Virus record (IMG/VR): IMGVR_UViG_3300013368_000005
Location: 96,001-160,000 of that record
From: a virus
Taxonomy: Duplodnaviria > Caudoviricetes
Length of the DNA: 64,000 bases
Strand: one strand, 5' to 3'
Shown here: piece by piece, positions 1 through 64,000 of the stretch
Numbering within the stretch: position 1 is the first letter of the stretch
Layout: every line of letters begins with the position of its first letter
Position numbers and translations under genes: made by a program
Notes under the pieces: generated by a model
The model's database searches: none
Seen by the model: only the letters and a program-made list of their open reading frames with translations
What the model was told of the DNA's origin: nothing

Positions 1-1602
1 ATAATTCTCTCTAGGTATCATTTTACCATTTACATATACTAAAAATTTACTCTCATCATTACAGTACATAAAATCATTGTGAGGAAGTACAATATTATAA
101 CATTCATCTTCTTGGATTATTTTAAACGAATATCTAAATATTGATTTAGGAACTAAGTCTAATGTCCTATCGTAATAATAAGAATTATCTGGATGTATTT
201 TGACAGTATTATTATCTAATCTTCCAGCTATAAAAGAAATTTCATATTTTACGTCTTCTCTAGTTTCTGTATCAAAATCTTTATGATAAGCATCCATACA
301 ATATATTTTACAATCATTTATATTAATACTAGAGCCTAGTTTCAATATACCTTTATCAGATGATAATAACTTTATTTTATAAATATTATTATTCACATTT
401 TTAAGATACATTACTTCTATTATATCCGTATCAATAATATTTATAACAGGAAATGTGAAGTTTTTATTTTTATAAGCTATCTGTGAATATTGCTCATATA
501 TCATACCATTTTTAAATACTATTACATAATTATCTAGATTGTCATTTCCTAGATTTCTAGACATAGTTACATAGCCAAAATTATCTTTTAGAGAATTTAT
601 ATAATTACCACTATATTTTTTTATTGTAATAGGAGATTTATCTTCGTATACACTATTCATTAAAGATGAATTATAACTCATGATATAATTTAATGAATTA
701 ATTAAATTTTGTTGATACGATAAATTCTTATCGTATTTAAAATCAAAGGGTTCTATCAATTGACTATAAGCACTATCCTGTTTATTTTTAAATTTATCAA
801 ATAAATACCCTTTCTCTTCTATTCTTAGTAAGTTGTCTTTAGGATTATATAAAGTTAAATCATAAAATATCCTTGCTTCTAATATATCTCCACCATAAGA
901 GTTTCCATCTATATCAAATGTATTTATCCCACATAAGGTTACTTCCGCATCCCTATGATATAAACCATTTTTAAATACTAATATATTTTCCCTAAGCAAT
1001 TTTATTTCTTTTGACGCACTCGAATATTGCCTTCTATTAGATTCTATAGACATACGTTCATAATATATATCTGTATTAGGAATATATATTGCTGTACAAA
1101 TATCTAAAACTTCAGTAGTTAATCTACCCCTACTATTGAATATAAAATGGGCATTATTAGGTTGAGACGTAATTTGTTCTTGGTATTGGACTGTATCTGG
1201 TAATATTATGCATCCTATTTCCTCTGGATTTACTCTTCTAGTTTCTACATTATTTATAAGGATATAATTGTATTTACAATCACAAATAATAATTATATCT
1301 GTCCATTTAATAAATTTACCATTTATAAATAGCATAAACGGCTTTATTTCTTTTTTAGATATAACTTTATCCAAAGTATCTGCATATACATGTCTCTTTC
1401 TATTAATCATAAATGGTAGATTACTGCATGTATATAATAGAGCAGTGTCCTTGTATTGTGAATGATTAAATCCATGTGTTCTAAAATTAAATCGTTCCTC
1501 TAAATTAAGTTTATAGTTATATGGAATTTTAAATTTTTGTTGATTAGACAGAGATGAATTGGTGTAATTTTTTAGACTTTCGATAGAATCTATAATATTC
1601 AT
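1..1602 (-). CDS. Large hypothetical protein, probably virion structural; runs off the left edge of the window
   Basis: Not in the ORF track. Manual translation from ATG at 1602 (MNIIDSIESLKNYTNSS...) showed no stop over the long stretch read. The start overlaps the stop of the upstream 315-aa gene (translational coupling). Confidence 0.75.
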   Translation of the reverse strand, partial: MNIIDSIESLKNYTNSSLSNQQKFKIPYNYKLNLEERFNFRTHGFNHSQYKDTALLYTCSNLPFMINRKRHVYADTLDKVISKKEIKPFMLFINGKFIKWTDIIIICDCKYNYILINNVETRRVNPEEIGCIILPDTVQYQEQITSQPNNAHFIFNSRGRLTTEVLDICTAIYIPNTDIYYERMSIESNRRQYSSASKEIKLLRENILVFKNGLYHRDAEVTLCGINTFDIDGNSYGGDILEARIFYDLTLYNPKDNLLRIEEKGYLFDKFKNKQDSAYSQLIEPFDFKYDKNLSYQQNLINSLNYIMSYNSSLMNSVYEDKSPITIKKYSGNYINSLKDNFGYVTMSRNLGNDNLDNYVIVFKNGMIYEQYSQIAYKNKNFTFPVINIIDTDIIEVMYLKNVNNNIYKIKLLSSDKGILKLGSSININDCKIYCMDAYHKDFDTETREDVKYEISFIAGRLDNNTVKIHPDNSYYYDRTLDLVPKSIFRYSFKIIQEDECYNIVLPHNDFMYCNDESKFLVYVNGKMIPRENY

Positions 1603-2549
1603 TATATTGATTCTCCACCAACTCTTAATATTGCAGTAGCAAATGTAACCATATCTCTTCCAACAACTTTTTCAATTGTTTTTTGATTGTTTAAATAGCA
1701 ACCAACATAAACATTTGTAAGTAATGTTGCAAAAGAAGGATATAATTCTAATGCAAATTGAGTTCCAGTTCCATATAAATATAACCATTTTTCTAAAAAT
1801 ACTTCTAGAGTTAATTTAGGCAACCTAAGAATTTTACTTACATTATCTATAAATGTATTTATTGTAAGAAAAGCATCATCTGATAGTTGTATTAATAAAA
1901 TTTCTTGTTCTCTTTCTGATAGACCTGATACATTTCTAGCAACAGATTTTATACTATCAGTCATATCCTTATTTAATATATTTATTGAATAGTATAAACT
2001 AGCTAGATATAAACATTTAGATCTTGTAGCAGGAACAGTACTTATTTTATGAAGATAATCTACGATATGGGTAAATAACCCAGCAAAACATTTAGAACCA
2101 TTTTTTATTATTTCCTCCCTCATTACTAATCTTTTTGGGTCCATATAATAAATTAGTTGGTTCATAGCAGATACTAAATATGCTATAAATATATCTATAT
2201 TTACGCATTTATATTTACCATCTATTTTTTTTATTACATCACAGTCTATAAATACTTTTAATGCATTATCGCCTTTAATATCTTTAGCTGCAAAAGTTTT
2301 AAACGCTCTAGGTAATGGCGTTGGGTGAGTTAAAAGTATTACTTTTTTCGAATCGAGTACTTTTACCAATGCATTAGATACTTGTCTCTTCTTAACCTCA
2401 TATCTTATATCATCAAAGGAATCATCTAACTTATTTATTTCTTCAGCAGTCATCATGTACTCGTATAATCGTTTCTCATAATTAGCCTTATTATATAAAT
2501 AAGTATTAGCAAATGTTTTTGTTATTGGTCCTTTACTTAATTCTGGCAT
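1602..2549 (-). CDS. Hypothetical protein (315 aa), late class
   Basis: Long ORF with AGGAGG RBS and a late-type promoter at 2580-2591. Confidence 0.85.
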   Translation of the reverse strand: MPELSKGPITKTFANTYLYNKANYEKRLYEYMMTAEEINKLDDSFDDIRYEVKKRQVSNALVKVLDSKKVILLTHPTPLPRAFKTFAAKDIKGDNALKVFIDCDVIKKIDGKYKCVNIDIFIAYLVSAMNQLIYYMDPKRLVMREEIIKNGSKCFAGLFTHIVDYLHKISTVPATRSKCLYLASLYYSINILNKDMTDSIKSVARNVSGLSEREQEILLIQLSDDAFLTINTFIDNVSKILRLPKLTLEVFLEKWLYLYGTGTQFALELYPSFATLLTNVYVGCYLNNQKTIEKVVGRDMVTFATAILRVGGESI

Positions 2550-2579
2550 AATTTAGCCCTCCTTTTATTTCTTTATGTT

Positions 2580-2591
2580 TACATTTATGTT
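2580..2591 (-). promoter_or_regulatory. Late-type promoter AACA-N6-TA
   Basis: AACAtaaatgTA upstream of the 2549 start. Confidence 0.65.
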
Positions 2592-2664
2592 CACTATAAG
2601 GGGAAATATATAATTATATATTTTTAAAAGAGTAGTAGTATAGGAATTTATCCTATACTACTTT

Positions 2665-3528
2665 TTATTTTCTTTTTAATAACAATTCTTTAGAGACGAA
2701 GCCACTACTCTTTCCATGTCCACCGCCACCGAACTTCTCAGCTATTTTGCCACAGTTAATATCATCTTTAACAGTGAAAATAGAATACATATAAGCTTCT
2801 CCTGTAAATACATAACTACATACAAGATCATAATCGTTTATTTTATCTCCAAAAATAGCTGAATATGCTCTCCTATTTACAACTAAACACTTATGACCTT
2901 CTAATAAAGATTCATAAGCATATTTATTTAGATATTCTTTAAACTCTTGTTTATTATATTCATTAATCACTTTACCTTTTTCAATAAGCTCATTAATAAG
3001 TTTATTTTTATCATCATCTTCATTTAATTTTTCCCATATAGGATCTAGCGGACCATAGTTTGTTGCATTTAATCCTAATATAAAATATTCAGAGTCTTTA
3101 CCTAATTCAAATTTAAAACAATCAAAATCACTTACATATTGTATAAACAAAGGACAATCTTTTATGCTGTATAGATCTTCAAAATACATACAAGCTAGAC
3201 CCATACCAGATATACCCTCTAGTCTTAAACCTGCTATTTCTTCTTCTATCTCAGGATATTTCTCTATTAGTTTCATAGAAGATTGATGATGATCAATCCA
3301 AACTATATTTTTTGTAATTTTTCTCAACTCTTGTAGCACATTATAGGAAGATTCCTTAAAAGAATAATCTACTATATATACTTTTTCATTTTTAGAGATT
3401 TTATCTAATGGAAATGGCTTTAGATAATCTAATTCTATATAATCAGATTCTTTGGTATTTCCAGTGTGTTTTGATACTACATATGCAGCACCTCTTCCGT
3501 CTGCATCATCATGGTGTATAATTTTCAT
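2665..3528 (-). CDS. DHH/DHHA1 family phosphoesterase
   Basis: Motifs HHDDADG, IVDYS, WIDHH and C-terminal GGGGH. Confidence 0.9.
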   Translation of the reverse strand: MKIIHHDDADGRGAAYVVSKHTGNTKESDYIELDYLKPFPLDKISKNEKVYIVDYSFKESSYNVLQELRKITKNIVWIDHHQSSMKLIEKYPEIEEEIAGLRLEGISGMGLACMYFEDLYSIKDCPLFIQYVSDFDCFKFELGKDSEYFILGLNATNYGPLDPIWEKLNEDDDKNKLINELIEKGKVINEYNKQEFKEYLNKYAYESLLEGHKCLVVNRRAYSAIFGDKINDYDLVCSYVFTGEAYMYSIFTVKDDINCGKIAEKFGGGGHGKSSGFVSKELLLKRK

Positions 3529-3542
3529 TATTATCCCTCCTT

Positions 3543-3591
3543 TACAAATATGTTAAGCATACAAATTTATAATATTAATAACTTACTAATA
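3543..3591. promoter_or_regulatory. Divergent late-type promoters (minus 3543-3554, plus 3580-3591)
   Basis: AACAtatttgTA and AACTtactaaTA. Confidence 0.6.
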
Positions 3592-3609
3592 ATTGAAAGG
3601 GTGATTTTT

Positions 3610-4347
3610 ATGATTAAGAAATTATTAGAAGAATTATGTATAGATACAATTAAAGAAGATGAAGCAAAATATTTTTATAATGGAATAGGAGTTCCAAGAG
3701 TAACAGAAATTTTAAGTTCAATGTTGCATGAAGAATATTTAATGCAATGGGCTAATAGAATAGGTTTATATAGAAAAAAGAAATATGAAGATGAAAGAGA
3801 TAGAGCAGCATTTATAGGAACAAATGTACATGAATGTATAGAAAAATACTTAAAATGTAATAATTACGATATCATGAATATAGATGAATTATCTAAAGAT
3901 AAAGTGGTAATAAATTCTATAAATAATGGGGTTAAATCATTTATTTTATGGTACGATGAAATTATCAGAAATAATCAGTTTGAAATAATTGCTCAAGAAC
4001 AATCCTTATCATGTCAATGGTTTGGAGGCACATATGATATGTTATGTAAAATAAATGGTAAAATATATTTAGTAGACTTTAAGACGAGCAATCATATATC
4101 ATATAAATATTTCTTACAACTAGCTGCATATAGGTATATGATATTTTTGAATTTGGGTATAAATATAGATGGATGTATAATTCTCCAAGTTGATAAAAAA
4201 CAAATAGCATTTGAAGAATATGTATTAGATTTCTCAATAAAAAACCATTATGATTTTATAGAACAATGTTTCACTACATTCCTATCATTGATCTATGCCT
4301 ATTATAATAAAATGATTACTATAAATATGTATAATAATATTTTTTGA
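3610..4347 (+). CDS. PD-(D/E)xK exonuclease (Cas4/RecB-like phage nuclease)
   Basis: PRVTEIL, GTNVH, E...GTYD...LVDFKTS and QLAAY motifs. Start moved to ATG 3610 behind RBS AAAGGGTG. Confidence 0.85.
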   Translation: MIKKLLEELCIDTIKEDEAKYFYNGIGVPRVTEILSSMLHEEYLMQWANRIGLYRKKKYEDERDRAAFIGTNVHECIEKYLKCNNYDIMNIDELSKDKVVINSINNGVKSFILWYDEIIRNNQFEIIAQEQSLSCQWFGGTYDMLCKINGKIYLVDFKTSNHISYKYFLQLAAYRYMIFLNLGINIDGCIILQVDKKQIAFEEYVLDFSIKNHYDFIEQCFTTFLSLIYAYYNKMITINMYNNIF

Positions 4348-4361
4348 TGAGGTGTTACAAA

Positions 4362-4817
4362 ATGTATTTTGATGCTATTATGAAATATATGAATTTATAT
4401 AATATTAAAAGAAATAAATTATTTAAAAACATTTATAAGATGATATATTATTTTAAATATATAAAACCAATGATTGTGTTTGAAACAGATATATTGTCAT
4501 ATAAATATATTAAACCATTATATAATTTAGTAAATTTATTTGGTACTATAAAATATAATAAAGGGCAAATAAGTTCAATTAATAACAGACTGATTATAGA
4601 AAATATTATTATTTATAACAAGATTACAATTAATCTATATGATTATGATAAGGAAATAGAATTGATAATAGATAAAGATGATTCAACAAGGATTATTACA
4701 AATATAATCCATAGAACTTTTGATGAAGCGATAAAGGATGAATTAAATATATGTAATAAAATTATACAATATTGTATAAAACATGTTTGTAGGATAATAT
4801 TTTTAAGAAGAGGTTAA
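4362..4817 (+). CDS. Hypothetical protein
   Basis: ORF with GAGGTG RBS, followed by a terminator. Confidence 0.7.
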   Translation: MYFDAIMKYMNLYNIKRNKLFKNIYKMIYYFKYIKPMIVFETDILSYKYIKPLYNLVNLFGTIKYNKGQISSINNRLIIENIIIYNKITINLYDYDKEIELIIDKDDSTRIITNIIHRTFDEAIKDELNICNKIIQYCIKHVCRIIFLRRG

Positions 4818-4836
4818 TCCTCTTCTTTTATTTTTT
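4805..4836 (+). terminator. Intrinsic terminator
   Basis: AAGAAGAGG-ttaat-CCTCTTCTT followed by a T-tract. Confidence 0.75.
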
Positions 4837-4847
4837 ACTTTAACCTT

Positions 4848-4859
4848 AACAGATTAATA
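4848..4859 (+). promoter_or_regulatory. Late-type promoter of sbcD
   Basis: AACAgattaaTA immediately before the RBS. Confidence 0.7.
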
Positions 4860-4874
4860 AAGGAGTGATTAAAT

Positions 4875-6071
4875 ATGATACCAATGGTTAAATTTATATC
4901 TGAGGAAGAGCAAATATATAATTTAAATATAAAAAATAATACATTAAGGGGAACATTAAAAGAAGTTCATATAGCAGATATTCATTTTGGGGTATTAGAT
5001 CCAAAATATCAATACACTATTTTGACAGAACAATTTACAAATAAATTGATTAATTTAGATTTTGATGTATTGGTCATAGATGGAGATTTATATGAGCACA
5101 AATTTATGAGTAGTTCAGACCCTATAATGTATGCATCATTATTTGTAAATGATCTTATAAATTTATGCAGAATTAAATCTGCCACATTCGTTATTCTTCA
5201 TGGTACTAAATTGCATGATGATAATCAACTAAAAATGTTTTATCATTATCTAACTGATGAAACAGTAGATGTAAGAATAGTAGAAACTCCAAAATTTGAG
5301 TATATTAAAGGGGCTAAAGTATTGTGTATACCAGAAATGAATAATTTAGAGTCTTCGATATATGAAAATTTACTATATTATTCAGGATGGTATGATACTG
5401 CATTTGTGCATGGGGAATATTTAGGTTCTATATATAGAGAAAAAAATGTTGTCCCAACTCTAGAAGGGCATACTCCTATATTTACATTAGATCATTTCTG
5501 TTATTGCAAAGGACCAATATTATCTGGTCATGTCCATGTAACAGGATGTTTTGCTGGTTATTATTATTATTGTGGTTCACCATATAGATGGAAATTCGGT
5601 GAAGAACAAGAGAAAGGGTTTTTAATAGCTCTTCATAATTTAGATACACAATGGCATTATGTACATTTAGAACCTATAAAATCATATAGGTATGATACTA
5701 TTAATTTAGATATGATGTTGATTCAAGACCCAAAAGATGTAATTGAGTATGTAAATAAATTACAAGAGCAAGGAATAGATTATATAAGGTTAGAATTTAA
5801 AAAAGAATTAAATGATAAAGAGATAGCCAACTTAGAAATATTAAAGAAATATTATAGGTCTATTAAAACTGTTAAATTAAAAATAGATAATGCTAAGAAA
5901 AATGAAATGTTGAAAGCCAATGAAGAACTAATGCAACAATATAGTGAATATGACTTTATAATGGATAAAAATTTATCCCCAGAAGAAATATTCTGTAGAT
6001 ACGTAAATATACAAGAAGGTTGTGAATTTATATCTGTAAATGAGCTGGTTGAATTATTAAAAGAAGAATAA
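4875..6071 (+). CDS. sbcD: SbcD/Mre11-like metallophosphoesterase nuclease
   Basis: ADIHFG, DGDLY, HGTKLHD, GHVH and YCGS motifs. SbcC partner at 42836. Confidence 0.88.
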   Translation: MIPMVKFISEEEQIYNLNIKNNTLRGTLKEVHIADIHFGVLDPKYQYTILTEQFTNKLINLDFDVLVIDGDLYEHKFMSSSDPIMYASLFVNDLINLCRIKSATFVILHGTKLHDDNQLKMFYHYLTDETVDVRIVETPKFEYIKGAKVLCIPEMNNLESSIYENLLYYSGWYDTAFVHGEYLGSIYREKNVVPTLEGHTPIFTLDHFCYCKGPILSGHVHVTGCFAGYYYYCGSPYRWKFGEEQEKGFLIALHNLDTQWHYVHLEPIKSYRYDTINLDMMLIQDPKDVIEYVNKLQEQGIDYIRLEFKKELNDKEIANLEILKKYYRSIKTVKLKIDNAKKNEMLKANEELMQQYSEYDFIMDKNLSPEEIFCRYVNIQEGCEFISVNELVELLKEE

Positions 6072-6097
6072 TTGAAAGTACTTGTAAAGGTACTTTC

Positions 6098-6111
6098 AAT
6101 TATATATTATA
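6098..6111 (+). promoter_or_regulatory. Early-type phage promoter AATTATATATTATA
   Basis: One of 12 intergenic, gene-oriented copies of the motif. Confidence 0.75.
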
Positions 6112-6146
6112 AATATAGAAATAATAAAAAGGGAGGATCAATTATT

Positions 6147-6392
6147 ATGAATATGAAAAAAGATTTGTTAATACAAGTTCATTGTAACGAATATAAATAT
6201 GAATCGGGATTGATAAAGAAGTGGGCTAATGAATTTTATAGTCTTCTATCATATGATAGAAGTACATGTATATCAACAATTAACTTTAAAGAAAAGGTTA
6301 TAAAAATACACAGTAAATTAAAATTTCAAAAAAGAATAATTAATAGGCAGCGATTATATGAAAAAAGAAAAAGATTAGGAAGATCACTATAG
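6147..6392 (+). CDS. Hypothetical protein (early class)
   Basis: RBS GGGAGG and early promoter 6098-6111. Confidence 0.7.
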   Translation: MNMKKDLLIQVHCNEYKYESGLIKKWANEFYSLLSYDRSTCISTINFKEKVIKIHSKLKFQKRIINRQRLYEKRKRLGRSL

Positions 6393-6438
6393 TTTAATTT
6401 ATTAAAGTTTAAAAGAAAAAATAAAGAGGAGAGATATT

Positions 6439-7197
6439 ATGAATATGAATCAATTATGTAGGAGTTTAGCTAAATATACAAATTTTATAGCAAGGTGCAG
6501 CTGGGCAAATAAATCTATTGATAGGAAAACAATAGTAAGTACATCATATTATAAATTAATAGATGAAATATTAAAAGAAAATATTATAGACGAATTTAAA
6601 AATAAGATACAATTTTATTTCGATAAAAATGAACTAATTGAAAAGGATACTTTATATTATACAATAAAGGATTATAATATAGAATTTTATTATAAAAGAT
6701 TTCATTTTGTTGTGCCTGATATTGGTACATACGATACGATAGAACAGCTTGTAGAATATATAAATAATAAGACACGTTTTATCATAAATAATAAAGATTT
6801 ATTTATAGATATAGAAAAATATATTGATGCAGTAAATCAATTAAAATGTGAATTGTATAGTAAAAATAATATAAATATATTTGAAATAGGTATGTTCGAA
6901 ATTATTGTGATGGATAGAACTATATTGTTCTATGAAAATAATGTAGTACCTGGACATTCTCATGAAAACACCGATTTCATAAGCATAGATAAATTTAAAG
7001 AGATTGATAATAATGAATATAGAAATTATTACTTAGATAAATTAATAGATTTCCATATAAATTCTGTGAGGGATAAGATAAATGAAAATATAAAAATTCA
7101 ACAACAAAAATTAATAGATTTAGATGAAAATGAAACTGAATTAATAAATTTAAAAGAAACAATTAGAGATATAAGGGGTGTTAATCATGGAGAATAA
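6439..7197 (+). CDS. Hypothetical protein
   Basis: ORF with GAGGAG RBS. Confidence 0.8.
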   Translation: MNMNQLCRSLAKYTNFIARCSWANKSIDRKTIVSTSYYKLIDEILKENIIDEFKNKIQFYFDKNELIEKDTLYYTIKDYNIEFYYKRFHFVVPDIGTYDTIEQLVEYINNKTRFIINNKDLFIDIEKYIDAVNQLKCELYSKNNINIFEIGMFEIIVMDRTILFYENNVVPGHSHENTDFISIDKFKEIDNNEYRNYYLDKLIDFHINSVRDKINENIKIQQQKLIDLDENETELINLKETIRDIRGVNHGE

Positions 7198-7357
7198 AAA
7201 ACATTTTACAATGGAATTGATAGCACATAATGATCCATTTGAACAAGGTATGGTTATATATGGGTTTAAAGAATATAAACAGACCTATATGACAATTCCA
7301 GAATATCGTACATGCGAGCATAATATTCATTTAGTATGTAACTATGATATAAACTAG
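7187..7357 (+). CDS. Small hypothetical protein (56 aa, MENKKHFTMELIAHNDPFEQG...)
   Basis: Manual translation, AGGGGTG RBS, followed by hairpin terminator 7351-7380. Confidence 0.65.
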   Translation: MENKKHFTMELIAHNDPFEQGMVIYGFKEYKQTYMTIPEYRTCEHNIHLVCNYDIN

Positions 7358-7408
7358 ACTCATTGTCTAGTTTATTTTTTCTATGTTCCTGTAAAAGAAG
7401 AAAAAATA

Positions 7409-7437
7409 AAAAGAGTATGCGTATTGCATACTCTTTT
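7409..7437. terminator. Terminator between convergent operons
   Basis: AAAAGAGTATGC-gtatt-GCATACTCTTTT. Confidence 0.75.
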
Positions 7438-7440
7438 CTT

Positions 7441-8103
7441 TTATTTAGATTTATAATAAAAATAATATTTAGTTGTCTCTTGTGTTTGATGATTTGTTTC
7501 TATTATCTTATCAATTAATTCATTATTATATTCAAATTCTAATGTACTTATAAGTTTATTCTCCATCTTTTTGTGATGAAACTTTAACTTATTTTTATCA
7601 TATATAAGGATATCTTCAAATTTTCTAAGTATATTACTTATATTAATATAATTAGCAGATAATATTATATTTGTATCTTCATTGTAATGTCCGTATGCAG
7701 AGTTGGTATTGAAATCGCCATCACGACGATATATATCTTCTTTAACATTTCCAGTAGATCTATCAATTATTTGACTAATAATATTATTGCTATCATATTT
7801 ATATTGTTCGTATATATTATTATCCAGAATCGGGCTTCTAATACATTCTACTAATTCAGATCTAACACATTCTATTGGAATAAATTCATCATTATCATAC
7901 TTAAAAAGATAAGTGTTTGTTTTATTATCATTATATAATAATGTACAACGACATTCTGTTTCAGTTTCAGCCAAATTTGAATATATATTTAGTACGCTAG
8001 ATTTATCTTTTTCTCTTATAACTTCGCATGTAGATATAGCCACTTTATTATTCATTAACGATTTGGCAAATTCTATTTCTAATATTTTATCTATAAAATA
8101 CAT
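7441..8103 (-). CDS. Hypothetical protein with YD/RHS-like beta-hairpin repeats
   Basis: Repeats such as YKYDSNNII and FEYNNELIDKI. Confidence 0.65.
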   Translation of the reverse strand: MYFIDKILEIEFAKSLMNNKVAISTCEVIREKDKSSVLNIYSNLAETETECRCTLLYNDNKTNTYLFKYDNDEFIPIECVRSELVECIRSPILDNNIYEQYKYDSNNIISQIIDRSTGNVKEDIYRRDGDFNTNSAYGHYNEDTNIILSANYINISNILRKFEDILIYDKNKLKFHHKKMENKLISTLEFEYNNELIDKIIETNHQTQETTKYYFYYKSK

Positions 8104-8119
8104 TACAATAACCCCCTAT

Positions 8120-8383
8120 TTATTTATATTTAAATTTAGATAAATCGACCCCTAGAGCCAATAATGCTAGCATTACGTAATCTTGTTTTTTCTTATCATC
8201 TATAAATGTAAATAATTCTTCTATACATTTTGTAAATAAATCATATGATACAGATGGTATCAGATGCCTTTCAAAAATATCGTATTCCTGTATACTATTT
8301 AATATACTTTTTACGCCTTTAAGGTAATTCTTTATCTCTGATTTATCATACCTTTCGTTTTCATATATTATTAAATTATTCAT
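8120..8383 (-). CDS. Hypothetical protein
   Basis: ORF with AGGGGG RBS. Confidence 0.7.
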   Translation of the reverse strand: MNNLIIYENERYDKSEIKNYLKGVKSILNSIQEYDIFERHLIPSVSYDLFTKCIEELFTFIDDKKKQDYVMLALLALGVDLSKFKYK

Positions 8384-8444
8384 TTTTTTACCCCCTATTT
8401 TATAAAAGAATTAGGTATGATATACTTATCATACCTAAAAAATT

Positions 8445-9203
8445 TTATTCATATATATAATTTATGCACTCTCTTGTATGTTCTTTTTTAGTATTATTAA
8501 TAATTTCTTGTTTTAGTAACTTATTTTCATCATCATAGGTATTGTGGAATATATTAGTTTCTTTTATTTTATTAGTTTTTGAGCATGTTACTCGACGGGT
8601 AATTTTTATTTTATTACCATTTTCATCATATTCATATAATAAATTTATAAGATCAAAATTATTCTTCTTATATTTATCATAACAAATTGAATTTGTTTCT
8701 CTTATAGTTCCATCTTTATTTAATGATGACATACCAACGATATTCTTACCTATATATTTGCTATATTTATTATCCTCATAAATAATATTATTTTTAAGGG
8801 TTTCATTATTCATAAATGAACCAATTTTTCTACCTTGATTGTCATATGAATGGTGTATTGTACGAATTTTTTCACCTTTATAATATTTTTCTCTTCTTAT
8901 AAGATTATTATTATCATCATAAAAATATAATAATTTATATTTAAGTGAATCAGATGAATTCTCATTTACTTCATATATTAATCCATTTCCATTTATAAGA
9001 TATTCTGTTTTAACCTCTCTTTCATTAAATACTCTTATTATTTTCTTCTCTTGATATATAAATACATATTCTTCTTTATAATCTATTTCTAACGAATTCA
9101 AATCTGTATATACCAAATTATTACACTTGCATTTATATATTCCTTTTTTAAACAAACTCTCTAATTGTTCATGATCTAAAAGAACTGACTTAAATATTTT
9201 CAT
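8445..9203 (-). CDS. Hypothetical protein with YD/RHS-like repeats
   Basis: YFYDDNNNLIR, HSYDNQGRKI, YEYDENGNKIK, NTYDDENKLLK. Confidence 0.75.
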   Translation of the reverse strand: MKIFKSVLLDHEQLESLFKKGIYKCKCNNLVYTDLNSLEIDYKEEYVFIYQEKKIIRVFNEREVKTEYLINGNGLIYEVNENSSDSLKYKLLYFYDDNNNLIRREKYYKGEKIRTIHHSYDNQGRKIGSFMNNETLKNNIIYEDNKYSKYIGKNIVGMSSLNKDGTIRETNSICYDKYKKNNFDLINLLYEYDENGNKIKITRRVTCSKTNKIKETNIFHNTYDDENKLLKQEIINNTKKEHTRECINYIYE

Positions 9204-9222
9204 AATTAATCTCCTCCTCTAT

Positions 9223-9417
9223 TTATAAAAGACGTGTTAAACAATTCTCTACTGCTTCTCCAACTTTTTTACTTCCATACATACTTCCATCTGAAAACCC
9301 ATCTAAATAAGCATCAATGTAACCCTTAATATAATCATCTGATTTATTATTTTTTCTTAACAGAACTATTTTCTCATTTAGCACTGCTACATTTTTAAGC
9401 ATTCTTTCTTCATCCAT
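9223..9417 (-). CDS. Small hypothetical protein
   Basis: ORF with GAGGA RBS inside an operon. Confidence 0.7.
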   Translation of the reverse strand: MDEERMLKNVAVLNEKIVLLRKNNKSDDYIKGYIDAYLDGFSDGSMYGSKKVGEAVENCLTRLL

Positions 9418-9440
9418 ATCTTCATCATCCTCTCCTCTAT

Positions 9441-9860
9441 TTATAAATTTATATAAAACTTATGATTAATATATTCATGATTAGAATGAAAACTAGCTCC
9501 AATGTTCTTATAGAAATGTATTAAATCGCTTCTACATTCTCCTTCTATATATTTAAATCCCCACTGTTTGCCTATATCCTTTAAGTTTATCATAGCTATA
9601 GTACCATATCCTTTATTTCTATATTCTTCCTCAATTTCAAAATATTCTAAATATATAGAATTTGTTTCTCCATCATCAGCCATTACTCTCATATGACCAA
9701 TATATTGATTTATAATAAAAATTTCCATATCGCCTTGTAAATCAACAAAATTTTCTTTTGTAAAATTCATTCCTGGTATTTTAAAATTAATTTTATTTTC
9801 CATATCCATCATCCTATCATTATAATAATTTAAACTCTTATAAATTGTTTCTATATTCAT
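9441..9860 (-). CDS. GNAT family acetyltransferase
   Basis: Acetyl-CoA binding motif A (EEYRNKGYGT) and C-terminal FYKNIG. Confidence 0.85.
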   Translation of the reverse strand: MNIETIYKSLNYYNDRMMDMENKINFKIPGMNFTKENFVDLQGDMEIFIINQYIGHMRVMADDGETNSIYLEYFEIEEEYRNKGYGTIAMINLKDIGKQWGFKYIEGECRSDLIHFYKNIGASFHSNHEYINHKFYINL

Positions 9861-10299
9861 TTCTAGGTTTTAATGATTTAACCCATTCTAATAGATTTAT
9901 ATTTGTCTTCATTATCTCAATATCTAAATTATTTGCCTTTATTTTATTATATATTTTTCTGATTACTATACTACCATTGACTAATATTTCATCCTCTATT
10001 GTAAACCCGCATGGGATATTATCTGGAATATAGATACTATGTTTAAATGCGATATAGGTGCTTATAGTTTCTAAACTAGCATCATAATGACCGCTACAAC
10101 TCCAAGAAGTCTTATAATCTTTTCTATTCAGTATTTCAATAGTAGGCAATATTAAATCGTCGATTTCAAATATCACACCGCCACAATTAGTTAATGGGCA
10201 CTTCGTATACCCATTATATTTTTTTGTATAAATATCATCTGTTTGATTTAATACTTCTTTACGAAATTTATTAAAACAATCTAAACAAATATAACCCAT
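9838..10299 (-). CDS. Zn-ribbon hypothetical protein
   Basis: CxxC...CxxxxC at the N-terminus, then a YKTSWSCSGH motif. Confidence 0.7.
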   Translation of the reverse strand: MGYICLDCFNKFRKEVLNQTDDIYTKKYNGYTKCPLTNCGGVIFEIDDLILPTIEILNRKDYKTSWSCSGHYDASLETISTYIAFKHSIYIPDNIPCGFTIEDEILVNGSIVIRKIYNKIKANNLDIEIMKTNINLLEWVKSLKPRNEYRNNL

Positions 10300-10322
10300 A
10301 GATATTCCTCCAAACTTTATAT

Positions 10323-11084
10323 TTATTGATATATAAAACTATAATCATACTCTTCTGTATATAAACTTATTTGATTATTATTTATTTTCTTTTCTAACAT
10401 TGTTATTTTATTTATATTTTTATACCCTTTATAGTTATAAGTATATTTAATTTCACTAGTTTTAGTTGTATTATCATTATTTATAACACATATTTCTTTA
10501 ATTAATTTATCTCTATTATACTCATAATTACATTTTATATTATTATTAGATTCATATAATCCATGTTGGCAATAAGATAAAATATTTCCTAATGTATCTA
10601 ATTTAACCAATCCTCTATCTTTATCAGATTGTATACATACATTTATACTTCCATCTTCATTATTAGCATATTGAAAATTAAATTTTTTATGTCTTTTAGC
10701 AGATGATAAATGTTTATTAAAACTTTCCTTAATAATACTAGTTACTAGATTTTCTTGATTTATAAGATAATTTATACAACCAGTAAACTGTCCTTTATTA
10801 TACGTATATATAAATTCTAATTTATTATTATAATATATATACTCTCTATACTTTTCCATTTTGTCATTAATTAATAAAAATATTTCACTTATTAAATCTT
10901 TATACGAATGTATTAGATAAATTTTATTTTTCTTTTTATCATTTTGTATAATAGTCTCATATATTCTTCGTGAATTAGTATCAAAATCATAAATAGCATA
11001 TTCTTTTTTATTACATAATACAGTGCATTTATTAATACTATTTTTAAACATCGTTACTAGTTCGTCATTACTAAACTTGAACAT
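10323..11084 (-). CDS. Hypothetical protein with YD/RHS-like repeats
   Basis: YIYYNNKLE, YEYNRDKLIKE, YTYNYKG. First gene behind early promoter 11122-11135. Confidence 0.65.
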   Translation of the reverse strand: MFKFSNDELVTMFKNSINKCTVLCNKKEYAIYDFDTNSRRIYETIIQNDKKKNKIYLIHSYKDLISEIFLLINDKMEKYREYIYYNNKLEFIYTYNKGQFTGCINYLINQENLVTSIIKESFNKHLSSAKRHKKFNFQYANNEDGSINVCIQSDKDRGLVKLDTLGNILSYCQHGLYESNNNIKCNYEYNRDKLIKEICVINNDNTTKTSEIKYTYNYKGYKNINKITMLEKKINNNQISLYTEEYDYSFIYQ

Positions 11085-11121
11085 AAATAATTTCCCCCTT
11101 TATTTTGTTTTTATACATTTA

Positions 11122-11135
11122 TATAATATATAATT
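11122..11135 (-). promoter_or_regulatory. Early-type phage promoter
   Basis: AATTATATATTATA on the minus strand, heading the 11084-7441 cluster. Confidence 0.75.
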
Positions 11136-11219
11136 ACCTTATTGTTTACATATAAGTAACAGTGCTATACTAACCATATAAGGATGATATAGTTAGTTGT
11201 AATAAATAAAAATATGACT

Positions 11220-11231
11220 AACAATAAAGTA
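11220..11231 (+). promoter_or_regulatory. Late-type promoter of the helicase gene
   Basis: AACAataaagTA; a second match lies at 11158-11169. Confidence 0.65.
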
Positions 11232-11260
11232 CTCAATTAAAAATAATAGGGGTGGATGTT

Positions 11261-13084
11261 ATGAATTTAGAACGAAGAAAAAAATATCAAAATCAAGGTA
11301 GAACAGCAGTTCAAACAGATAAAAAAATAGATATAAATTTTGATTTAAATGCATTAAATTTAATGTGTGTATATGTATTATCAGAGAATAGAAATATAAG
11401 AAGATCTCATCTAATAAATATGAGAAACTTATTTGAAATAATAGATTTAGATTTATATATAAATGATATAGAAAAAATGAAGAGAGTAAATTTTATTAAA
11501 AAAGGATTGGAAGGAAAGCTATTACATAATTTAAAAAACTCTGTAATAGTTATGAAATATATAAATGGTGGATTAATGGATGATGATATTATTGATATAA
11601 ATAATTTTGTATCATTATCCAATGAAGAGTTAATGTGGATTAATGAAACAGTATCAGAGTCTTTAAACTATGCTTTCATCTATAATGATATAGATAAGAT
11701 GATTGATATATGTACAAGATTTAAAGCTGCTGATTATAGAAGCAGAGGGGTTATAGTAGACGAAATACAAGGACTTATAAATGATATGCAGACTAAATTC
11801 AGGAGGACAAGAGTTCAAAGTTTATCTGAAGTTAGTTTCTGTCTAAAACAAGGACTAATGGAAGAAGTAGTTGCAGATATTCATGAGCAATTAACAAGTC
11901 CATCACGTAGATTAATCACAGGAATGCAAGGATTAAATGAATTACTAGGTGGAGGATTTGAAAGTACTAGAGTTTATATGTTATTGGGTTTAACAGGTGT
12001 AGGTAAATCTGTAACATTATTAAATATAGCTTATCAAATTAAAAAATATAATAAATCTTATAAACCAAAAGACCCAACTAAAATTCCAGCAATTTTATAT
12101 GTAACGATGGAAAATACAGTTGCAGAGACTGTTGATAGATTGTTCACAATGTCTACAACAGCAGATGATATGAAAAATCATAGTAAAGAAGACGTAATAA
12201 ACATGCTTAGGACAGAAGGAGAATTATTCCTTACTGATTCTGATCCAATAGATATAGTAATTAAATTCGTGCCAGATAGATCGGTAGATACAGGATATCT
12301 ATATACAATGGTTGAGGATTTAGAAGATGAAGGATATGAAGTAATAGCATTAGTACAAGACCATATTAAGAAAATAAGGTCAGCATATAAACATAATGAT
12401 ATAAGATTGGAACTAGGTTCTATAGTGAATGAGTTTAAGGTATTTTCTGCTTTAAAGGACATGCCAGTTATAACTAACTCTCACTTAAATAGAGAAGCTG
12501 CTAGAGTTGTAGATGAAGGTAGGAAACATAATAAAGCTGATTTAACTAGAATGCTAGGACGAGCTAATGTTGGAGAATCAATGCTTATGATAGATAACTT
12601 AGATTGTGCATTCTTAATAGGATTAGAATTTGATGCTCAAGGTAATAAATATATGGCATTTAATAGAATTAAAATGAGATATAAAGCTACAAATAGGGAT
12701 TATATATGCCATCCGTTTGTTCCAGGAAATGGGATTAAACTTGTAGAAGATTATTATCTTCAAGTTCCTGTATTTAAAGATTCTCTCAAAGTACAACCAG
12801 AGGAAAGTAGTCTTTATAATGCTCATCAAGTTCAAAGAAAAGAACCTGCGTATGCGAGTAATATTAGAGATATTGATGATATCCTTACTAATAAAACTAT
12901 TGATGATGATGTAAATATATTTACAGCTTCAAGATATATGTCACAACCTAATATCACCCAAATATATCTGGAAGAAGATAATGTAATAGATGTTGAAACA
13001 ATGCCAGCATTAGTTGCAGGGAAGAGATCAACATCAACTCGTGAATTACAACCAATGGTAACATTTAAAAGAGATGTAGCGTAA
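11261..13084 (+). CDS. dnaB: DnaB-like replicative helicase
   Basis: ITGMQGLNELLGGGF, Walker A GLTGVGKS, YVTMEN, VQDHI, NSHLNR, IKMRY. Confidence 0.92.
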   Translation: MNLERRKKYQNQGRTAVQTDKKIDINFDLNALNLMCVYVLSENRNIRRSHLINMRNLFEIIDLDLYINDIEKMKRVNFIKKGLEGKLLHNLKNSVIVMKYINGGLMDDDIIDINNFVSLSNEELMWINETVSESLNYAFIYNDIDKMIDICTRFKAADYRSRGVIVDEIQGLINDMQTKFRRTRVQSLSEVSFCLKQGLMEEVVADIHEQLTSPSRRLITGMQGLNELLGGGFESTRVYMLLGLTGVGKSVTLLNIAYQIKKYNKSYKPKDPTKIPAILYVTMENTVAETVDRLFTMSTTADDMKNHSKEDVINMLRTEGELFLTDSDPIDIVIKFVPDRSVDTGYLYTMVEDLEDEGYEVIALVQDHIKKIRSAYKHNDIRLELGSIVNEFKVFSALKDMPVITNSHLNREAARVVDEGRKHNKADLTRMLGRANVGESMLMIDNLDCAFLIGLEFDAQGNKYMAFNRIKMRYKATNRDYICHPFVPGNGIKLVEDYYLQVPVFKDSLKVQPEESSLYNAHQVQRKEPAYASNIRDIDDILTNKTIDDDVNIFTASRYMSQPNITQIYLEEDNVIDVETMPALVAGKRSTSTRELQPMVTFKRDVA

Positions 13085-13096
13085 TGCTACATCTCT
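13070..13096. terminator. Hairpin spanning the stop codons of the convergent helicase and baseplate genes
   Basis: AGAGATGTAGC-gtaat-GCTACATCTCT. Confidence 0.6.
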
Positions 13097-13503
13097 TCTA
13101 GTTTGTATCTATTATTTAAAATAAGTTCTTTCTCAGAATTATATATAGAAGATAATAATGATTGTACCACATCAACTCTAAGCATTTTTAGTTTTCTAAA
13201 ATTAAATTCTTTTACATTACAAATATTATTCATATATAATATAAGAAAATATAATTCTGTTGAACCATATATATCATACGCTAATAATTTAGGTTTATAA
13301 ACATATTTCTGATATTCTGTTTCAGTAAACTCTACAGTAACTGATAGATCATTCAATTCGTGTAGATAGTCATTTAAAACATTGTATATTACTAGCTGTA
13401 CATTATTCATTTTTTCTATTATAGATAATTCTTGATATGCGATCTTAGTAACTGGTGCAGATGCTATAAATTGTTCAACTGTATAAGTTTGTTCTGGTCT
13501 CAT
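13087..13503 (-). CDS. Baseplate wedge protein (T4 gp53/LysM-like)
   Basis: YKPKLLAYDIYGSTELYFLILYMN matches the gp53/LysM pattern. Confidence 0.7.
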   Translation of the reverse strand: MRPEQTYTVEQFIASAPVTKIAYQELSIIEKMNNVQLVIYNVLNDYLHELNDLSVTVEFTETEYQKYVYKPKLLAYDIYGSTELYFLILYMNNICNVKEFNFRKLKMLRVDVVQSLLSSIYNSEKELILNNRYKLEEM

Positions 13504-13505
13504 AA

Positions 13506-14057
13506 TTAAATCCTCCCTATTATTTTACATTCATTTATATTTCCACCTGCAAAAGATACTATAAATTTGTCTCCAGCTTTTCCTTGAGGGTCAGGATTTT
13601 TAATGTCATGATTTAAGTCTGGAGCATCCATATTTATTCCAGATGATGATATAGGTGATTCTGCTATGACAGAATCTATTCTACTATCTGCATATGATTT
13701 TATTTCATTCATTTTATTTTGTGCAAATTGTAATACTTCTGATATTCTATTATCTGAATCTGTTATACTTTTATTTACATAATCATATATATGATTATAA
13801 TCTGCTAATTGCAAAGGAACATATAAATTTATATAGTTTCCTGTAACTATATCTCCTATAACTAAGTTTTTGGAATCTTTATTCATTATATTTTTCTTTA
13901 TAATAGAATGACTTGTTAATTTGGCATATTTATTATCTATAAGTGACATTAGAGCAGGAATAAAAAATTGAACAGTATCTCCATATTTATAATCATTCAT
14001 TGCTATAGCGACTTCGTTATAATCGGTTTCTGTACCTATAAATGTTGAATTATTCAT
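13506..14057 (-). CDS. Putative baseplate hub/spike OB-fold protein
   Basis: C-terminal GDKFIVSFAGGNINECKIIG resembles the gp5/gpV OB-fold motif; co-transcribed with the gp53-like gene. Confidence 0.5.
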   Translation of the reverse strand: MNNSTFIGTETDYNEVAIAMNDYKYGDTVQFFIPALMSLIDNKYAKLTSHSIIKKNIMNKDSKNLVIGDIVTGNYINLYVPLQLADYNHIYDYVNKSITDSDNRISEVLQFAQNKMNEIKSYADSRIDSVIAESPISSSGINMDAPDLNHDIKNPDPQGKAGDKFIVSFAGGNINECKIIGRI

Positions 14058-14072
14058 TTTAACTTACCTCCT

Positions 14073-14099
14073 AACAATAAATTAAATTAATAAAATGTT
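14073..14099. promoter_or_regulatory. Face-to-face late-type promoters (plus 14073-14084, minus 14088-14099)
   Basis: AACAataaatTA and AACAttttatTA between divergent genes. Confidence 0.65.
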
Positions 14100-14133
14100 G
14101 ATACAATAAATTAAAAATTAGGAGTGATACTAA

Positions 14134-14574
14134 ATGGATAAAATTACGTATACAATAATGAATGAAATAGGATTAGATATAGACGTTCTAGGAAGAGTAG
14201 TTGATCAGGATTATGATACAGTTATTTATATGAACGGTAAAACAATTAAAGCAAATTATAACGATAATATAAATACACCTATAGCTAGAAATGAGGTATT
14301 ATTTAACCCATTATTCGATGCCAAACTTGGTAAATATTTATTTGGATACTATTTAAAAAAAATAGCAGAGTTAGATGAAAGAAAATTTGATTTATTCTAT
14401 GCTCAACAGGATTCTACTGATAATAGAAAATCGTATTTAGAAATTAGGGGAGCAGATGAGGTTATACGTGGTAAATCATATTTCTCTGAAAGTCTAAAAA
14501 TTATGGATTTACTTTTAAGAACAGCAGGTCATTTAGATACAGATTTGTCTTTTCTTGACAATCAAATGATATAA
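14134..14574 (+). CDS. Hypothetical protein
   Basis: ORF with AGGAG RBS. Confidence 0.8.
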   Translation: MDKITYTIMNEIGLDIDVLGRVVDQDYDTVIYMNGKTIKANYNDNINTPIARNEVLFNPLFDAKLGKYLFGYYLKKIAELDERKFDLFYAQQDSTDNRKSYLEIRGADEVIRGKSYFSESLKIMDLLLRTAGHLDTDLSFLDNQMI

Positions 14575-14592
14575 TGGAATGAGGTAATATAT

Positions 14593-15792
14593 ATGAGGCA
14601 TATTACTTTAACAAAGAAACAGCAATATGTAGTAGATGAAGCCGCTAAATTCTGGAAAAGTGATTCTGAACAGATATTCCAATATGCTGGAGAAGCAGGA
14701 ACAGGGAAGTCTATAGTTTTGGAAGCTATAAAAGAAAGATTAGGTATACCAGCAAGAAAAATAGCTCCTATGGCTTATATAGGTCAAGCAGCTATTATTA
14801 TGAGAATGAAAGGGATGACTAATGCCAAGACGGTTTACTCTTGGCTTTTTAATCCTGTTGAGGATTATTTATTAGACAAGGATGGACGTATTGTAAAAGA
14901 TACATATTTCAATACTCCTAAATATACCATAAAATTTGAACCAAAACCTTTAGATGATATAGATTTAATGCTTATAGATGAAGCTCCATCGTGTCCATAT
15001 GATTTGAGAGGAGAAATCGTTTCAAGAAATAAAAAAATTATAGCTACTGGAGATTTAGGTCAACTACCTCCAGTATACGGAAAACCTGCTTTCTTGTATG
15101 AGGGCAAAGTTCATATATTAACAGATGTTATGGCTCAACAAAGTGGTTCTGCATTATTATATTTAGCTTATAGAGCGAGAAGAGGATTACCTATACACCC
15201 AGGATTTTATGGTGATGTATTAGTAATAGAAGAGAATGATTTAACAGATCAGATGATAATAGGTTCAGACATTGTCATATGTGCAAAAAATGCTACAAGA
15301 GATAAAATAAATAAAAGAGTTAGACATGATATTCTACATATATATTCAGATTTACCTACTTGTGGTGAACGTGTAGTATGTAGGAGGAATAATTGGACCA
15401 CAGAAGTAGATGGAATAAATTTAGCAAATGGGTTACTAGGAACTGTAGTTAATATGCCTAGTGTTGAAGGTTTTGACGGAAAAGCATTTACTATGAGTTT
15501 TAAACCAAACTTTATAAATGGGTATTTCTCTAATTTAAAGTGTGATTATAACTATCTCATAGCTCCCCATGAACAAAAACAAATGTTAAAAAATAATAAA
15601 TTTAATCGATCTGAAAAATTTGAATTTGCTTATGCTATAACTTGTCATATGGCTCAAGGTGGCAGATTTAGAAATGGTATATATATTGAAGAATTTTTAA
15701 ATAAAGATATACAAAATAATTTAAATTATACTGGTATAACCAGATTTTCTAATTCTCTGATATATGTAAAGAGAAGTAAAAAATACTACTAG
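14593..15792 (+). CDS. Dda/RecD-like SF1B helicase
   Basis: GEAGTGKS, IDEA, GDLGQLPPV, FAYAITCHMAQG, YTGITR. Confidence 0.9.
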   Translation: MRHITLTKKQQYVVDEAAKFWKSDSEQIFQYAGEAGTGKSIVLEAIKERLGIPARKIAPMAYIGQAAIIMRMKGMTNAKTVYSWLFNPVEDYLLDKDGRIVKDTYFNTPKYTIKFEPKPLDDIDLMLIDEAPSCPYDLRGEIVSRNKKIIATGDLGQLPPVYGKPAFLYEGKVHILTDVMAQQSGSALLYLAYRARRGLPIHPGFYGDVLVIEENDLTDQMIIGSDIVICAKNATRDKINKRVRHDILHIYSDLPTCGERVVCRRNNWTTEVDGINLANGLLGTVVNMPSVEGFDGKAFTMSFKPNFINGYFSNLKCDYNYLIAPHEQKQMLKNNKFNRSEKFEFAYAITCHMAQGGRFRNGIYIEEFLNKDIQNNLNYTGITRFSNSLIYVKRSKKYY

Positions 15793-15805
15793 TAAAAATA
15801 AATTT

Positions 15806-15819
15806 AATCATATATTATA
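15806..15819 (+). promoter_or_regulatory. Early-type phage promoter
   Basis: AATCATATATTATA. Confidence 0.7.
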
Positions 15820-15882
15820 GATATGAACTAGAATAGAATATAGTTCATATCTATAATAAATTATGAAGGAGAGATATAAATA

Positions 15883-16293
15883 ATGAATAATGATAAAGAA
15901 TTAAAACCAATGGTAGTGTTTAACGAAGGGTTAAACGATGACGAAAGAGTAGCAAAAATAGCGAAAGTACTAGAATGCAATGAGAATAGAAACATTGCAG
16001 AAGAAGAGTTATTAAATGGCTCAAAGAAAAAATATCTTATCTTATATTATATGATAGGAGATGATAATGATATTATAAAAGGCTGGGATGAAATCAAAGG
16101 AAGAGAATCAGCTTTCAAATTTATAAAGAGCATGGTAGATAGTATAGATATACATGCTTCTAAGATAATGGTAGATACAGTTCCATTTTCAGAAGCTGTG
16201 AGTATATATGAGTTTATGCAACATGTACAAGGATTAATTGATGATGAGTTCGATATTGAAGATTACAATAACGGACAAAACATAATAGATTAA
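15883..16293 (+). CDS. Hypothetical protein with N-terminal KPMVVF motif
   Basis: ORF with AAGGAG RBS and early promoter 15806-15819. Confidence 0.8.
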   Translation: MNNDKELKPMVVFNEGLNDDERVAKIAKVLECNENRNIAEEELLNGSKKKYLILYYMIGDDNDIIKGWDEIKGRESAFKFIKSMVDSIDIHASKIMVDTVPFSEAVSIYEFMQHVQGLIDDEFDIEDYNNGQNIID

Positions 16294-16312
16294 AAATGAA
16301 AGGGGGATTATT

Positions 16313-16759
16313 ATGGCAGCAAAACATAATAATAACAAGAAAAAAAATAACTATTTTACAAAAGCAATTCAAAGGTATAATGACCCAGATTTTATAAAAT
16401 ATAAAAATGCCAAAGAATTAGAATTTGAGTCAAATATCATATTTAGAGAATTAGCTTCAGGAAAAATCGATATTGTTGAATTTGGGTGTTACTTTGTAAA
16501 TCCAGATTTATTAAATGCTATGATTAAGGTATCTTATGAGAAATATATATTCTATTATTATTCTCATCAAGGTATGCAAGCTTTAGCACAATTAAAAGGA
16601 GCAGATGCTACAATTTCTATGGTCCAAGATGCTCATAGAAGAAGCACAGAGGCTTATAGAATATTAAATGAAGGATTACAACATCTAGCAGCAACAGGTG
16701 ACCCTAATCAAGTATTTGCATTAGCAAATCTGTTGTTTAATTATAGAAGTTGTTTTTAG
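16313..16759 (+). CDS. Hypothetical protein
   Basis: ORF with AGGGGG RBS. Confidence 0.8.
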   Translation: MAAKHNNNKKKNNYFTKAIQRYNDPDFIKYKNAKELEFESNIIFRELASGKIDIVEFGCYFVNPDLLNAMIKVSYEKYIFYYYSHQGMQALAQLKGADATISMVQDAHRRSTEAYRILNEGLQHLAATGDPNQVFALANLLFNYRSCF

Positions 16760-16802
16760 GAATTACTTTCCTAACAATTAAATATATGATAAATAAAGGG
16801 GG

Positions 16803-17168
16803 ATGAGGAATATGACCAAAGAGCAAATAGGAAAATTAAAAGAACTATTTGATGAAAAAACATTTAGAATATTTGTAGATAACGCTATGATAGTAGATGA
16901 AAGGGCTGAAGGTACAGAAATTGTTTGGGATGATGTTAATGAATTTATGTATGTTATAAGACCTAATTCTGTAAACTACAATAATCAAGCAAACCAACCT
17001 TTTACATTTGAGATTTTTGCATATGAGAATATACAAAAAATCTTAACAGAAAATAATGAAGTAGAGATTAAAGATAAATTAAATATCTTAAAAAATAATT
17101 CTCTACTTACAGAAGAACAATATAATAATATAATTGAAACTACTATAAAGAAATATAGAATAATATAA
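16803..17168 (+). CDS. Hypothetical protein
   Basis: ORF behind late-type promoter 16773-16784. Confidence 0.75.
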   Translation: MRNMTKEQIGKLKELFDEKTFRIFVDNAMIVDERAEGTEIVWDDVNEFMYVIRPNSVNYNNQANQPFTFEIFAYENIQKILTENNEVEIKDKLNILKNNSLLTEEQYNNIIETTIKKYRII

Positions 17169-17193
17169 AAAAGTACATTGCAAACAAAATTAT

Positions 17194-17207
17194 AATTGTA
17201 TATTATA
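17194..17207 (+). promoter_or_regulatory. Early-type phage promoter
   Basis: AATTGTATATTATA. Confidence 0.7.
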
Positions 17208-17265
17208 GTAGTGTAAAATAATATAATAATAAATAAAATATATGAATTTTAAGGAGGAAATATTT

Positions 17266-18162
17266 ATGTTTAACAATTATGGACAACCACAACAAAACTT
17301 ATACGGTGCTGGATTCGGTAATGGAATGGGTATGCAATATGCACCTGTAAACCAAGCTAAAATGACTCAGCCACTAAGTGAAGAGGATAAGAAATTATTA
17401 AGACAAAATTCAGATAATTTCAGTTTACAAGTTTCACCAATGGAGCTAAAAAGATCAGTATGTACCCACAAAGATGCTAATAAAATAACATTAATTGATA
17501 ATGGAAATGGAACAGCTACATGCACAATTTGTGGTGCAACATTTGAACTAGTAAATGAGCCAGAAGAGCAAATCGAAGGATTAACTAGAGATGTAATCAG
17601 TGTATTACAATCTATTAAAACTTACTTCTTAGATATACCAGAGCAGTACGCAAATGAATACTTTAAAGTAATTCCACTATTAGAGAAATTACCAGTATTC
17701 TATAAAATGGCTAGAAGTAACTGGAGAAGATATGAGAATGCAAATCCATTACAAAATGCTAATGGAATGTACTCTTACAACTTACTTCAAAATATAACAA
17801 GCCCTGGATATGCACAAGCACCAGGAATGATGCCACAAATGTCTCCATATGGAGCACCAATGGGAACACCAGCAATGGGTGGATATCCACAACAATCACC
17901 AGATATGTTCGGAGGATACCCACAACAACAACAACAATCTTATGGAAATAACCCATTTGGAAATTATGGTCAAGCACCAGCTCCAGGATACAATCCAGCA
18001 TTAGATGGTAGTTATGGTCAACAACAAGGTTATGGTCAAGCACCAGCTCCACAACCAACAAGTGGACCACAACCAACAGCAAGTTACCAACCACAAAATT
18101 TAAATAATACAGAGCGTGTAGAAAACGGACAAGTTAAAACTACAGCTACAATGACAGTATAA
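17266..18162 (+). CDS. Zn-ribbon protein with long Q/G/Y/P/M-rich disordered regions
   Basis: CTH...CTIC core flanked by low-complexity segments. AAGGAGG RBS, own early promoter and terminator. Confidence 0.85.
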   Translation: MFNNYGQPQQNLYGAGFGNGMGMQYAPVNQAKMTQPLSEEDKKLLRQNSDNFSLQVSPMELKRSVCTHKDANKITLIDNGNGTATCTICGATFELVNEPEEQIEGLTRDVISVLQSIKTYFLDIPEQYANEYFKVIPLLEKLPVFYKMARSNWRRYENANPLQNANGMYSYNLLQNITSPGYAQAPGMMPQMSPYGAPMGTPAMGGYPQQSPDMFGGYPQQQQQSYGNNPFGNYGQAPAPGYNPALDGSYGQQQGYGQAPAPQPTSGPQPTASYQPQNLNNTERVENGQVKTTATMTV

Positions 18163-18172
18163 TATAATTAAA

Positions 18173-18206
18173 GAAGATGTAAGAGAAATCTTACATCTTC
18201 ATTTTA
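18173..18206 (+). terminator. Intrinsic terminator
   Basis: GAAGATGTAAGA-gaaa-TCTTACATCTTC followed by a T-rich tail. Confidence 0.75.
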
Positions 18207-18246
18207 TTGTTATTATAACATATTTTTTCTATGTTACTGGTTATTG

Positions 18247-18280
18247 AATTATATATTATATAATTGATAACAAGATAATA
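18247..18280 (+). promoter_or_regulatory. Tandem early (18247-18260) and late (18269-18280) promoters of gyrB
   Basis: AATTATATATTATA followed by AACAagataaTA. Confidence 0.7.
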
Positions 18281-18304
18281 ATGACGATGAAGGAGGATTT
18301 AGGG

Positions 18305-20635
18305 ATGGCTAAAAATGATATGGAGCAAAAAATAAAAGAATACGCTGAACAGATAAAAACATTAGAAGATTTTGTTGCAGCAGTAAGAAAGATGCCTGGA
18401 ATGTATATAGGCATGATAGGTAACAGAGGATTTTTAAACATGATACGAGAAATCTTTCAAAACTCAATTGATGAGTTGATTAAGAAGGATTCTCCTTGTG
18501 ATTATATTATGTTAACATATGATGAAAGAAGTCATATAACAACAGTAGAGGATAACGGTAGAGGCATTCCTTTTGGATTAATGGAGAGAATATATGCATC
18601 TCAGCATACATCTTCAAATTACGAAAAGAAACCAGGAGAGTATTCGAGTGGACTCCACGGTGTAGGTGCAAAAGTTACAAATGCATTAGCTGAATTTTTC
18701 TATGTAGAATCTTTTATATTAGGAGATGCAAGAAGAATAGAATTCCATGATGGAAAACCATGGAAAAAGGGAGAAATAAAAATTCCCAATAAAGGAAATA
18801 AACAAGGAACTATAGTAACATTTAAACCAACATACGATGTTATGGGCGAACTTACATTATCTGTTCAACAAGTATTTAACTTAGTTAGAATGGTTATGTT
18901 CTTAACTCCTATAGGATCAAAATGTCTATTCAAAGGTATATTGGCAGATGGCTCAATATTCCAAGAAGAGATAGTAAACCAAGACGGTATAATAACAGAC
19001 TTAATATTAAAGACTGTAGCTCCGTTAGTTAAACCAATATGTATATCAGATGATACAGGATTTATGAAGGCAGATATAGCTTTCACTTATGACTCCAACG
19101 ATCTTGATGTAGAACAAATTACTTCATTCAGTAACTGCTGCCCGACTACAAGTGGTACACATGTTATTGGATTTATAGATGGATTATGTAAATTCTTTAG
19201 AGAACACATGAACAAAATATACTTAGCAGGAAATAAGAAACAACTTACGGTAGTTAATAATGATATAAAAACAGGATTAAAAGCTATTGTTTCAGTTGCA
19301 CATTTAACTCCTATATTCGAAGGACAAGCTAAAGACGTTTTAGGAAATGAAGATATGATACCATTTGTCAGAGATACAGTTTATAACTCTCTAGATAAAT
19401 GGTCTAAAGAAAATGCATCCGATCTACAAAAAGTTTGTAAATACCTCAAAGAAGTTGCAGAGATCAGAGTGAATATGGATAAAGAGAAAGACAAAATTGT
19501 TAACAAATTTGCCACTTCTAGTTTATCTAAAGGTTTACCTCGTAAGTATATAAGACCAAATGATATGAGAGCAGATGATCTTGAATTTATAGTAGTTGAA
19601 GGAGATTCTGCTGGTGGTTCGGCTAGGAATAATAGGTGTAAAAGAAATCAAGGTATATTCCCAATTAGAGGTAAAATGCCTAATGCATTTACAACAGAAA
19701 GAGCTAAGTTTCTTAGCAATGAAGAAGTTCAAGGAATAATTGCTATTTTAGGTGCAGGTTATGGTAGAAAATTTGATATAACCAAATGTAAATATAAGAA
19801 AATAATATTTATGGCAGATGCAGATCCAGATGGAAAACACATAAGAACTCTATTATTAAGATTTTTCTTATTATACTTTAGACCATTAGTAGAAGCAGGA
19901 AGGGTGTATGCATCAATACCACCTCTTTATGGATTAGACCTTGGTAAGAAAAAGAAAGAATATTTTACTGATAGAATAGATTATGTTGCATATATTCAAA
20001 AACAATTTTCTAAAGTTAATGAAATAACTACAGTAAGAGATGGCTCAATGACTCAAAAGGAAATTGTAAAAATATTATATAACAATATTGATTATACGTA
20101 TCAATTAGAAAAGGTTGCTAATACTTATGCAATAGACCCATATTTATTAGAGGACATAATCATTAATAGAAATTTACCAAGTGACAAATTATATAAAATA
20201 CTTCATAAAAAATATAGATTTATTGAGGATATCGAAAATAAAAATAATACTATAATCATTAAAGGATTAGTAAATAATAAATATCAGACATTATTTTTAA
20301 ATGATAAAATTACATCTAATATACAAGAAGTATTAAATATATTAGATATTAATGATAGTTTTCAATATAAAGTAAATGGGGAATTATGTTCTATTTATAC
20401 TCTTATGAAAAAATTTGAATCAAGTTCTCCAGCATCTATAACAAGATATAAGGGATTAGGAGAAATGAACGGTAAGGTATTAGCTGATACTACTATATTA
20501 CCTGATAATAGAACTTTAATTCAATATACACCTGAATCTATAGAAGAGGAAATTAATTCTATTAGATATTTTGAATCTAATTTAAAAGAGTTAATAAAGG
20601 GTACTAAAGCTACAAGATTCGATTTAATGGGTTAA
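18305..20635 (+). CDS. gyrB: DNA gyrase/type IIA topoisomerase subunit B
   Basis: VRKMPGMYIG, EDNGRGIP, GLHGVG, VEGDSAGG, PIRGK, DADPDG, RYKGLGEM. Confidence 0.96.
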   Translation: MAKNDMEQKIKEYAEQIKTLEDFVAAVRKMPGMYIGMIGNRGFLNMIREIFQNSIDELIKKDSPCDYIMLTYDERSHITTVEDNGRGIPFGLMERIYASQHTSSNYEKKPGEYSSGLHGVGAKVTNALAEFFYVESFILGDARRIEFHDGKPWKKGEIKIPNKGNKQGTIVTFKPTYDVMGELTLSVQQVFNLVRMVMFLTPIGSKCLFKGILADGSIFQEEIVNQDGIITDLILKTVAPLVKPICISDDTGFMKADIAFTYDSNDLDVEQITSFSNCCPTTSGTHVIGFIDGLCKFFREHMNKIYLAGNKKQLTVVNNDIKTGLKAIVSVAHLTPIFEGQAKDVLGNEDMIPFVRDTVYNSLDKWSKENASDLQKVCKYLKEVAEIRVNMDKEKDKIVNKFATSSLSKGLPRKYIRPNDMRADDLEFIVVEGDSAGGSARNNRCKRNQGIFPIRGKMPNAFTTERAKFLSNEEVQGIIAILGAGYGRKFDITKCKYKKIIFMADADPDGKHIRTLLLRFFLLYFRPLVEAGRVYASIPPLYGLDLGKKKKEYFTDRIDYVAYIQKQFSKVNEITTVRDGSMTQKEIVKILYNNIDYTYQLEKVANTYAIDPYLLEDIIINRNLPSDKLYKILHKKYRFIEDIENKNNTIIIKGLVNNKYQTLFLNDKITSNIQEVLNILDINDSFQYKVNGELCSIYTLMKKFESSSPASITRYKGLGEMNGKVLADTTILPDNRTLIQYTPESIEEEINSIRYFESNLKELIKGTKATRFDLMG

Positions 20636-20688
20636 TCCCATTAATCGAATACTTTGTATATAACGTATAATTAGGAAGGTGATTTAAT

Positions 20689-23046
20689 ATGGCAGAAACT
20701 ATAATTAAAAAGAATATATTAGAACAATACAAGGATGACTTAAGAGGATATGCTTTATATGCTAATAGAATGAGGGTAGCCCCAAATATTAAGGATGGGC
20801 TTAAACCAGTTCATAGAAGAATATTACAAGCAGGATATTTTGATGAAAAAGCTACATCTCGTTTTGTAAAATCTGCAGCTTTTACAGGAACTATTATGAG
20901 AAAGTATCATCCACATGGAGATGCTGGGGTTTATGATGCAATGAAGGGTATGCTAAATTGGTTTGAAATAAATATACCTTTATTAGATGGGGATAGTAAC
21001 TGGGGAAACTTTCAAGGTGCTAAACAAGCGGCTGCTAGATATACCGAAGCAAAGATATCTGATTTTACTAAAAAATATGTAATTAAAGAAGCAGATGAAG
21101 TTAGAGCGGTTGTAGACTGGATAGAAACTTATGATAATAGAAATCTAGAAATGGAGTATATGCCAATAAAAATACCTCTATTATTAATAAACGGTTGTTA
21201 TGGAATAGGCATAGGAATGTCTTGTTCAATACCTCCACACAATGGCAGAGATGTAATAGATGCTACATTACGTTTAATAGATGATCCGAGTACAGAAGTT
21301 ATTATTCCACCAGATCAAAATATGAAATGTGATATAATAAAAACAAATTTCAAAAGTATCTGTAACCTTGGTCAAGGAAAATTTGTAGTCAGAGGTCATA
21401 TAGATATTATAGATTATAACGGTAAACAAGCTTTATCCATAAAATCTACACCAGATATGGTGTATTCGCAAAAAATAATAGATAAGATAGATGAATTATT
21501 AGAACAAAAGAAAATAATAGGTATTATTGATCATGCAGAAGAATCAACAGAAGAACAGATGAATCATGTTTTTATATTAAAGAGTGGTACAGATCCTGAG
21601 TATATCAAACAATCAATATACAGTATGACGGATATGCAAAAAACAATTAGTGTAAATTTTGAAGTACTTGAAAATAATAACCCAATAAGAATGTCTTATA
21701 AATCATATCTACTATCATTTATAGAATTTAGGAAGATATGTAAATTTAGATATTATTGTAATAAACTTCAAAGAGTCCAAACTAAATTACATGAAAAAGA
21801 AATTTATATAAATGTAATACAAAGTGGAATGATAGATGAAATAATTAATACTATAAAAAATCTTACTGATGATAATGAGAAAAAATGTATAGAGTACTTT
21901 GTTAAACTACTTGGTGTTACGGACCTACAGGCTTCATTTATATTACACTCACAAATACTAGATTTATCCGTAGGAAAACTTAATAAATATATAAATGAAC
22001 AAATGGCATTAAAAGTTGAGCAAGATCTATATATGAAAAAAGTATTAAGTGATGAAGAATTATTGAAAGAGATAAAACAAGAACTTTTAGAATTTAGAGA
22101 AGAATATGGGAAACCAAGAAATTGTAGAATTATAGATTCTTCTGAATTAACTGATATACCTGCAGGGGAATTTAAAGTTATATTTACAGATAATAACTAT
22201 ATTAAGAAAGTTCCTGCAAATGAAAGTATAGGTAGTTTTAAAGGGGATGCTCCTACCCATGTATTAAAAGTTGATAATAGAGAAAGCGTTCTTATCTTTG
22301 ATGAACAAGGTAAAGCATTCAAACTTCCAATACACAAAATTCCTATTAGTGATAGAAAAAGTAATGGTACAGATATAAGATTAGTAGTTAAGAAGTTAAC
22401 ATCAAATATTTGTACTGTGTTATACGAACCAAAAGTAAAAGAGTTATCTAATAACTTAAGAAAATACTTTGTAACTTTACTTACAGCAGGTGGAAATGTT
22501 AAGAAACTAGATTTAGAAGATATATTATCCGTACCACCTTCAGGGATAATCTGTATGAAACTAGATCCAGGTGATTATATTAAAAATATATCTTTAGTAG
22601 GAGAAGGAATTGACGTTATTGTTTATTCTAAAAATAAAGCACTTAGAATGGGTATAGATGAAATTCCACATCAAAAAAGAAATACTAAAGGTCAAAGAGC
22701 TATGATAGAAAGTTCTGTTGATGGATTATCCATAATAAAACCAAATACAACAGATATTGTTGTTATAACCGAATCAGGAAAAATAAATAGATTTGATGTA
22801 ATAGCTCTTCCTAAGCTTGGAAGGAATAAAAGTGGTTCTAAGGTTATTAAACTTGGTAAATCTGATTCTATCAAATGTATATATGGAGCTAATATTAATG
22901 ATATCCTTAGACTCTACACTAGAGATGAAAAAATAGATATCAATATAGCAGATATTCCATTAGGCAGCTCTATTAGCGGTGGAAATAAAATGATACCATT
23001 GAAAAATGATAATATAATAAGATGTGAGATTAGAAAGAGAGTATAA
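20689..23046 (+). CDS. gyrA: DNA gyrase/type IIA topoisomerase subunit A
   Basis: DGLKPVHRR, YHPHGD, catalytic AAARYTE, C-terminal beta-pinwheel with GyrA-box-like QKRNTKG. Confidence 0.95.
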   Translation: MAETIIKKNILEQYKDDLRGYALYANRMRVAPNIKDGLKPVHRRILQAGYFDEKATSRFVKSAAFTGTIMRKYHPHGDAGVYDAMKGMLNWFEINIPLLDGDSNWGNFQGAKQAAARYTEAKISDFTKKYVIKEADEVRAVVDWIETYDNRNLEMEYMPIKIPLLLINGCYGIGIGMSCSIPPHNGRDVIDATLRLIDDPSTEVIIPPDQNMKCDIIKTNFKSICNLGQGKFVVRGHIDIIDYNGKQALSIKSTPDMVYSQKIIDKIDELLEQKKIIGIIDHAEESTEEQMNHVFILKSGTDPEYIKQSIYSMTDMQKTISVNFEVLENNNPIRMSYKSYLLSFIEFRKICKFRYYCNKLQRVQTKLHEKEIYINVIQSGMIDEIINTIKNLTDDNEKKCIEYFVKLLGVTDLQASFILHSQILDLSVGKLNKYINEQMALKVEQDLYMKKVLSDEELLKEIKQELLEFREEYGKPRNCRIIDSSELTDIPAGEFKVIFTDNNYIKKVPANESIGSFKGDAPTHVLKVDNRESVLIFDEQGKAFKLPIHKIPISDRKSNGTDIRLVVKKLTSNICTVLYEPKVKELSNNLRKYFVTLLTAGGNVKKLDLEDILSVPPSGIICMKLDPGDYIKNISLVGEGIDVIVYSKNKALRMGIDEIPHQKRNTKGQRAMIESSVDGLSIIKPNTTDIVVITESGKINRFDVIALPKLGRNKSGSKVIKLGKSDSIKCIYGANINDILRLYTRDEKIDINIADIPLGSSISGGNKMIPLKNDNIIRCEIRKRV

Positions 23047-23074
23047 CTCTCTTTCTTTTTTTAGGAGGGTTTTT

Positions 23075-23326
23075 ATGGATAATATTGAGAAAATGCAATA
23101 TGAAAACTTACGAAAATGTTTTAGCAACAATATAATAGATCCTATTCTAGGAAAAAATTATTATAATTTAGCATTAGACGTTTATGAATGCGACAGAATG
23201 ACTAGTGAAGATGTAAGGGATAAATTTATTGAACTTCATAAGAAATCAATTTTCTATAAGAATTTAGCAATTATAAATTCTGTTATTGGTATTATGACAT
23301 TTATATTATTAATAATTTTTAAATAA
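23075..23326 (+). CDS. Small protein with a C-terminal transmembrane helix
   Basis: AGGAGG RBS and hydrophobic C-terminus. Confidence 0.7.
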   Translation: MDNIEKMQYENLRKCFSNNIIDPILGKNYYNLALDVYECDRMTSEDVRDKFIELHKKSIFYKNLAIINSVIGIMTFILLIIFK

Positions 23327-23349
23327 AAAAGTATTAAGGGGGATAAGAC

Positions 23350-23532
23350 ATGGTAGAAGAAAAAATTGAGAAGCGTAAACCACATATTAATATTGGAACA
23401 ATAGGACACGTAGACCACGGTGGAACAACATTAACAGCAGCTATAGCATCGGTATTAGCAAATAATGGATATACAAAAGCATTCAGCGATGTCGATATAA
23501 ATAAGGCATCAAAGCATAATGAATATAAATAA
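23350..23532 (+). CDS. EF-Tu N-terminal fragment mini-protein (residues 1-59, P-loop K24G)
   Basis: [23 protein letters not shown] is near-identical to EF-Tu [23 protein letters not shown]. Own RBS (AAGGGGG) and clean stop. Confidence 0.85.
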
Positions 23533-23546
23533 AGGGGTGGATTAAT

Positions 23547-24062
23547 ATGAAAAAAATTAATACATTAATAATATCAGCATTTCCAGGTTGCGGTAAAACA
23601 TACGCATTTAAAAATTATAAATTTCAAAATGGTGTATTAGACAGTGATTCTAGTGAATTTAGTTGGGTTAAGGATGAAAATGGAAATAATACAAAAGAAA
23701 GGAATCCAGAATTTCCGACTAATTATATTAGACATATACAAGATAATATAGGTAAGGTAGATGTAATATTTGTATCTAGTCACGAAGTTGTTAGAGATGC
23801 TTTAAAAAATGCAAATATAAATTATGCATTAATTTATCCTATAAATACTGAAGAAGTTAAAGCAGACTTCTTAGACAGATATAAAAAAAGAGGAAATGCA
23901 GAACCTTTTATAGAATTCATAGATAAAAATTGGGATCACTTTATCGATCAAATGAATAATGATAATTTTCCAATAAAAATTGCAATTAAAAAGGATGTTT
24001 ATATTAATGAGAATATATTACGATATATATTTAAAATTTATAGAAATAAATTAATAAATTAG
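23547..24062 (+). CDS. Small P-loop NTPase/kinase-like protein
   Basis: Walker A AFPGCGKT, followed by LDSDSS. Confidence 0.75.
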   Translation: MKKINTLIISAFPGCGKTYAFKNYKFQNGVLDSDSSEFSWVKDENGNNTKERNPEFPTNYIRHIQDNIGKVDVIFVSSHEVVRDALKNANINYALIYPINTEEVKADFLDRYKKRGNAEPFIEFIDKNWDHFIDQMNNDNFPIKIAIKKDVYINENILRYIFKIYRNKLIN

Positions 24063-24193
24063 GATATAGAATAAGAGAAGTGAACTTCCACTTCTCTTAT
24101 GTCTAGTATATTTTGATTATAATTTAATTTTTATATGCATTAAGGGGACATATAAATTATATTTATGTTATTCGTGTAAAAGCATACTTTTTT

Positions 24194-24207
24194 GATAATA
24201 TATTATA
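24194..24207 (+). promoter_or_regulatory. Early-type phage promoter
   Basis: GATAATATATTATA. Confidence 0.65.
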
Positions 24208-24240
24208 GATATAATAAGAAATATAGAGGAGATAATTATT

Positions 24241-25182
24241 ATGAAAAAATTATTTAATAAGTTTGTAGATGACAGACTGAAAGAACAAAAAGAGGAAATA
24301 AAAAAAGAACCAACGAAAAAAGATATAATAATAGAATATTTTATATCACCTGCTATTTTTATAGTAATTTCTATTATTATTATTATATTAATAAACACAG
24401 GCTCTATGAAACAAATATTAGTTGGAACACAAAGTTTTATATTTCAAAATAGAACCGAATCAGTACAAGAAACAATGTTATCTGAAAACTCTGCAATAAC
24501 TAATAAGCAAATTGTAGAAGAAGCTGTAAACAATCCTAAATGGCAAACTACAATATCTATGCATGATTGGAATTTAAAATTAGTAACAAAAGTTACAGGA
24601 CAGATAGCTATAGATGATAAAATATCAAATATCGAAATACAATTTGATCAAAATAAACAAATGGCTATGTATTTAATAGATGGTAAAGGACAAATTGGAA
24701 TTGACAATTTTATGAAAACCATAGGTTCGGAAAAATTATTAGGATTATTAGTCAACACCTTGGGCAATGCTTCCGATACTAATGGGAAAAACGCATCTAC
24801 TCAACAAACGACTGTTAATACGACAATGCAAAATAATTCGCAGAAAATGTCCCCATCTAAAGATGATTTAATAAGTCTTGTATCTGATTCATATTTTTAT
24901 GATAATTGTTCAGGAACAATACAAGAAAATATGCAGGCTGTTTCTCAAGCCAGTTTAAACTGGGATGCAGGATCATTAGGCAATGGACAATATTATGTAT
25001 CTATAGTAGGAACCGTAATAGATGAGCCTAATAGTACTTGGCAAATAAATTTTTGTATAGATAATTACGAAAATGGTTCATTCTATGTAGATATGATGTT
25101 GGGGTATTCTAATGGTAGTTGTGTTTCACAAATTTCAGATATAAATGAATTGGAGAACATTATATCTAAATATGCTTGGTAA
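24241..25182 (+). CDS. Single-pass membrane protein with a large soluble domain
   Basis: Hydrophobic segment at about aa 33-52, T/Q/N-rich linker, own early promoter and terminator. Confidence 0.8.
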   Translation: MKKLFNKFVDDRLKEQKEEIKKEPTKKDIIIEYFISPAIFIVISIIIIILINTGSMKQILVGTQSFIFQNRTESVQETMLSENSAITNKQIVEEAVNNPKWQTTISMHDWNLKLVTKVTGQIAIDDKISNIEIQFDQNKQMAMYLIDGKGQIGIDNFMKTIGSEKLLGLLVNTLGNASDTNGKNASTQQTTVNTTMQNNSQKMSPSKDDLISLVSDSYFYDNCSGTIQENMQAVSQASLNWDAGSLGNGQYYVSIVGTVIDEPNSTWQINFCIDNYENGSFYVDMMLGYSNGSCVSQISDINELENIISKYAW

Positions 25183-25238
25183 AAAAAGAAAAGGGTATTA
25201 GAAATATACCCTTTTTTCTTTTTTATAAATTTACATAT

Positions 25239-25252
25239 GATTATATATTATA
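25239..25252 (+). promoter_or_regulatory. Early-type phage promoter
   Basis: GATTATATATTATA. Confidence 0.7.
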
Positions 25253-25294
25253 AACATGAATAATAATAAATATATAATCAAGGGGGATACAATA

Positions 25295-25642
25295 ATGGAA
25301 AATAAAATACTTAGACTACATTATACTGGAGATGTAGATAGAACTGTTAAGCCAGCAATGAGAAAATATTATTGTGATTTAACAGAAGAAATGAATGAGA
25401 TATTGGAAGATAAATGTTATATATCACAACCACCTAATGGTATCATTAAAGGGTTTGAGTTATATAGTATAAGAAATGATAAAGGAACTATATTAGACTT
25501 TATGACAGATAAAGATAAAACGATATCTACTATAAAAACACATTTTAAAGATTATATAGAAGTAGGATTTATTAAAAGAGATACAGCATTAAAACTAAAA
25601 CAAATAATATTAAAATACGTAGGTGCACAATTATCTCTATAA
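25295..25642 (+). CDS. Hypothetical protein
   Basis: AAGGGGG RBS and early promoter 25239-25252. Confidence 0.75.
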   Translation: MENKILRLHYTGDVDRTVKPAMRKYYCDLTEEMNEILEDKCYISQPPNGIIKGFELYSIRNDKGTILDFMTDKDKTISTIKTHFKDYIEVGFIKRDTALKLKQIILKYVGAQLSL

Positions 25643-25645
25643 GAA

Positions 25646-25680
25646 AAAGAGTATGCAAAAATGCATACTCTTTATTTTTT
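25646..25680. terminator. Bidirectional terminator between convergent genes
   Basis: AAAGAGTATGCA-aaaa-TGCATACTCTTT; same stem as 7409. Confidence 0.75.
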
Positions 25681-27018
25681 GTCACTTAATTTTGAATTGT
25701 ATATATCATCGATTTCTTTATAATTATCCTGATGTATAACTTTCTCCCTAAGATCAAATTCATTAAATTTATTATATATATAAGTATCATAAACCTTTTG
25801 TATCATATATCTATCTTGTTTATTTATCTTTTTGTTTTTATTCCTAAATATAATGTCTTCTAATTCTTTTCTAGTTTCCTTTATTTTATCTTTTATATTT
25901 TTTTCCATTTTGGGATCTAAATTAGCTTTAGCTAATTCTTTTTCTAAATAAGTTAATTGATCGTTTATTCTTTGTGCCGTTGTAGGATGAGCATCTATAC
26001 CAGTTGCTATAATTTGAATAGGTAATAAAATTATATTGATCAAATGTAAAATAAAACTAGATTTTTCATACGCATATTTTTCTATCATATTGATTTCTGG
26101 ATAATTCAATTTTACTAATACACTGGACAAATCTGAACTATATCCAAACATAGTAACAAAATTATCAGATACTTTTTCATCATTATACAAAAATAAACTC
26201 CTAATTATATTCATTGGATTGTATGCCTTTATTAATTTAATTATATTTAAATATAAATTTTTAAATATAATTAATGGATCATTTAATACAATTTTTAAAC
26301 TCTTAAATAGAATTTTATATGCATTAATTAATAACTTCATTGATTCTACACTATCTGCAAATATAATTAATTTATTAGCTCGTTGTTTGATAGCGTTGTC
26401 TATTTTTATCATTATTTTCTGAGTAAAGTTAAAATCTGTTGTAATATTTGTAGCTATATTTGCAAATAATTTAGGTTCAAATAATATTGCTATCAATATA
26501 TTTTCAATGGTATCTACAACTATCATAGCTTTCTGTACCATTGAAAATATAGCATGATTATTATTTAGTGATGATGAAAAATTATGTCCTATCTCATGTA
26601 AAATTATTGCTAAAATTTCTCTATCATTTATTTTTTCATTAAATAATAATCCTGAAGTTATAAATACTAAACAACTATAATCAACTTCTTTATCATATTT
26701 TATCGATTGTTTATCTGCCTTAAGATTTTTCCTAGTGTTGTAAACATCTAATTTATACCCTAAAGGTATTGTAAATGCATTCATAGAGCCGTTGTATTCT
26801 ATTTGTAAAGAGAATGAACCGAATCCAAAGATTTCTTCCACAATTCTATTGAATTCTAATACTTCTGGCAATGTATTAGCTTTCTTTATTAAGAAATTAT
26901 CTGATCTTAAGACTGATGCTCTTAGTTCACTTAGAGCCTTTTGCAATTGTTTTATTTCTTTAGTTTCACCAAAATAAACTTCATTTATCGACTCTTTTTT
27001 AATACCGTATATTCCCAT
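25672..27018 (-). CDS. Zinc metalloprotease (M48-like zincin), probably virion-associated
   Basis: ILHEIGH, DEKVSDNF and AHPTTAQRI motifs; late-type promoter. Confidence 0.75.
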   Translation of the reverse strand: MGIYGIKKESINEVYFGETKEIKQLQKALSELRASVLRSDNFLIKKANTLPEVLEFNRIVEEIFGFGSFSLQIEYNGSMNAFTIPLGYKLDVYNTRKNLKADKQSIKYDKEVDYSCLVFITSGLLFNEKINDREILAIILHEIGHNFSSSLNNNHAIFSMVQKAMIVVDTIENILIAILFEPKLFANIATNITTDFNFTQKIMIKIDNAIKQRANKLIIFADSVESMKLLINAYKILFKSLKIVLNDPLIIFKNLYLNIIKLIKAYNPMNIIRSLFLYNDEKVSDNFVTMFGYSSDLSSVLVKLNYPEINMIEKYAYEKSSFILHLINIILLPIQIIATGIDAHPTTAQRINDQLTYLEKELAKANLDPKMEKNIKDKIKETRKELEDIIFRNKNKKINKQDRYMIQKVYDTYIYNKFNEFDLREKVIHQDNYKEIDDIYNSKLSDKK

Positions 27019-27036
27019 ATTTATCACTCCTCTCCA

Positions 27037-27061
27037 TATTTATATGTTAAACATTACAATA
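27037..27061. promoter_or_regulatory. Back-to-back late-type promoters (minus 27037-27048, plus 27050-27061)
   Basis: AACAtataaaTA and AACAttacaaTA. Confidence 0.7.
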
Positions 27062-27081
27062 ATTATAAGGAGGTATGGAAA

Positions 27082-28257
27082 ATGAAGAATACAGATGCTT
27101 TGGTCAAAGAATTATATCCACTAGTGGCTAATAGTTTGGCTAAAAATACAAATAAACTTAAACAGTGTATTGCAAGATTTATAGAAAAAAGATCAAAAGA
27201 ACTATATGATACATGCCCTTGTGATCGTATATATTACGGGGTCGATGATAAACAAGATTTTTTTAAAACATTAGGTATACAAGAAAGTCAAGTAACAGAT
27301 ATTTTATCCAGAACGTATTATTGGGATATAGCTGCTTTTAACCCTAGAGCGGCTAAAGATGAACTTACTGTTACATTATTAATGGTTGTAAGATATTTTT
27401 ATCTTAAAAAAATGCAATCAGAATTAGAATTAAGTTCTATATATCTAGCTTTTTCTCCTAAATTTTATACATCTATTCATACTGGTCAATTTCCTAAATT
27501 TTCACCATCTGAATATAGACATATAATGGAATATGTGGTAAATAATCTATTAAACGAAAGATATGACTTAAAAAGTCAAGGAAGTGTATTTAAGGCTATA
27601 AAAAGCATATGTGTAACTTGGCTTAATACCTATGGAGATAAATTAAGAAATTCAGATGATGATGATGCTGTATATATGATTCAACAACTTCATAATAGAA
27701 TAAAATCATTTATGAAAAATATTGCAGAAGTGTATTATGAAGCATACAATAATAAAGAGTCATATTTAGTTTATGATAGTGATAATGTATCTGAAGATAA
27801 TTATCATATTGCAGATAACGATTCATTAAGGATAGAACGACATGTTGAAAAAACAATGTCATATATAAACAGCACTAGTGTAGATTATAGAATATGTAAA
27901 ATGGCTTCTGATAGTAACGTTAAAACAGATGAAGTTAAGGGTATAATAGAATTAATACTAAATGATAATACAAATGTTGTTTTAATTAAAGAATTAATAA
28001 GACTTATAATAACTGATTATTTTTCAGTAGATAAAATGAAAGATGTGCGAGATGTCAAATTTATATCATATTCTATAACACCAAAACCAAATTCAAAAAA
28101 TCCTATTATATTAAGACAAAAATCTATAATAGAGGCTTGGCTAAATGAAAACTCTCCAGCTTATAGAAAGAGAAAGTCTAGAGAAGCGACAAAATCAAGT
28201 TATCATAAATCTGTAACAACATATTTTGTATTGCTTATTCATGCAGCCAATAAATAA
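27082..28257 (+). CDS. Hypothetical protein (391 aa), late class
   Basis: AAGGAGG RBS before ATG 27082 and late promoter 27050-27061. Confidence 0.85.
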   Translation: MKNTDALVKELYPLVANSLAKNTNKLKQCIARFIEKRSKELYDTCPCDRIYYGVDDKQDFFKTLGIQESQVTDILSRTYYWDIAAFNPRAAKDELTVTLLMVVRYFYLKKMQSELELSSIYLAFSPKFYTSIHTGQFPKFSPSEYRHIMEYVVNNLLNERYDLKSQGSVFKAIKSICVTWLNTYGDKLRNSDDDDAVYMIQQLHNRIKSFMKNIAEVYYEAYNNKESYLVYDSDNVSEDNYHIADNDSLRIERHVEKTMSYINSTSVDYRICKMASDSNVKTDEVKGIIELILNDNTNVVLIKELIRLIITDYFSVDKMKDVRDVKFISYSITPKPNSKNPIILRQKSIIEAWLNENSPAYRKRKSREATKSSYHKSVTTYFVLLIHAANK

Positions 28258-28269
28258 GGAGGAATCATT

Positions 28270-29001
28270 ATGGAAATAACGAAAAAACAGAGACAAGAAG
28301 TAGAAGCTATAGTATATGAAACAATGAATATACTTGATAAGTCAGGAACTAATACAGAATATTATAAAAATAAATTTGCAAGTATGGATGATAAACAATT
28401 TTTAAAATATGTATCATTAAAATTTCCATACAGATTCCATGTTAAACCCTTTGAAGTAGAACCTACAATGGAAGATGTTTCTAAAGCATGTGACTTTTTA
28501 AATGTACCTCTATTAGAAAAAATTAAATTACCATATCTTTATACAAATAAAGATGGTGTATCGGTAAATTCTAAAGAATGTTTAGTAGGATATACACATT
28601 TAAAGAAGGTACAACAATTTGTAACTAAGAAAAACTCAATGTCTACAGACATATCCACAAGGGATATGAAGACTGGACTATTAACAGGGTTTGATAAAAA
28701 TGGTAAATCATCAGATAGGGAAATAGAATCACTTGCAGTTTTAGGATTAGAAAACACACTAGAAGAATTTTCTAAATATAAGGCAGATTATATGGGTGGA
28801 AAGAATATTATGTATAATGAAATTAATACAACTGGACAGGTATATTTAAAAGATATGCCAGTAGACCCAGATGATTCATTATCTAAAAAATTAACGAATG
28901 TGTATCTTTTAGGTGCAGGTATAAATTCCAACTTATTAAATCAAGATTATTATCTTCTTCATACATTAAATAAGAAAAATAGACAGGTTACTAGGGTATA
29001 A
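28270..29001 (+). CDS. RNA polymerase beta subunit C-terminal fragment (probably virion RNAP)
   Basis: VGYTHLKKVQQFVTKKNS...TGLLTG...GKSSDREIESL aligns to RpoB VGYMYMLKLxHLVDDKIH...TQQPLGG...GQRFGEMEVWAL; late operon. Confidence 0.7.
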   Translation: MEITKKQRQEVEAIVYETMNILDKSGTNTEYYKNKFASMDDKQFLKYVSLKFPYRFHVKPFEVEPTMEDVSKACDFLNVPLLEKIKLPYLYTNKDGVSVNSKECLVGYTHLKKVQQFVTKKNSMSTDISTRDMKTGLLTGFDKNGKSSDREIESLAVLGLENTLEEFSKYKADYMGGKNIMYNEINTTGQVYLKDMPVDPDDSLSKKLTNVYLLGAGINSNLLNQDYYLLHTLNKKNRQVTRV

Positions 29002-29020
29002 ATTTTGTAAAAAATACTAT

Positions 29021-29082
29021 AATTATATATTATAATACTGTAATAACAAATTAAATATTATAATTATACTAACAGACAATTA
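29021..29082 (+). promoter_or_regulatory. Tandem early (29021-29034) and late (29071-29082) promoters of the tubulin operon
   Basis: AATTATATATTATA and AACAgacaatTA. Confidence 0.7.
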
Positions 29083-29100
29083 AAAGGAGTTGATTAAATA

Positions 29101-29223
29101 ATGTCTGAAAAAAAAGAATATGGAGTGATAAATGAAATTGCATATTTAGGCAATGAATTTATACCAATGTCAGATGAAGATCAAAAGAAATTAAAGAAAC
29201 AAAAAGGAGATAAAGAGGAGTAA
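29101..29223 (+). CDS. 40-aa peptide (MSEKKEYGVINEIAYLGNEFIPMSDEDQKKLKKQKGDKEE)
   Basis: Manual translation. AAGGAG RBS, tandem early and late promoters upstream, hairpin over the stop. Confidence 0.7.
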   Translation: MSEKKEYGVINEIAYLGNEFIPMSDEDQKKLKKQKGDKEE

Positions 29224-29270
29224 AATCCTCTTTATCATCTCAATAATTATCTTAAAGGGGGAAAATAATA

Positions 29271-30044
29271 ATGAAAAACTTAAATAAAAAATTATTATTA
29301 ATAGTGTCGATAATGATGGTATTATTCGGAGGATACATATACCATTATGAAACAAAACTAGCAACTCAAAGAGAAGGATATTTAAAAGAAATACAAGCTT
29401 TAGAAGTTAAAGCTGAATTAGCAGAAAATGATGCAGCTGCATATAAATTTTTATATGCTCAATCAGATAAAGATATAAATAAAGAACAAGAGAAGACACA
29501 AGCGGTTGTAGCTGAATTAAATTCACTTAAAGAAGAAATTGCTTATTCTAAAGAAATAGAATATCAAAGAGCATCTCGTGGTGCTATGGATATGACACCT
29601 TTAACAGAATATGCAATACTGTCAGTGCAAGAAATGAATGAATGGATTGCTAGTCAAGCACCATCAAATAGCCCATTCATAGGAGAGGGTGAAGCTTTCT
29701 TAATAGCATCACAAGAATCAGGATTGAGTCCAAAATATATATTAGCTCATGCAGCTTTAGAATCTGAATGGGGTAATTCAGAAATATGTAGACTAAAGAA
29801 TAATTTCTTTGGTATAAATGCCACAAATATAAACCCAACAGAAAACGCAAAAGAATTTGATTCGTTTACTAGTGGAATAGTAGAAGGAGCTAAATGGATA
29901 GCTAGAAATTATACTAATAAAGGACAAGATACATTACAGTCTATGATATTCGGTTCTAAGGCATATGCACAATATGACGATGGAAGTCCAAATGATTCAT
30001 GGATTGGTAAAGTTGAATCAATAATGTCACATATTAATAAATAA
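29271..30044 (+). CDS. Membrane-anchored peptidoglycan hydrolase (GH73 glucosaminidase)
   Basis: N-terminal TM helix, coiled coil, HAALESEWG, NNFFGINA and YA motifs. Confidence 0.85.
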   Translation: MKNLNKKLLLIVSIMMVLFGGYIYHYETKLATQREGYLKEIQALEVKAELAENDAAAYKFLYAQSDKDINKEQEKTQAVVAELNSLKEEIAYSKEIEYQRASRGAMDMTPLTEYAILSVQEMNEWIASQAPSNSPFIGEGEAFLIASQESGLSPKYILAHAALESEWGNSEICRLKNNFFGINATNINPTENAKEFDSFTSGIVEGAKWIARNYTNKGQDTLQSMIFGSKAYAQYDDGSPNDSWIGKVESIMSHINK

Positions 30045-30073
30045 TAAATATTAGATTTTAAGGAGGAAATAAA

Positions 30074-31279
30074 ATGAAAATTAAAATTATAGGAACAGGT
30101 GCATGTGGAAATAAAGCCACTATAGACGTGTTAAAAGAAGATGTTCTATCAAACGAAGATGTACTATTATTAAATAGCACTTTAAGAGACATACCAGAAC
30201 CTTATAGAAAAGAAGCAATACTGTTTGAAGATTCACCTGGAGGCTGTGGCAAAGAAACGGCAATAGGTGCCGAATTGGCTTATAATTCTCTTAAAGGAGA
30301 AATAGGAGAAAGAATAGAAAAATTGGTAGATGAAAGTACAGATCTTGTTGTCGTAACAGCTTCGTCAGGAGGAGGTACTGGAGCAGGAAGCTTACCTGAG
30401 ATAGCTGGATATTGCACACAAGTAATTGGAGTTCCCGTATTATGTTTTATATTTACAGGATTCGAAGATGATGGAAGAGAACTTCAAAATACTATTGAAT
30501 TATTCCAAAAATTAAATGAAAATTATACAATTCAGGCTATATCTAATAAGAAATTCTTATTAGGAACAAATAATAGATTAAAAGCAGAGAAACTTGCAAA
30601 TGATGAATTTGTTAGAAGAATAAGAATTCTTACTGGAATAGATATAGTAGATTCAGAAAGGAATATGGATGAATTTGATTTATTCAAATCATCTACTACA
30701 CCAGGCTTCATGACAATGGGGTATATTGATCTTCCAAAATTAAAAAATGAAGATCAATTTAACAAAGCTTTAATTTCAGTTATTGATAATGATAAATCAT
30801 TAGATACTGAAAAATCAGCAAAAAGATTGGGAGTGATAATAAATTTAAACGAGGAATCACAAGAATTTATAGATTATAGCTTTAGTGCTATAAAAGAAAG
30901 ACTTGGGCATCCTTATGAAATATTTACTCATATTCAATATGATTCTGAACAACCAGAATATGTATCATTTATAGCCTCAGGTATGAAAATGCCTATGGAT
31001 GAATTAAATGCTATATATAATAAATATAAACAAGAATCAAATAAAGTAAACAAAGGAAAAGATGATTTCTTCGAATATGCAGCCAAATTAAGAGGTAACG
31101 ATGAGGATGCTATCTTTGATAGTCCAATAAAAAGAGGAAGGAGGAATACAAGTAATAAAGACGATTTCTTTAGTTCTTTTTCAAAGAATAATAAAAAATC
31201 ACCTTCTGTAAAAGAAGATAAAGTATCAAATAATATTAATAATAACGTTACTACAAAATCAAAACTTAGTAAGTATTAG
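30074..31279 (+). CDS. Tubulin/FtsZ-family GTPase (TubZ/PhuZ-like)
   Basis: IGTGACG, GGCGK, signature GGGTGAG, T7 loop NMDEFD, charged disordered C-terminal tail. Confidence 0.9.
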   Translation: MKIKIIGTGACGNKATIDVLKEDVLSNEDVLLLNSTLRDIPEPYRKEAILFEDSPGGCGKETAIGAELAYNSLKGEIGERIEKLVDESTDLVVVTASSGGGTGAGSLPEIAGYCTQVIGVPVLCFIFTGFEDDGRELQNTIELFQKLNENYTIQAISNKKFLLGTNNRLKAEKLANDEFVRRIRILTGIDIVDSERNMDEFDLFKSSTTPGFMTMGYIDLPKLKNEDQFNKALISVIDNDKSLDTEKSAKRLGVIINLNEESQEFIDYSFSAIKERLGHPYEIFTHIQYDSEQPEYVSFIASGMKMPMDELNAIYNKYKQESNKVNKGKDDFFEYAAKLRGNDEDAIFDSPIKRGRRNTSNKDDFFSSFSKNNKKSPSVKEDKVSNNINNNVTTKSKLSKY

Positions 31280-31292
31280 GAGGTAGTAAAAT

Positions 31293-32171
31293 ATGTTTGA
31301 AGAATTAGAGAGTAAATTACAACAAGAAAAACCATTACAACAAATACCAATAAATGGAGTTTTAGATTCTCCTTTATTCAATCCAGATGGATATAGAGAA
31401 AAACTAAAACACATAGATGAAATGACTGATAGAGAGTTATATAACTTGCTTAAAGATAATCATGTGACTATTCTAAGTGATTTATTTATGAATAATAATA
31501 TGATGTATTTATCATTAATCACAAATAGTAAGTTTCTAACTGCAATGATACAGGTCATGGGAAGTATACCTGATATATCTCACGATATAACCGTATTTTG
31601 TAATAAACTTGCATACGATTATTTAACATTAGCAGATGTAGAAAAAGACTCATATATAAAACAACTTTTATTTGCATTATCAAAAACGGTAAATAAAAGA
31701 GTTATACCTTCATTATTAGGTATAGGTATTCCAGAAGATTTAGCTTCATATTTAGCATTAGCTAGATATTCTTCTCAGAAAGAAATGGTTAATGTGAAAA
31801 GATTAAATTTAGTAATAATGAATTCATCACAAGAACTAATGACAGAACAAAGAATTGTGTGGATTTATGAAAAATTATTTAACAAAATCACAATGTTATT
31901 TGAAGCAACAATGTTTGATGTATATAAACAAGAAGAGTTAACTGAAAGTATGGATATAATATATTCAACTATCGGGTTAGCTGTAATAGATATATTAAAT
32001 GGAATGCCTATGGCAGATATAAGAAAGGTGCTTATATCATATGCTGGAGATTATAATGCATTATATATAAACTCAGGTGTTAAATTTTCTATAAAGTCTT
32101 TATCAGGTGAATATCAAAGGATTTTAGATGTTGTTGAATTGCTTAAAGAAGAACAAATCTATGTTCCTTAA
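31293..32171 (+). CDS. Hypothetical protein co-transcribed with tubulin
   Basis: AGGAGG RBS overlapping the tubulin stop; terminator follows. Confidence 0.85.
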   Translation: MFEELESKLQQEKPLQQIPINGVLDSPLFNPDGYREKLKHIDEMTDRELYNLLKDNHVTILSDLFMNNNMMYLSLITNSKFLTAMIQVMGSIPDISHDITVFCNKLAYDYLTLADVEKDSYIKQLLFALSKTVNKRVIPSLLGIGIPEDLASYLALARYSSQKEMVNVKRLNLVIMNSSQELMTEQRIVWIYEKLFNKITMLFEATMFDVYKQEELTESMDIIYSTIGLAVIDILNGMPMADIRKVLISYAGDYNALYINSGVKFSIKSLSGEYQRILDVVELLKEEQIYVP

Positions 32172-32183
32172 GGATTAAATATG

Positions 32184-32216
32184 AGAGATACGAGTTTTCG
32201 TATCTCTTTATTTTTT
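32184..32216 (+). terminator. Terminator of the tubulin operon
   Basis: AGAGATACGA-gttt-TCGTATCTCT followed by a T-tract. Confidence 0.75.
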
Positions 32217-32227
32217 ATTACATAATT

Positions 32228-32239
32228 AACTTATTAATA
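32228..32239 (+). promoter_or_regulatory. Late-type promoter variant of recA
   Basis: AACTtattaaTA. Confidence 0.55.
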
Positions 32240-32267
32240 AGGAAAATGTTGAGAAGGAGTGTTATGA

Positions 32268-33509
32268 ATGAGTTTATTAGCATCTAATTTTAGAGAAAAA
32301 GTATCTAAGTTAAAAGATTATAAAATGAAAGTAGAAACTGAATTTCCAGTTGGATATTCAACTGGTTTTTTAAGCTTTGACTTTATGAATGGATCAGTTG
32401 TACATGCTCAAAAAGAAGGCGAACCAATTAAATATTATTCAGTTGGAATTACTGATGGGTCTATGGTTATGGTTATAGGTAGAGCAGGATGTGGTAAAAC
32501 AACATATTGTATTCAAGCAGCAGCTAATATTATAAGACCATATGAAACATCATGTATATTTCATGATGATATAGAAGGTGGTATTACCGAAAATAGAAAA
32601 GAATTACTTACAGGGTTTTTCGGAGATGAACTTACAAAAAGATATATCGCTAGAAATACAGGTATAACAGCAGAAAATTTCTATGAAAGAGTTAAAATGG
32701 TTAACGACATGAAGCAAGAAGATAGAGAATCATATTCTTATGATACAGGTCTTTATGATTATGTCGGAAATAAGATATTTAAATTAGAACCTACTGTATA
32801 TATTATGGATTCATTAGCACTGTTAACTCCAGAAAAATATGCAGAAGAGGATGAACTTTCAGGTCAAATGTCAACTACAGCAACCGCTAAAGCAAATGCA
32901 ATGATATTTAGAAGAATGATACCTTTATTAAAATCTTCTAATATAATATTATTTGTAATTAATCATATAAATCAAAAAGTGGAACTTAATATGTTCTCTA
33001 AGACAAAAGCTCAGGTAAACTACTTAAAGGCAGGAGAAACACTTCCAGGTGGAAACACACCTATATATCTTTCAAACTTAATGCTTAGATTTGATGATAA
33101 TACTAAGTTTAAAGAAGGAGAAGGATTTGGAATACCAGGAAATATGGTTGATATATCTTTAGTTAAATCAAGATCAGCAAGAGCAGGTAAATCTTGTACA
33201 TTAGTATTTAACCCTGAAACAGGATACGATATAGAGTTATCATTATTAGTATTATTGAAAGATAATGGTAAAATTAATGGGGCAGGTATAGGTCTATACG
33301 TCGGAGATAGGAATGATTTAAAATTCTCTCAAAAGAAATTTAAAGAAAAGCTATTGAATAATGAAGAATTTAGAAATGTTGTTATGGAGGAAGTTATGAA
33401 TGTATTAGTTTCTATGGTAGAAGAACACGATATACAAGAAGAGCAACAGCAAATATCTTCTAATATTACAACTAATATACTTAATAAGTTAAATGGTATA
33501 GCAGCTTAA
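32268..33509 (+). CDS. recA: RecA/UvsX recombinase
   Basis: YSTGFLSFD, Walker A GRAGCGKTT, DIEGG, IMDSLA, VINHI, PGG, VKSR. Confidence 0.9.
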   Translation: MSLLASNFREKVSKLKDYKMKVETEFPVGYSTGFLSFDFMNGSVVHAQKEGEPIKYYSVGITDGSMVMVIGRAGCGKTTYCIQAAANIIRPYETSCIFHDDIEGGITENRKELLTGFFGDELTKRYIARNTGITAENFYERVKMVNDMKQEDRESYSYDTGLYDYVGNKIFKLEPTVYIMDSLALLTPEKYAEEDELSGQMSTTATAKANAMIFRRMIPLLKSSNIILFVINHINQKVELNMFSKTKAQVNYLKAGETLPGGNTPIYLSNLMLRFDDNTKFKEGEGFGIPGNMVDISLVKSRSARAGKSCTLVFNPETGYDIELSLLVLLKDNGKINGAGIGLYVGDRNDLKFSQKKFKEKLLNNEEFRNVVMEEVMNVLVSMVEEHDIQEEQQQISSNITTNILNKLNGIAA

Positions 33510-33519
33510 TATTAGTTAT

Positions 33520-33533
33520 AAATATATATTATA
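33520..33533 (+). promoter_or_regulatory. Early-type promoter of the RNAP beta-C/ligase operon
   Basis: AAATATATATTATA. Confidence 0.7.
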
Positions 33534-33588
33534 TATATGTAGTAGAAAATCTCTACTACATATATCTTTGTTTAGGGAGGAGAAAGGT

Positions 33589-35817
33589 ATGTCTAATAAT
33601 ATAACTTTTGCAGAGGATGTTTCAAAAGCCTCTGATCGTATTGACAACTTAGAACAATGTTTAGCTAAAGGACTATTTATGCCTTTTAACAGTTCTACCT
33701 CTGGGTCTAGAAACTTGCTATTCTCGACACAGTTAGAACACAAATTACCTCTAATGAGAGGTGAAGTACCATTATTAGGAACAGGATATGAACCATTATT
33801 TGGTGAATATTCATCATCGTTTATTAGAACAGATTCCGAATATGATGTCATAGAAAGGGTAGAAAAATTTGGTCAAATTCCAGGTCATCACTATTATTTA
33901 ATAGTGTTTAATAAAAAGAAACAAGAGTTTGATATGATAGAAAGAAAATCATATGAACACATTACCGAATCGTATGGATATCTATACGATAATACAAATA
34001 TAGATAAATATAAATCAGGTTCATCAATATATGAAGGTGAAGTAATTAGAAAGAGTACTAGTTTTGATGAATTCAATAACAGAAAGGATGGAGTGAATCT
34101 TAATACTGGATATATAAGTTGTGAAAAGACCAAAGAAGACGGTATAATTATATGTGAGAGTGCAAGAAGAAAATTAGCATCTCCACTTATAAGAAAAATA
34201 AAAATTATACAAAATGATAATGACCTTCCTTTGAATATATATGGAAACGATGAACTATATAAATCATTTCCAGATATAGGTGAAGAAACATCTAATAAAA
34301 TATTATGTGCATTAAGAAGGGAAAAGAAAGAAGAATCTTTATTTTCCTTATCATGTACAAGATTGAAAAATATAATGATGTCAGATGAAAGATTTATAGC
34401 TGAGGGAAAGGTTATAGATATAAATGTATTTTGTAATAATCCTGATAATTTAAATTCAGTATATACATCGCAAATAAAATATTATTATGATCAACAACAA
34501 GTATTCTTAGAAACTTTTGTAAATGCTACAAAGGAAATTGTAGGTAAATATAAATGTAGCTATGCTTTACAAAAGATGCATTATAATTGTAAAAAGATTT
34601 TGGAAGGCGGGCAATATATCCAAGATAAGCCTTTTAGTAATAATGTAATAGAAATAACTTTATTAGAGGAAAGTTTAGTAAATGTAGGGGATAAAATATC
34701 TAATAGATATGGAGGTAAAGGAGTTGTATCTTGTATACTTCCAGATCATTTAATGCCTAGAATGGATAATGGACAATATATCGAATTGATATATAATTCA
34801 TCTACATGTGTAAATAGAGGAAACCCAGGACAATTATATGAAACTTCTATAAATCATATAGGAGGAAGAATAGTAGATTTTGTATCAACTGGTACTTTAG
34901 AATTTGCAGATCAAGTTGAAATGTATCTAGGATTCTTACGTCATCTATCTCCAGATTTATCTGCACATATTGAGAACTCCATGCTACAATGGAGTGTAGA
35001 AGATCAACGTGTATTTATGGAAGGCGTATTTACTGAAGAAGGTATAGCTGTATCGATGAAACCTATATCTGAAGCTATAGACATAGATAAATTAAGATCA
35101 ATATATAAAGAATTTTCTTTTGCTATGCAAAATAAAATTATTATACCACAAAAAGATTCTATGGGAAATATAAGATATATTCCAGCAAGAAGAGCTATAA
35201 CTTGTGGTAAACAATATATTTATAGATTAAAACAATATGCAGAAGAGAAATTCTCAGCAGTTTCTCTATCAGCTACAAATATTAAAAATGAGAATACGAG
35301 AAATGCATCTAAGAAAAATTATAAATCTGCTTATTCTAAAACACCAATAAGATTCGGTGAAATGGAACAAGGAGATTTTGGTCACTTAGGAATGGAGGTA
35401 GTTATTGTTAATCTAATGCTTCATTCTACATCACCACATGGTAGAAGATTGGCAGAAGAATTATTAACAGGAGATCCATTTAGTGTTGATATTAAACTTG
35501 ATGAAGATTCTAAAAATAGATCTGTTGAAGTTAATAATGCTTTTTTAACAACAATGGGGTTAGAATTAGAATTTGTTAAAGTAAGGAAGGTACAACAAAG
35601 ACTTATACAAAAATCATTGGTTACTTTTAAACAACCAACTTCTAATAAGTTAGTACAAGGCGTATGGTTTCCTAAGGAATGGGAAAGATTAGACCCTGTT
35701 GAATTTATAGATGGGTTTAAACATAAAGATACAAGAAAATTCTTGGCATTAAAGTCTATGGTAACATTTGGTAAAAAACTAGATGAGGAGACTGGTATGT
35801 ATAAGAAGGAGGATTAA
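33589..35817 (+). CDS. Multisubunit RNA polymerase beta subunit, C-terminal half (non-virion RNAP type)
   Basis: EDGIII, VGDKISNRYGGKGVVS, NRGNPGQLYE, YRLKQ, PIRFGEME; early promoter. Confidence 0.92.
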   Translation: MSNNITFAEDVSKASDRIDNLEQCLAKGLFMPFNSSTSGSRNLLFSTQLEHKLPLMRGEVPLLGTGYEPLFGEYSSSFIRTDSEYDVIERVEKFGQIPGHHYYLIVFNKKKQEFDMIERKSYEHITESYGYLYDNTNIDKYKSGSSIYEGEVIRKSTSFDEFNNRKDGVNLNTGYISCEKTKEDGIIICESARRKLASPLIRKIKIIQNDNDLPLNIYGNDELYKSFPDIGEETSNKILCALRREKKEESLFSLSCTRLKNIMMSDERFIAEGKVIDINVFCNNPDNLNSVYTSQIKYYYDQQQVFLETFVNATKEIVGKYKCSYALQKMHYNCKKILEGGQYIQDKPFSNNVIEITLLEESLVNVGDKISNRYGGKGVVSCILPDHLMPRMDNGQYIELIYNSSTCVNRGNPGQLYETSINHIGGRIVDFVSTGTLEFADQVEMYLGFLRHLSPDLSAHIENSMLQWSVEDQRVFMEGVFTEEGIAVSMKPISEAIDIDKLRSIYKEFSFAMQNKIIIPQKDSMGNIRYIPARRAITCGKQYIYRLKQYAEEKFSAVSLSATNIKNENTRNASKKNYKSAYSKTPIRFGEMEQGDFGHLGMEVVIVNLMLHSTSPHGRRLAEELLTGDPFSVDIKLDEDSKNRSVEVNNAFLTTMGLELEFVKVRKVQQRLIQKSLVTFKQPTSNKLVQGVWFPKEWERLDPVEFIDGFKHKDTRKFLALKSMVTFGKKLDEETGMYKKED

Positions 35818-35821
35818 TTTT

Positions 35822-38131
35822 ATGAATAGTTTAGAGACTTTATGTTATATCGTAGATAATTTACTTAAAAGTAATCTACAAGTGTTAACTGAAGAAAATA
35901 TTAAACTAATAAATGAAATAACTGGTGCTGTGTTAAAGTTAACACAGCATTCAGATTATGATATTCAATGTATGGATAAGATATTATTCTTATCGAATAT
36001 ACTATGGGAAAATACGGATAGAAATAAATTGCCTTTAGATGATGGCATATATGATTTATTAATAGAATTATATAGAAAATATAATCCTAATTTTCAAGTT
36101 GGAGCACCATCTATACAGTTTATAAATACAAATGGCTTAGATGGAGAAAAATTTGAAATGCAACCATTAGTAAGGTTTATAGAACAAGATAAACTAGAAG
36201 ATATGTTATTTGCAAATCAAATAGTTCCTGCAACTAAATATACTAAATTAGATATACTACAACCAATGATTTCATTCGCAGATACTAATTATATATCTAA
36301 ACGTATAGTAAATCAAAAACAATTGAATCCAAAATTGGTTGGAACTTTAGATAAGTGTAAATTCGTTTTAAATGCTCAAGCAATAGATAAAGGGGTATTT
36401 AATGATTCTAATGTCAAAGTTCTTGAAAGAGATTTCTTTCAAAAACATATACAACAAGGAATATTAGATCCTAATAGAATATTTTCAATGCTTTTAGAAC
36501 TTAAATTTGATGGTGTATCGGTTTCAGCAAAAGTATCAAATAAAGTACATCAAGCAATGACAAGAGGAGATGCGAATAATGAAGTAGCAGCAGATATAAC
36601 TCCTATTCTATATGACTATAAGTTTCCAAGAGCAACAGGAATTATTCCAGAAAATGAATGTTTTGATATGAAATTCGAAGCTATTATGACTTATTATGAT
36701 CTTTATAGATATAATATAGCTAGAGGGAAGAATTATAAAAATTGTAGAACAGCTATAATTAGCGTGTTTGGTTCATCAGATGCAGCTAAATATAGGGATT
36801 ATATTACATTAATGCCTATAACGACATCTTTAGATATTGATAGATTATCAGAAATGGAGTTCTTAGATAACTATTATCAGACTGGAGAAAGAATAAGGTA
36901 TGCAGTCATATCTGGAACTTATATAGAAATATTATTTCAGATTAAAAAATTTGTAGAAGAAGCAGAATATATGAGATCATTTATTCCATATATGTATGAT
37001 GGAATAGTTGCATCATATTTAGATGAAGATTTAATAAATACTCTTGGTAGAGAGAATTCTATTAATAAATATTCTATGGCTATTAAATTTAATCCTTTAA
37101 AGAAACAGACTATATTTAGAGGATATACGTATGAAATAGGTCAAGATGGTAGTGTAACTCCGATGATACATTATGATCCAGTAGAATTTTATGGTACAAT
37201 ACATCCTAAATCTACAGGTCATTCTTATGAGAGATTTAAAACATTAGGATTAAGAATAGGAGATATCATAGATGTTGAATATGTAAATGACGTAATGCCT
37301 TATGTAACTAAACCAATAAATACTCATAATGATAATAATCAAAATGCATTAGAAAATTTTATAACCCACTGTCCATATTGCCAATCTCAATTAGTTATAT
37401 CAGAATCTGGAAGATCTGTATATTGTAAGAATATAGAATGTTCAGGTAGGCATCTATCTAGGATAGTGGGCACATTTGATAAATTAGATATTAAAGATTT
37501 CTCTGAAGGGCAATTGAAGAAAATAAATAAATATACATTAACAGAATTACTTCAATTGAAATTAGAAGATGTAGAATTTTTGGGAGATCTTACAAGTACC
37601 AAATTTATACAATCTATGAATGAATTATATCATAGAGAGATTTATGATTTTAATCTAGTTGGTGCCTTAGGGTTTACAAGTGTAGCATCTAAAACTTGGA
37701 TGTTAATATTGAATAAAATTTCTTTACAAAAAATGATTAAATTATATTCTGAAGATGTTGATCAATTGAGAAATATAATTGTTTCAATTAAAGGTATAGG
37801 TCCTATTACAGCAGATACAATTGTTAATGAATTTGAATTCTTTATGAATGATTTAATAACTATATGTACATTTCCAAATCTCATAATCACTGAGGGAATT
37901 AAGTTAGGAAAGAAGATAAGATTTACAGGATTTAGAGATAAAGAGTTAGTAACTAAGTTAGCTTCCCTGGGATATGATATAGGTGAAGGTTCAGTAACAA
38001 AAGATACGGATATATTGTTAATTCCTGTATCAACGTATAGTAGTCCAAAAACTAAAAAGGCTGCTAGTTATGGTGTAAATATTGTTCCAATAGATGAATT
38101 TAGAGCTGATATGGAACAGTATTTAGCGTAA
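35822..38131 (+). CDS. ligA: NAD-dependent DNA ligase
   Basis: ELKFDG adenylation motif, TRGD, YDGIV, AIKF, C4 zinc finger, HhH GIGP, C-terminal BRCT. Confidence 0.93.
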   Translation: MNSLETLCYIVDNLLKSNLQVLTEENIKLINEITGAVLKLTQHSDYDIQCMDKILFLSNILWENTDRNKLPLDDGIYDLLIELYRKYNPNFQVGAPSIQFINTNGLDGEKFEMQPLVRFIEQDKLEDMLFANQIVPATKYTKLDILQPMISFADTNYISKRIVNQKQLNPKLVGTLDKCKFVLNAQAIDKGVFNDSNVKVLERDFFQKHIQQGILDPNRIFSMLLELKFDGVSVSAKVSNKVHQAMTRGDANNEVAADITPILYDYKFPRATGIIPENECFDMKFEAIMTYYDLYRYNIARGKNYKNCRTAIISVFGSSDAAKYRDYITLMPITTSLDIDRLSEMEFLDNYYQTGERIRYAVISGTYIEILFQIKKFVEEAEYMRSFIPYMYDGIVASYLDEDLINTLGRENSINKYSMAIKFNPLKKQTIFRGYTYEIGQDGSVTPMIHYDPVEFYGTIHPKSTGHSYERFKTLGLRIGDIIDVEYVNDVMPYVTKPINTHNDNNQNALENFITHCPYCQSQLVISESGRSVYCKNIECSGRHLSRIVGTFDKLDIKDFSEGQLKKINKYTLTELLQLKLEDVEFLGDLTSTKFIQSMNELYHREIYDFNLVGALGFTSVASKTWMLILNKISLQKMIKLYSEDVDQLRNIIVSIKGIGPITADTIVNEFEFFMNDLITICTFPNLIITEGIKLGKKIRFTGFRDKELVTKLASLGYDIGEGSVTKDTDILLIPVSTYSSPKTKKAASYGVNIVPIDEFRADMEQYLA

Positions 38132-38206
38132 ATGGTTAAATTAAATTTTACAAATGAGTAAACTTAATAATAAGAAATAAAAGTTTACTCATGTAAAATT
38201 CTTTAT

Positions 38207-38220
38207 AATTATATATTATA
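38207..38220 (+). promoter_or_regulatory. Early-type phage promoter
   Basis: AATTATATATTATA. Confidence 0.75.
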
Positions 38221-38267
38221 AAGATGTAATAAATAAAAACTTTTTAATTTAAGGGAGGATGTTTTTA

Positions 38268-38864
38268 ATGAACACAAATTTAAAAGAGAGTACAATAGCA
38301 ATCGATTACCAACAAGAGGTTAACAATCAAGGATATCTTTGGGACCCAGCAGATACTTTTAAAGTATTTGATTCAGTGATATTAGGAATAACAGATTACT
38401 TAGCATTAGCTAAATCTAAAAAACAATCAACAGCAGTGGCTATTAATGATTTAAAAGGCAATTTATTATTTGCTGGAATAGTTGCTTACCATGAAAACGA
38501 AAATGAAGAAATGCCAGGCAACTGGTCTTATGAATTTACATTTGATCCAGAAGATATCAAGGATGCAAAAGTAGTTAATTCAACTGATGGACAAATTACT
38601 AGATTTGTTCAAACTGCAGCTTCAAATCAATATAATATGTATTTCGGAAATCCAACAATGATTCAAGTTACATTAGAGACTTTCGCAAATACTTTAAAAA
38701 GATGGTTAGATCAAAATGCTAGAGAAGGCGAAGAAGTATCAGTAATTGAAGAAGGATTCTTTGTAGCTTCAGCAGTAGTAGAAAATGGTGAGAAAGTATT
38801 TTCCGTAGTACCAGATGGTGCTATGAAAAAGATAATCAAAGATGATGCTGCTATAGAGAAATAA
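38268..38864 (+). CDS. Hypothetical protein, possibly tandem HU/IHF-like DNA-binding protein
   Basis: C-terminal half (LETFANTLKRWL...GEEVSVIEEGFF...FSVVPDGAMKKII) follows the HU pattern. ORF is secure, function is tentative. Confidence 0.5.
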   Translation: MNTNLKESTIAIDYQQEVNNQGYLWDPADTFKVFDSVILGITDYLALAKSKKQSTAVAINDLKGNLLFAGIVAYHENENEEMPGNWSYEFTFDPEDIKDAKVVNSTDGQITRFVQTAASNQYNMYFGNPTMIQVTLETFANTLKRWLDQNAREGEEVSVIEEGFFVASAVVENGEKVFSVVPDGAMKKIIKDDAAIEK

Positions 38865-38882
38865 AAACATTATTATATCCAA

Positions 38883-38917
38883 AAACTCGTATGTTTAAAC
38901 ATACGAGTTTATTTTTA
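38883..38917 (+). terminator. Intrinsic terminator
   Basis: AAACTCGTATGTTT/AAACATACGAGTTT followed by a T-tract. Confidence 0.7.
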
Positions 38918-38936
38918 ATGAAAGAGAGGGTTTTTA

Positions 38937-39575
38937 ATGGCTATAGTAAGAAAAGGTAAAGTGTTAGGAAAGATGTATGATGTGATAACTCCTGAAGAAT
39001 ATTCACAGGAACCTGATATATATAATAATAACTTTACAGCTATTCAAAAAGACAATATATTATACCCAATAAGCAAAACAAGTGCTAAACCAGGGTTCTT
39101 TGTAAAGAACCAAATTGTATCATTTTTTATCGACCCACCTGAGGAAGAAAGAGAACAGTATTCAGCAGATACAGTTATTGACTTTACTCAAGTAAGCAAT
39201 ATAAAAGAGATGATTGATAAATCCACATCTTTAGAGGATATAGAAAGAAAGATATTATGTACACCAGATAATATCTATGTTCCTTATATGGATTCTAAAG
39301 ATGCACCAGAAGTTAGGGGATTAAAAGAAGCTATCGAAGCTAAACATATAGATTTAGATAAATATGAAGATAGATTCGATGGTAACTATAATAATGATAG
39401 AAGATTACTTAATAAGAATAATATATCATTAGGTAAATATAGAAAAATATCTGATGCTTTAGATATAAAGGTAACACTAATTTTAGAAGATAAGCATCCA
39501 AATGTACCTAATCCAATGGGTAAAACAATAACAGTAGAATTAACATCTGGAGGTGATGACTCTAGTGATGAATAA
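38937..39575 (+). CDS. Hypothetical protein (possible C-terminal HTH)
   Basis: ORF with GAGAGG RBS; SLGKYRKISDALDI resembles the end of an XRE HTH. Confidence 0.75.
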   Translation: MAIVRKGKVLGKMYDVITPEEYSQEPDIYNNNFTAIQKDNILYPISKTSAKPGFFVKNQIVSFFIDPPEEEREQYSADTVIDFTQVSNIKEMIDKSTSLEDIERKILCTPDNIYVPYMDSKDAPEVRGLKEAIEAKHIDLDKYEDRFDGNYNNDRRLLNKNNISLGKYRKISDALDIKVTLILEDKHPNVPNPMGKTITVELTSGGDDSSDE

Positions 39576-41289
39576 TATATCACAATATCAAATAATTAAA
39601 CAATATAATGATACTCATAGAGAACCATTTAATAATGAATTATTTGTAAGGGATGAAAAAGATATAATCGAATGCCTTCAAAAAGTTATACTATCTTGTC
39701 AGAGAAATCATTACTTTACATTGAGAGTAGAAAGTTTTAAGATAATAGATAATTATGAAGAAATGATGGCTATACTCGCAAGGAATGAGGAAGAAGGACT
39801 TAAGAATAAAAATAAGAAGAAGGTAAATCAGTATGAATATGTAAACTTAAAAGATACTGATATGGTTCTAATGATAGTCACCTATTATATAGAAGCTAAA
39901 GGGAAATCACAATATCTTGATGTATATATATTAATACCTAAAATTGTAGATAAATATTACTTTAGAATATATGGTAATTTATATTGTGCTAGTTTGCAAG
40001 TTGTAGATGCTAGTACTTATAATAACAATTATTCTAGTAATGCAAAAAAACAGGTAGTAACAGAAAAGACGACTTTCCAACCTATAAGGATATATAGAAA
40101 TCTGGCTTTACTTACAACGGTAGATGGCGAGGATTTAAAGACAGTTTACTATACATCGCGTATGTTTAATAAGTCATTTTGTGCGTTTAAATATATCTTA
40201 GCAAGATATGGATTGTACGGAACTATAAACTTTACAGGAATAACATGTATATCTATATTAGATAAAATACCAGATAATAAGGATATGCATAATTTATATG
40301 TATTCGAAAAGGAAGGTATTTATATATCTATTCCTAAAGAAATATTTGATAATGATTATACAACACAATCTTTAATATTAACTTTATGGAGTTCTATCCA
40401 TAAAGATACAAAATATCAAGATTTATTTACACAAGTATATTGGTTAAAATCATTAGGTGGAGAGTTTAATACATTTACACCAGAAAAAGGATATGATTTA
40501 CTAAAATCATTAGAAAATATTTATGATATAATCACTAAGGAAGATTTACACTTACCAGAAGATGTAAAGAAAGATGTATACGGTGTTTTATTTTGGTTAA
40601 TTAGAGAATTTGGTAATCTTAGAAATAAAGATAACCTAGATATTTCTACTAAGAAAGTAAGATGTGCAGAATATATAGCGTCTTTATATGCTATGAAAAT
40701 GGCACAAGGTATATATAGACTATCAGATAAACGTACTAATGTATCTATTGAAAGTATTAGGAAAGTTATACTTATAAAACCTACTTTCTTAATAGAATCT
40801 ATATCAAGATGTAACTTGGTTAACTATAGAAATTTAGTTAATGACTTGGATGCTTTGACAGCATTAAAGTATACTTATAAGGGTATATCAGGTATAGGAG
40901 AGAAAGGAAATAATTCTGTACCTAAAGCATATAGAAGTATTCATGTGTCACATTTGGGAAGAGTAGATGTAAACTCATCATCTAAATCAGACCCAGGTAT
41001 GTCTGGTCTTATATGTCCATTCACAAAATTATATAATGGTTCATTCTCTGAATTTGAAGAACCAAATACATGGGATGAACAGTTTAGTAGTTTAATGGAT
41101 AATTATAAAAAAACAGTTGGCTTAAAAGAATTGATAACATTTAAGAAGAATATATTAGGAGAACAAAATTTAGAAGAGGATGAAAAATTTGTTGATAGTT
41201 GTATAGATAATATGCAAACTTTAATAAATCCAGTCCGCTTTGTTGAAAACACAGCACAATATGTTGTAGAAGATTCTGTAAGTATATAA
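39568..41289 (+). CDS. Multisubunit RNA polymerase beta subunit, N-terminal half (non-virion RNAP type)
   Basis: YFRIYG...LQVVD and YRSIHVSHLGRVDVNSSSKSDPGMSG correspond to RpoB FIINGxERV and RDVHxSHYGRxC...GL. Confidence 0.85.
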   Translation: MNNISQYQIIKQYNDTHREPFNNELFVRDEKDIIECLQKVILSCQRNHYFTLRVESFKIIDNYEEMMAILARNEEEGLKNKNKKKVNQYEYVNLKDTDMVLMIVTYYIEAKGKSQYLDVYILIPKIVDKYYFRIYGNLYCASLQVVDASTYNNNYSSNAKKQVVTEKTTFQPIRIYRNLALLTTVDGEDLKTVYYTSRMFNKSFCAFKYILARYGLYGTINFTGITCISILDKIPDNKDMHNLYVFEKEGIYISIPKEIFDNDYTTQSLILTLWSSIHKDTKYQDLFTQVYWLKSLGGEFNTFTPEKGYDLLKSLENIYDIITKEDLHLPEDVKKDVYGVLFWLIREFGNLRNKDNLDISTKKVRCAEYIASLYAMKMAQGIYRLSDKRTNVSIESIRKVILIKPTFLIESISRCNLVNYRNLVNDLDALTALKYTYKGISGIGEKGNNSVPKAYRSIHVSHLGRVDVNSSSKSDPGMSGLICPFTKLYNGSFSEFEEPNTWDEQFSSLMDNYKKTVGLKELITFKKNILGEQNLEEDEKFVDSCIDNMQTLINPVRFVENTAQYVVEDSVSI

Positions 41290-41310
41290 ATCAAAAGGAG
41301 GTTGATTACT

Positions 41311-41529
41311 ATGGAATACTTTTTATTCTCAGCAAGTCAATTAAAGAAACAAAAAGAAATTGCCGATACATTAGGAAAAACATATTCTCCAGGAACCGTA
41401 TTAGTTGGTGGTCAATATAAACAATTTACTGAAAAAGTTACAGACTTAAAGAAGGCAAAATTTTCAGATTACATTATTGTGACTCAAGGTCCTAAAGGTA
41501 CTATAAAGTATATAGGGGGCTATAGATAA
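41311..41529 (+). CDS. Small hypothetical protein
   Basis: AGGAGG RBS. Confidence 0.75.
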   Translation: MEYFLFSASQLKKQKEIADTLGKTYSPGTVLVGGQYKQFTEKVTDLKKAKFSDYIIVTQGPKGTIKYIGGYR

Positions 41530-41855
41530 TGAAACCACTCGTTACTTTTAAAAATAAAAAAGAATTTAAATGTTTTAATTGTGGTGGAACAATAGTAAGA
41601 AAAATATCTGAAACTAATAATGTATCTATAGATTCCGAAGGTCATCCTTCGGAATTTGATACATTATATGATGAGTATTATATATGTTCTAGCTGTGGAG
41701 ATGATTTAACAGAGTTTGTCAGGAGAGTTAATAATCATTTTTACTTATCAACTAGGGGTTATGATATTCTAGTATCGGATTTAATAGAAAAAAGAATAGC
41801 AGATAATAATATAAATCCGTTTGGACATTATGGAAAGGATGAAGAAAATGAATAG
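41529..41855 (+). CDS. Zn-ribbon protein with N-terminal KPLVTF motif
   Basis: CxxC...CxxC; start overlaps the previous stop. Confidence 0.75.
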   Translation: MKPLVTFKNKKEFKCFNCGGTIVRKISETNNVSIDSEGHPSEFDTLYDEYYICSSCGDDLTEFVRRVNNHFYLSTRGYDILVSDLIEKRIADNNINPFGHYGKDEENE

Positions 41856-42453
41856 TTATTTCAGTAAAATATTTTCTGGAACTAGACAAATCTTTATAAA
41901 AAGTCGATTGACAAGACTTAGTACAAAAATTCCAAATACTATAATAAATATTGTCTTTTCACACACAGGAAAAGAAATTGAAGGTACTTGTGACAGATTT
42001 GAAATAGATGGGTTATTTCCTAGTACCGTATTCATAATAAAAGATATATCTAATACTATATTGTATAATGATATATTTATAGTTGGAGAGCATCGATATA
42101 TAGTGAATATAATTCCATATAATTTAGATGATGTAGATGATGATTCTTTTGTTATTCACATAAGAAATATTTATAGAAATATATTAAAAACATTAACTTT
42201 TAACTATGAGTGCATTCATAATGATATAGTTAAAATAGCTGAATTATTATTAACTTATTATACAATAAATGAACTGGTGTATAATATGTCCATAGAGGAC
42301 TTTCTATCTATAGATTGGAATATATCCGATGAATCTAAACTTATAGATTCATGTCGTAATGCTATCCAAGATGAAAATAATTTTAGAAATGCAGACATAA
42401 ATAATGTAGAATATCTTTTAGACGATTTAGGAATATTAGATTATCTAAGATAA
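41848..42453 (+). CDS. Hypothetical protein
   Basis: ORF overlapping the previous gene; terminator follows. Confidence 0.75.
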   Translation: MNSYFSKIFSGTRQIFIKSRLTRLSTKIPNTIINIVFSHTGKEIEGTCDRFEIDGLFPSTVFIIKDISNTILYNDIFIVGEHRYIVNIIPYNLDDVDDDSFVIHIRNIYRNILKTLTFNYECIHNDIVKIAELLLTYYTINELVYNMSIEDFLSIDWNISDESKLIDSCRNAIQDENNFRNADINNVEYLLDDLGILDYLR

Positions 42454-42494
42454 GGGTCTTCCCTTATCTTTATTTTTTGAGAGGTGAATATTAT

Positions 42495-42791
42495 ATGCAA
42501 AAAATGATTGAATTTAAGAGACCAGATTATTGTATACACTGTGAAACAGAACGTGCAATAGAGGGTTATGATAAATTTGGAAAACCTATAAATTATACTT
42601 ATTTAATAGATCAAAAACAACTTGGTAAAGAAGTAAGTGATAAATTAGATAGAAGAGAAGTTACATTTATGAAGTGCAGAAAATGTAATCATGAATTCTT
42701 TATAGATTGGAGAACCAAAGATAATATTCCTAAACCCATAAATAGCTTTGTTCCTATAGATTATTTTCTTATATCAAATTATAAATATTAG
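42495..42791 (+). CDS. Zn-ribbon protein with N-terminal QKMIEF motif
   Basis: CIHC...CRKC and GAGGTG RBS. Confidence 0.75.
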   Translation: MQKMIEFKRPDYCIHCETERAIEGYDKFGKPINYTYLIDQKQLGKEVSDKLDRREVTFMKCRKCNHEFFIDWRTKDNIPKPINSFVPIDYFLISNYKY

Positions 42792-42808
42792 CATTTTCCC
42801 ATAGTAAT

Positions 42809-42820
42809 AACTTTATAGTA
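42809..42820 (+). promoter_or_regulatory. Late-type promoter variant of sbcC
   Basis: AACTttatagTA immediately before the RBS. Confidence 0.55.
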
Positions 42821-42835
42821 AAAGGGGATGATTTT

Positions 42836-45544
42836 ATGAGAATTTTATATATGAAGCTTAAAGGATATATAGGTATATATAATGGTTTAGGATTAGACGA
42901 AATAGAAATAGATTTTTCTAAATGTAAAAATAAGATATTAGTAATTAAAGGGAGCAATGGTTCTGGTAAATCTACATTATGGAAAGCAATGTCCCATTTA
43001 CCAGATTCAAATGATCAATTTATACCAAACAAATCAGCATATAAAATATTTATGTTAGAGGATAATGGTATTGTATATAAATTTAAACTGATACACGATG
43101 TAAAAGTAAATGGTGATAGGCAAACGACCAAAGCATATATAACCAAAGCCTTGCCAGATGGTACTGTATTAGAATTAAATCCAAATGGAAATATTAGTAG
43201 TTTTAAAGAAATATCTGAATCTGAATTATGCTTGGATGCTAATTTTATAGCATTATCTCAACTCAGTTCATCAGATAGGGGTTTGGCTGATAAAAAACCT
43301 AGTGAAAGAAAGAAATTCATTGGTAATATTGTTGAAAATATTCAAGTTTATAATAATATGAATAAAACACTAACAAAACGTGGTTCTGTATTTAAATCTA
43401 TGGTAAATAGTTTAATAGGTAAAATAAATAATATAGGAGATGAAGAAGCGTTAAAGAATACATTAGTTTCAATAGAAAATAGAATAAATAAATTGAATGA
43501 GAAAAAAGAATTATGTATTCAAGTAATAGCTAATAATAGATCCAAAGTACAACTACTCGATCCAGATGGGTCTATTCAGGAGTCATATCAGTCTATATAC
43601 AATAAACTTGTTAAATGTGATGAAGAATATAAAGAATCCATTGAGAGAATAAATGTATATTTACCCAAAATAGGTTTAAATGAATTAGATGAAAATAAGA
43701 TAAGATCAATTTATAATAATACTAAAAAGGAAATAGATAATTTACTTTTGTTTATAAGAGTTACAGAATCGGATATAAATTCATTATTAAATAAGCGAGA
43801 AGAAGAAGCTAAAACAATACAATCTAAATCAGCTAAATTGCAATCACTAGAAATGGATATTAATTATAAAGATTTATTAAACTTTATGGAAGTATGTAAC
43901 AATAATATTTCTAATTACAATAAGATAATAGATGATATAGGAATAAAAGATATCAATGTTATATCTAAAGAAGAATTTATAATAGGGCTTAATACACTTA
44001 AGGAAGTAAAAGAAATATTGGATATATTTAAATCGTATAGTGATGTATCTATAGTAAATAAATCTATACAATATATCAAGTCTGAAACATATCCAGAGGT
44101 AGAAAATATAAGACAAGAAATAGATACATTAAAGGAATTAGTTCAAACTAAATCATCAGATATTCAGTATTATAATCTTCTTAAACAAACGTCTAATAAA
44201 TTAAATCTTCGACCTAGTAATTGTAATATAGATACCTGTGAATTTATTAAAGATGCAGTAGATGCATTCAAAATGGAACCTGATAAAAATATAGATTTAA
44301 TTACTTCTACTATACAAGAAACTACTAATACAATAAATGTAAAACTCAAAGAATTAGATGAAAATGTTGCTATAGTGGAATGTATAAACTATATAAAAAG
44401 CATACTAAGAAATTTAAATAAACATGCATCTATATTAAATAAATTACCAGTAGAAAGTATTTATTTTAATAATGAATTATTTCTAAATGCTTTATCTAAT
44501 AATTATAAGTTTGACGAAATAGATACTCTGTATAGGTATATAGAATATGCTAATATAATAGAAGAATATAAAATACAGGTTAACAAATTAGATAGACTTA
44601 ATAAAGATTATGAAATATATCAAAGCAAAAATGATATAATAAATGAAATAATAAGTGACATAGATAGTTTAAACGATAAACTGAGTTCTATTACTATAAA
44701 AATTGATGAAAGTAAAGATGAATTGTTAAAATCTAAAGTTATACTATCTAAGCATAAACAAATATTAGGCGATTGTGAATTTATATTAGAATTATTATAC
44801 AAGAAAAAAGAAATAGAGAGTGATAAAAATATATTAATTTCTAATTTTAACTCAATTAAAACTAATATAACTATTATTAAAGAATGTATATCTAATATAA
44901 ATTTAAACGAAGTCGAATTAAACAAAATTAATTCTGAAATAAATCCTATAGTATTAGAAAGAGATACTATAAAACATGGTTTATCATTACTTTCAGAATA
45001 TAATCAAGAAATGGAGATATATTCAAATAAGTTTAATAAAGTAGAAGTAATTAAAAAACATTCTTCTCCTACAAAAGGTATACAAACATTATTTATAAAT
45101 ATGTATATGAATAAGACATTAGTAATGGCTAATGAATTACTTCAATTAATGTTCGGGGGAGAATTCATTCTTGGTAACTATATCATAAATGAAGATGAAT
45201 TTAAAATACCATGTATAGGTGAAGGTATTCCAAATGATGATATATCATCTATGTCTACAAGTCAAATATGTATGATATCGATGATACTATCTTTTGTATT
45301 ACTTCAACAATCTTCTACTAAATATAATATATTAAAGCTTGATGAAATAGATGGTGGATTGGATACTGTTAATAGAATTAGGTTTATTACAGTATTATTT
45401 AAGCTTATAGATGTATTTAATATAGAGCAATCTATAATGATATCTCATAACAATGAACTTAATTTAGATGATTGTGATCTTATTCTTTTAAAAATGCCAG
45501 AAGGGGACACTGTAAATGGTGGAAATGTAATATATAAATATTAA
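42836..45544 (+). CDS. sbcC: SbcC/Rad50-like SMC ATPase
   Basis: Walker A GSNGSGKST, long coiled coil with central CNIDTC hook, signature-like MSTSQ, Walker B KLDEID, ISH. Confidence 0.92.
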   Translation: MRILYMKLKGYIGIYNGLGLDEIEIDFSKCKNKILVIKGSNGSGKSTLWKAMSHLPDSNDQFIPNKSAYKIFMLEDNGIVYKFKLIHDVKVNGDRQTTKAYITKALPDGTVLELNPNGNISSFKEISESELCLDANFIALSQLSSSDRGLADKKPSERKKFIGNIVENIQVYNNMNKTLTKRGSVFKSMVNSLIGKINNIGDEEALKNTLVSIENRINKLNEKKELCIQVIANNRSKVQLLDPDGSIQESYQSIYNKLVKCDEEYKESIERINVYLPKIGLNELDENKIRSIYNNTKKEIDNLLLFIRVTESDINSLLNKREEEAKTIQSKSAKLQSLEMDINYKDLLNFMEVCNNNISNYNKIIDDIGIKDINVISKEEFIIGLNTLKEVKEILDIFKSYSDVSIVNKSIQYIKSETYPEVENIRQEIDTLKELVQTKSSDIQYYNLLKQTSNKLNLRPSNCNIDTCEFIKDAVDAFKMEPDKNIDLITSTIQETTNTINVKLKELDENVAIVECINYIKSILRNLNKHASILNKLPVESIYFNNELFLNALSNNYKFDEIDTLYRYIEYANIIEEYKIQVNKLDRLNKDYEIYQSKNDIINEIISDIDSLNDKLSSITIKIDESKDELLKSKVILSKHKQILGDCEFILELLYKKKEIESDKNILISNFNSIKTNITIIKECISNINLNEVELNKINSEINPIVLERDTIKHGLSLLSEYNQEMEIYSNKFNKVEVIKKHSSPTKGIQTLFINMYMNKTLVMANELLQLMFGGEFILGNYIINEDEFKIPCIGEGIPNDDISSMSTSQICMISMILSFVLLQQSSTKYNILKLDEIDGGLDTVNRIRFITVLFKLIDVFNIEQSIMISHNNELNLDDCDLILLKMPEGDTVNGGNVIYKY

Positions 45545-45690
45545 CATAATGATAAGAAGAAGTTCGGTTTACTACACTTTATGTGTATTTATATATAGGG
45601 CATGTAAGAGTGTTCTTCGTGCCCATCTTTTCATAAATAAATTTCCACCTTAAATATTTATTATTATATCTAACGTGTTGTGACAAAAAA

Positions 45691-45726
45691 AAGAAGAGGA
45701 TTAATTTCCTCTTCTTTTTACTTTTT
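45691..45726 (+). terminator. Intrinsic terminator
   Basis: AAGAAGAGGA-ttaatt-TCCTCTTCTT followed by a T-tract. Confidence 0.75.
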
Positions 45727-45775
45727 ATATAATATTAAACAAATAAGTAAATATAATCCAAGGGGGATGTAAGAA

Positions 45776-46096
45776 ATGAATGATAAACAAAAATTATTAA
45801 AATTATGTAGAATATGGAATAGTCAACATGAGGAGAAATTCCATATTAATCTAATAAACAATTATGAGGATTTTAGTATATTATTTGGTTCAAGAATAAG
45901 AGGAGTATATAAAGGAATATTTGGGAGATTCACAATATTAAGAGACAATAGAACCGTTTACATTGGCGATAGAGTAGATGATTTTATATATATTATAAGT
46001 ACAGCTTTGATTAGAAAAAATACAGATCTAATTCATTTATTAATGATAGAAAAAATTTTTACAATAAATACTGAGCAAGTTTGTTTCAATAATTAA
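45776..46096 (+). CDS. Hypothetical protein
   Basis: AGGGGG RBS and late promoter 45738-45749. Confidence 0.7.
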   Translation: MNDKQKLLKLCRIWNSQHEEKFHINLINNYEDFSILFGSRIRGVYKGIFGRFTILRDNRTVYIGDRVDDFIYIISTALIRKNTDLIHLLMIEKIFTINTEQVCFNN

Positions 46097-46116
46097 AATA
46101 AAAGGAGAGATTAATT

Positions 46117-46863
46117 ATGAAATTCGATACACCTGTAAAAATTAAATTAGCTACGAAGTTTGGAGCTAAAAATAGAAATAATGTGGTTATGTTTAGGGAA
46201 CAATATGAAAATGTTATAAAAAATGACAATATTATAAAAGGAGTTAATGAGACAGGCTATTTATATATTTATGATAGATCTATAGTAGATACTAAAGAAT
46301 ATAGGGATAATGAATTTTCAGGAGCAGACATTAAATATATTGTAGGTAAATTAAAGAGTTTAGATGATATAGACTTAGATAATATGACAATGTTAATATA
46401 TTTTGATAAAGAATATATAGATACATTAGGCGATTTATCAAAATATGTAATAGATATGCATTATTATGCAAAGTGCCATTGGCATAATAATATAAATATA
46501 ATAAGTGATATCTCTATGCTTAAATGCTATACAATGTCATTAGAAGCTCTTTCTGCATATCATGGTGTAGATGTAATCTATCTTGATATAGACAAAAGAT
46601 TAACGCATCTTGCTGGTTATAGATTAGGTAGGTCTATTTATAATGAACAAATTAAGGATAAGATTAATGAAAATAATTATTTAAGTATAGTATTTCCTGA
46701 TCATGTAGAAAATGTTTTTCGTTCATTTATATTTGGTTTAACTGATAATATCGGTATGAGCTACGAATTGGAGAGACTATCGCTTATAGGAAAGAGTACT
46801 AAAATAATAGATAGTTTTGAAAAACACAAACAAAATGATAAAATGTTAGTAACAGAGGTATAG
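46117..46863 (+). CDS. Hypothetical protein with C-terminal STAS-like (DUF4325-like) domain
   Basis: LAGYRLGRSIYNEQI...IVFPDHVENVFRSFIFGL resembles Firmicute DUF4325-type proteins (recalled pattern, not searched). Confidence 0.55.
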   Translation: MKFDTPVKIKLATKFGAKNRNNVVMFREQYENVIKNDNIIKGVNETGYLYIYDRSIVDTKEYRDNEFSGADIKYIVGKLKSLDDIDLDNMTMLIYFDKEYIDTLGDLSKYVIDMHYYAKCHWHNNINIISDISMLKCYTMSLEALSAYHGVDVIYLDIDKRLTHLAGYRLGRSIYNEQIKDKINENNYLSIVFPDHVENVFRSFIFGLTDNIGMSYELERLSLIGKSTKIIDSFEKHKQNDKMLVTEV

Positions 46864-46893
46864 GAATTCCTATACCTCTCTCTTTATTTTTTT
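46854..46893 (+). terminator. Intrinsic terminator
   Basis: AGAGGTATAGGA-at-TCCTATACCTCT followed by a T-rich tail. Confidence 0.7.
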
Positions 46894-47061
46894 ATAAGAG
46901 CTTGTACATTTTTACAGTATACAAAACATTAAAATATTAATATTTTAATAATATTTAATTAAAAATTTATATACAAAATATAATGTCTTTACAAGACAAA
47001 TGAGCGGATTGTCAAATCTCACTTCGTGAGATTATTTGAGAAAGAGAAGAATAGTATAATA

Positions 47062-47343
47062 CTATTCTTCTAATTTATTCAACATATCTCTAAACTTTCT
47101 TTCATATTTATGTGTACATACTCTAAGTATAGAAGTTAAAACTCTTGTATTATTCTCTAAATGAATACTTCTACTAGGAAATTTACCTTCTAAGCAACAG
47201 TATATAATAATTTTTGCTAGATTAAAATTGGGAACGTGTGTATGACCTTTATTAAATTCTTTATTTTTATTTATTACTAAAAAAGACTTATCGTTCATTT
47301 TAATTATTCTGTAGTTTTTATTACAGAATACACAGTTACCCAT
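47062..47343 (-). CDS. Small basic hypothetical protein
   Basis: ORF with AAGGGAG RBS; contains CxxC and GHTH. Confidence 0.7.
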   Translation of the reverse strand: MGNCVFCNKNYRIIKMNDKSFLVINKNKEFNKGHTHVPNFNLAKIIIYCCLEGKFPSRSIHLENNTRVLTSILRVCTHKYERKFRDMLNKLEE

Positions 47344-47358
47344 AATACTATCTCCCTT

Positions 47359-48315
47359 CTAATATTCTGCTAATCTATTATCATTTATTACTATTAATGG
47401 ATAAGTAATATCTAAGTTAGTATTCCTTGCAATACCATTTCTTTTATCGATAGATAAATCATCTATAAACATAGAATCTGGTTTAGTTACATTAGGAACA
47501 CTCTCTCCTGTAGTTACATCCATTACATCAAACCATCTTTGACCTGTAGAACCATCGTATACTACTACAGTCTTTATATTACTGTCTTGTTCTAATCTCA
47601 TCATATTTTGAGCTGGTGACATGTTTTGAGCATAATTTGCATAAGGATCTTCTTGGGCTATACCAGTTCTAATTATATTAGATGCAGAAATAGGACTTGT
47701 AAAATCTGCTACATTCATTGGTATAGATGGTCCATTATAAGTTCCTGATGGTGTATTAATATATGCTTGATATAAGTCCATAATTCTCTTATCATCATCA
47801 ACTTTATCTTCAGACATTTTGAGGTCTTTAATTCTTTTCATGTCCAAGTTATGACAATCTGTAATAGTTTTATTTAACTCTCTGATTGCTGTAACTTTTG
47901 TTCCTATTAGAGTACTAGCAGTACTGGTAAGCATAGCAATATAATCATATTTCTTTTTTAATGTTTTAGAACCTTTAATCAAATCTAATTCAGTTTTGAT
48001 ATCATTCTGAAAAACATCTATTTGAGCTACTGAATTTCTAAGTAAATTATTCGTTTCTGAATAACTTTCTAAATATGGTTGATTAGATTGGTATAAAGGT
48101 AAATCGGAATCATCTTGATTTGCTAATATTATATCGTTTCCATCACTTAACCTCTTAGTTGATACTGACTTACCTTTCTTTTTCTTCTTTGTAGATAGGT
48201 CCATATCTGAACCTATCAAATCTAACGGAATAGGCTCTGCCTCTGTTGTAAAGAAATCAAAGTTTACTCCACTAGAACCCCCTTTTTCTTCTTTAAAAGT
48301 AACCATTTTCTTCAT
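47359..48315 (-). CDS. Hypothetical protein with N-terminal KKMVTF motif
   Basis: AAGGAGG RBS and late promoter 48336-48347. Confidence 0.85.
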   Translation of the reverse strand: MKKMVTFKEEKGGSSGVNFDFFTTEAEPIPLDLIGSDMDLSTKKKKKGKSVSTKRLSDGNDIILANQDDSDLPLYQSNQPYLESYSETNNLLRNSVAQIDVFQNDIKTELDLIKGSKTLKKKYDYIAMLTSTASTLIGTKVTAIRELNKTITDCHNLDMKRIKDLKMSEDKVDDDKRIMDLYQAYINTPSGTYNGPSIPMNVADFTSPISASNIIRTGIAQEDPYANYAQNMSPAQNMMRLEQDSNIKTVVVYDGSTGQRWFDVMDVTTGESVPNVTKPDSMFIDDLSIDKRNGIARNTNLDITYPLIVINDNRLAEY

Positions 48316-48335
48316 ATATAAAACCTCCTTCTAAT

Positions 48336-48347
48336 TATTGGAATGTT
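48336..48347 (-). promoter_or_regulatory. Late-type promoter
   Basis: AACAttccaaTA. Confidence 0.65.
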
Positions 48348-48368
48348 TTACAATTTAATTTCCATTAT

Positions 48369-48382
48369 AATTATATATTATA
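48369..48382 (+). promoter_or_regulatory. Early-type phage promoter
   Basis: AATTATATATTATA. Confidence 0.75.
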
Positions 48383-48441
48383 ATATTGATAGTAATATGA
48401 ACTATCAATACTGTATTTTAAATAAAAGGAGACGATTAATT

Positions 48442-48801
48442 ATGATTAAAATTGGAAATGAATGGATTGAAGAAAGTGAAGAATTTAAAAATGAAAAAAG
48501 ATATTTATGTGTACAAGAAGATAAACTAAAAGAAATAACAAATTACATGGATGAAGGAAAAATAGAATATGAGAAGGCATCTATATATGAATTTGCAGCT
48601 AAAGAGAGAACTAAAACTCTATTTATAACTATCGATAAGACAGATAAAGTATCAAAAGAACAACGTGATTTTTATTATAAAGAATTATATAAAACAATGA
48701 GGAATGAGGTTAAATTGACCACTCCATTATTACTGGAATTTTGTCCTCAAGATGAAAATGATATTAACGGTATCGACTATATTAATGAAGATTTTAGATA
48801 G
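48442..48801 (+). CDS. Hypothetical protein (paralog of 49610..49972)
   Basis: AAGGAG RBS, early promoter, shared IEYEKAS motif. Confidence 0.8.
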   Translation: MIKIGNEWIEESEEFKNEKRYLCVQEDKLKEITNYMDEGKIEYEKASIYEFAAKERTKTLFITIDKTDKVSKEQRDFYYKELYKTMRNEVKLTTPLLLEFCPQDENDINGIDYINEDFR

Positions 48802-48895
48802 AAAAATAAAAGTCAATCATGAAAGGAATATAAAATATAGGTTACTATTTTTGTAGTAACCTATTATTAATATTAAAAGTAAAGGGAGATTAATT

Positions 48896-49033
48896 ATGGA
48901 AATAAAACAATATACAAATCTAAATGAAAAAGATAAAATAAAGGTTAAAAAGAATATTAAAGGAAAGGGATCGCCATATCTAATTCAAGAATTTATACAT
49001 CCAATATCTAAATACTTATTTATAATAAAATAG
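48896..49033 (+). CDS. Small hypothetical protein (45 aa)
   Basis: Manual translation; AAGGGAG RBS. Confidence 0.55.
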   Translation: MEIKQYTNLNEKDKIKVKKNIKGKGSPYLIQEFIHPISKYLFIIK

Positions 49034-49049
49034 AAGGAAGGGTTTTATT

Positions 49050-49271
49050 ATGATTGTAAAAAAGATAACCATTACTAACGAGAGAGGTAAAATAATAATG
49101 AATGAAGTTTTAGAAGAGAATGAACTTCCGTGTCTTTCAGATTTTGATGAGATATTTAGTAATAATGATACAGAAGGATGGATAAAATCCCTCCATTATG
49201 ACATATTAAGAAATTTATTAGAAGAAAATCGCATTGATTATTCTGTATTATTTATAGATACAGAAATATAA
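49050..49271 (+). CDS. Small acidic hypothetical protein
   Basis: ORF with RBS inside an operon. Confidence 0.7.
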   Translation: MIVKKITITNERGKIIMNEVLEENELPCLSDFDEIFSNNDTEGWIKSLHYDILRNLLEENRIDYSVLFIDTEI

Positions 49272-49291
49272 ATAAAGGGGAGATATTTATT

Positions 49292-49606
49292 ATGACAAAA
49301 TATATAGGATTAAAAGAACAAGAATTATTAGAAGAAGCAGTTGGCTTATTAAAAGAAACTGGAATCGATTGTGAAGCAAAAAGTGCAATGCAGTGGATTA
49401 TAGAAGAACAAGCAGATGATTTAGCATCGCAACAAATAGAAATGAATGATGAAGTAAAAAATAATTTTAAGAATCATCTTCTATTAGCTCTTGAAAATGA
49501 AGAGTATAATGGAGAAGGGTTACTAAATGATGATATAATCCAAGAAGTATATAATAATACAAGAGAGCAATTCGATATTATAGACTCTATTATTGAGGAG
49601 GAATAA
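49292..49606 (+). CDS. Acidic hypothetical protein
   Basis: AAGGGGAG RBS. Confidence 0.8.
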   Translation: MTKYIGLKEQELLEEAVGLLKETGIDCEAKSAMQWIIEEQADDLASQQIEMNDEVKNNFKNHLLLALENEEYNGEGLLNDDIIQEVYNNTREQFDIIDSIIEEE

Positions 49607-49609
49607 TGT

Positions 49610-49972
49610 ATGATTAGAATACAAAATCATTATATAGAACAAGATGAGAGATTTAAAACATTGCAACAATATATAACAGTGCAGCCCGAAAATTTGAATA
49701 AAGTAACTTCATTCTTAGAGGAAAATAATATAGAATATGAAAAAGCTTCTCTTTCTGAACATGTGTGCAATTCATTAGCAGAAGATCTTACACATGAAAG
49801 ACTTGATGAAGAAACTATAACTAAACAAGAAATGGGGGAATTTCATGAAAATATATATAAGGCAATGATAAAAAATGTATTTTCGGAGGATAATTATAAT
49901 CCTTATAATTATAATTTTGGATATGATATGGAATTGGTTTTAGAAAAGGAGAGAAGTGAAAAATGGAAATAA
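49610..49972 (+). CDS. Acidic hypothetical protein (paralog of 48442..48801)
   Basis: MIRIQNHYIE...IEYEKAS versus MIKIGNEWIE...IEYEKAS. Confidence 0.8.
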   Translation: MIRIQNHYIEQDERFKTLQQYITVQPENLNKVTSFLEENNIEYEKASLSEHVCNSLAEDLTHERLDEETITKQEMGEFHENIYKAMIKNVFSEDNYNPYNYNFGYDMELVLEKERSEKWK

Positions 49973-50280
49973 TGAAAAGAACAACTGATAGAGGGTTTGA
50001 TATTATCGAATTCAAAGATTGGTATAATCATTCATGTAGTATTCAGAGAAGTTCATCACAAACAATAGATTCCAATGAGGAAAAAGAAACTATATGGTTT
50101 GGCATCAATGATGCTGAACCAATAATACTAGCTAGTAAAATAATTAAAGGGGGCACTGGATGGGCTAGTTATCCTATACCTGATGATGTATTTATACCAA
50201 CTCGTATGCATTTAACTAGGGAACAAGTAAAAGAATTGATACCTATATTACAAAAGTTTGTAGATGAGGGCGAGATATAA
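49963..50280 (+). CDS. Hypothetical phage protein
   Basis: ORF with AGGAG RBS overlapping the previous gene. Confidence 0.8.
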   Translation: MEIMKRTTDRGFDIIEFKDWYNHSCSIQRSSSQTIDSNEEKETIWFGINDAEPIILASKIIKGGTGWASYPIPDDVFIPTRMHLTREQVKELIPILQKFVDEGEI

Positions 50281-50541
50281 AGATACTTGATAAATTTATT
50301 GAAAACTTCGTTTGTATAAATACACTTATTAGGTTATGGACCTCACGAAAGTGGACATAAAATGCTATGAGAACAAAATAAAGAAGTATGTATGGAATGG
50401 GAATTATTAAAGAATAAAGTATGGCAATCTAAGTATAGAGATTGTAAAGTTATTGAAGTGACTGATATCTTAACAGAAACTACTAAAGAAGCAGTAAATA
50501 AAGTAATATATCTACAGGAGTAGGATTTTCACTATACTGTA

Positions 50542-50581
50542 AATAAACTAGCATTAATCGTGCTAGTTTATTTTTTATTTT
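50542..50581 (+). terminator. Intrinsic terminator
   Basis: AATAAACTAGCA-ttaatcg-TGCTAGTTTATT followed by a T-tract. Confidence 0.75.
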
Positions 50582-50587
50582 GTATGC

Positions 50588-50599
50588 AACATATATATA
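50588..50599 (+). promoter_or_regulatory. Late-type promoter of polB
   Basis: AACAtatataTA after a terminator. Confidence 0.65.
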
Positions 50600-50648
50600 A
50601 TGCGTAAAGTGACCACTAAAGGTTAATAAGGAAGAAAGAAGTGATTTT

Positions 50649-52601
50649 ATGTTGCTAAAAAATTATATAGAAGGGTCAGATTTGACATTATTAAATACTT
50701 ATTATTTATATCCACAAAAGAATGAAGAAACAGGAAAATGGAGTAAAGATTCAATCACTCTGATTTATAAAGATAATGTTACGGGACAAAAACATCATGA
50801 AACAATACATGAGCCAGATTATGAATTCTATATGGCAAAACCAGAAGAAATGATTGATCATAATATGCTCTTTATAGAAAAAGAGAAAGTACAAAAAATA
50901 TCATCACCATATAGTAAATTAGAAAAAACAATAGCAGAAGTTACCGACAATCTACCATTTTATTATGATAATATAAAAAATGGTAATAGAAGAGCAAATC
51001 AAAGATTACATGACGATACGAGAATATTTGGTTCTGATAGTAATATAGAAGAGCACTATAGATTTAGATTTGATAATGAATATACAAATAGCATCATACC
51101 TATATCTAAAGCATATTTCGATATAGAAGCAGATACTATTAATATGAAGGGAGATTTCCCAGAGCCAGGAGAGTGTCCAGTAAATGCAGTAACACTCATT
51201 AACGAAGCAACAAATAAAGTTTATGTATTTCTATTAAGAAATCCAAATAATCCTTTAATAGAAGAATTTGAAAAATCTATAAATAATGATTTATTTGTAG
51301 AATTAAAAGACTTTATAAGAGATTCAGTTGGAGGGTATAAAAAAGAGATAAAATATGGATTAGATAAATTACAATATGAGTTTCTTTTTTATGATGAAGA
51401 AATAGGTTTATTACAAGAGTTATTTTTAGCAATAAATACATTACAACCAGACTTTATAATGGCATGGAACATGGCATTCGATATGCCATATATGATTCAG
51501 AGAATTAAAAATTTAGGTTATTCAGCAGAATCTATAATCTGTCATCCAGATTTTGAGGTTAAGGTTTGTAAATATAAAATAGATGAAAATGCAGATATAT
51601 TATCCGAAAGGGGGGATGATGCAACAATTAGTTCTTATACAAAATATATAGATCAATTAATACAATTTGCATCTAGAAGAAAAGGTCAAGGAGTATTCTC
51701 AAACTTTAAATTAGACTCCATAGGAAATCTAACTGTAGGGGTTAAAAAATTAGATTATTCTCATATCACTACTAGTATAGCAAAATTACCATATTTAAAT
51801 TATAAGGTGTTTGTTTTTTATAATATCATAGACGTAATTGTTCAAAAATGTATAGAATCAAAAGTTGGTGATATAGACTATACTTTTAATAAATGTCTAA
51901 TAAATAATACAAGATATAATAAAGCACATAGACAAACTGTATATCTCGTAAATAGAGGAAAAAAAGAGTTTTATACAGATGGGTTTATAATGGGAAATAA
52001 TACAAATAGGAAAAACGCTAAGCCAACAGAAAAATTCCCAGGTGCATTTGTTGCAGACCCAATGAAATTAGATGATTATGCTAAATTAAAACGATATGGA
52101 TTGCCAGTAAACATATTTAATAATTCTGATGACTTTGACTATAAATCACTATATCCAAGTATAATGAGAGAATTTAATATTGCACCTCATACACAAATAG
52201 GAAGAATCGATATATTGGATAAGATGTATAACAATGAAGATCCATTTAATAATAAATATTATAATAGAGGTGGAGCATTTATAGAAGATTTACATTCGGG
52301 GGTATTTTTACAATTTGGTCATAGGTGGTTAGGACTAGCACAGTATAGCGATTTATATAAGGATATATTAGAATACTTTACTAAAAGAGCATTTAGTGCT
52401 AATCCAGTGTTTATGTTTAACGATAAAGGTCAAGTTCCTATGGTTAGATTTAGGCAAGAAGGACAAATGATGAAGATGGTTTCATTTGATGAAGGTAAAC
52501 AAAGAATGGTTTATAAATATTATCAAAAACCAGATTATCAAAATATATATGATAATATAAATAGAAATGGGGTTGCTATAGGTGTTGGTACAATTGAATA
52601 A
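50649..52601 (+). CDS. Family B DNA polymerase, exonuclease plus motif-A half of a split enzyme
   Basis: ExoI FDIEAD, ExoII AWNMAFD, ExoIII YNIID, FPGAFV, motif A DFDYKSLYPS. Motifs B (KxxxNSxYG) and C (DTDS) are absent. Confidence 0.9.
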   Translation: MLLKNYIEGSDLTLLNTYYLYPQKNEETGKWSKDSITLIYKDNVTGQKHHETIHEPDYEFYMAKPEEMIDHNMLFIEKEKVQKISSPYSKLEKTIAEVTDNLPFYYDNIKNGNRRANQRLHDDTRIFGSDSNIEEHYRFRFDNEYTNSIIPISKAYFDIEADTINMKGDFPEPGECPVNAVTLINEATNKVYVFLLRNPNNPLIEEFEKSINNDLFVELKDFIRDSVGGYKKEIKYGLDKLQYEFLFYDEEIGLLQELFLAINTLQPDFIMAWNMAFDMPYMIQRIKNLGYSAESIICHPDFEVKVCKYKIDENADILSERGDDATISSYTKYIDQLIQFASRRKGQGVFSNFKLDSIGNLTVGVKKLDYSHITTSIAKLPYLNYKVFVFYNIIDVIVQKCIESKVGDIDYTFNKCLINNTRYNKAHRQTVYLVNRGKKEFYTDGFIMGNNTNRKNAKPTEKFPGAFVADPMKLDDYAKLKRYGLPVNIFNNSDDFDYKSLYPSIMREFNIAPHTQIGRIDILDKMYNNEDPFNNKYYNRGGAFIEDLHSGVFLQFGHRWLGLAQYSDLYKDILEYFTKRAFSANPVFMFNDKGQVPMVRFRQEGQMMKMVSFDEGKQRMVYKYYQKPDYQNIYDNINRNGVAIGVGTIE

Positions 52602-53211
52602 ACAACAATTAAAAGAGTTAATAACCGAAGCAAAAAAAATCAAGTCTGATATAATTTATATCAGACCTGATGGAAATATATATGGTACAGATATAAATTT
52701 CTTTCATCTAAAATCAAGTACGACATCAATATTGGGTTTTGAATTATGCTATCTGTCTAAAGATATGGATGCTTTTATTAAAAATATAGATGATATAGCA
52801 GTGGAGAAAATAATTATAAATGGTATAAATATGATAGCAGAAAATGGTGCAGTAGTTCAAGTATTAAATCCATTTTCTATAAATGAAATTAATAATAAAA
52901 TTATTAGATTATCATATATGATAAATAATCCAATAATTTATACAAATGAATCATTACAAGAAGATGATGTATTTCAATCTATAATATCTTTAAAAACGTC
53001 GGATGGTTCTACTATATATAAAATTGATTATATTTATATGATGTCTGTATTTAAAACCTTATTACCAATTAATAAAGGAGATAAAGTCTTATTAAATATA
53101 ATTGATATAGGTCAAGAAAGATTTTTATCAAATTTCACTGTAGTAAAAAAGAAAAATGTTATAATAAATATATACTATATTATGAGATATTTAAATACAT
53201 CAAATCGATAA
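52594..53211 (+). CDS. Putative sliding clamp-like protein
   Basis: About 205 aa, overlaps the PolB stop, helix/strand pattern (LKELITEAKKI...IYGTD...FELCYLSKDMDAFIK) reminiscent of PCNA/gp45/beta-clamp domains. Confidence 0.45.
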   Translation: MNKQQLKELITEAKKIKSDIIYIRPDGNIYGTDINFFHLKSSTTSILGFELCYLSKDMDAFIKNIDDIAVEKIIINGINMIAENGAVVQVLNPFSINEINNKIIRLSYMINNPIIYTNESLQEDDVFQSIISLKTSDGSTIYKIDYIYMMSVFKTLLPINKGDKVLLNIIDIGQERFLSNFTVVKKKNVIINIYYIMRYLNTSNR

Positions 53212-53226
53212 AGATTTGATGTATTT

Positions 53227-53238
53227 AACATCTAATTA
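53227..53238 (+). promoter_or_regulatory. Late-type promoter of the portal gene
   Basis: AACAtctaatTA. Confidence 0.7.
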
Positions 53239-53270
53239 AGTAATACTAATTATTTAAGGGGGAACTTCAC

Positions 53271-55514
53271 ATGGCTAAAAACAAAGAAAATTCTATAAAT
53301 AAAAACCTTGTGGTCTCGTTAATGAAAAATATACAAGGTAATATACAAAATATATACAGAAATACTCATATAACTTCCACAACGAATATGAATGATATGA
53401 ATAGTATAAAGGCATCGATTGATAAATCTATGGATAATATATCTATGAGGAATGTAGATGCTGTCGGTTCTACATCAATATCTTCCTTGTATGCAAGAAT
53501 ACAAGATAAAAATGGAGGTAGTATTGCAGATACTAAATTTACTAATGAAGTACAATCAATATTTGAAGATAAAATGCTTACAGATACATTGGCTATGGCA
53601 TTCGCAGACAACAAAGATCTAAAAGAATACGATGAAGAAATAGATACAATATGTAAATATATGTCTTCATTAGATGATGCTCTAGAAGCAAAGAAGGATA
53701 ATGTTTTATCAGCTGATCACTTTTCTAAGGATTTTTTAAATGCTAGAAACGCTTCTAATATGGATAATATAAATTTATTTAGTAGCAGAATAAAAGAAAT
53801 GAAGAAAAAATATAATCTCTTAGAGTTTTTAGAGGATACTTATGATAATGCTAGTAGATACGGCGAAGACTTTATATATATGGTAGACTATAACAAAGCA
53901 TTAAAAAAATTATTAGCTACAAAAAATAGTTCTATATTACGCTCTAATTTATATTCAACTAATGAGTCTGCTAAAATAAATGATCAAGGAATTATAACAG
54001 AAACTTTTAGTTTTAAGAATATGTATGATGAAAATAATACATCCGAGAGTGGAAAAACAGACATACCTACAGGGGAATTTAAATGTACAATGAATGTTAC
54101 AGGTATATTAACAGAATCAGTAGAACAGCATCAAAATCTTAAAAATATAATTGAAAAGACGAATAATATACACAAAAAGTTTGATAATATATTTACAGAT
54201 AAACAAGAATATGACTTAGAAGGTCCAAATAATTCTACATCTTTAGATGGTACTATAGACATGAACAGAAATAATAAAGATAAAGTTGATATTAATGTTC
54301 CAGGCTGTATCATAAAGAGAATACCAAGGGAGAATATCATTGTTGTATATATAGATCAAGTATGTCTAGGATATTATTATTTGGAATTTGATATGAAAAA
54401 TATGATTAAAAATGTTTCTTCTTCTGATCCTTTAGTTGGATTTAAAACTGCATTAAATAGAGTTGAAGCTAATAATGATACTAAAGAACAATCTTTAAAA
54501 TTTATAGCTTCTAAATTATCATCATTTATAGATAGACAGTTTATTAATAACAATCAAGATTTAAGAGAAGAAATATATATGATATTAAAGTATAATGATA
54601 TTAGTATTAATAGTATGAATGAAGTAAAAATAACTTTTATACCTCCTGAAGATATGGTACATGTATACTTTGAGAAAGACCCAAAAACAAATAGAGGTAT
54701 ATCTGATTTACACAAGTCTCTCGTACCAGCTAAATTCTTTGTTTCTTTATATGTAACTACTTGGTTAGGAATTATAACAAGAGGTTATGATAAAAGAGTA
54801 TATTATGTAAAGCAAAATGTAGATACTAATATAGCTAAAGTACTATTAAATACTGTTAATCAAATCAAAAAATCCAACTTTGGAGCTAGAGAAATTTCTA
54901 GTATTAAAACATTATTAAATATAGGTGGCAGATACCAAGATATGATAGTTCCAATGAATGCAACAGGCGAAAGCCCTATGAACTTTGAGATTATGCAAGG
55001 TCAAAATATAGAAATTAAAACCGAACTATTAGATATGCTAGAACAAATGGCTATAAATTCTACGGATGTACCTTACGATTACGTTCAATCTAGAAAAAAT
55101 GTAGACTATGCTGTACGATTAACAATGTCGAGTGGTAAGTTTTTAAGAAAGGTATTTAAAAGGCAATCTAAAACACAAGTCTTCTTTAGTAGAATATTTA
55201 CTAAATTATATAATACCGAATACGATGAGAATGATATTATAGAAATAGAATTACCACCACCATCATTCTTAAATCTTATTAATACACAACAAGTTATAGC
55301 TAGTACTAAAGAACAAGTTATGGAAATTGTTGAAATGGAAGCATCTCAAGAAGAACAAGATGTTCAAGATATGTTTAAAAATAAATTAATGAAACATTAT
55401 TTAGGAGGTCATCTAGATCTTAAAGCAATCGATGATATTAAGAAACAAGCTAAGATGGAAATAACAAAAGAGAGAGATTTAAAAAAGGCTGAACAAGAAG
55501 CGTCTAATAATTAA
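53271..55514 (+). CDS. Portal protein (T4 gp20-like)
   Basis: RYGEDFIY, RGISDLHKS, TRGYDKRVYYV (compare T4 RAPERRVFY), DVPYDY; late promoter. Confidence 0.8.
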   Translation: MAKNKENSINKNLVVSLMKNIQGNIQNIYRNTHITSTTNMNDMNSIKASIDKSMDNISMRNVDAVGSTSISSLYARIQDKNGGSIADTKFTNEVQSIFEDKMLTDTLAMAFADNKDLKEYDEEIDTICKYMSSLDDALEAKKDNVLSADHFSKDFLNARNASNMDNINLFSSRIKEMKKKYNLLEFLEDTYDNASRYGEDFIYMVDYNKALKKLLATKNSSILRSNLYSTNESAKINDQGIITETFSFKNMYDENNTSESGKTDIPTGEFKCTMNVTGILTESVEQHQNLKNIIEKTNNIHKKFDNIFTDKQEYDLEGPNNSTSLDGTIDMNRNNKDKVDINVPGCIIKRIPRENIIVVYIDQVCLGYYYLEFDMKNMIKNVSSSDPLVGFKTALNRVEANNDTKEQSLKFIASKLSSFIDRQFINNNQDLREEIYMILKYNDISINSMNEVKITFIPPEDMVHVYFEKDPKTNRGISDLHKSLVPAKFFVSLYVTTWLGIITRGYDKRVYYVKQNVDTNIAKVLLNTVNQIKKSNFGAREISSIKTLLNIGGRYQDMIVPMNATGESPMNFEIMQGQNIEIKTELLDMLEQMAINSTDVPYDYVQSRKNVDYAVRLTMSSGKFLRKVFKRQSKTQVFFSRIFTKLYNTEYDENDIIEIELPPPSFLNLINTQQVIASTKEQVMEIVEMEASQEEQDVQDMFKNKLMKHYLGGHLDLKAIDDIKKQAKMEITKERDLKKAEQEASNN

Positions 55515-55526
55515 AAAACAAAATAA

Positions 55527-55559
55527 AGACTATACGGAAATTCCGTATAGTCTATTTTT
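55527..55559. terminator. Bidirectional terminator between the portal and tail tube genes
   Basis: AGACTATACGGAA-a-TTCCGTATAGTCT. Confidence 0.75.
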
Positions 55560-56346
55560 ATCTTTTTGTAGGTATTTTCTGAGTACCAGTATACTCAAAG
55601 TTACTAGAATCAAGAGTAATCTTATTAGGATTTTCTGTAGAATTCATCCAGTCTAAAGCAGCTTGTGCTTTTTGGTATATCACTTCTCCTTTTACAGGGA
55701 AGCAGTTAAATTCAACACTTAACTCTTTATTTCCTATCTCTCCTTTTTCAGAGTTATAAATATTAGTCTCAGCTGTAGTTGGCTGACCAGCTAATAGTAA
55801 ATAAGATTTTTCTATTTTTCTAAATGTGTTATCAGTAACACCATATAGTAATATAAAAGTCTCATTTTCATAACCGTCTTCTAATTTACCTTGCTCAATT
55901 AAGCCATGATAAGTCTTAACTTGAGTTCTTGGATCTTTAATCCCAGTAAGGAATAATTCATGAAGTTTAGTTATAGTAGAACCACTCTTCTCAAAGAATC
56001 TCATTTGAACTTGAGAAGCAGACTGCTCCATTACTTTACTTATAATATTTAATGTAGAAATACCATTAGTATTATCTAATGTCTCAGATGTAATATTTTC
56101 TATTCCATCTAAACCTCTAAATTCATATTCTAGAATATGTGTATAGTTATCTAAAAGATTCCTATATTCTGTATTCTCTGAAGCAAGCATTTCTAAAAAT
56201 TTAGGTACTTGGCAAACTATTAAAAAGGAGTAGCCTGTTTCATAGTTATTGAATTGAGCCAAATTACCAAAGTCAGTAACACCTTGCATAAGCTTATATT
56301 GTGTTAAGTTTCTTGGTTGTTTAGTTCCTGAGAACATTGAAGCCAT
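55558..56346 (-). CDS. Tail tube protein
   Basis: Directly downstream of the sheath gene; size and beta-rich composition fit. Confidence 0.7.
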   Translation of the reverse strand: MASMFSGTKQPRNLTQYKLMQGVTDFGNLAQFNNYETGYSFLIVCQVPKFLEMLASENTEYRNLLDNYTHILEYEFRGLDGIENITSETLDNTNGISTLNIISKVMEQSASQVQMRFFEKSGSTITKLHELFLTGIKDPRTQVKTYHGLIEQGKLEDGYENETFILLYGVTDNTFRKIEKSYLLLAGQPTTAETNIYNSEKGEIGNKELSVEFNCFPVKGEVIYQKAQAALDWMNSTENPNKITLDSSNFEYTGTQKIPTKR

Positions 56347-56360
56347 TATTCAGCACCTCC

Positions 56361-58202
56361 TTAATTAAATGCGTAAACTTTAAAGTACTCTGTTTGAACG
56401 AAGTCTTTAAATTTAACGTGAATTGCAGCATAGTAAACTTTGTTAGCTATCATAGTTTCATCTTTTAGATATTCTAATTTTAACGTAACAAAGTTATTTG
56501 AATATTTATCAAGTACAGATTGACAATCTTCTTGGTATTTTTCTAAGTCTTGACCAGTAATAAAACTGTATCTAATCTTAGGACATCTAGTCCTTAATGC
56601 CTTAACTACTTCTTGTATAGCCAATACGTTATTAGCATAAGAGAATTGAGAATCTAACTCTTGAGAAGTATAAAGAGTTTCAACAGTTAATACACCATCT
56701 ATATAACTAGCATAGTTAACTCTTAAATCTTCTAATAATTCTTTTTGATTATAAGATGGAGTTATTTTTGGTAAGAAATTTACTGTTCCTTCTATAGCTT
56801 CATTTATAACCATATTGTGAAGTTGTCCAGCTATTGGACGACTCCTTCCATTTCTAAAGTGTTCTATCAACAATCTGGATAAACTGTAAGTTATTGTTAC
56901 AGGTATTTGTTTCTTAGTAAATGGATCTAAGATATCATATGAAGTAAGATAAGTTAAATTAAACTTATTTTTCATATATTCAGAAACTGCTGATTTGATT
57001 TCTTCAAATGTACGAATACCAATACCTATATCTCTTAAGAATATAGCATCTTCTCTAAATGTAGCTAATTTTTCTATTTCTTTTTTTACTTCTAGAGGAT
57101 AGTTAGCATCCATTATAAGATCTATTTTGTAGTTATCTAAATCATATATTTCATTTGAGAATTCTCCATTAAAGAATTTCTTTAATTCATTTGTATAAGC
57201 TTGAGTTCCAAATGGTATTTCATTAAATAAACCATTAGAACCATGTTCTAAATCTATTCCATAAGCATATGAAAGATTTATAGCATCTTCAGACTCTAAA
57301 TCTACTTTAATATTACTCATAGCATTAGAATTTCTTTCTTTACCAAATAGTATATCTTGATTTAAGCAATAATCAAAATCATTTTTGCTTATTTCAGCAA
57401 CTTTAGATAAGAACTTAACTAAATTAGCTTCAAACATTACACAATCTAATTGATTAGATGTAGATTTTATTACAGTTTGAATAGATCTATTTGTGCCAGC
57501 TTCTATTATATCTGGATTCATAGTAAATATAAGGGTCTCTATTTTATTAGAGTTCTCAATTACTTGGAATTCATATTTCATATATCCAGCTTGCTTAGAA
57601 TTATTGTAATCTGGTGATACTCTAATTCTCTTTTGACTTAACCCTCTACCATTATCTGTTACTACAAATAAAGGATAAGTAAATGTTCCAGTAGCACCTA
57701 CTTCATCGAGCATAGCTTCAATAGAAGTTTCTACAGTATCTATTTTCTTAGCACCTTCTACAGCATTACATGTATAAGATACATTAGCAATAGTAATCAT
57801 TAATGGTGTATTACCTGTTACAGTTGTAGTTTCTTGTCCAGAAACACTATCTGTATATAATAATTCTCCAGCAGGATTTTTCTTCTGAACTTCTTCAGAT
57901 TTAACTTTAGCAACTACTGCTAAGTTTGCAAGTGTAGAGTCTTCAGCTACTACCCTTTTTGCTAATATAGTACCACCATTAGCTATGATATTATTAGCTT
58001 GTAATAATGGTTGACCATGTTTTATAAATGATATATCTGTTCCGTATAGTTTGTAAAATAAATCACCTTTTACTGTTCTTAATTCTTCAGGACCTTTAGA
58101 TGAACTAAATGCAGTTAAGAACAATGGTTCTGATACTTCAGGTTTAGTTATCACAGGACTTGTAGAATTGTCAATTAATTCAAATATAGTTGACGGAATC
58201 AT
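56361..58202 (-). CDS. Contractile tail sheath protein
   Basis: N-terminal SSKGPE...FYKLYG...KHGQP...KRVV, then DANYP...REDA and RPIAG...NY sheath-type C-terminal domain. Confidence 0.85.
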   Translation of the reverse strand: MIPSTIFELIDNSTSPVITKPEVSEPLFLTAFSSSKGPEELRTVKGDLFYKLYGTDISFIKHGQPLLQANNIIANGGTILAKRVVAEDSTLANLAVVAKVKSEEVQKKNPAGELLYTDSVSGQETTTVTGNTPLMITIANVSYTCNAVEGAKKIDTVETSIEAMLDEVGATGTFTYPLFVVTDNGRGLSQKRIRVSPDYNNSKQAGYMKYEFQVIENSNKIETLIFTMNPDIIEAGTNRSIQTVIKSTSNQLDCVMFEANLVKFLSKVAEISKNDFDYCLNQDILFGKERNSNAMSNIKVDLESEDAINLSYAYGIDLEHGSNGLFNEIPFGTQAYTNELKKFFNGEFSNEIYDLDNYKIDLIMDANYPLEVKKEIEKLATFREDAIFLRDIGIGIRTFEEIKSAVSEYMKNKFNLTYLTSYDILDPFTKKQIPVTITYSLSRLLIEHFRNGRSRPIAGQLHNMVINEAIEGTVNFLPKITPSYNQKELLEDLRVNYASYIDGVLTVETLYTSQELDSQFSYANNVLAIQEVVKALRTRCPKIRYSFITGQDLEKYQEDCQSVLDKYSNNFVTLKLEYLKDETMIANKVYYAAIHVKFKDFVQTEYFKVYAFN

Positions 58203-58240
58203 ATAAGTTACCTCCTTTTATTATTTATAAATTATAACCT

Positions 58241-58252
58241 TATTCATATGTT
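58241..58252 (-). promoter_or_regulatory. Late-type promoter of the sheath/tube operon
   Basis: AACAtatgaaTA. Confidence 0.7.
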
Positions 58253-58260
58253 ATATTGCA

Positions 58261-58983
58261 TTAAGTCGTTAGTAACTTTTCCAATGGGGTGTATTTTGGA
58301 TTTTCATTTAACATAGCATACATCAATGATTCATCCCAATTTTCACTAGTAATAGATGCAGAAGGTGAAACATATTTAGGAATAGATTTAACACTTATAC
58401 CACTATATGCATTCATATCTTTCATATTTGTATGCCTAAATAGGACTTTAGGGTTATTTATATCTCTGAAGGATTCTGATATCATAATACCAAATAACTG
58501 TGCGGTTATACCATAGTCAGCTCCATTCAAACGAATATTCTCTAAAAAATAATTTTGTATTTCATTATATGGTATTGTATTTGGAAGCTTACCACTATTA
58601 AATATTTTAAAAAATTCTTCAGCATTGTCTACCATTTGTGGAACTTTAACGGATACTATAACTTGATCACCTTGTTTAAATTTTAATAATCTGTAATCTT
58701 GTTCTGGTGAATTTTTAGTCAATTTTACATTTTTAGATTTCTCCATTTCGCTTGGTCTTGCTAAGAATACTGTAGGAAATCTAAATTGTTTTAACCCAGA
58801 ACTTTTTCCTTTTTCATCAAAGACAGCATAGTCTAATACTCCTATTAAATTTACATAATCGCCTACCATTAATGCAAATTTTCTTTCAAAATACATCTCA
58901 GGAACATAGAAAACTAGTTCCCCTTTTTGATTAAATAATAAAGAATCTTTATCCCTCTTAAGAAATTTTGGTACATCATACAT
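58261..58983 (-). CDS. Putative RNA polymerase beta-prime extreme C-terminal fragment (virion RNAP)
   Basis: YGITAQLFGIMISESFR...SGISVKSIPKYVSPSASITSENWDESLMYAM resembles RpoC INDKHIEVIVRQM...[29 protein letters not shown]. Confidence 0.45.
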   Translation of the reverse strand: MYDVPKFLKRDKDSLLFNQKGELVFYVPEMYFERKFALMVGDYVNLIGVLDYAVFDEKGKSSGLKQFRFPTVFLARPSEMEKSKNVKLTKNSPEQDYRLLKFKQGDQVIVSVKVPQMVDNAEEFFKIFNSGKLPNTIPYNEIQNYFLENIRLNGADYGITAQLFGIMISESFRDINNPKVLFRHTNMKDMNAYSGISVKSIPKYVSPSASITSENWDESLMYAMLNENPKYTPLEKLLTT

Positions 58984-58998
58984 AATTTATCATCTCCT

Positions 58999-59010
58999 TA
59001 TTCTATTGTT
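58999..59010 (-). promoter_or_regulatory. Late-type promoter
   Basis: AACAatagaaTA immediately before the RBS. Confidence 0.7.
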
Positions 59011-59034
59011 ATATTTGTAAATTTGGCAAAAAAT

Positions 59035-59063
59035 AAAAGCGTAGGTATTATCCTACGCTTTTT
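59035..59063 (-). terminator. Intrinsic terminator
   Basis: AAAAGCGTAGG-tattat-CCTACGCTTTT. Confidence 0.7.
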
Positions 59064-59064
59064 A

Positions 59065-59472
59065 TTAAATAAAATTATCATGTCTGTGAAGCATTATTAA
59101 ATAATCATATGGTTCAAGTATATCTTTATACTCCTCATAAAACTGTTCAGATAGATCCTGGTATCTACATAATAAGTTTGGAGCTATCCTTTTAAAATGT
59201 TTTCTTAAAAAGATTTCCGATAATCTATGATGCCTACATAATAAATTTAAGTCAAATTTATCAATATATTTTTCTATAAAGTTTTCAGATAAATTATGTT
59301 GATATCTAGCCACTCTACTAAAATCTAATTTGTCTAAATTTTCCTCTAATAAATTTTCTGGAAATTCTTCTCTAACTCTTAATGCTGTACACCAATCTAT
59401 AGTACCATTAGATATCTCTTCTTCTAGTTCCTTTACTGACATCGTGTTATAATCTTTAATTAAACTTTCCAT
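59065..59472 (-). CDS. Short helical-repeat protein (tryptophan-repeat-like)
   Basis: Repeats of about 22 aa: FPENLLEENLDKLD, LSENFIEKYIDKFD, LSEIFLRKHFKRI, LSEQFYEEYKDIL. Confidence 0.75.
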   Translation of the reverse strand: MESLIKDYNTMSVKELEEEISNGTIDWCTALRVREEFPENLLEENLDKLDFSRVARYQHNLSENFIEKYIDKFDLNLLCRHHRLSEIFLRKHFKRIAPNLLCRYQDLSEQFYEEYKDILEPYDYLIMLHRHDNFI

Positions 59473-59496
59473 AATTTAAGCCCCCCTAATATTTAA

Positions 59497-59829
59497 TTAT
59501 TTTTTCATATATTTATATACTTTATAATTCAAATACATGAAGAATATTATGTCTAATAAACATATTAAAATAGCAATAATCATTAATAAATTCATATTTG
59601 ATATTGCTGCTATCATATTACGTGTTATAAATGTATTAAGAAATGGTATAATACATACTTCAATAAATAAAATAACCCATAACTTAATTAATAATTCAAT
59701 ATGACCATTATACAATGCAATAAATGAACAAGTTGCAGCAACCAGAATAGATACTACTCCAATTGAATACATAGTGATTAATAATGTGACAAATACTCCA
59801 AAAATCCCTGCCAAAAAATCAAAATTCAT
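59497..59829 (-). CDS. Small multi-pass membrane protein
   Basis: Three to four hydrophobic segments; early promoter 59875-59888. Confidence 0.75.
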   Translation of the reverse strand: MNFDFLAGIFGVFVTLLITMYSIGVVSILVAATCSFIALYNGHIELLIKLWVILFIEVCIIPFLNTFITRNMIAAISNMNLLMIIAILICLLDIIFFMYLNYKVYKYMKK

Positions 59830-59874
59830 GTTTATCCCCCTTTTTTAATTTTAATAATACTCTTTTTCCATAAT

Positions 59875-59888
59875 TATAATATATAATT
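59875..59888 (-). promoter_or_regulatory. Early-type phage promoter
   Basis: AATTATATATTATA on the minus strand. Confidence 0.75.
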
Positions 59889-59908
59889 TAGTTTTGTTTT
59901 ATAATTAA

Positions 59909-60232
59909 TTATATATCTTTTTTATCATCTTCATATATATATTTATTATTATTTAATAACTTTGACATATAATATAAATTTAAAGATATTATAAGTATCT
60001 TTAAAAATAAATATAATATATTTTGGTTACATACTATAGTTATCAACAATAGCCCTATTGTACTAATAATAATAAATATTATATAATCTCTTAAAAATCG
60101 TTTATTTATAGTAATAGAAAGCATGGATGGTATGGTATAAAATAGGTCTATCCCTATACTAATTATTAATACCCAACTTAATGTAATTATGCCTAAATAT
60201 ATTACACTGATTATTCCGTTTATTGAATTCAT
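59909..60232 (-). CDS. Small multi-pass membrane protein
   Basis: Three hydrophobic segments; GGAGG RBS. Confidence 0.7.
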   Translation of the reverse strand: MNSINGIISVIYLGIITLSWVLIISIGIDLFYTIPSMLSITINKRFLRDYIIFIIISTIGLLLITIVCNQNILYLFLKILIISLNLYYMSKLLNNNKYIYEDDKKDI

Positions 60233-60555
60233 TTCTGCACATCCTCCTTATTATTTATATATTTATCATGTATTAATATATTATAATAACCAAATTTATA
60301 TATTGCAATTGAAATAATAATTTGCAATAACCCCATTTTAATTGGTGATGTTGTAGTAAGTGTCCCATTAAAATATTTCCACATTGTAACAACTAAAAGT
60401 ATCTGTAATATTATAGCTACACATTGTACAAATGCTAATAATTTAAATTTAGATATATAATGTAAGTCATATATAAGCATAAGTATGTTTATCAAAGATG
60501 AAATTAAAGATTGAACTATTAACATTATGGTAAGAAATACTATAATCTTATTCAT
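60229..60555 (-). CDS. Small multi-pass membrane protein
   Basis: Three hydrophobic segments; AAGGAGG RBS. Confidence 0.75.
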   Translation of the reverse strand: MNKIIVFLTIMLIVQSLISSLINILMLIYDLHYISKFKLLAFVQCVAIILQILLVVTMWKYFNGTLTTTSPIKMGLLQIIISIAIYKFGYYNILIHDKYINNKEDVQK

Positions 60556-60618
60556 AATTTATTACCTCCTTATATAATAAATACACCAATATGCAATGCA
60601 TATTGGTGTATTCTTTGT

Positions 60619-61035
60619 TTATACAGATTGCCAAGATATCAGTCTAACTGTTTCTTCTTTAGTCAAGTATACATTTTTCTCAACATCTGGTAAATTGGTT
60701 AATATTGTTATCGCTCTTACATAATTAACAGATATTGTTCTTAAATCTGTATTATAATCTTTAGAACAATCAAGTCCTATTGAAAACTTTGTTGCAGAAG
60801 GGATTAAAGAATTGTTAATATCCATGTCTTTCCATATATTTCTTATCACTCCTACCACAGTAGTGAATTTGGTACAATCTCTATCAATATAGCTTATTTC
60901 AATTAAATCACCCTCTGAAATAATTGTTTGTATAGGTTCTATTAATCCAATTTTAGAAATAGATATTTTTAATTGATTAATAAGTTCAGCTTCTATAGTT
61001 AGTATAACTTCTGAACTCTCTATTATATTATCCAT
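60619..61035 (-). CDS. Hypothetical protein
   Basis: AAGGAG RBS; terminator follows. Confidence 0.75.
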   Translation of the reverse strand: MDNIIESSEVILTIEAELINQLKISISKIGLIEPIQTIISEGDLIEISYIDRDCTKFTTVVGVIRNIWKDMDINNSLIPSATKFSIGLDCSKDYNTDLRTISVNYVRAITILTNLPDVEKNVYLTKEETVRLISWQSV

Positions 61036-61067
61036 AAGACCAACTCCTTTCTTACTATAATGTGGAG

Positions 61068-62213
61068 TTATTGTTTATTATTAAGCTCTAAATCAGCTTT
61101 ATTTTTAATAAGTTCTAAAACCTCTTTAATATTTTTAATTAGCTCAATATAATATTGATTGTCCATTTGTAGATGTTCAAGCATTAATATATTATTTATA
61201 GTGTAGTACATAAATGTATGATCCACTGGATTATCACTCTTCATATTTAATGAAATCCTGCATATTAATACTATGATTTTTTCGATATCTTCCTTAGTAT
61301 ATTTTTCAGGAAGGTGTCTATCTAAAGCCTTTGCTATTAGGTTGATATCTTTTATTTTAAATTTAGAGTTTGCATATTTATAGTTAAAATCAGAACAATA
61401 TTTTTTATATTTTCTAATTTCTTTATCTAATCTTTTACCTGCTAAGAGATTTTCTTTTAAAGCATTTTTTAATGCTGTAAATTCTCGAGCTGTTTTATGC
61501 ATATTTGCTATTTCTCTAAACTGTTTTGCTTTTACTGGATGTTTTTCCTCTATCATTTGAGCTTTCTTTTCCAATTCAACTTCCAAGAAGTCTATTTCAT
61601 GCTCTGCATACATATCTACCAATCCTGGAATATCCAATTCTTTTCTTAAAGCCTCCTGAAAATCTATGAATGTATCTTCAGTTCTTATCTGATTCATAAA
61701 AAATTCGAATAAATCCTTAGCTGCTCTATTTACAATTCGTAAGTCAGTTGTTCCAGCTAATTGATAAGCCATTTGAACCATAGGAGTTGGTAATTCTGAT
61801 AATAAATTAATCTTTTCTTTATTATTTGTCTTTTGCATTACTCCTAATAATTTTATCACATCATCATCAGAGAGGTCTAATCCGTCTTTTATATTACTCT
61901 TTAATTCTTCACTATTTAAAAGTTTTTCATTTATTTTTTCTTCAGTTACCTGCTCTACAATATCAGATAATGAAACATCTGCATTTCCTGGAGCCGATTG
62001 AGAAAAGTCTTTTTCTCCAGTATTTGGATTAACGCAAACATATCCTTCTTGTGATATAATACCATCTTTTTGTATAGTATTAAATGGGAACGGTGTATCA
62101 TCTTCTTGGATCTCTCTAAGATGTTTTACTTCATCAGGGAGATTTTCTCCCAAAACTTCTGATACTATTTCTACTTGTTCATCTGTTAATTGAATTCCTT
62201 TTCTTTCTTCCAT
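61068..62213 (-). CDS. Hypothetical protein
   Basis: Long ORF with AGGAGG RBS. Confidence 0.85.
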   Translation of the reverse strand: MEERKGIQLTDEQVEIVSEVLGENLPDEVKHLREIQEDDTPFPFNTIQKDGIISQEGYVCVNPNTGEKDFSQSAPGNADVSLSDIVEQVTEEKINEKLLNSEELKSNIKDGLDLSDDDVIKLLGVMQKTNNKEKINLLSELPTPMVQMAYQLAGTTDLRIVNRAAKDLFEFFMNQIRTEDTFIDFQEALRKELDIPGLVDMYAEHEIDFLEVELEKKAQMIEEKHPVKAKQFREIANMHKTAREFTALKNALKENLLAGKRLDKEIRKYKKYCSDFNYKYANSKFKIKDINLIAKALDRHLPEKYTKEDIEKIIVLICRISLNMKSDNPVDHTFMYYTINNILMLEHLQMDNQYYIELIKNIKEVLELIKNKADLELNNKQ

Positions 62214-62226
62214 AATAAAAATCCTC

Positions 62227-63006
62227 CTAAATATTATTTATATTTATATCTTCAGACATTGATAGTTTTTGTATACTCAATCTTATGTCTGTTATTAGTA
62301 TTGGTCTAAATTGACTTTGCATAAATCCAGATATATGATATTTAAAAAAGTCATGTACAGGTTGTATAGTATTCTCTAAAAATTTAACTATATTTTTATT
62401 ATCATATATACAATTTAATAAAGTATTCATATCTATATCAAATACGAATATACTATTAATTACAAATTCTAAATTTGCATTTATTATAGCAATTTTAGAA
62501 TTTTTATATGTTTTCTTATTGTATATTGTAGTGGTATCTTTTGATCTTTTTAAATCATTTAATTCTAAATAATCGTATAAATAGTTCTTTTCTTTCATAA
62601 TATAATTTGTAAAGAAAAGAACTACGTTATTTTTAAAGTCTGACACTAAAAAACTATATAGATAATATGCTATAGAATAATAATCCTCATTATCTAAATT
62701 TTGATTTAATTGTAAATTATATTCTCTACAGAGAATATCTATTATTTCTTTATAAGTTTCTTCCCTTGTTTGTTTAATATTTTGTAGATCTAATTCCGAT
62801 GTATAAATTGACATCAGTTGTTTAAATCTGTTCTCGTAAGCTGCTACTATATTTGGCATACCTATTTGGTAATATTCTGTTTTTCGTGTTATATTATCTT
62901 TTATCACATTAAATAAAAACTCACTATTAAAATGTGATAATATTATAGAAACCTCATTTTCTGTATTAATATTATATGTGTTATTTGCTGCTAAAAAACC
63001 ACTCAT
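62227..63006 (-). CDS. Hypothetical protein, late class
   Basis: AGGGGG RBS and late promoter 63036-63047. Confidence 0.85.
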   Translation of the reverse strand: MSGFLAANNTYNINTENEVSIILSHFNSEFLFNVIKDNITRKTEYYQIGMPNIVAAYENRFKQLMSIYTSELDLQNIKQTREETYKEIIDILCREYNLQLNQNLDNEDYYSIAYYLYSFLVSDFKNNVVLFFTNYIMKEKNYLYDYLELNDLKRSKDTTTIYNKKTYKNSKIAIINANLEFVINSIFVFDIDMNTLLNCIYDNKNIVKFLENTIQPVHDFFKYHISGFMQSQFRPILITDIRLSIQKLSMSEDININNI

Positions 63007-63035
63007 TGAAACTTCCCCCTCATCAATCTTGAATT

Positions 63036-63047
63036 TACTCTATTGTT
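63036..63047 (-). promoter_or_regulatory. Late-type promoter
   Basis: AACAatagagTA. Confidence 0.7.
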
Positions 63048-63063
63048 ATCTAACAGATAGATT

Positions 63064-63091
63064 TTGACATAGAGGTTGTCCTCTATGTCAA
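63064..63091 (-). terminator. Hairpin after the terminase gene
   Basis: TTGACATAGAGG-ttgt-CCTCTATGTCAA. Confidence 0.65.
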
Positions 63092-63095
63092 TCTT

Positions 63096-64000
63096 CTATC
63101 CTACATCTTGTTCATCTTCATTAAAATTTGTATATATATCATTAGGTATAGTATACATACTGTTATCATTTAAAGTTTGGGGATCTACATGGAATTTATC
63201 TATATATGCTTGTCTTCCGACTTTACTCATTAATATATCATTCATTGCCTGTCTATCTTTTGCTTCTTCTTGTTGCATCCATGTTTCATACGCTACCGAC
63301 TTAGAGGAATTGAGATATTCCAATTGTTGTTTAATTTCATCAGAAGTACCTTCATTCATTTCAAGTTCTGGCATGACATCATCATATTTATCTTCTAATT
63401 TTATGATTGCTTCTTCAGCATCTTCATCTGTTTTAATAGATGATTTTTGAATACCCCATCTTTCCATTACATCTCTGCCCTCATACCAAATGTATAAAGC
63501 CATTAAATAAGAAAATATTTGGTCATCATGTCCATTACTAGTATGCTCTACTCTTCCATTTTTCTTAACTTCTAGAGTTTGTAATTCATTAAATATATTA
63601 GGAGATATAAATTTATCTTTATGATGTTCCATTCTTTGCCTCAATATATCTATTAATGTTTCTCTAACTACTTTTGTGGAGTCCAATCCATATACTTTTG
63701 TTTTTTGGATCTTTTTACTTATAGTATTTCCTCCACCAAAACGTTCTTCTACTACCTTATCTTTTATTTCAAAGAATAGATTCTTTTTAATGCTTGTAGA
63801 AACTAATTTAGCTAATACTGATGCCCCATATCCGCCGTTACGCTCAATGTTTACAACAGCATTAGGCATATATTTTGTAACTAATTCATGAATTACACTA
63901 GCCAAATCAATTGTATTAATATAGTTACAATTGAAATCGGCTACAACCCGTGTGGTTCTAGAATCAACAATAGTTATAGCAGAAGCATCTCTTCTATATC
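63096..64000 (-). CDS. Terminase large subunit, C-terminal nuclease domain; starts beyond the right edge
   Basis: Frame is open to the window edge (YRRDASAITIVD...), with IERNGGYG and GHDDQIFS RNase H-like terminase motifs. Confidence 0.85.
   Translation of the reverse strand, partial: YRRDASAITIVDSRTTRVVADFNCNYINTIDLASVIHELVTKYMPNAVVNIERNGGYGASVLAKLVSTSIKKNLFFEIKDKVVEERFGGGNTISKKIQKTKVYGLDSTKVVRETLIDILRQRMEHHKDKFISPNIFNELQTLEVKKNGRVEHTSNGHDDQIFSYLMALYIWYEGRDVMERWGIQKSSIKTDEDAEEAIIKLEDKYDDVMPELEMNEGTSDEIKQQLEYLNSSKSVAYETWMQQEEAKDRQAMNDILMSKVGRQAYIDKFHVDPQTLNDNSMYTIPNDIYTNFNEDEQDVG

Follow-up and report, generated by a model that had tools for sequence, protein, structure and literature searches.

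In phage T4, gp43, gp33 and gp55 have interchangeable C-terminal clamp-binding motifs in common (PMC2988020). In chimalliviruses, Rhc, which consists of an RNase H and a clamp-derived domain, binds the split polymerase and pulls down subunits of the non-virion RNA polymerase (RNAP); it is reportedly a monomer, whose binding uses a surface of ~1,800 square angstroms instead of a shared peptide (PMC13648687 and PMC13648698, preprints of October 2026). In phage Mu, MuC employs the beta clamp of the host in late transcription (PMC12867686).

The DNA analysed here is a stretch of 64 kb (the window) from a giant phage that has not been cultured and is a relative of Bacillus phage AR9; its genome record of 186.6 kb is ~75% complete. 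The genome is AT-rich and its composition is skewed. Several of its proteins (DNA polymerase, helicase, ligase, nuclease and late RNA polymerase) have a six-residue peptide in common on their loose ends, and related phages have each their own version of the peptide at the same places. We propose, with moderate confidence, that the peptide [KQ]-P-M-V-x-F serves as a docking tag and that a gp45-like clamp-fold protein is the common platform that would read it. Our literature search found no paper describing such private docking tags together with a hidden phage clamp.

A terminal peptide shared by DNA enzymes and the late RNA polymerase

The preliminary description of this DNA had listed copies of the peptide on about 10 unrelated replication and transcription proteins, and every one of them translates as quoted and where it was placed (Table 1). 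Outside the window, the C-tail of the non-virion RNAP beta'-C subunit, an insertion of PolB-C, the C-extension of a 270-aa protein and the C-end of a Dam methylase bear further copies, as do a 273-aa protein and two small proteins of 45 and 61 aa. According to their best matches in AR9, the tagged RNAP subunits are assigned to the non-virion (late) enzyme; thus the earlier statement that this RNAP is recruited agrees with our results as far as tagging goes. The Mre11/SbcD-like ORF had been called SbcD, a label that stands only on 25% identity to AR9 g002, itself annotated as Mre11/SbcD-like metallophosphatase, and Pfam, PHROGs and PDB sequence searches gave no match. The weakest member of the tagged set is the 157-aa ORF, where KPMIVF would be close to the N-terminus only with an internal Met as the start and for which an orthologue was sought and none found.

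Table 1. Tagged proteins in the window and the candidate clamp-fold protein
Feature	Position	Strand	Assignment	Tag and position
157-aa ORF	4344..4817	+		KPMIVF 4464-4481
Mre11/SbcD-like metallophosphatase	4875..6071	+		IPMVKF, residues 2-7 (4878-4895), N-terminal extension
DnaB-like replicative helicase	11252..13084	+	Pfam divDNAB, DnaB_C	QPMVTF 13049-13066, five residues before C-end
136-aa protein, no assigned function	15883..16293	+		KPMVVF 15904-15921, N-terminal
Non-virion RNAP beta, C-terminal part	33568..35817	+	Pfam Rpb2_6; best AR9 match g089 (nvRNAP beta-C)	KSLVTF 35611-35628, KSMVTF 35752-35769, tail
NAD-dependent DNA ligase	35783..38131	+	Pfam ligase domains	QPLVRF 36161-36178, QPMISF 36260-36277, N-terminal insertion of ~65 aa
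Non-virion RNAP beta, N-terminal part	39553..41289	+	best AR9 match g105 (nvRNAP beta-N); phrog_2943	weak, near C-end: KELITF 41125-41142, INPVRF 41224-41241
Small Zn-ribbon protein	41529..41855	+		KPLVTF 41532-41549, N-terminal
Small Zn-ribbon protein	42477..42791	+		QKMIEF 42498-42515, N-terminal
p318, conserved 318-aa protein, no assigned function	47359..48315	-		KKMVTF 48295-48312, N-terminal
PolB-N, exonuclease and first palm part of split family-B DNA polymerase	50649..52601	+	Pfam DNA_pol_B_exo1, DNA_pol_B	three in tandem, C-tail: 52434-52451, 52470-52487, 52500-52517 (+)
Candidate hub, unannotated 205-aa protein	52594..53211	+	sliding-clamp fold (predicted)	

The motif was counted in a whole-genome greedy ORF set of 203 proteins (57.7k residues). 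The strict form [KQ][PKS][ML][VI]xF occurs 12 times, compared with a mean of 0.86 and a maximum of 5 in 1000 within-protein shuffles, the control that the preliminary description had proposed. The looser [PKSRQ]M[VI]xF occurs 18 times against 2.3 in shuffles, and under the same controls neither the reversed pattern nor sibling patterns are enriched. When all four-residue patterns were scanned without bias and scored by the number of distinct proteins, PMV.F came first (6 versus 0.09, p 7e-10); with the scan limited to the terminal 35 residues, PMV.F, K.MV.F and MV.F were the three leading patterns. Because codons differ between the copies (mean pairwise nucleotide identity 0.62), the copies are not a DNA repeat. 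One match, RDMVTF (1641-1658, minus strand), was rejected as a false positive, as it sits in a conserved folded C-terminal domain.

The tags are placed in extensions at the N- or C-terminus or in insertions that have no counterpart in the AR9 orthologues, and 13 of the 25 M[VI]xF sites are within 30 residues of a terminus, where 21% would be expected; this agrees with the placement at termini or in extensions noted earlier. Like clamp-binding short linear motifs, the tag is a short peptide in flexible termini or loops that is common to the polymerase and other DNA enzymes. As also noted earlier, it follows no known consensus of this kind: the QL[SD]LF beta-clamp motif, the PIP box and the T4 LDFL type were found at no protein terminus of the proteome. 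The comparison once drawn with the PP1 RVxF motif holds for form and for nothing beyond it.

Lineage-private peptides in related phages

The orthologues were taken from five related IMG/VR phages (G001, G002, G003 and G005 carry the peptides quoted below) and from AR9. The literal motif is not conserved in the five phages, contrary to what conservation of the peptide itself would require; instead, the same sites hold genome-private peptides. At orthologous positions the peptide is roughly I-x-P-M-x-F in G001, K-P-[LV]-[FY]-K in G003 and V-[IV]-x-R-[VR] in G005, three patterns that were defined post hoc from data already seen, and L-I-[DN]-P-L in G002, where 13 copies, all near termini, were observed against 1.1 in shuffles. 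In a cross-genome table, each pattern is enriched solely in its own genome, along the diagonal.

The replacement can be followed protein by protein. The tail of PolB-N holds two to three tandem lineage-private peptides in the relatives and is missing from AR9 g132, and the orthologues of the DnaB-like helicase have lineage-private tags in their tails, with two copies in G002. The ligase insertion is absent from AR9, and its first site is occupied by the phage's own peptide in G001, G003 and G005; likewise, the N-terminal extension of the Mre11/SbcD-like ORF is absent from AR9 and G003, and G002 and G005 have their own tags there. For the late RNAP, the beta-C tail of G001 also bears two tags of its own type, and G005 shows its own peptide type at the same place in beta-N. 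Among the smaller proteins, the Zn-ribbon protein at 42477..42791 has N-terminal tags of the respective type in G001 and G002, and the 136-aa protein has two own-type tags at the N-terminus in each of G002 and G003.

The p318 orthologues carry the tag of their own lineage at the N-terminus. In further loci, the PolB-N tail and the p318 N-terminus share a peptide within a genome and differ in it between genomes (p = 0.01 in a permutation within versus between genomes). Since a given set of proteins bears in each genome, at corresponding positions, a peptide private to that genome, the tags change together. As judged from sequence comparison, this supports the view that they behave as a co-evolving docking code.

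The clamp-fold protein behind PolB-N

The preliminary description had named the ORF at 52594-53211 as the first candidate for a common hub, and structure prediction points the same way. This ORF, with an alternative GTG start at 52582, overlaps the last codons and stop of PolB-N. Its AF2 model, based on a 60-sequence alignment, reached pLDDT 95.6 and pTM 0.89, and is predicted to contain two tandem clamp-type alpha/beta domains per protomer over its whole length. Foldseek returned 45 PDB matches at E<1e-3, every one a clamp. With VIA-align all 50 of 50 rows were clamps, T4 gp45 being the best (Z 10.9, 185 of 205 residues aligned, rmsd 4.2). The gp45 entries among the matches include 6drt, with a ligase peptide, and 1b77, with a polymerase peptide, showing that the fold binds client peptides.

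Searches of Pfam, PHROG and PDB sequences with the ORF gave no match. A clamp-family profile built from positional homologues found 514 proteins; Pfam returned nothing for 60 members, the profile nothing among PDB sequences, and PF09116 (gp45) and PF00712 matched nowhere in the genome. As no curated clamp-family sequence is matched, the clamp assignment is made from the fold alone.

The family gene lies directly behind PolB-N in 19 of the 19 clade loci examined. AR9, Listeria phage LPJP1 and five loci of more distant phages (four distinct ones) gave no detectable family member, and all of these are without the PolB-N tail. With respect to a clamp loader, PF13177 had no match, and PF00004 matches were not conserved across five genomes (the record being ~75% complete). 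No RFC/gp44-like loader conserved in the five genomes was found, which is unexpected for a closed ring. Loader-free clamp-fold factors exist, however, and a divergent loader may have escaped these searches.

Possible readers of the tags and comparison with known systems

In the explanation that we favour, the divergent, gp45-like protein is probably co-translated with PolB-N and would act by encircling or binding DNA, and the tags, on flexible tails at the termini or in insertions at the protein surface, would plug into the surface where it binds its clients. Its replication clients would be both halves of the split DNA polymerase, the DnaB-like helicase, the NAD ligase and the Mre11/SbcD-like nuclease; the others would be the Dam methylase, several small Zn-ribbon and uncharacterized proteins and three subunits of the non-virion RNAP. 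This list matches known clamp clients, namely polymerase, ligase, methyltransferase, nuclease and late-transcription machinery. The two to three copies on several clients would suit a multi-site hub, e.g. an oligomeric clamp. Tethering of the late RNAP may couple late transcription to replicated DNA, a link that gp45 provides in T4, and clamp and tags would have drifted together, hence the private code in each phage lineage. Of the docking code read by one hub that had been suggested earlier, the co-evolving tags and the clamp fold of the named ORF stand; that the clamp binds the tags is what we infer from them.

A different phage hub, such as the scaffold of a factory for replication and transcription (for example a condensate or a compartment linked to the cytoskeleton), might read the tags and leave the clamp as a mere polymerase processivity factor. 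The co-occurrence of clamp and tags is confounded with phylogeny and may reflect one gain in a single clade, so that any other clade-specific protein fits equally, and about 20 others are clade-specific by BLAST. Multivalent tags also suit recruitment to a scaffold or condensate. Among the products of the replication module are a conserved 306-aa protein (17242-18162), which combines a Zn-finger core with long low-complexity tails rich in Q/G/Y/P, and a tubulin-family GTPase (30074-31279). However, such candidates have neither a known peptide-binding fold nor a constant association with a tagged gene, whereas the clamp gene immediately follows the triple-tagged PolB-N tail in every clade member. 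The compartment or import factor considered in the preliminary description gained no support from a chimallin or PicA homologue: phmmer with phiKZ gp54 and gp69, a low-sensitivity test, found nothing at E<=10 in G000-G005 or AR9. We regard another phage hub as unlikely.

Docking to a host protein (beta clamp, DnaK or an unfoldase adaptor), with differences between phages reflecting those between hosts, appears quite improbable. Basic-hydrophobic-basic peptides are typical chaperone ligands, and Q-P-[ML]-[VI] is loosely like the MutL beta-binding motif Q-x-x-[LI]-x-P; however, the canonical clamp motifs sought are absent from all protein termini, and the tags are very different in phages that have 40-60% identity in their core proteins, although the beta-clamp pocket is conserved across bacteria. 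It is still harder to see the tags as degrons or processing signals by which one protease or unfoldase removes or matures the replication set at a given time: terminal placement and sharing by unrelated proteins fit known N- and C-degrons, but some copies are internal, others are tandem in a single tail, both termini are used, a conserved cleavage-site context is absent, and the DNA enzymes and late RNAP resemble clamp clients and not a turnover class. That the motif has no function and reflects the AT-rich, skewed composition, a common beta-strand sequence or after-the-fact definition of several patterns is scarcely credible, despite the folded-core match RDMVTF, and already largely refuted: the motif is picked out by the shuffles, by the controls with reversed and sibling patterns and by the unbiased scan, and composition fails to account for lineage-private replacement at orthologous positions and for the diagonal cross-genome table.

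More tentatively, if the clamp is the reader, late transcription would be tied to replicated DNA without sigma-like adaptors, and with its private code the phage tool-belt would stay orthogonal both to the clamps of hosts and to relatives that infect the same cell. In this reading, an AR9-related clade of uncultured jumbo phages may have placed replication, repair, methylation and late transcription on one hidden clamp, with a lineage-private docking code and tagged catalytic subunits of the late RNAP.

QL[SD]LF/hexapeptide beta-clamp motifs and archaeal and eukaryotic PIP boxes direct many DNA enzymes to one clamp through a short motif at disordered termini, as is proposed here, but they are conserved across whole domains of life. 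The motif described here differs from both consensus sequences and is peculiar to each phage lineage. Mu MuC provides a case of clamp-coupled late transcription outside T4, as proposed here; in Mu, however, the host clamp and host RNAP are used through an activator protein. The chimalliviruses share with this phage a split family-B polymerase (DNAP-N/DNAP-C), a DnaB-like helicase and a non-virion RNAP, and in them a clamp-fold protein is tied to polymerase and non-virion RNAP, as we propose for this phage. Structural matches of the clamp ORF in BFVD include Rhc-type RNase H proteins (TM 0.46-0.51). Unlike Rhc, the clamp-fold protein is encoded by a separate gene and has no RNase H part; the RNase H is stand-alone (246 aa, genome 45649-46389), ~100 kb from the clamp gene. 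No tag system has been described in chimalliviruses.

The closest resemblance is to T4/RB69 gp45, which also has a two-domain protomer of roughly 200-230 aa, and to the T4 arrangement in which a short hydrophobic peptide on flexible tails is common to polymerase, ligase and late-transcription machinery. In contrast to T4, the clamp-fold protein shows no sequence similarity to gp45 and the tag consensus is different; a gp44/62-like loader was not found, and a gp45-type trimeric ring would be putative here. Moreover, it is the catalytic subunits of a multisubunit RNAP of the phage itself that bear the tags, in place of sigma-like adaptors to the RNAP of the host, and besides C-termini the tags occupy N-termini and insertions, often in tandem.

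Source phage and placement of the tags

The phage (G000) is represented by a single IMG/VR record of 186,590 bp, with a CheckV completeness of about 75% and a GC content of about 26%; the window covers bases 96001-160000 of it. Its split family-B polymerase shares 31% identity with the counterpart in Bacillus phage AR9/PBS1, and two gene orders match AR9, namely PolB-N (the N-terminal part of the polymerase), portal, virion protein and tail sheath on the polymerase side, and UvsX, nvRNAP (non-virion, late RNA polymerase) beta-C, NAD ligase and nvRNAP beta-N. On the basis of this identity and gene order, the phage is assigned to the AR9-like jumbo phages, as a distant and uncultured member. In addition, complete type II topoisomerase genes, one GyrB-like and one GyrA-like, adjoin the replication module.

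The tag, a short peptide of the strict pattern [KQ][PKS][ML][VI]xF on unrelated replication and transcription proteins, was counted in a genome-wide ORF set of 203 proteins and in 1000 within-protein shuffles. Every peptide listed in the preliminary description was found at its coordinates, its statement that the copies differ in codons was confirmed, and the enrichment that it had left to be checked is clear, with 12 strict matches observed versus 0.86 in the shuffles (maximum 5). The pattern [PKSRQ]M[VI]xF gave 18 matches versus 2.3, and neither the reversed pattern nor any of six sibling patterns was enriched in the same 203 proteins. In an unbiased scan that covered every pattern of four fixed residues and made no use of the motif described before, PMV.F ranked first when distinct proteins were counted and sixth if repeats within a protein also counted; at protein termini only, the top three patterns were PMV.F, K.MV.F and MV.F. 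Two other repeats, CxCVxR(T) (12 units) and E-Y-W-x-x-Y / Y-D-E, are also strongly over-represented genome-wide, each arising within a single protein outside the window.

The tagged proteins were then aligned to their AR9 orthologues. As had been proposed, the tags sit in extensions, that is, in segments without AR9 counterpart such as the N-extension of the SbcD-like protein, the DnaB tail and the RNAP beta-C tail. PolB-N ends in a tagged tail of roughly 80 residues that its AR9 orthologue lacks, the ligase carries two tags in an insertion of about 65 residues, and the copies beyond the window include the C-tail of nvRNAP beta'-C and further tags in an insertion of about 50 residues in PolB-C. 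In AR9, the orthologues of the tagged RNAP subunits are g105, g089 and g154, all belonging to the non-virion RNAP. None of the 12 strict matches lies in a protein marked as virion by Pfam, PHROGs or AR9 homology; the GyrB-like, GyrA-like, UvsX-like, SbcC-like and Dda/RecD-like proteins are tag-free as well. An extra match in a virion-module protein was rejected as a false positive because it lies within a conserved fold.

Private tags in relatives

Four near-complete IMG/VR relatives (G001, G002, G003 and G005), with core proteins 39-53% identical, were compared whole. Looked for in related phages, as the preliminary description had suggested, the literal motif is absent from all four; the same proteins carry a different peptide in the same places. 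The peptide of G002, L-I-[DN]-P-L, was observed 13 times (1.1 in shuffles), and every copy lies at a terminus or close to one. It is carried by the SbcD-like protein, DnaB (twice), the orthologue of ORF15883 (twice), a Zn-ribbon protein, RNAP beta'-C, p318 (a conserved 318-aa protein near PolB-N) and a 57-aa protein that is the positional counterpart of a tagged 45-aa protein in G000. The peptide is about I-x-P-M-x-F in G001, where the RNAP beta-C tail has two, the same number as in G000; about K-P-[LV]-[FY]-K in G003; and about V-[IV]-x-R-[VR] in G005, whose PolB-N tail has three of them in tandem. Each pattern is enriched in its own genome only and AR9 has none of them, the G000 and G002 patterns being backed by shuffles and the G001, G003 and G005 patterns having been defined after inspection, so that their values in their own genomes are partly built in. 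A motif of another kind, A-P-P-Y-H-L-N, is common to about 18 small proteins of G002 that form a large paralogous family peculiar to it.

Scanning the collection with a PolB-N alignment yielded 24 further loci of the clade. In one locus after another, two or three tandem copies of a short peptide lie in the PolB-N tail; this peptide recurs at the N-terminus of the p318 orthologue next to it and differs between loci (for example, Q-K-V-I-S-F with Q-K-I-I-S-F, and K-P-F, A-F-S and S-M-F types). For 14 genomes, a crude best-5-mer score was higher within a genome than across genomes (p = 0.01 by permutation). This concerted change is the strongest evidence for one co-evolving reader of the tags.

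A predicted clamp fold behind PolB-N

Directly behind PolB-N, and overlapping its final codons, lies the gene of a 205-aa protein that looked like an orphan: it had no match in Pfam or PHROGs or, by tblastn, among 50,697 cultured-phage records, nothing usable came from an ESM Atlas feature search, and a word-indexed homology search returned only the protein itself. The Pfam gp45-C and beta-clamp N-domain profiles likewise matched nothing in the genome. The protein does align with its positional counterparts in the relatives, and a profile of these found 514 proteins in a 1.84-billion-protein library. An AlphaFold2 model from a 60-sequence alignment reached pLDDT 95.6 and pTM 0.89 (a five-sequence fold, pLDDT 44.5, was discarded). 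With this model, Foldseek against the PDB returned sliding clamps only (beta, 9-1-1, PCNA, gp45), and the best VIA-align match was T4 gp45 (Z 10.9, 185/205 residues aligned, rmsd 4.2), followed by RB69 gp45, PCNA, 9-1-1 and beta clamps. In BFVD, the closest models (TM 0.74-0.77) belong to uncharacterised proteins of uncultured myoviruses; behind these rank phage proteins annotated as clamps, ASFV E301R, and several chimallivirus proteins of 506-557 aa annotated as 'ribonuclease H', which from length and annotation are taken to be fusions of the Rhc type (RNase H joined to a clamp-derived domain).

A clamp-family gene was found behind PolB-N at 18 loci by HMM and at one more by hhalign (96.8% probability). 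No such gene is detectable in the five loci, from four distinct phages, with PolB-N identity <=35%, or in AR9 and the Listeria phage LPJP1, the cultured models, and none of these has a PolB-N tail. Gene and tags may stem from a single evolutionary gain, so their co-occurrence alone would not set the clamp apart from other candidates. A search of the five genomes, with the G000 record about 75% complete, turned up no conserved clamp loader, and a divergent one may exist.

Two further features of these loci were seen. The clamp orthologue of G002 has an N-terminal extension bearing the peptide N-P-L-S-V, which is of the type used in that lineage and similar to one in the G002 PolB-N tail, and this could allow self-binding or head-to-tail contacts. 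Meanwhile, the PolB-N ORF is broken within the conserved palm region in the relatives L097, L099, L101, L102 and LPJP1 (L170), which suggests introns or inteins in this gene; in LPJP1 the ORF inserted between the pieces has the look of an HNH-type endonuclease.

Coordinates of features discussed in the text (window positions unless another record is named)
Feature	Coordinates	Strand	Remark
Virion-module protein	1602-2549		extra tag match, rejected
306-aa protein	17242-18162	+	Cys-containing core, long flanking Q/G/Y/P/M-rich tails
GyrB-like and GyrA-like genes	18281-23046	+	
60-codon ORF	23350-23532	+	matches only first 32 positions of EF-Tu GTP-binding domain (PF00009, 30.2 bits)
401-aa protein	30074-31279	+	scores 43.8 bits (cut-off 33) with Pfam Tubulin/FtsZ GTPase domain; PhuZ/TubZ-like
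Clamp candidate	52594-53211	+	
RNase HI gene, 246 aa	genome 45649-46389 (L003:9649-10386)		outside window
G002 clamp orthologue	L022:7520-8350		
AR9 DnaB-like helicase g007	L059 / L174:3583-5268		ends ..D-S-G-I-P-F

Candidate readers and known systems

When the readings in which the tags are recognised by a clamp, by a different phage hub or by a host protein, or act as degrons, are summed, it is very probable that they form a functional code with a single common reader. The preliminary description had proposed a single phage hub, either a clamp or a compartment scaffold or import factor; the ORF it named has a predicted clamp fold, whereas for the import alternative neither chimallin nor PicA was found in a low-sensitivity search. 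On balance, we lean towards the clamp-fold protein as the reader. That another phage-encoded hub reads the tags is rather improbable, even though the products of the replication module include a conserved protein whose low-complexity tails resemble prion-like domains, as well as a tubulin-family GTPase. The former, conserved in G001, G003 and G005 and matching no Pfam or PHROG family, could be a condensate-type scaffold; the latter has an orthologue in G005 only, in a clade without detectable chimallin. A host protein as hub is unlikely, because the tags are far diverged between phages and canonical host clamp motifs were not found at protein termini, and neither degrons nor chance account well for the data.

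If the clamp-fold protein is the reader, it would, by analogy with T4, serve as a platform with the tags as its client peptides. Since the tagged RNAP subunits are the non-virion ones, a tether to the clamp would bring the late polymerase onto replicated DNA. The phiKZ/AR9 group was described as lacking a classical sliding clamp (Iyer et al., PMC7824862), and no description of such tags or of the clamp family was found in the literature searched. The finding would point to a free-standing gp45-like clamp family with >500 cluster representatives in metagenomes, missed by current annotation, and supply a list of its probable clients. The co-evolved tag/clamp pairs across lineages would form a natural series, a model for a hub and short linear motifs drifting together in a way that keeps a dozen partners attached. 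In addition, the nvRNAP tags offer a directly testable hypothesis for the link between late transcription and replication in phages equipped with a multisubunit RNAP of their own, and orthogonal tag/clamp pairs are possible tethering parts.

In AR9, the DnaB-like helicase g007 has an ending that resembles the bacterial SSB C-terminal tip, and no shared tag was otherwise seen. In T4, gp43, gp33 and gp55 have common, interchangeable clamp-binding tails (PMC2988020), and the ligase is likewise clamp-bound via a peptide (PDB 6drt and 1b77 are among the VIA-align matches). A parallel for the association of clamp, polymerase and nvRNAP comes from a related phage group, the chimalliviruses, in which a clamp-derived domain was first reported in October 2026 (PMC13648687, PMC13648698; preprints): Rhc is reported to bind the split polymerase, pull down nvRNAP subunits and affect late transcripts. 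However, Rhc differs in its large interface and its RNase H fusion. The present phage has a stand-alone RNase HI gene, conserved in 4/4 relatives; the two functions fused in Rhc are here encoded by separate genes about 100 kb apart.

Follow-up and report, generated by a model that had tools for sequence, protein, structure and literature searches.

An EF-Tu N-terminal mini-gene with a degenerate P-loop in a large low-GC phage and its apparent place among recurrent phage EF-Tu-head proteins

The anti-phage protease Lit cuts EF-Tu between Gly59 and Ile60, inside the RGITI motif, and is activated by the Gol peptide, which is bound by EF-Tu domains II–III. Several toxins also need EF-Tu. To our knowledge, the known conflict interactions of EF-Tu all use switch I or domains II–III; strand β1 is buried in the folded protein. 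The caspase of type IV Thoeris cleaves EF-Tu after R45 and R59 (bioRxiv 10.1101/2024.10.24.620036), and Avs7 grips EF-Tu through domains II–III (PMC13581612). The locus described below shares with Lit, the type IV Thoeris caspase and Avs7 the setting of EF-Tu as a hub of phage–host conflict. Unlike these systems, which act on switch I or on domains II–III, it concerns the N-terminal arm, strand β1 and the G1 motif. Imitation of a host factor is a known phage strategy; the target region and the mechanism considered here would be new.

The window, a stretch of 64,000 nucleotides, comprises bases 96001–160000 of a 186,590-bp IMG/VR virus record in which an earlier note had singled out a short ORF resembling the start of EF-Tu. 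The GC content of the record was 26.6%, and neither tRNA genes nor a match to a tyrosine integrase was found across its 186.6 kb. GyrB-like and GyrA-like topoisomerase genes lie directly 5′ of a four-gene unit that contains the mini-gene. The nearest GyrA homologues among cultured phages were just 26–28% identical, indicating that the phage lineage is unstudied. This large, uncultured low-GC phage probably infects a Firmicute. The more specific suggestion of a clostridial host, drawn earlier from an 11-residue segment, proved weak: among the GTDB genome matches listed, the best bacterial matches to the mini-protein were 55–65% identical and came from several phyla, with the taxa biased because the search was seeded on PHINIGTI.

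We found that the mini-ORF stands second in a row of four ORFs on the same strand, bracketed by terminator-like hairpins (Table 1), three such hairpins being seen against 0.4 expected in shuffled sequence. Only 14 nt separate its stop codon from the next gene, which has its own AGGGG site, matches phrog_4182 (E 1.9e-51) and falls in a family of phages and Bacillota without assigned function; the predicted fold of its protein is P-loop kinase-like. These observations confirmed the description in the earlier note of a 60-codon ORF with its own ribosome-binding site in an operon, and likewise its statement that no tuf sequence follows downstream. The sole PF00009 match in the 186.6-kb record was the mini-ORF itself, with no further piece of tuf. 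Domains II and III (PF03144 and PF03143) had no match in the record, whereas the controls matched in 14 of 14 genomes.

Table 1. Coordinates of the mini-gene and its surroundings, numbered from the first nucleotide of the window
Feature	Position	Strand	Basis
Terminator-like hairpin and T-run after the GyrA-like gene; upstream edge of the four-gene unit	23032..23056	+	
83-aa ORF 5′ of the mini-ORF, hydrophobic C-terminus, no family match	23075..23326	+	
Shine–Dalgarno sequence AAGGGGG, 7 nt before the mini-ORF ATG	23336..23342	+	read directly
EF-Tu N-terminal mini-protein ORF P0001, 60 codons plus TAA, ATG start	23350..23532	+	ORF, EF-Tu matches, two further assemblies
Head, codons 1–40: N-terminal arm, strand β1, G1/P-loop, helix A	23350..23469	+	EF-Tu comparison
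Degenerate P-loop GHVDHGGT	23404..23427	+	sequence and tuf comparison
Gly25 codon GGA, replacing the invariant P-loop lysine	23422–23424	+	sequence and tuf comparison
Tail, codons 41–60: 1–4 of 20 residues common to EF-Tu, no RGITI, marginal homology	23470..23529	+	
171-aa P-loop (GCGKT) protein 3′ of the mini-ORF, phrog_4182, kinase-like predicted fold	23547..24062	+	
Last ORF of the four-gene unit (313 aa), without family match; N-terminal membrane segment	24241..25182	+	
Bidirectional terminator-like hairpin; downstream edge of the four-gene unit	25187..25217	+	

The possibility that the locus acts as an RNA element was rejected, since no stable hairpin masked the ribosome-binding site (z +1.16) and Rfam gave no match for the mini-gene at E values up to 0.1. 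PADLOC had no match for P0001 or the neighbouring genes. An identical mini-protein was encoded in two Logan assemblies from different runs, one locus being 100% and the other 99.7% identical to the record at the DNA level, over 6.8 and 12.2 kb. Because two independent assemblies carried the same protein and no other tuf was present, neither an assembly artefact nor a full-length gene broken by a frameshift, with its remainder nearby, can account for the finding; both had been raised as ways in which it might fail. The third-position GC content (GC3) of the mini-gene was 0.20, close to the 0.12–0.15 of the neighbouring genes, indicating that it is not a fresh capture, and its frame is open although stop codons are frequent in a genome of 26.6% GC. 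By its predicted signals, namely the ORF, the Shine–Dalgarno site and the operon position, the mini-gene looks intact and translatable.

To characterize the resemblance to EF-Tu, we compared the mini-protein with several sequence sets. With phmmer against PDB sequences, residues 1–56 of EF-Tu from many bacteria were aligned (best E 1.3e-14), and the Pfam GTP_EFTU profile was matched over positions 1–32 of 188 with 30.2 bits (cut-off 26.5). A gapless comparison with the 5′ ends of 74 bacterial tuf genes revealed a sharp division. At positions 1–40, up to 30 of 40 residues were identical, but at positions 41–60 the figure was just 1–4 of 20. Residues 1–36 of bacterial EF-Tu include 28 positions with a conservation of 90% or more, of which the mini-protein kept 24; it departs from the others by F6I, R8K, K25G and T33A. 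The third of these is the replacement of the P-loop lysine, itself at least 90% conserved in bacteria, that converts GHVDHGKT into GHVDHGGT, exactly as had been noted. The switch-I block (I-D-x-A-P-E-E-x-x-R-G-I-T) is reduced to I50 and A53.

At the DNA level, no sampled tuf was more than 72% identical to the head, and the best identity of the tail to tuf was 46%, which corresponds to the 95th–99th percentile of shuffled tails. As this is barely above shuffled sequence, the equivalence of the end point to residue 59 is not secure. The earlier placement of the stop at that residue therefore survives as a gapless count, which sets the stop codon opposite Ile60, and is weakened as a statement of homology.

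The mini-protein resembles bacterial EF-Tu in the gapless alignment of its arm, strand β1, GHVDHG and helix A. It differs in its length of 60 residues, in the Lys to Gly change and in the absence of G2 (RGITI), G3 (DCPGH), G4 (NKCD), G5 and domains II and III. Judged from its sequence, a protein with neither the P-loop lysine nor G2–G5 cannot bind GTP in the normal EF-Tu manner. Assignment as the translational GTPase EF-Tu (PF00009, TIGR00485) was rejected for these reasons and for the missing domains II–III. We also rejected a duplicated tuf end at a phage attachment site, because there is no integrase, the DNA of the head is far from identical to the sampled tuf genes and the gene is not at the end of the record; it is placed between topoisomerase and accessory genes. 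In an AF2 prediction from the single sequence, the mean pLDDT was 63 and only helix 28–38 was formed. On this prediction, the isolated mini-protein lacks structure over most of its length, helix A excepted.

Next to bacterial EF-Tu, the closest counterparts were found in other phages. A tblastn search of 50,697 GenBank phage records with the 60-aa protein returned, besides bacterial contamination, annotated short ORFs with an EF-Tu-like start. These were Aaphi23 ORF27 and S1249 D11S_2248 (59 aa); VPDG_00052 of Vibrio phage henriette and its homologues in 2.058.O (NVP2058O_086) and 3.058.O (59 aa); p0029 of Vibrio phage 207E48.1 and NVP1244A_125 of Vibrio phage 1.244.A (126 and 133 aa); and Va2 QPB08564 and 150E35-1 P0089 (195 and 239 aa). 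When IMG/VR was scanned with a profile, 80 loci emerged. Full-length EF-Tu genes accounted for 43 (14 on contigs of 200 kb or more), 15 copies were truncated by the end of a contig, and 22 were complete short ORFs. Roughly 16 of these 22, in eight families, were small proteins with an EF-Tu head on an unrelated body and not broken tuf; clearly broken tuf fragments, such as L131 and L113, were also present in viral contigs. At least 12 phage families have small non-GTPase EF-Tu-head proteins, and truncated ORFs of the kind the earlier note had proposed to look for do recur in unrelated phages. In PHROGs, phrog_27465 (the Aaphi23 type, 59 positions, function unknown) matched residues 1–32 with an E value of 5.4e-9, and phrog_12626 and phrog_28329, also of unknown function, matched the head at internal profile positions. 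The literature searched contained no account of such copies of the EF-Tu N-terminus in phages.

All of the head proteins have the core N-[VI]-G-T-I-G-H-[VI] in common, usually with a K-F-x-R-T-K-P arm, and an alignment of nine phage proteins showed N14, G16, H20, V21 and G24 to be invariant. The second half of the P-loop was variable: GGT in the mini-gene, GGK in L154/L157, and GLT, GFS, SRS, GAA, GAS, GRT, GKP, GKN and LPGG elsewhere. The lysine has been replaced repeatedly, with G, L, F, R, A or S found in its place, and the canonical GK[ST] is retained in only two EF-Tu-head families. The end point does not recur as a rule: the proteins measured 59, 59 and 60 but also 69–239 aa and continued into unrelated tails. 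In most members the tail is strongly basic (pI 9.7–11.3, net charge +5 to +12), whereas that of the mini-protein is not (net charge +1, pI 8.1). In L154 and L157 the head continues into a YbcO nuclease domain. The match of Aaphi23 ORF27 to the L154 protein fell in residues 1–80 of the latter; the idea that Aaphi23 ORF27 and ORF28 are a split form of this fusion was rejected, as ORF28 had no match to the YbcO part.

The phrog_27465 proteins of Aaphi23 and S1249 are similar to the mini-protein in size (59–60 aa), in having an EF-Tu head and in lying among early or DNA-metabolism genes. They differ in keeping GKT and in a basic RENWRKWRQ tail, unrelated to that of the mini-protein, which in L154 and L157 leads on into the YbcO domain. 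The likeness of the mini-protein to EF-Tu extends much further, taking in helix A. The Vibrio phage head proteins likewise have a degenerate P-loop (GKP, GAA, GAS or GRT), no GTPase body and a head under selection, but their tails are strongly basic. One Vibrio phage group shares a C-terminal NPF..K..MRQ.N.R motif that is absent from the mini-protein. An ERGIT(I/V)S motif is retained by two long members from Vibrio phages and is missing from the mini-protein. Among the copies compared, the mini-gene carries the most complete head, from the arm through helix A. On this comparison, the mini-protein belongs to a recurrent, uncharacterised class in which an EF-Tu head is joined to unrelated phage tails. 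Its neighbours do not travel with the class: homologues of the 171-aa gene (54–60% identical) in eight other viral contigs stood in unrelated contexts with no EF-Tu-head gene, and none of the four operon proteins, nor an M48-like protease, occurred near EF-Tu heads elsewhere.

Selection on the related families was assessed by the Nei–Gojobori method in six sequence pairs from five EF-Tu-head families, and dN/dS ranged from 0.07 to 0.22. The values were 0.14 for Aaphi23 and S1249, 0.15 for 207E48.1 and 1.244.A (with dS saturated), 0.10 for L167 and L170 (contigs of ~245 kb), 0.22 for L122 and L161, 0.07 for L160 and L166, and 0.1 for L154 and L157. Over the first 21 codons, 207E48.1 and 1.244.A differed by six synonymous changes and no non-synonymous change. 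The henriette pair was nearly alike in sequence and too similar for dN/dS. These data showed that, in several independent phage lineages, selection maintains the EF-Tu head as a protein element. The dN/dS comparison put forward earlier thus pointed to purifying selection in five other families, while the mini-gene itself had no orthologue to compare.

No orthologue of the mini-gene was found in IMG/VR or GenBank phages, nor among the GTDB genome and JGI metagenome matches listed, which were ordinary tuf of at most 67% identity from searches seeded mostly by PHINIGTI. The IMG/VR search with P0001 returned only one full-length phage EF-Tu (L006), and GenBank phages contained no DNA match to the mini-gene. 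Among short proteins in a set of 5.8 billion proteins, 369 matches were obtained, mostly contig-end or frameshifted bacterial EF-Tu. As the mini-gene is a singleton, selection on this copy was inferred and not measured directly, by a within-gene contrast of pN/pS between the mini-gene and 58 bacterial tuf genes of the same length. Synonymous differences from bacterial tuf were saturated throughout (pS 0.82–0.87; 0.82 in the head). For codons 2–40, pN was 0.206 against 0.129 among bacterial tuf, a 1.6-fold difference, whereas for codons 50–60 it was 0.448 against 0.077, nearly sixfold. The low pN of the head at saturated synonymous sites indicates that the head is almost as constrained as real EF-Tu and that the tail is not. 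The same contrast could reflect a recombination junction near residue 40–54 together with an unsampled donor tuf; the tail is so diverged from tuf that a junction with unrelated sequence is conceivable.

These results bear on whether the mini-gene is a functionless, decaying 5′ remnant of a captured host tuf or of a phage full-length EF-Tu whose frame happens to be still open. Giant phages carry full-length EF-Tu genes that could decay in this way, the broken tuf fragments in viral contigs are precedents, and the loss of the catalytic lysine and the degenerate tail are what decay would produce. However, the head has kept its 24 invariant residues despite saturated synonymous sites, the frame is open in an AT-rich genome, the Shine–Dalgarno site is strong and the operon tightly packed. 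Moreover, purifying selection acts on heads of this build in at least five other phage families, and the head/tail contrast within the mini-gene also argues against decay. We regard a remnant as unlikely, though still to be reckoned with because this copy is a singleton.

Our preferred reading, to which we assign a probability of roughly 0.55, is that the mini-protein is a functional member of a phage class of EF-Tu N-terminal mimics. The earlier proposal of a retained host-derived EF-Tu peptide that is not a GTPase was upheld to this extent by the recurrent heads in other phages, by the repeated replacement of the lysine and by purifying selection in five of the families. The first ~40 residues would imitate the arm, strand β1, first P-loop half and helix A of host EF-Tu and would act at the protein level, occupying a partner that normally reads this region in EF-Tu or in its unfolded or nascent form. 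The candidates for such a partner are host factors, defence proteins and phage enzymes, whose engagement early in infection could alter translation or blunt an EF-Tu-linked defence. The peptide would fold on its partner, which fits the predicted disorder outside helix A. Two sub-mechanisms can be envisaged, in which the head competes with EF-Tu for a factor reading this region or binds EF-Tu or its folding intermediates via the shared strand. Binding via the shared strand would explain the conservation of a buried strand, the dispensable lysine and the YbcO nuclease fusion. Since β1 is buried in native EF-Tu, a partner that sees it there is hard to name.

In its most explicit form, binding of this kind would mean that the head attaches to EF-Tu or to folding translational GTPases by pairing of its sequence-identical β1 (strand complementation) or by sequence-specific co-aggregation and poisons, tethers or recruits them, the dead P-loop rendering any hybrid inactive. 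The best-conserved part of the class is indeed the buried strand with half of the P-loop and no surface patch, the lysine is dispensable, the isolated mini-protein is predicted to be unfolded, and a nuclease fusion in one family is what would be expected of a targeting tag. Against this, EF-Tu makes up 6–10% of the proteome (PMC13581612), so stoichiometric poisoning would be costly, and the intramolecular strand should out-compete a free one. We therefore hold this specific mechanism to be doubtful.

A ribosome- or nucleic-acid-binding mini-protein was also considered, in which the GHVDHG loop and Lys-rich flanks would bind rRNA, tRNA or phosphate, much as in the minimal β-(P-loop)-α polypeptides that it would resemble. 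In EF-Tu this loop faces the phosphates and the sarcin–ricin loop, which the P-loop residue Asp21 and His84 contact, and designed P-loop prototypes of 40–55 residues bind nucleic acids. The β-loop-α unit is whole in the mini-protein and the tails of most members are basic. The mini-protein itself, however, is nearly neutral, and the latter half of the P-loop varies from family to family, making this role improbable.

The earlier note had proposed a decoy for an EF-Tu-targeting defence protein and pointed to the Lit cleavage site, allowing that the match there may be coincidence. In its specific form, the gene would end exactly at that site and its product would be a decoy or inhibitor of Lit or of another protease that cuts in switch I. 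The position of the stop in the gapless count, the existence of two other phage mini-ORFs of 59 aa, the cleavage of EF-Tu in this loop by both Lit and the type IV Thoeris caspase, and the ERGIT(I/V)S of the two longer Vibrio-phage members are in keeping with such a function. However, the mini-protein has Y-K-stop opposite R58-G59-I, leaving neither the scissile Gly-Ile bond nor RGITI, and the Gol-binding domains II–III are missing. The tail is only marginally homologous to tuf, the proteins of the class end anywhere between 59 and 239 aa, and no U49 peptidase was found in the 186.6-kb record. The proposal thus did not hold up, and we consider a Lit-type decoy highly improbable. As a substrate of the type IV Thoeris caspase the mini-protein was rejected, because it has F45 and Y59 opposite the P1 sites R45 and R59; its sole arginine is R9.

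Returning to the mimic reading, we tentatively raise the possibility that the peptide of arm, β1 and half P-loop is a portable module that many phage lineages have grafted onto different carriers (tiny stand-alone ORFs, basic tails or a YbcO nuclease) to engage one conserved host process. That process may be the capture of nascent or unfolded EF-Tu or the blinding of a sensor or enzyme that inspects the EF-Tu N-terminus. If true, this would amount to a new class of host mimicry aimed at the translation apparatus. A selected, GTP-incompetent peptide from the other end of EF-Tu than that used by the known systems would point to an undescribed interaction, and the mini-gene extends the phenomenon to a low-GC large phage, beyond Vibrio, Pasteurellaceae and the other hosts found. 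Culturable carriers exist in Aaphi23, S1249 and the Vibrio phages henriette and 207E48.1. In databases, such ORFs are labelled 'hypothetical' or 'EF-Tu GTP binding domain protein'.

The phage carrying the mini-gene was recovered again in a second assembly from another run (L172). Aligned with window 17350-29533, it is 99.7% identical along 12.2 kb, with 36 mismatches and a single gap, so that two strains of the phage are represented in the sampled assemblies. Despite these differences, the mini-protein encoded by L172 was identical to that of the window.

We found that the EF-Tu head also occurs on larger phage proteins. One is a protein carried by two IMG/VR contigs, in which the head is joined through an Aaphi23-like linker, REDWRKWRQ, to a full YbcO domain, a putative nuclease (PF07102, E 3e-44). 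Its P-loop reads GHVDHGGK, with Lys changed to Gly at the same position as in the window mini-protein. The EF-Tu head can thus serve as a module on an enzyme, here a putative nuclease.

The proteins of Vibrio phages Va2 and 150E35-1 retain both the EF-Tu head and the switch-I motif ERGIT(I/V)S, which contains the Lit cleavage site, while the G3-G5 motifs were absent from both. They also share a basic C-terminal motif, NPF..K..MRQ.N.R...KGK, with the EF-Tu-head proteins of Vibrio phages 207E48.1 and 1.244.A. Head matches were further found in two phage families of unknown function, phrog_12626 (profile positions 31-61 of 109) and phrog_28329 (30-57 of 69), and in both they were internal to the profile rather than N-terminal.

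Scanning of IMG/VR revealed full-length EF-Tu homologues at 43 loci, of which 14 lie on viral contigs 200-620 kb long. In many, switch I has an unusual sequence, DIAKGGTVRD..KTVTI. Truncated copies may in part derive from giant phages that carry an EF-Tu gene themselves.

Features of the window and of loci retrieved in the searches (L numbers)
Feature	Location	Strand	Remarks
GyrB-like (784 aa) and GyrA-like (785 aa) proteins	window 18281-23046	+	type II topoisomerase pair
P-loop (GCGKT) protein, 171 aa	window 23547-24062	+	phrog_4182; predicted kinase-like fold, Atlas pTM 0.87
M48-like protease, 451 aa	window 25672-27027	-	HEIGH motif; Peptidase_M48 24.3 bits (cut-off 20.3); phrog_2767
EF-Tu-head protein, 195 aa	L089:1486-2073		Vibrio phage Va2
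EF-Tu-head protein, 239 aa	L002:3001-3720		Vibrio phage 150E35-1
EF-Tu head + linker + YbcO protein, 179 aa	L154:2501-3040 and L157:2501-3040		IMG/VR contigs, 59.7 and 18.2 kb

The M48-like gene is convergent with the operon containing the mini-gene. Its product is not a Lit/U49 peptidase, and the other loci with EF-Tu heads had no counterpart of it nearby. The phage also has a type II topoisomerase pair of its own, with at most 28% identity to cultured-phage counterparts. Homologues of the 171-aa protein (54-60% identical) were found on eight other viral contigs in markedly different neighbourhoods, and for this reason its gene looks like a mobile accessory gene.
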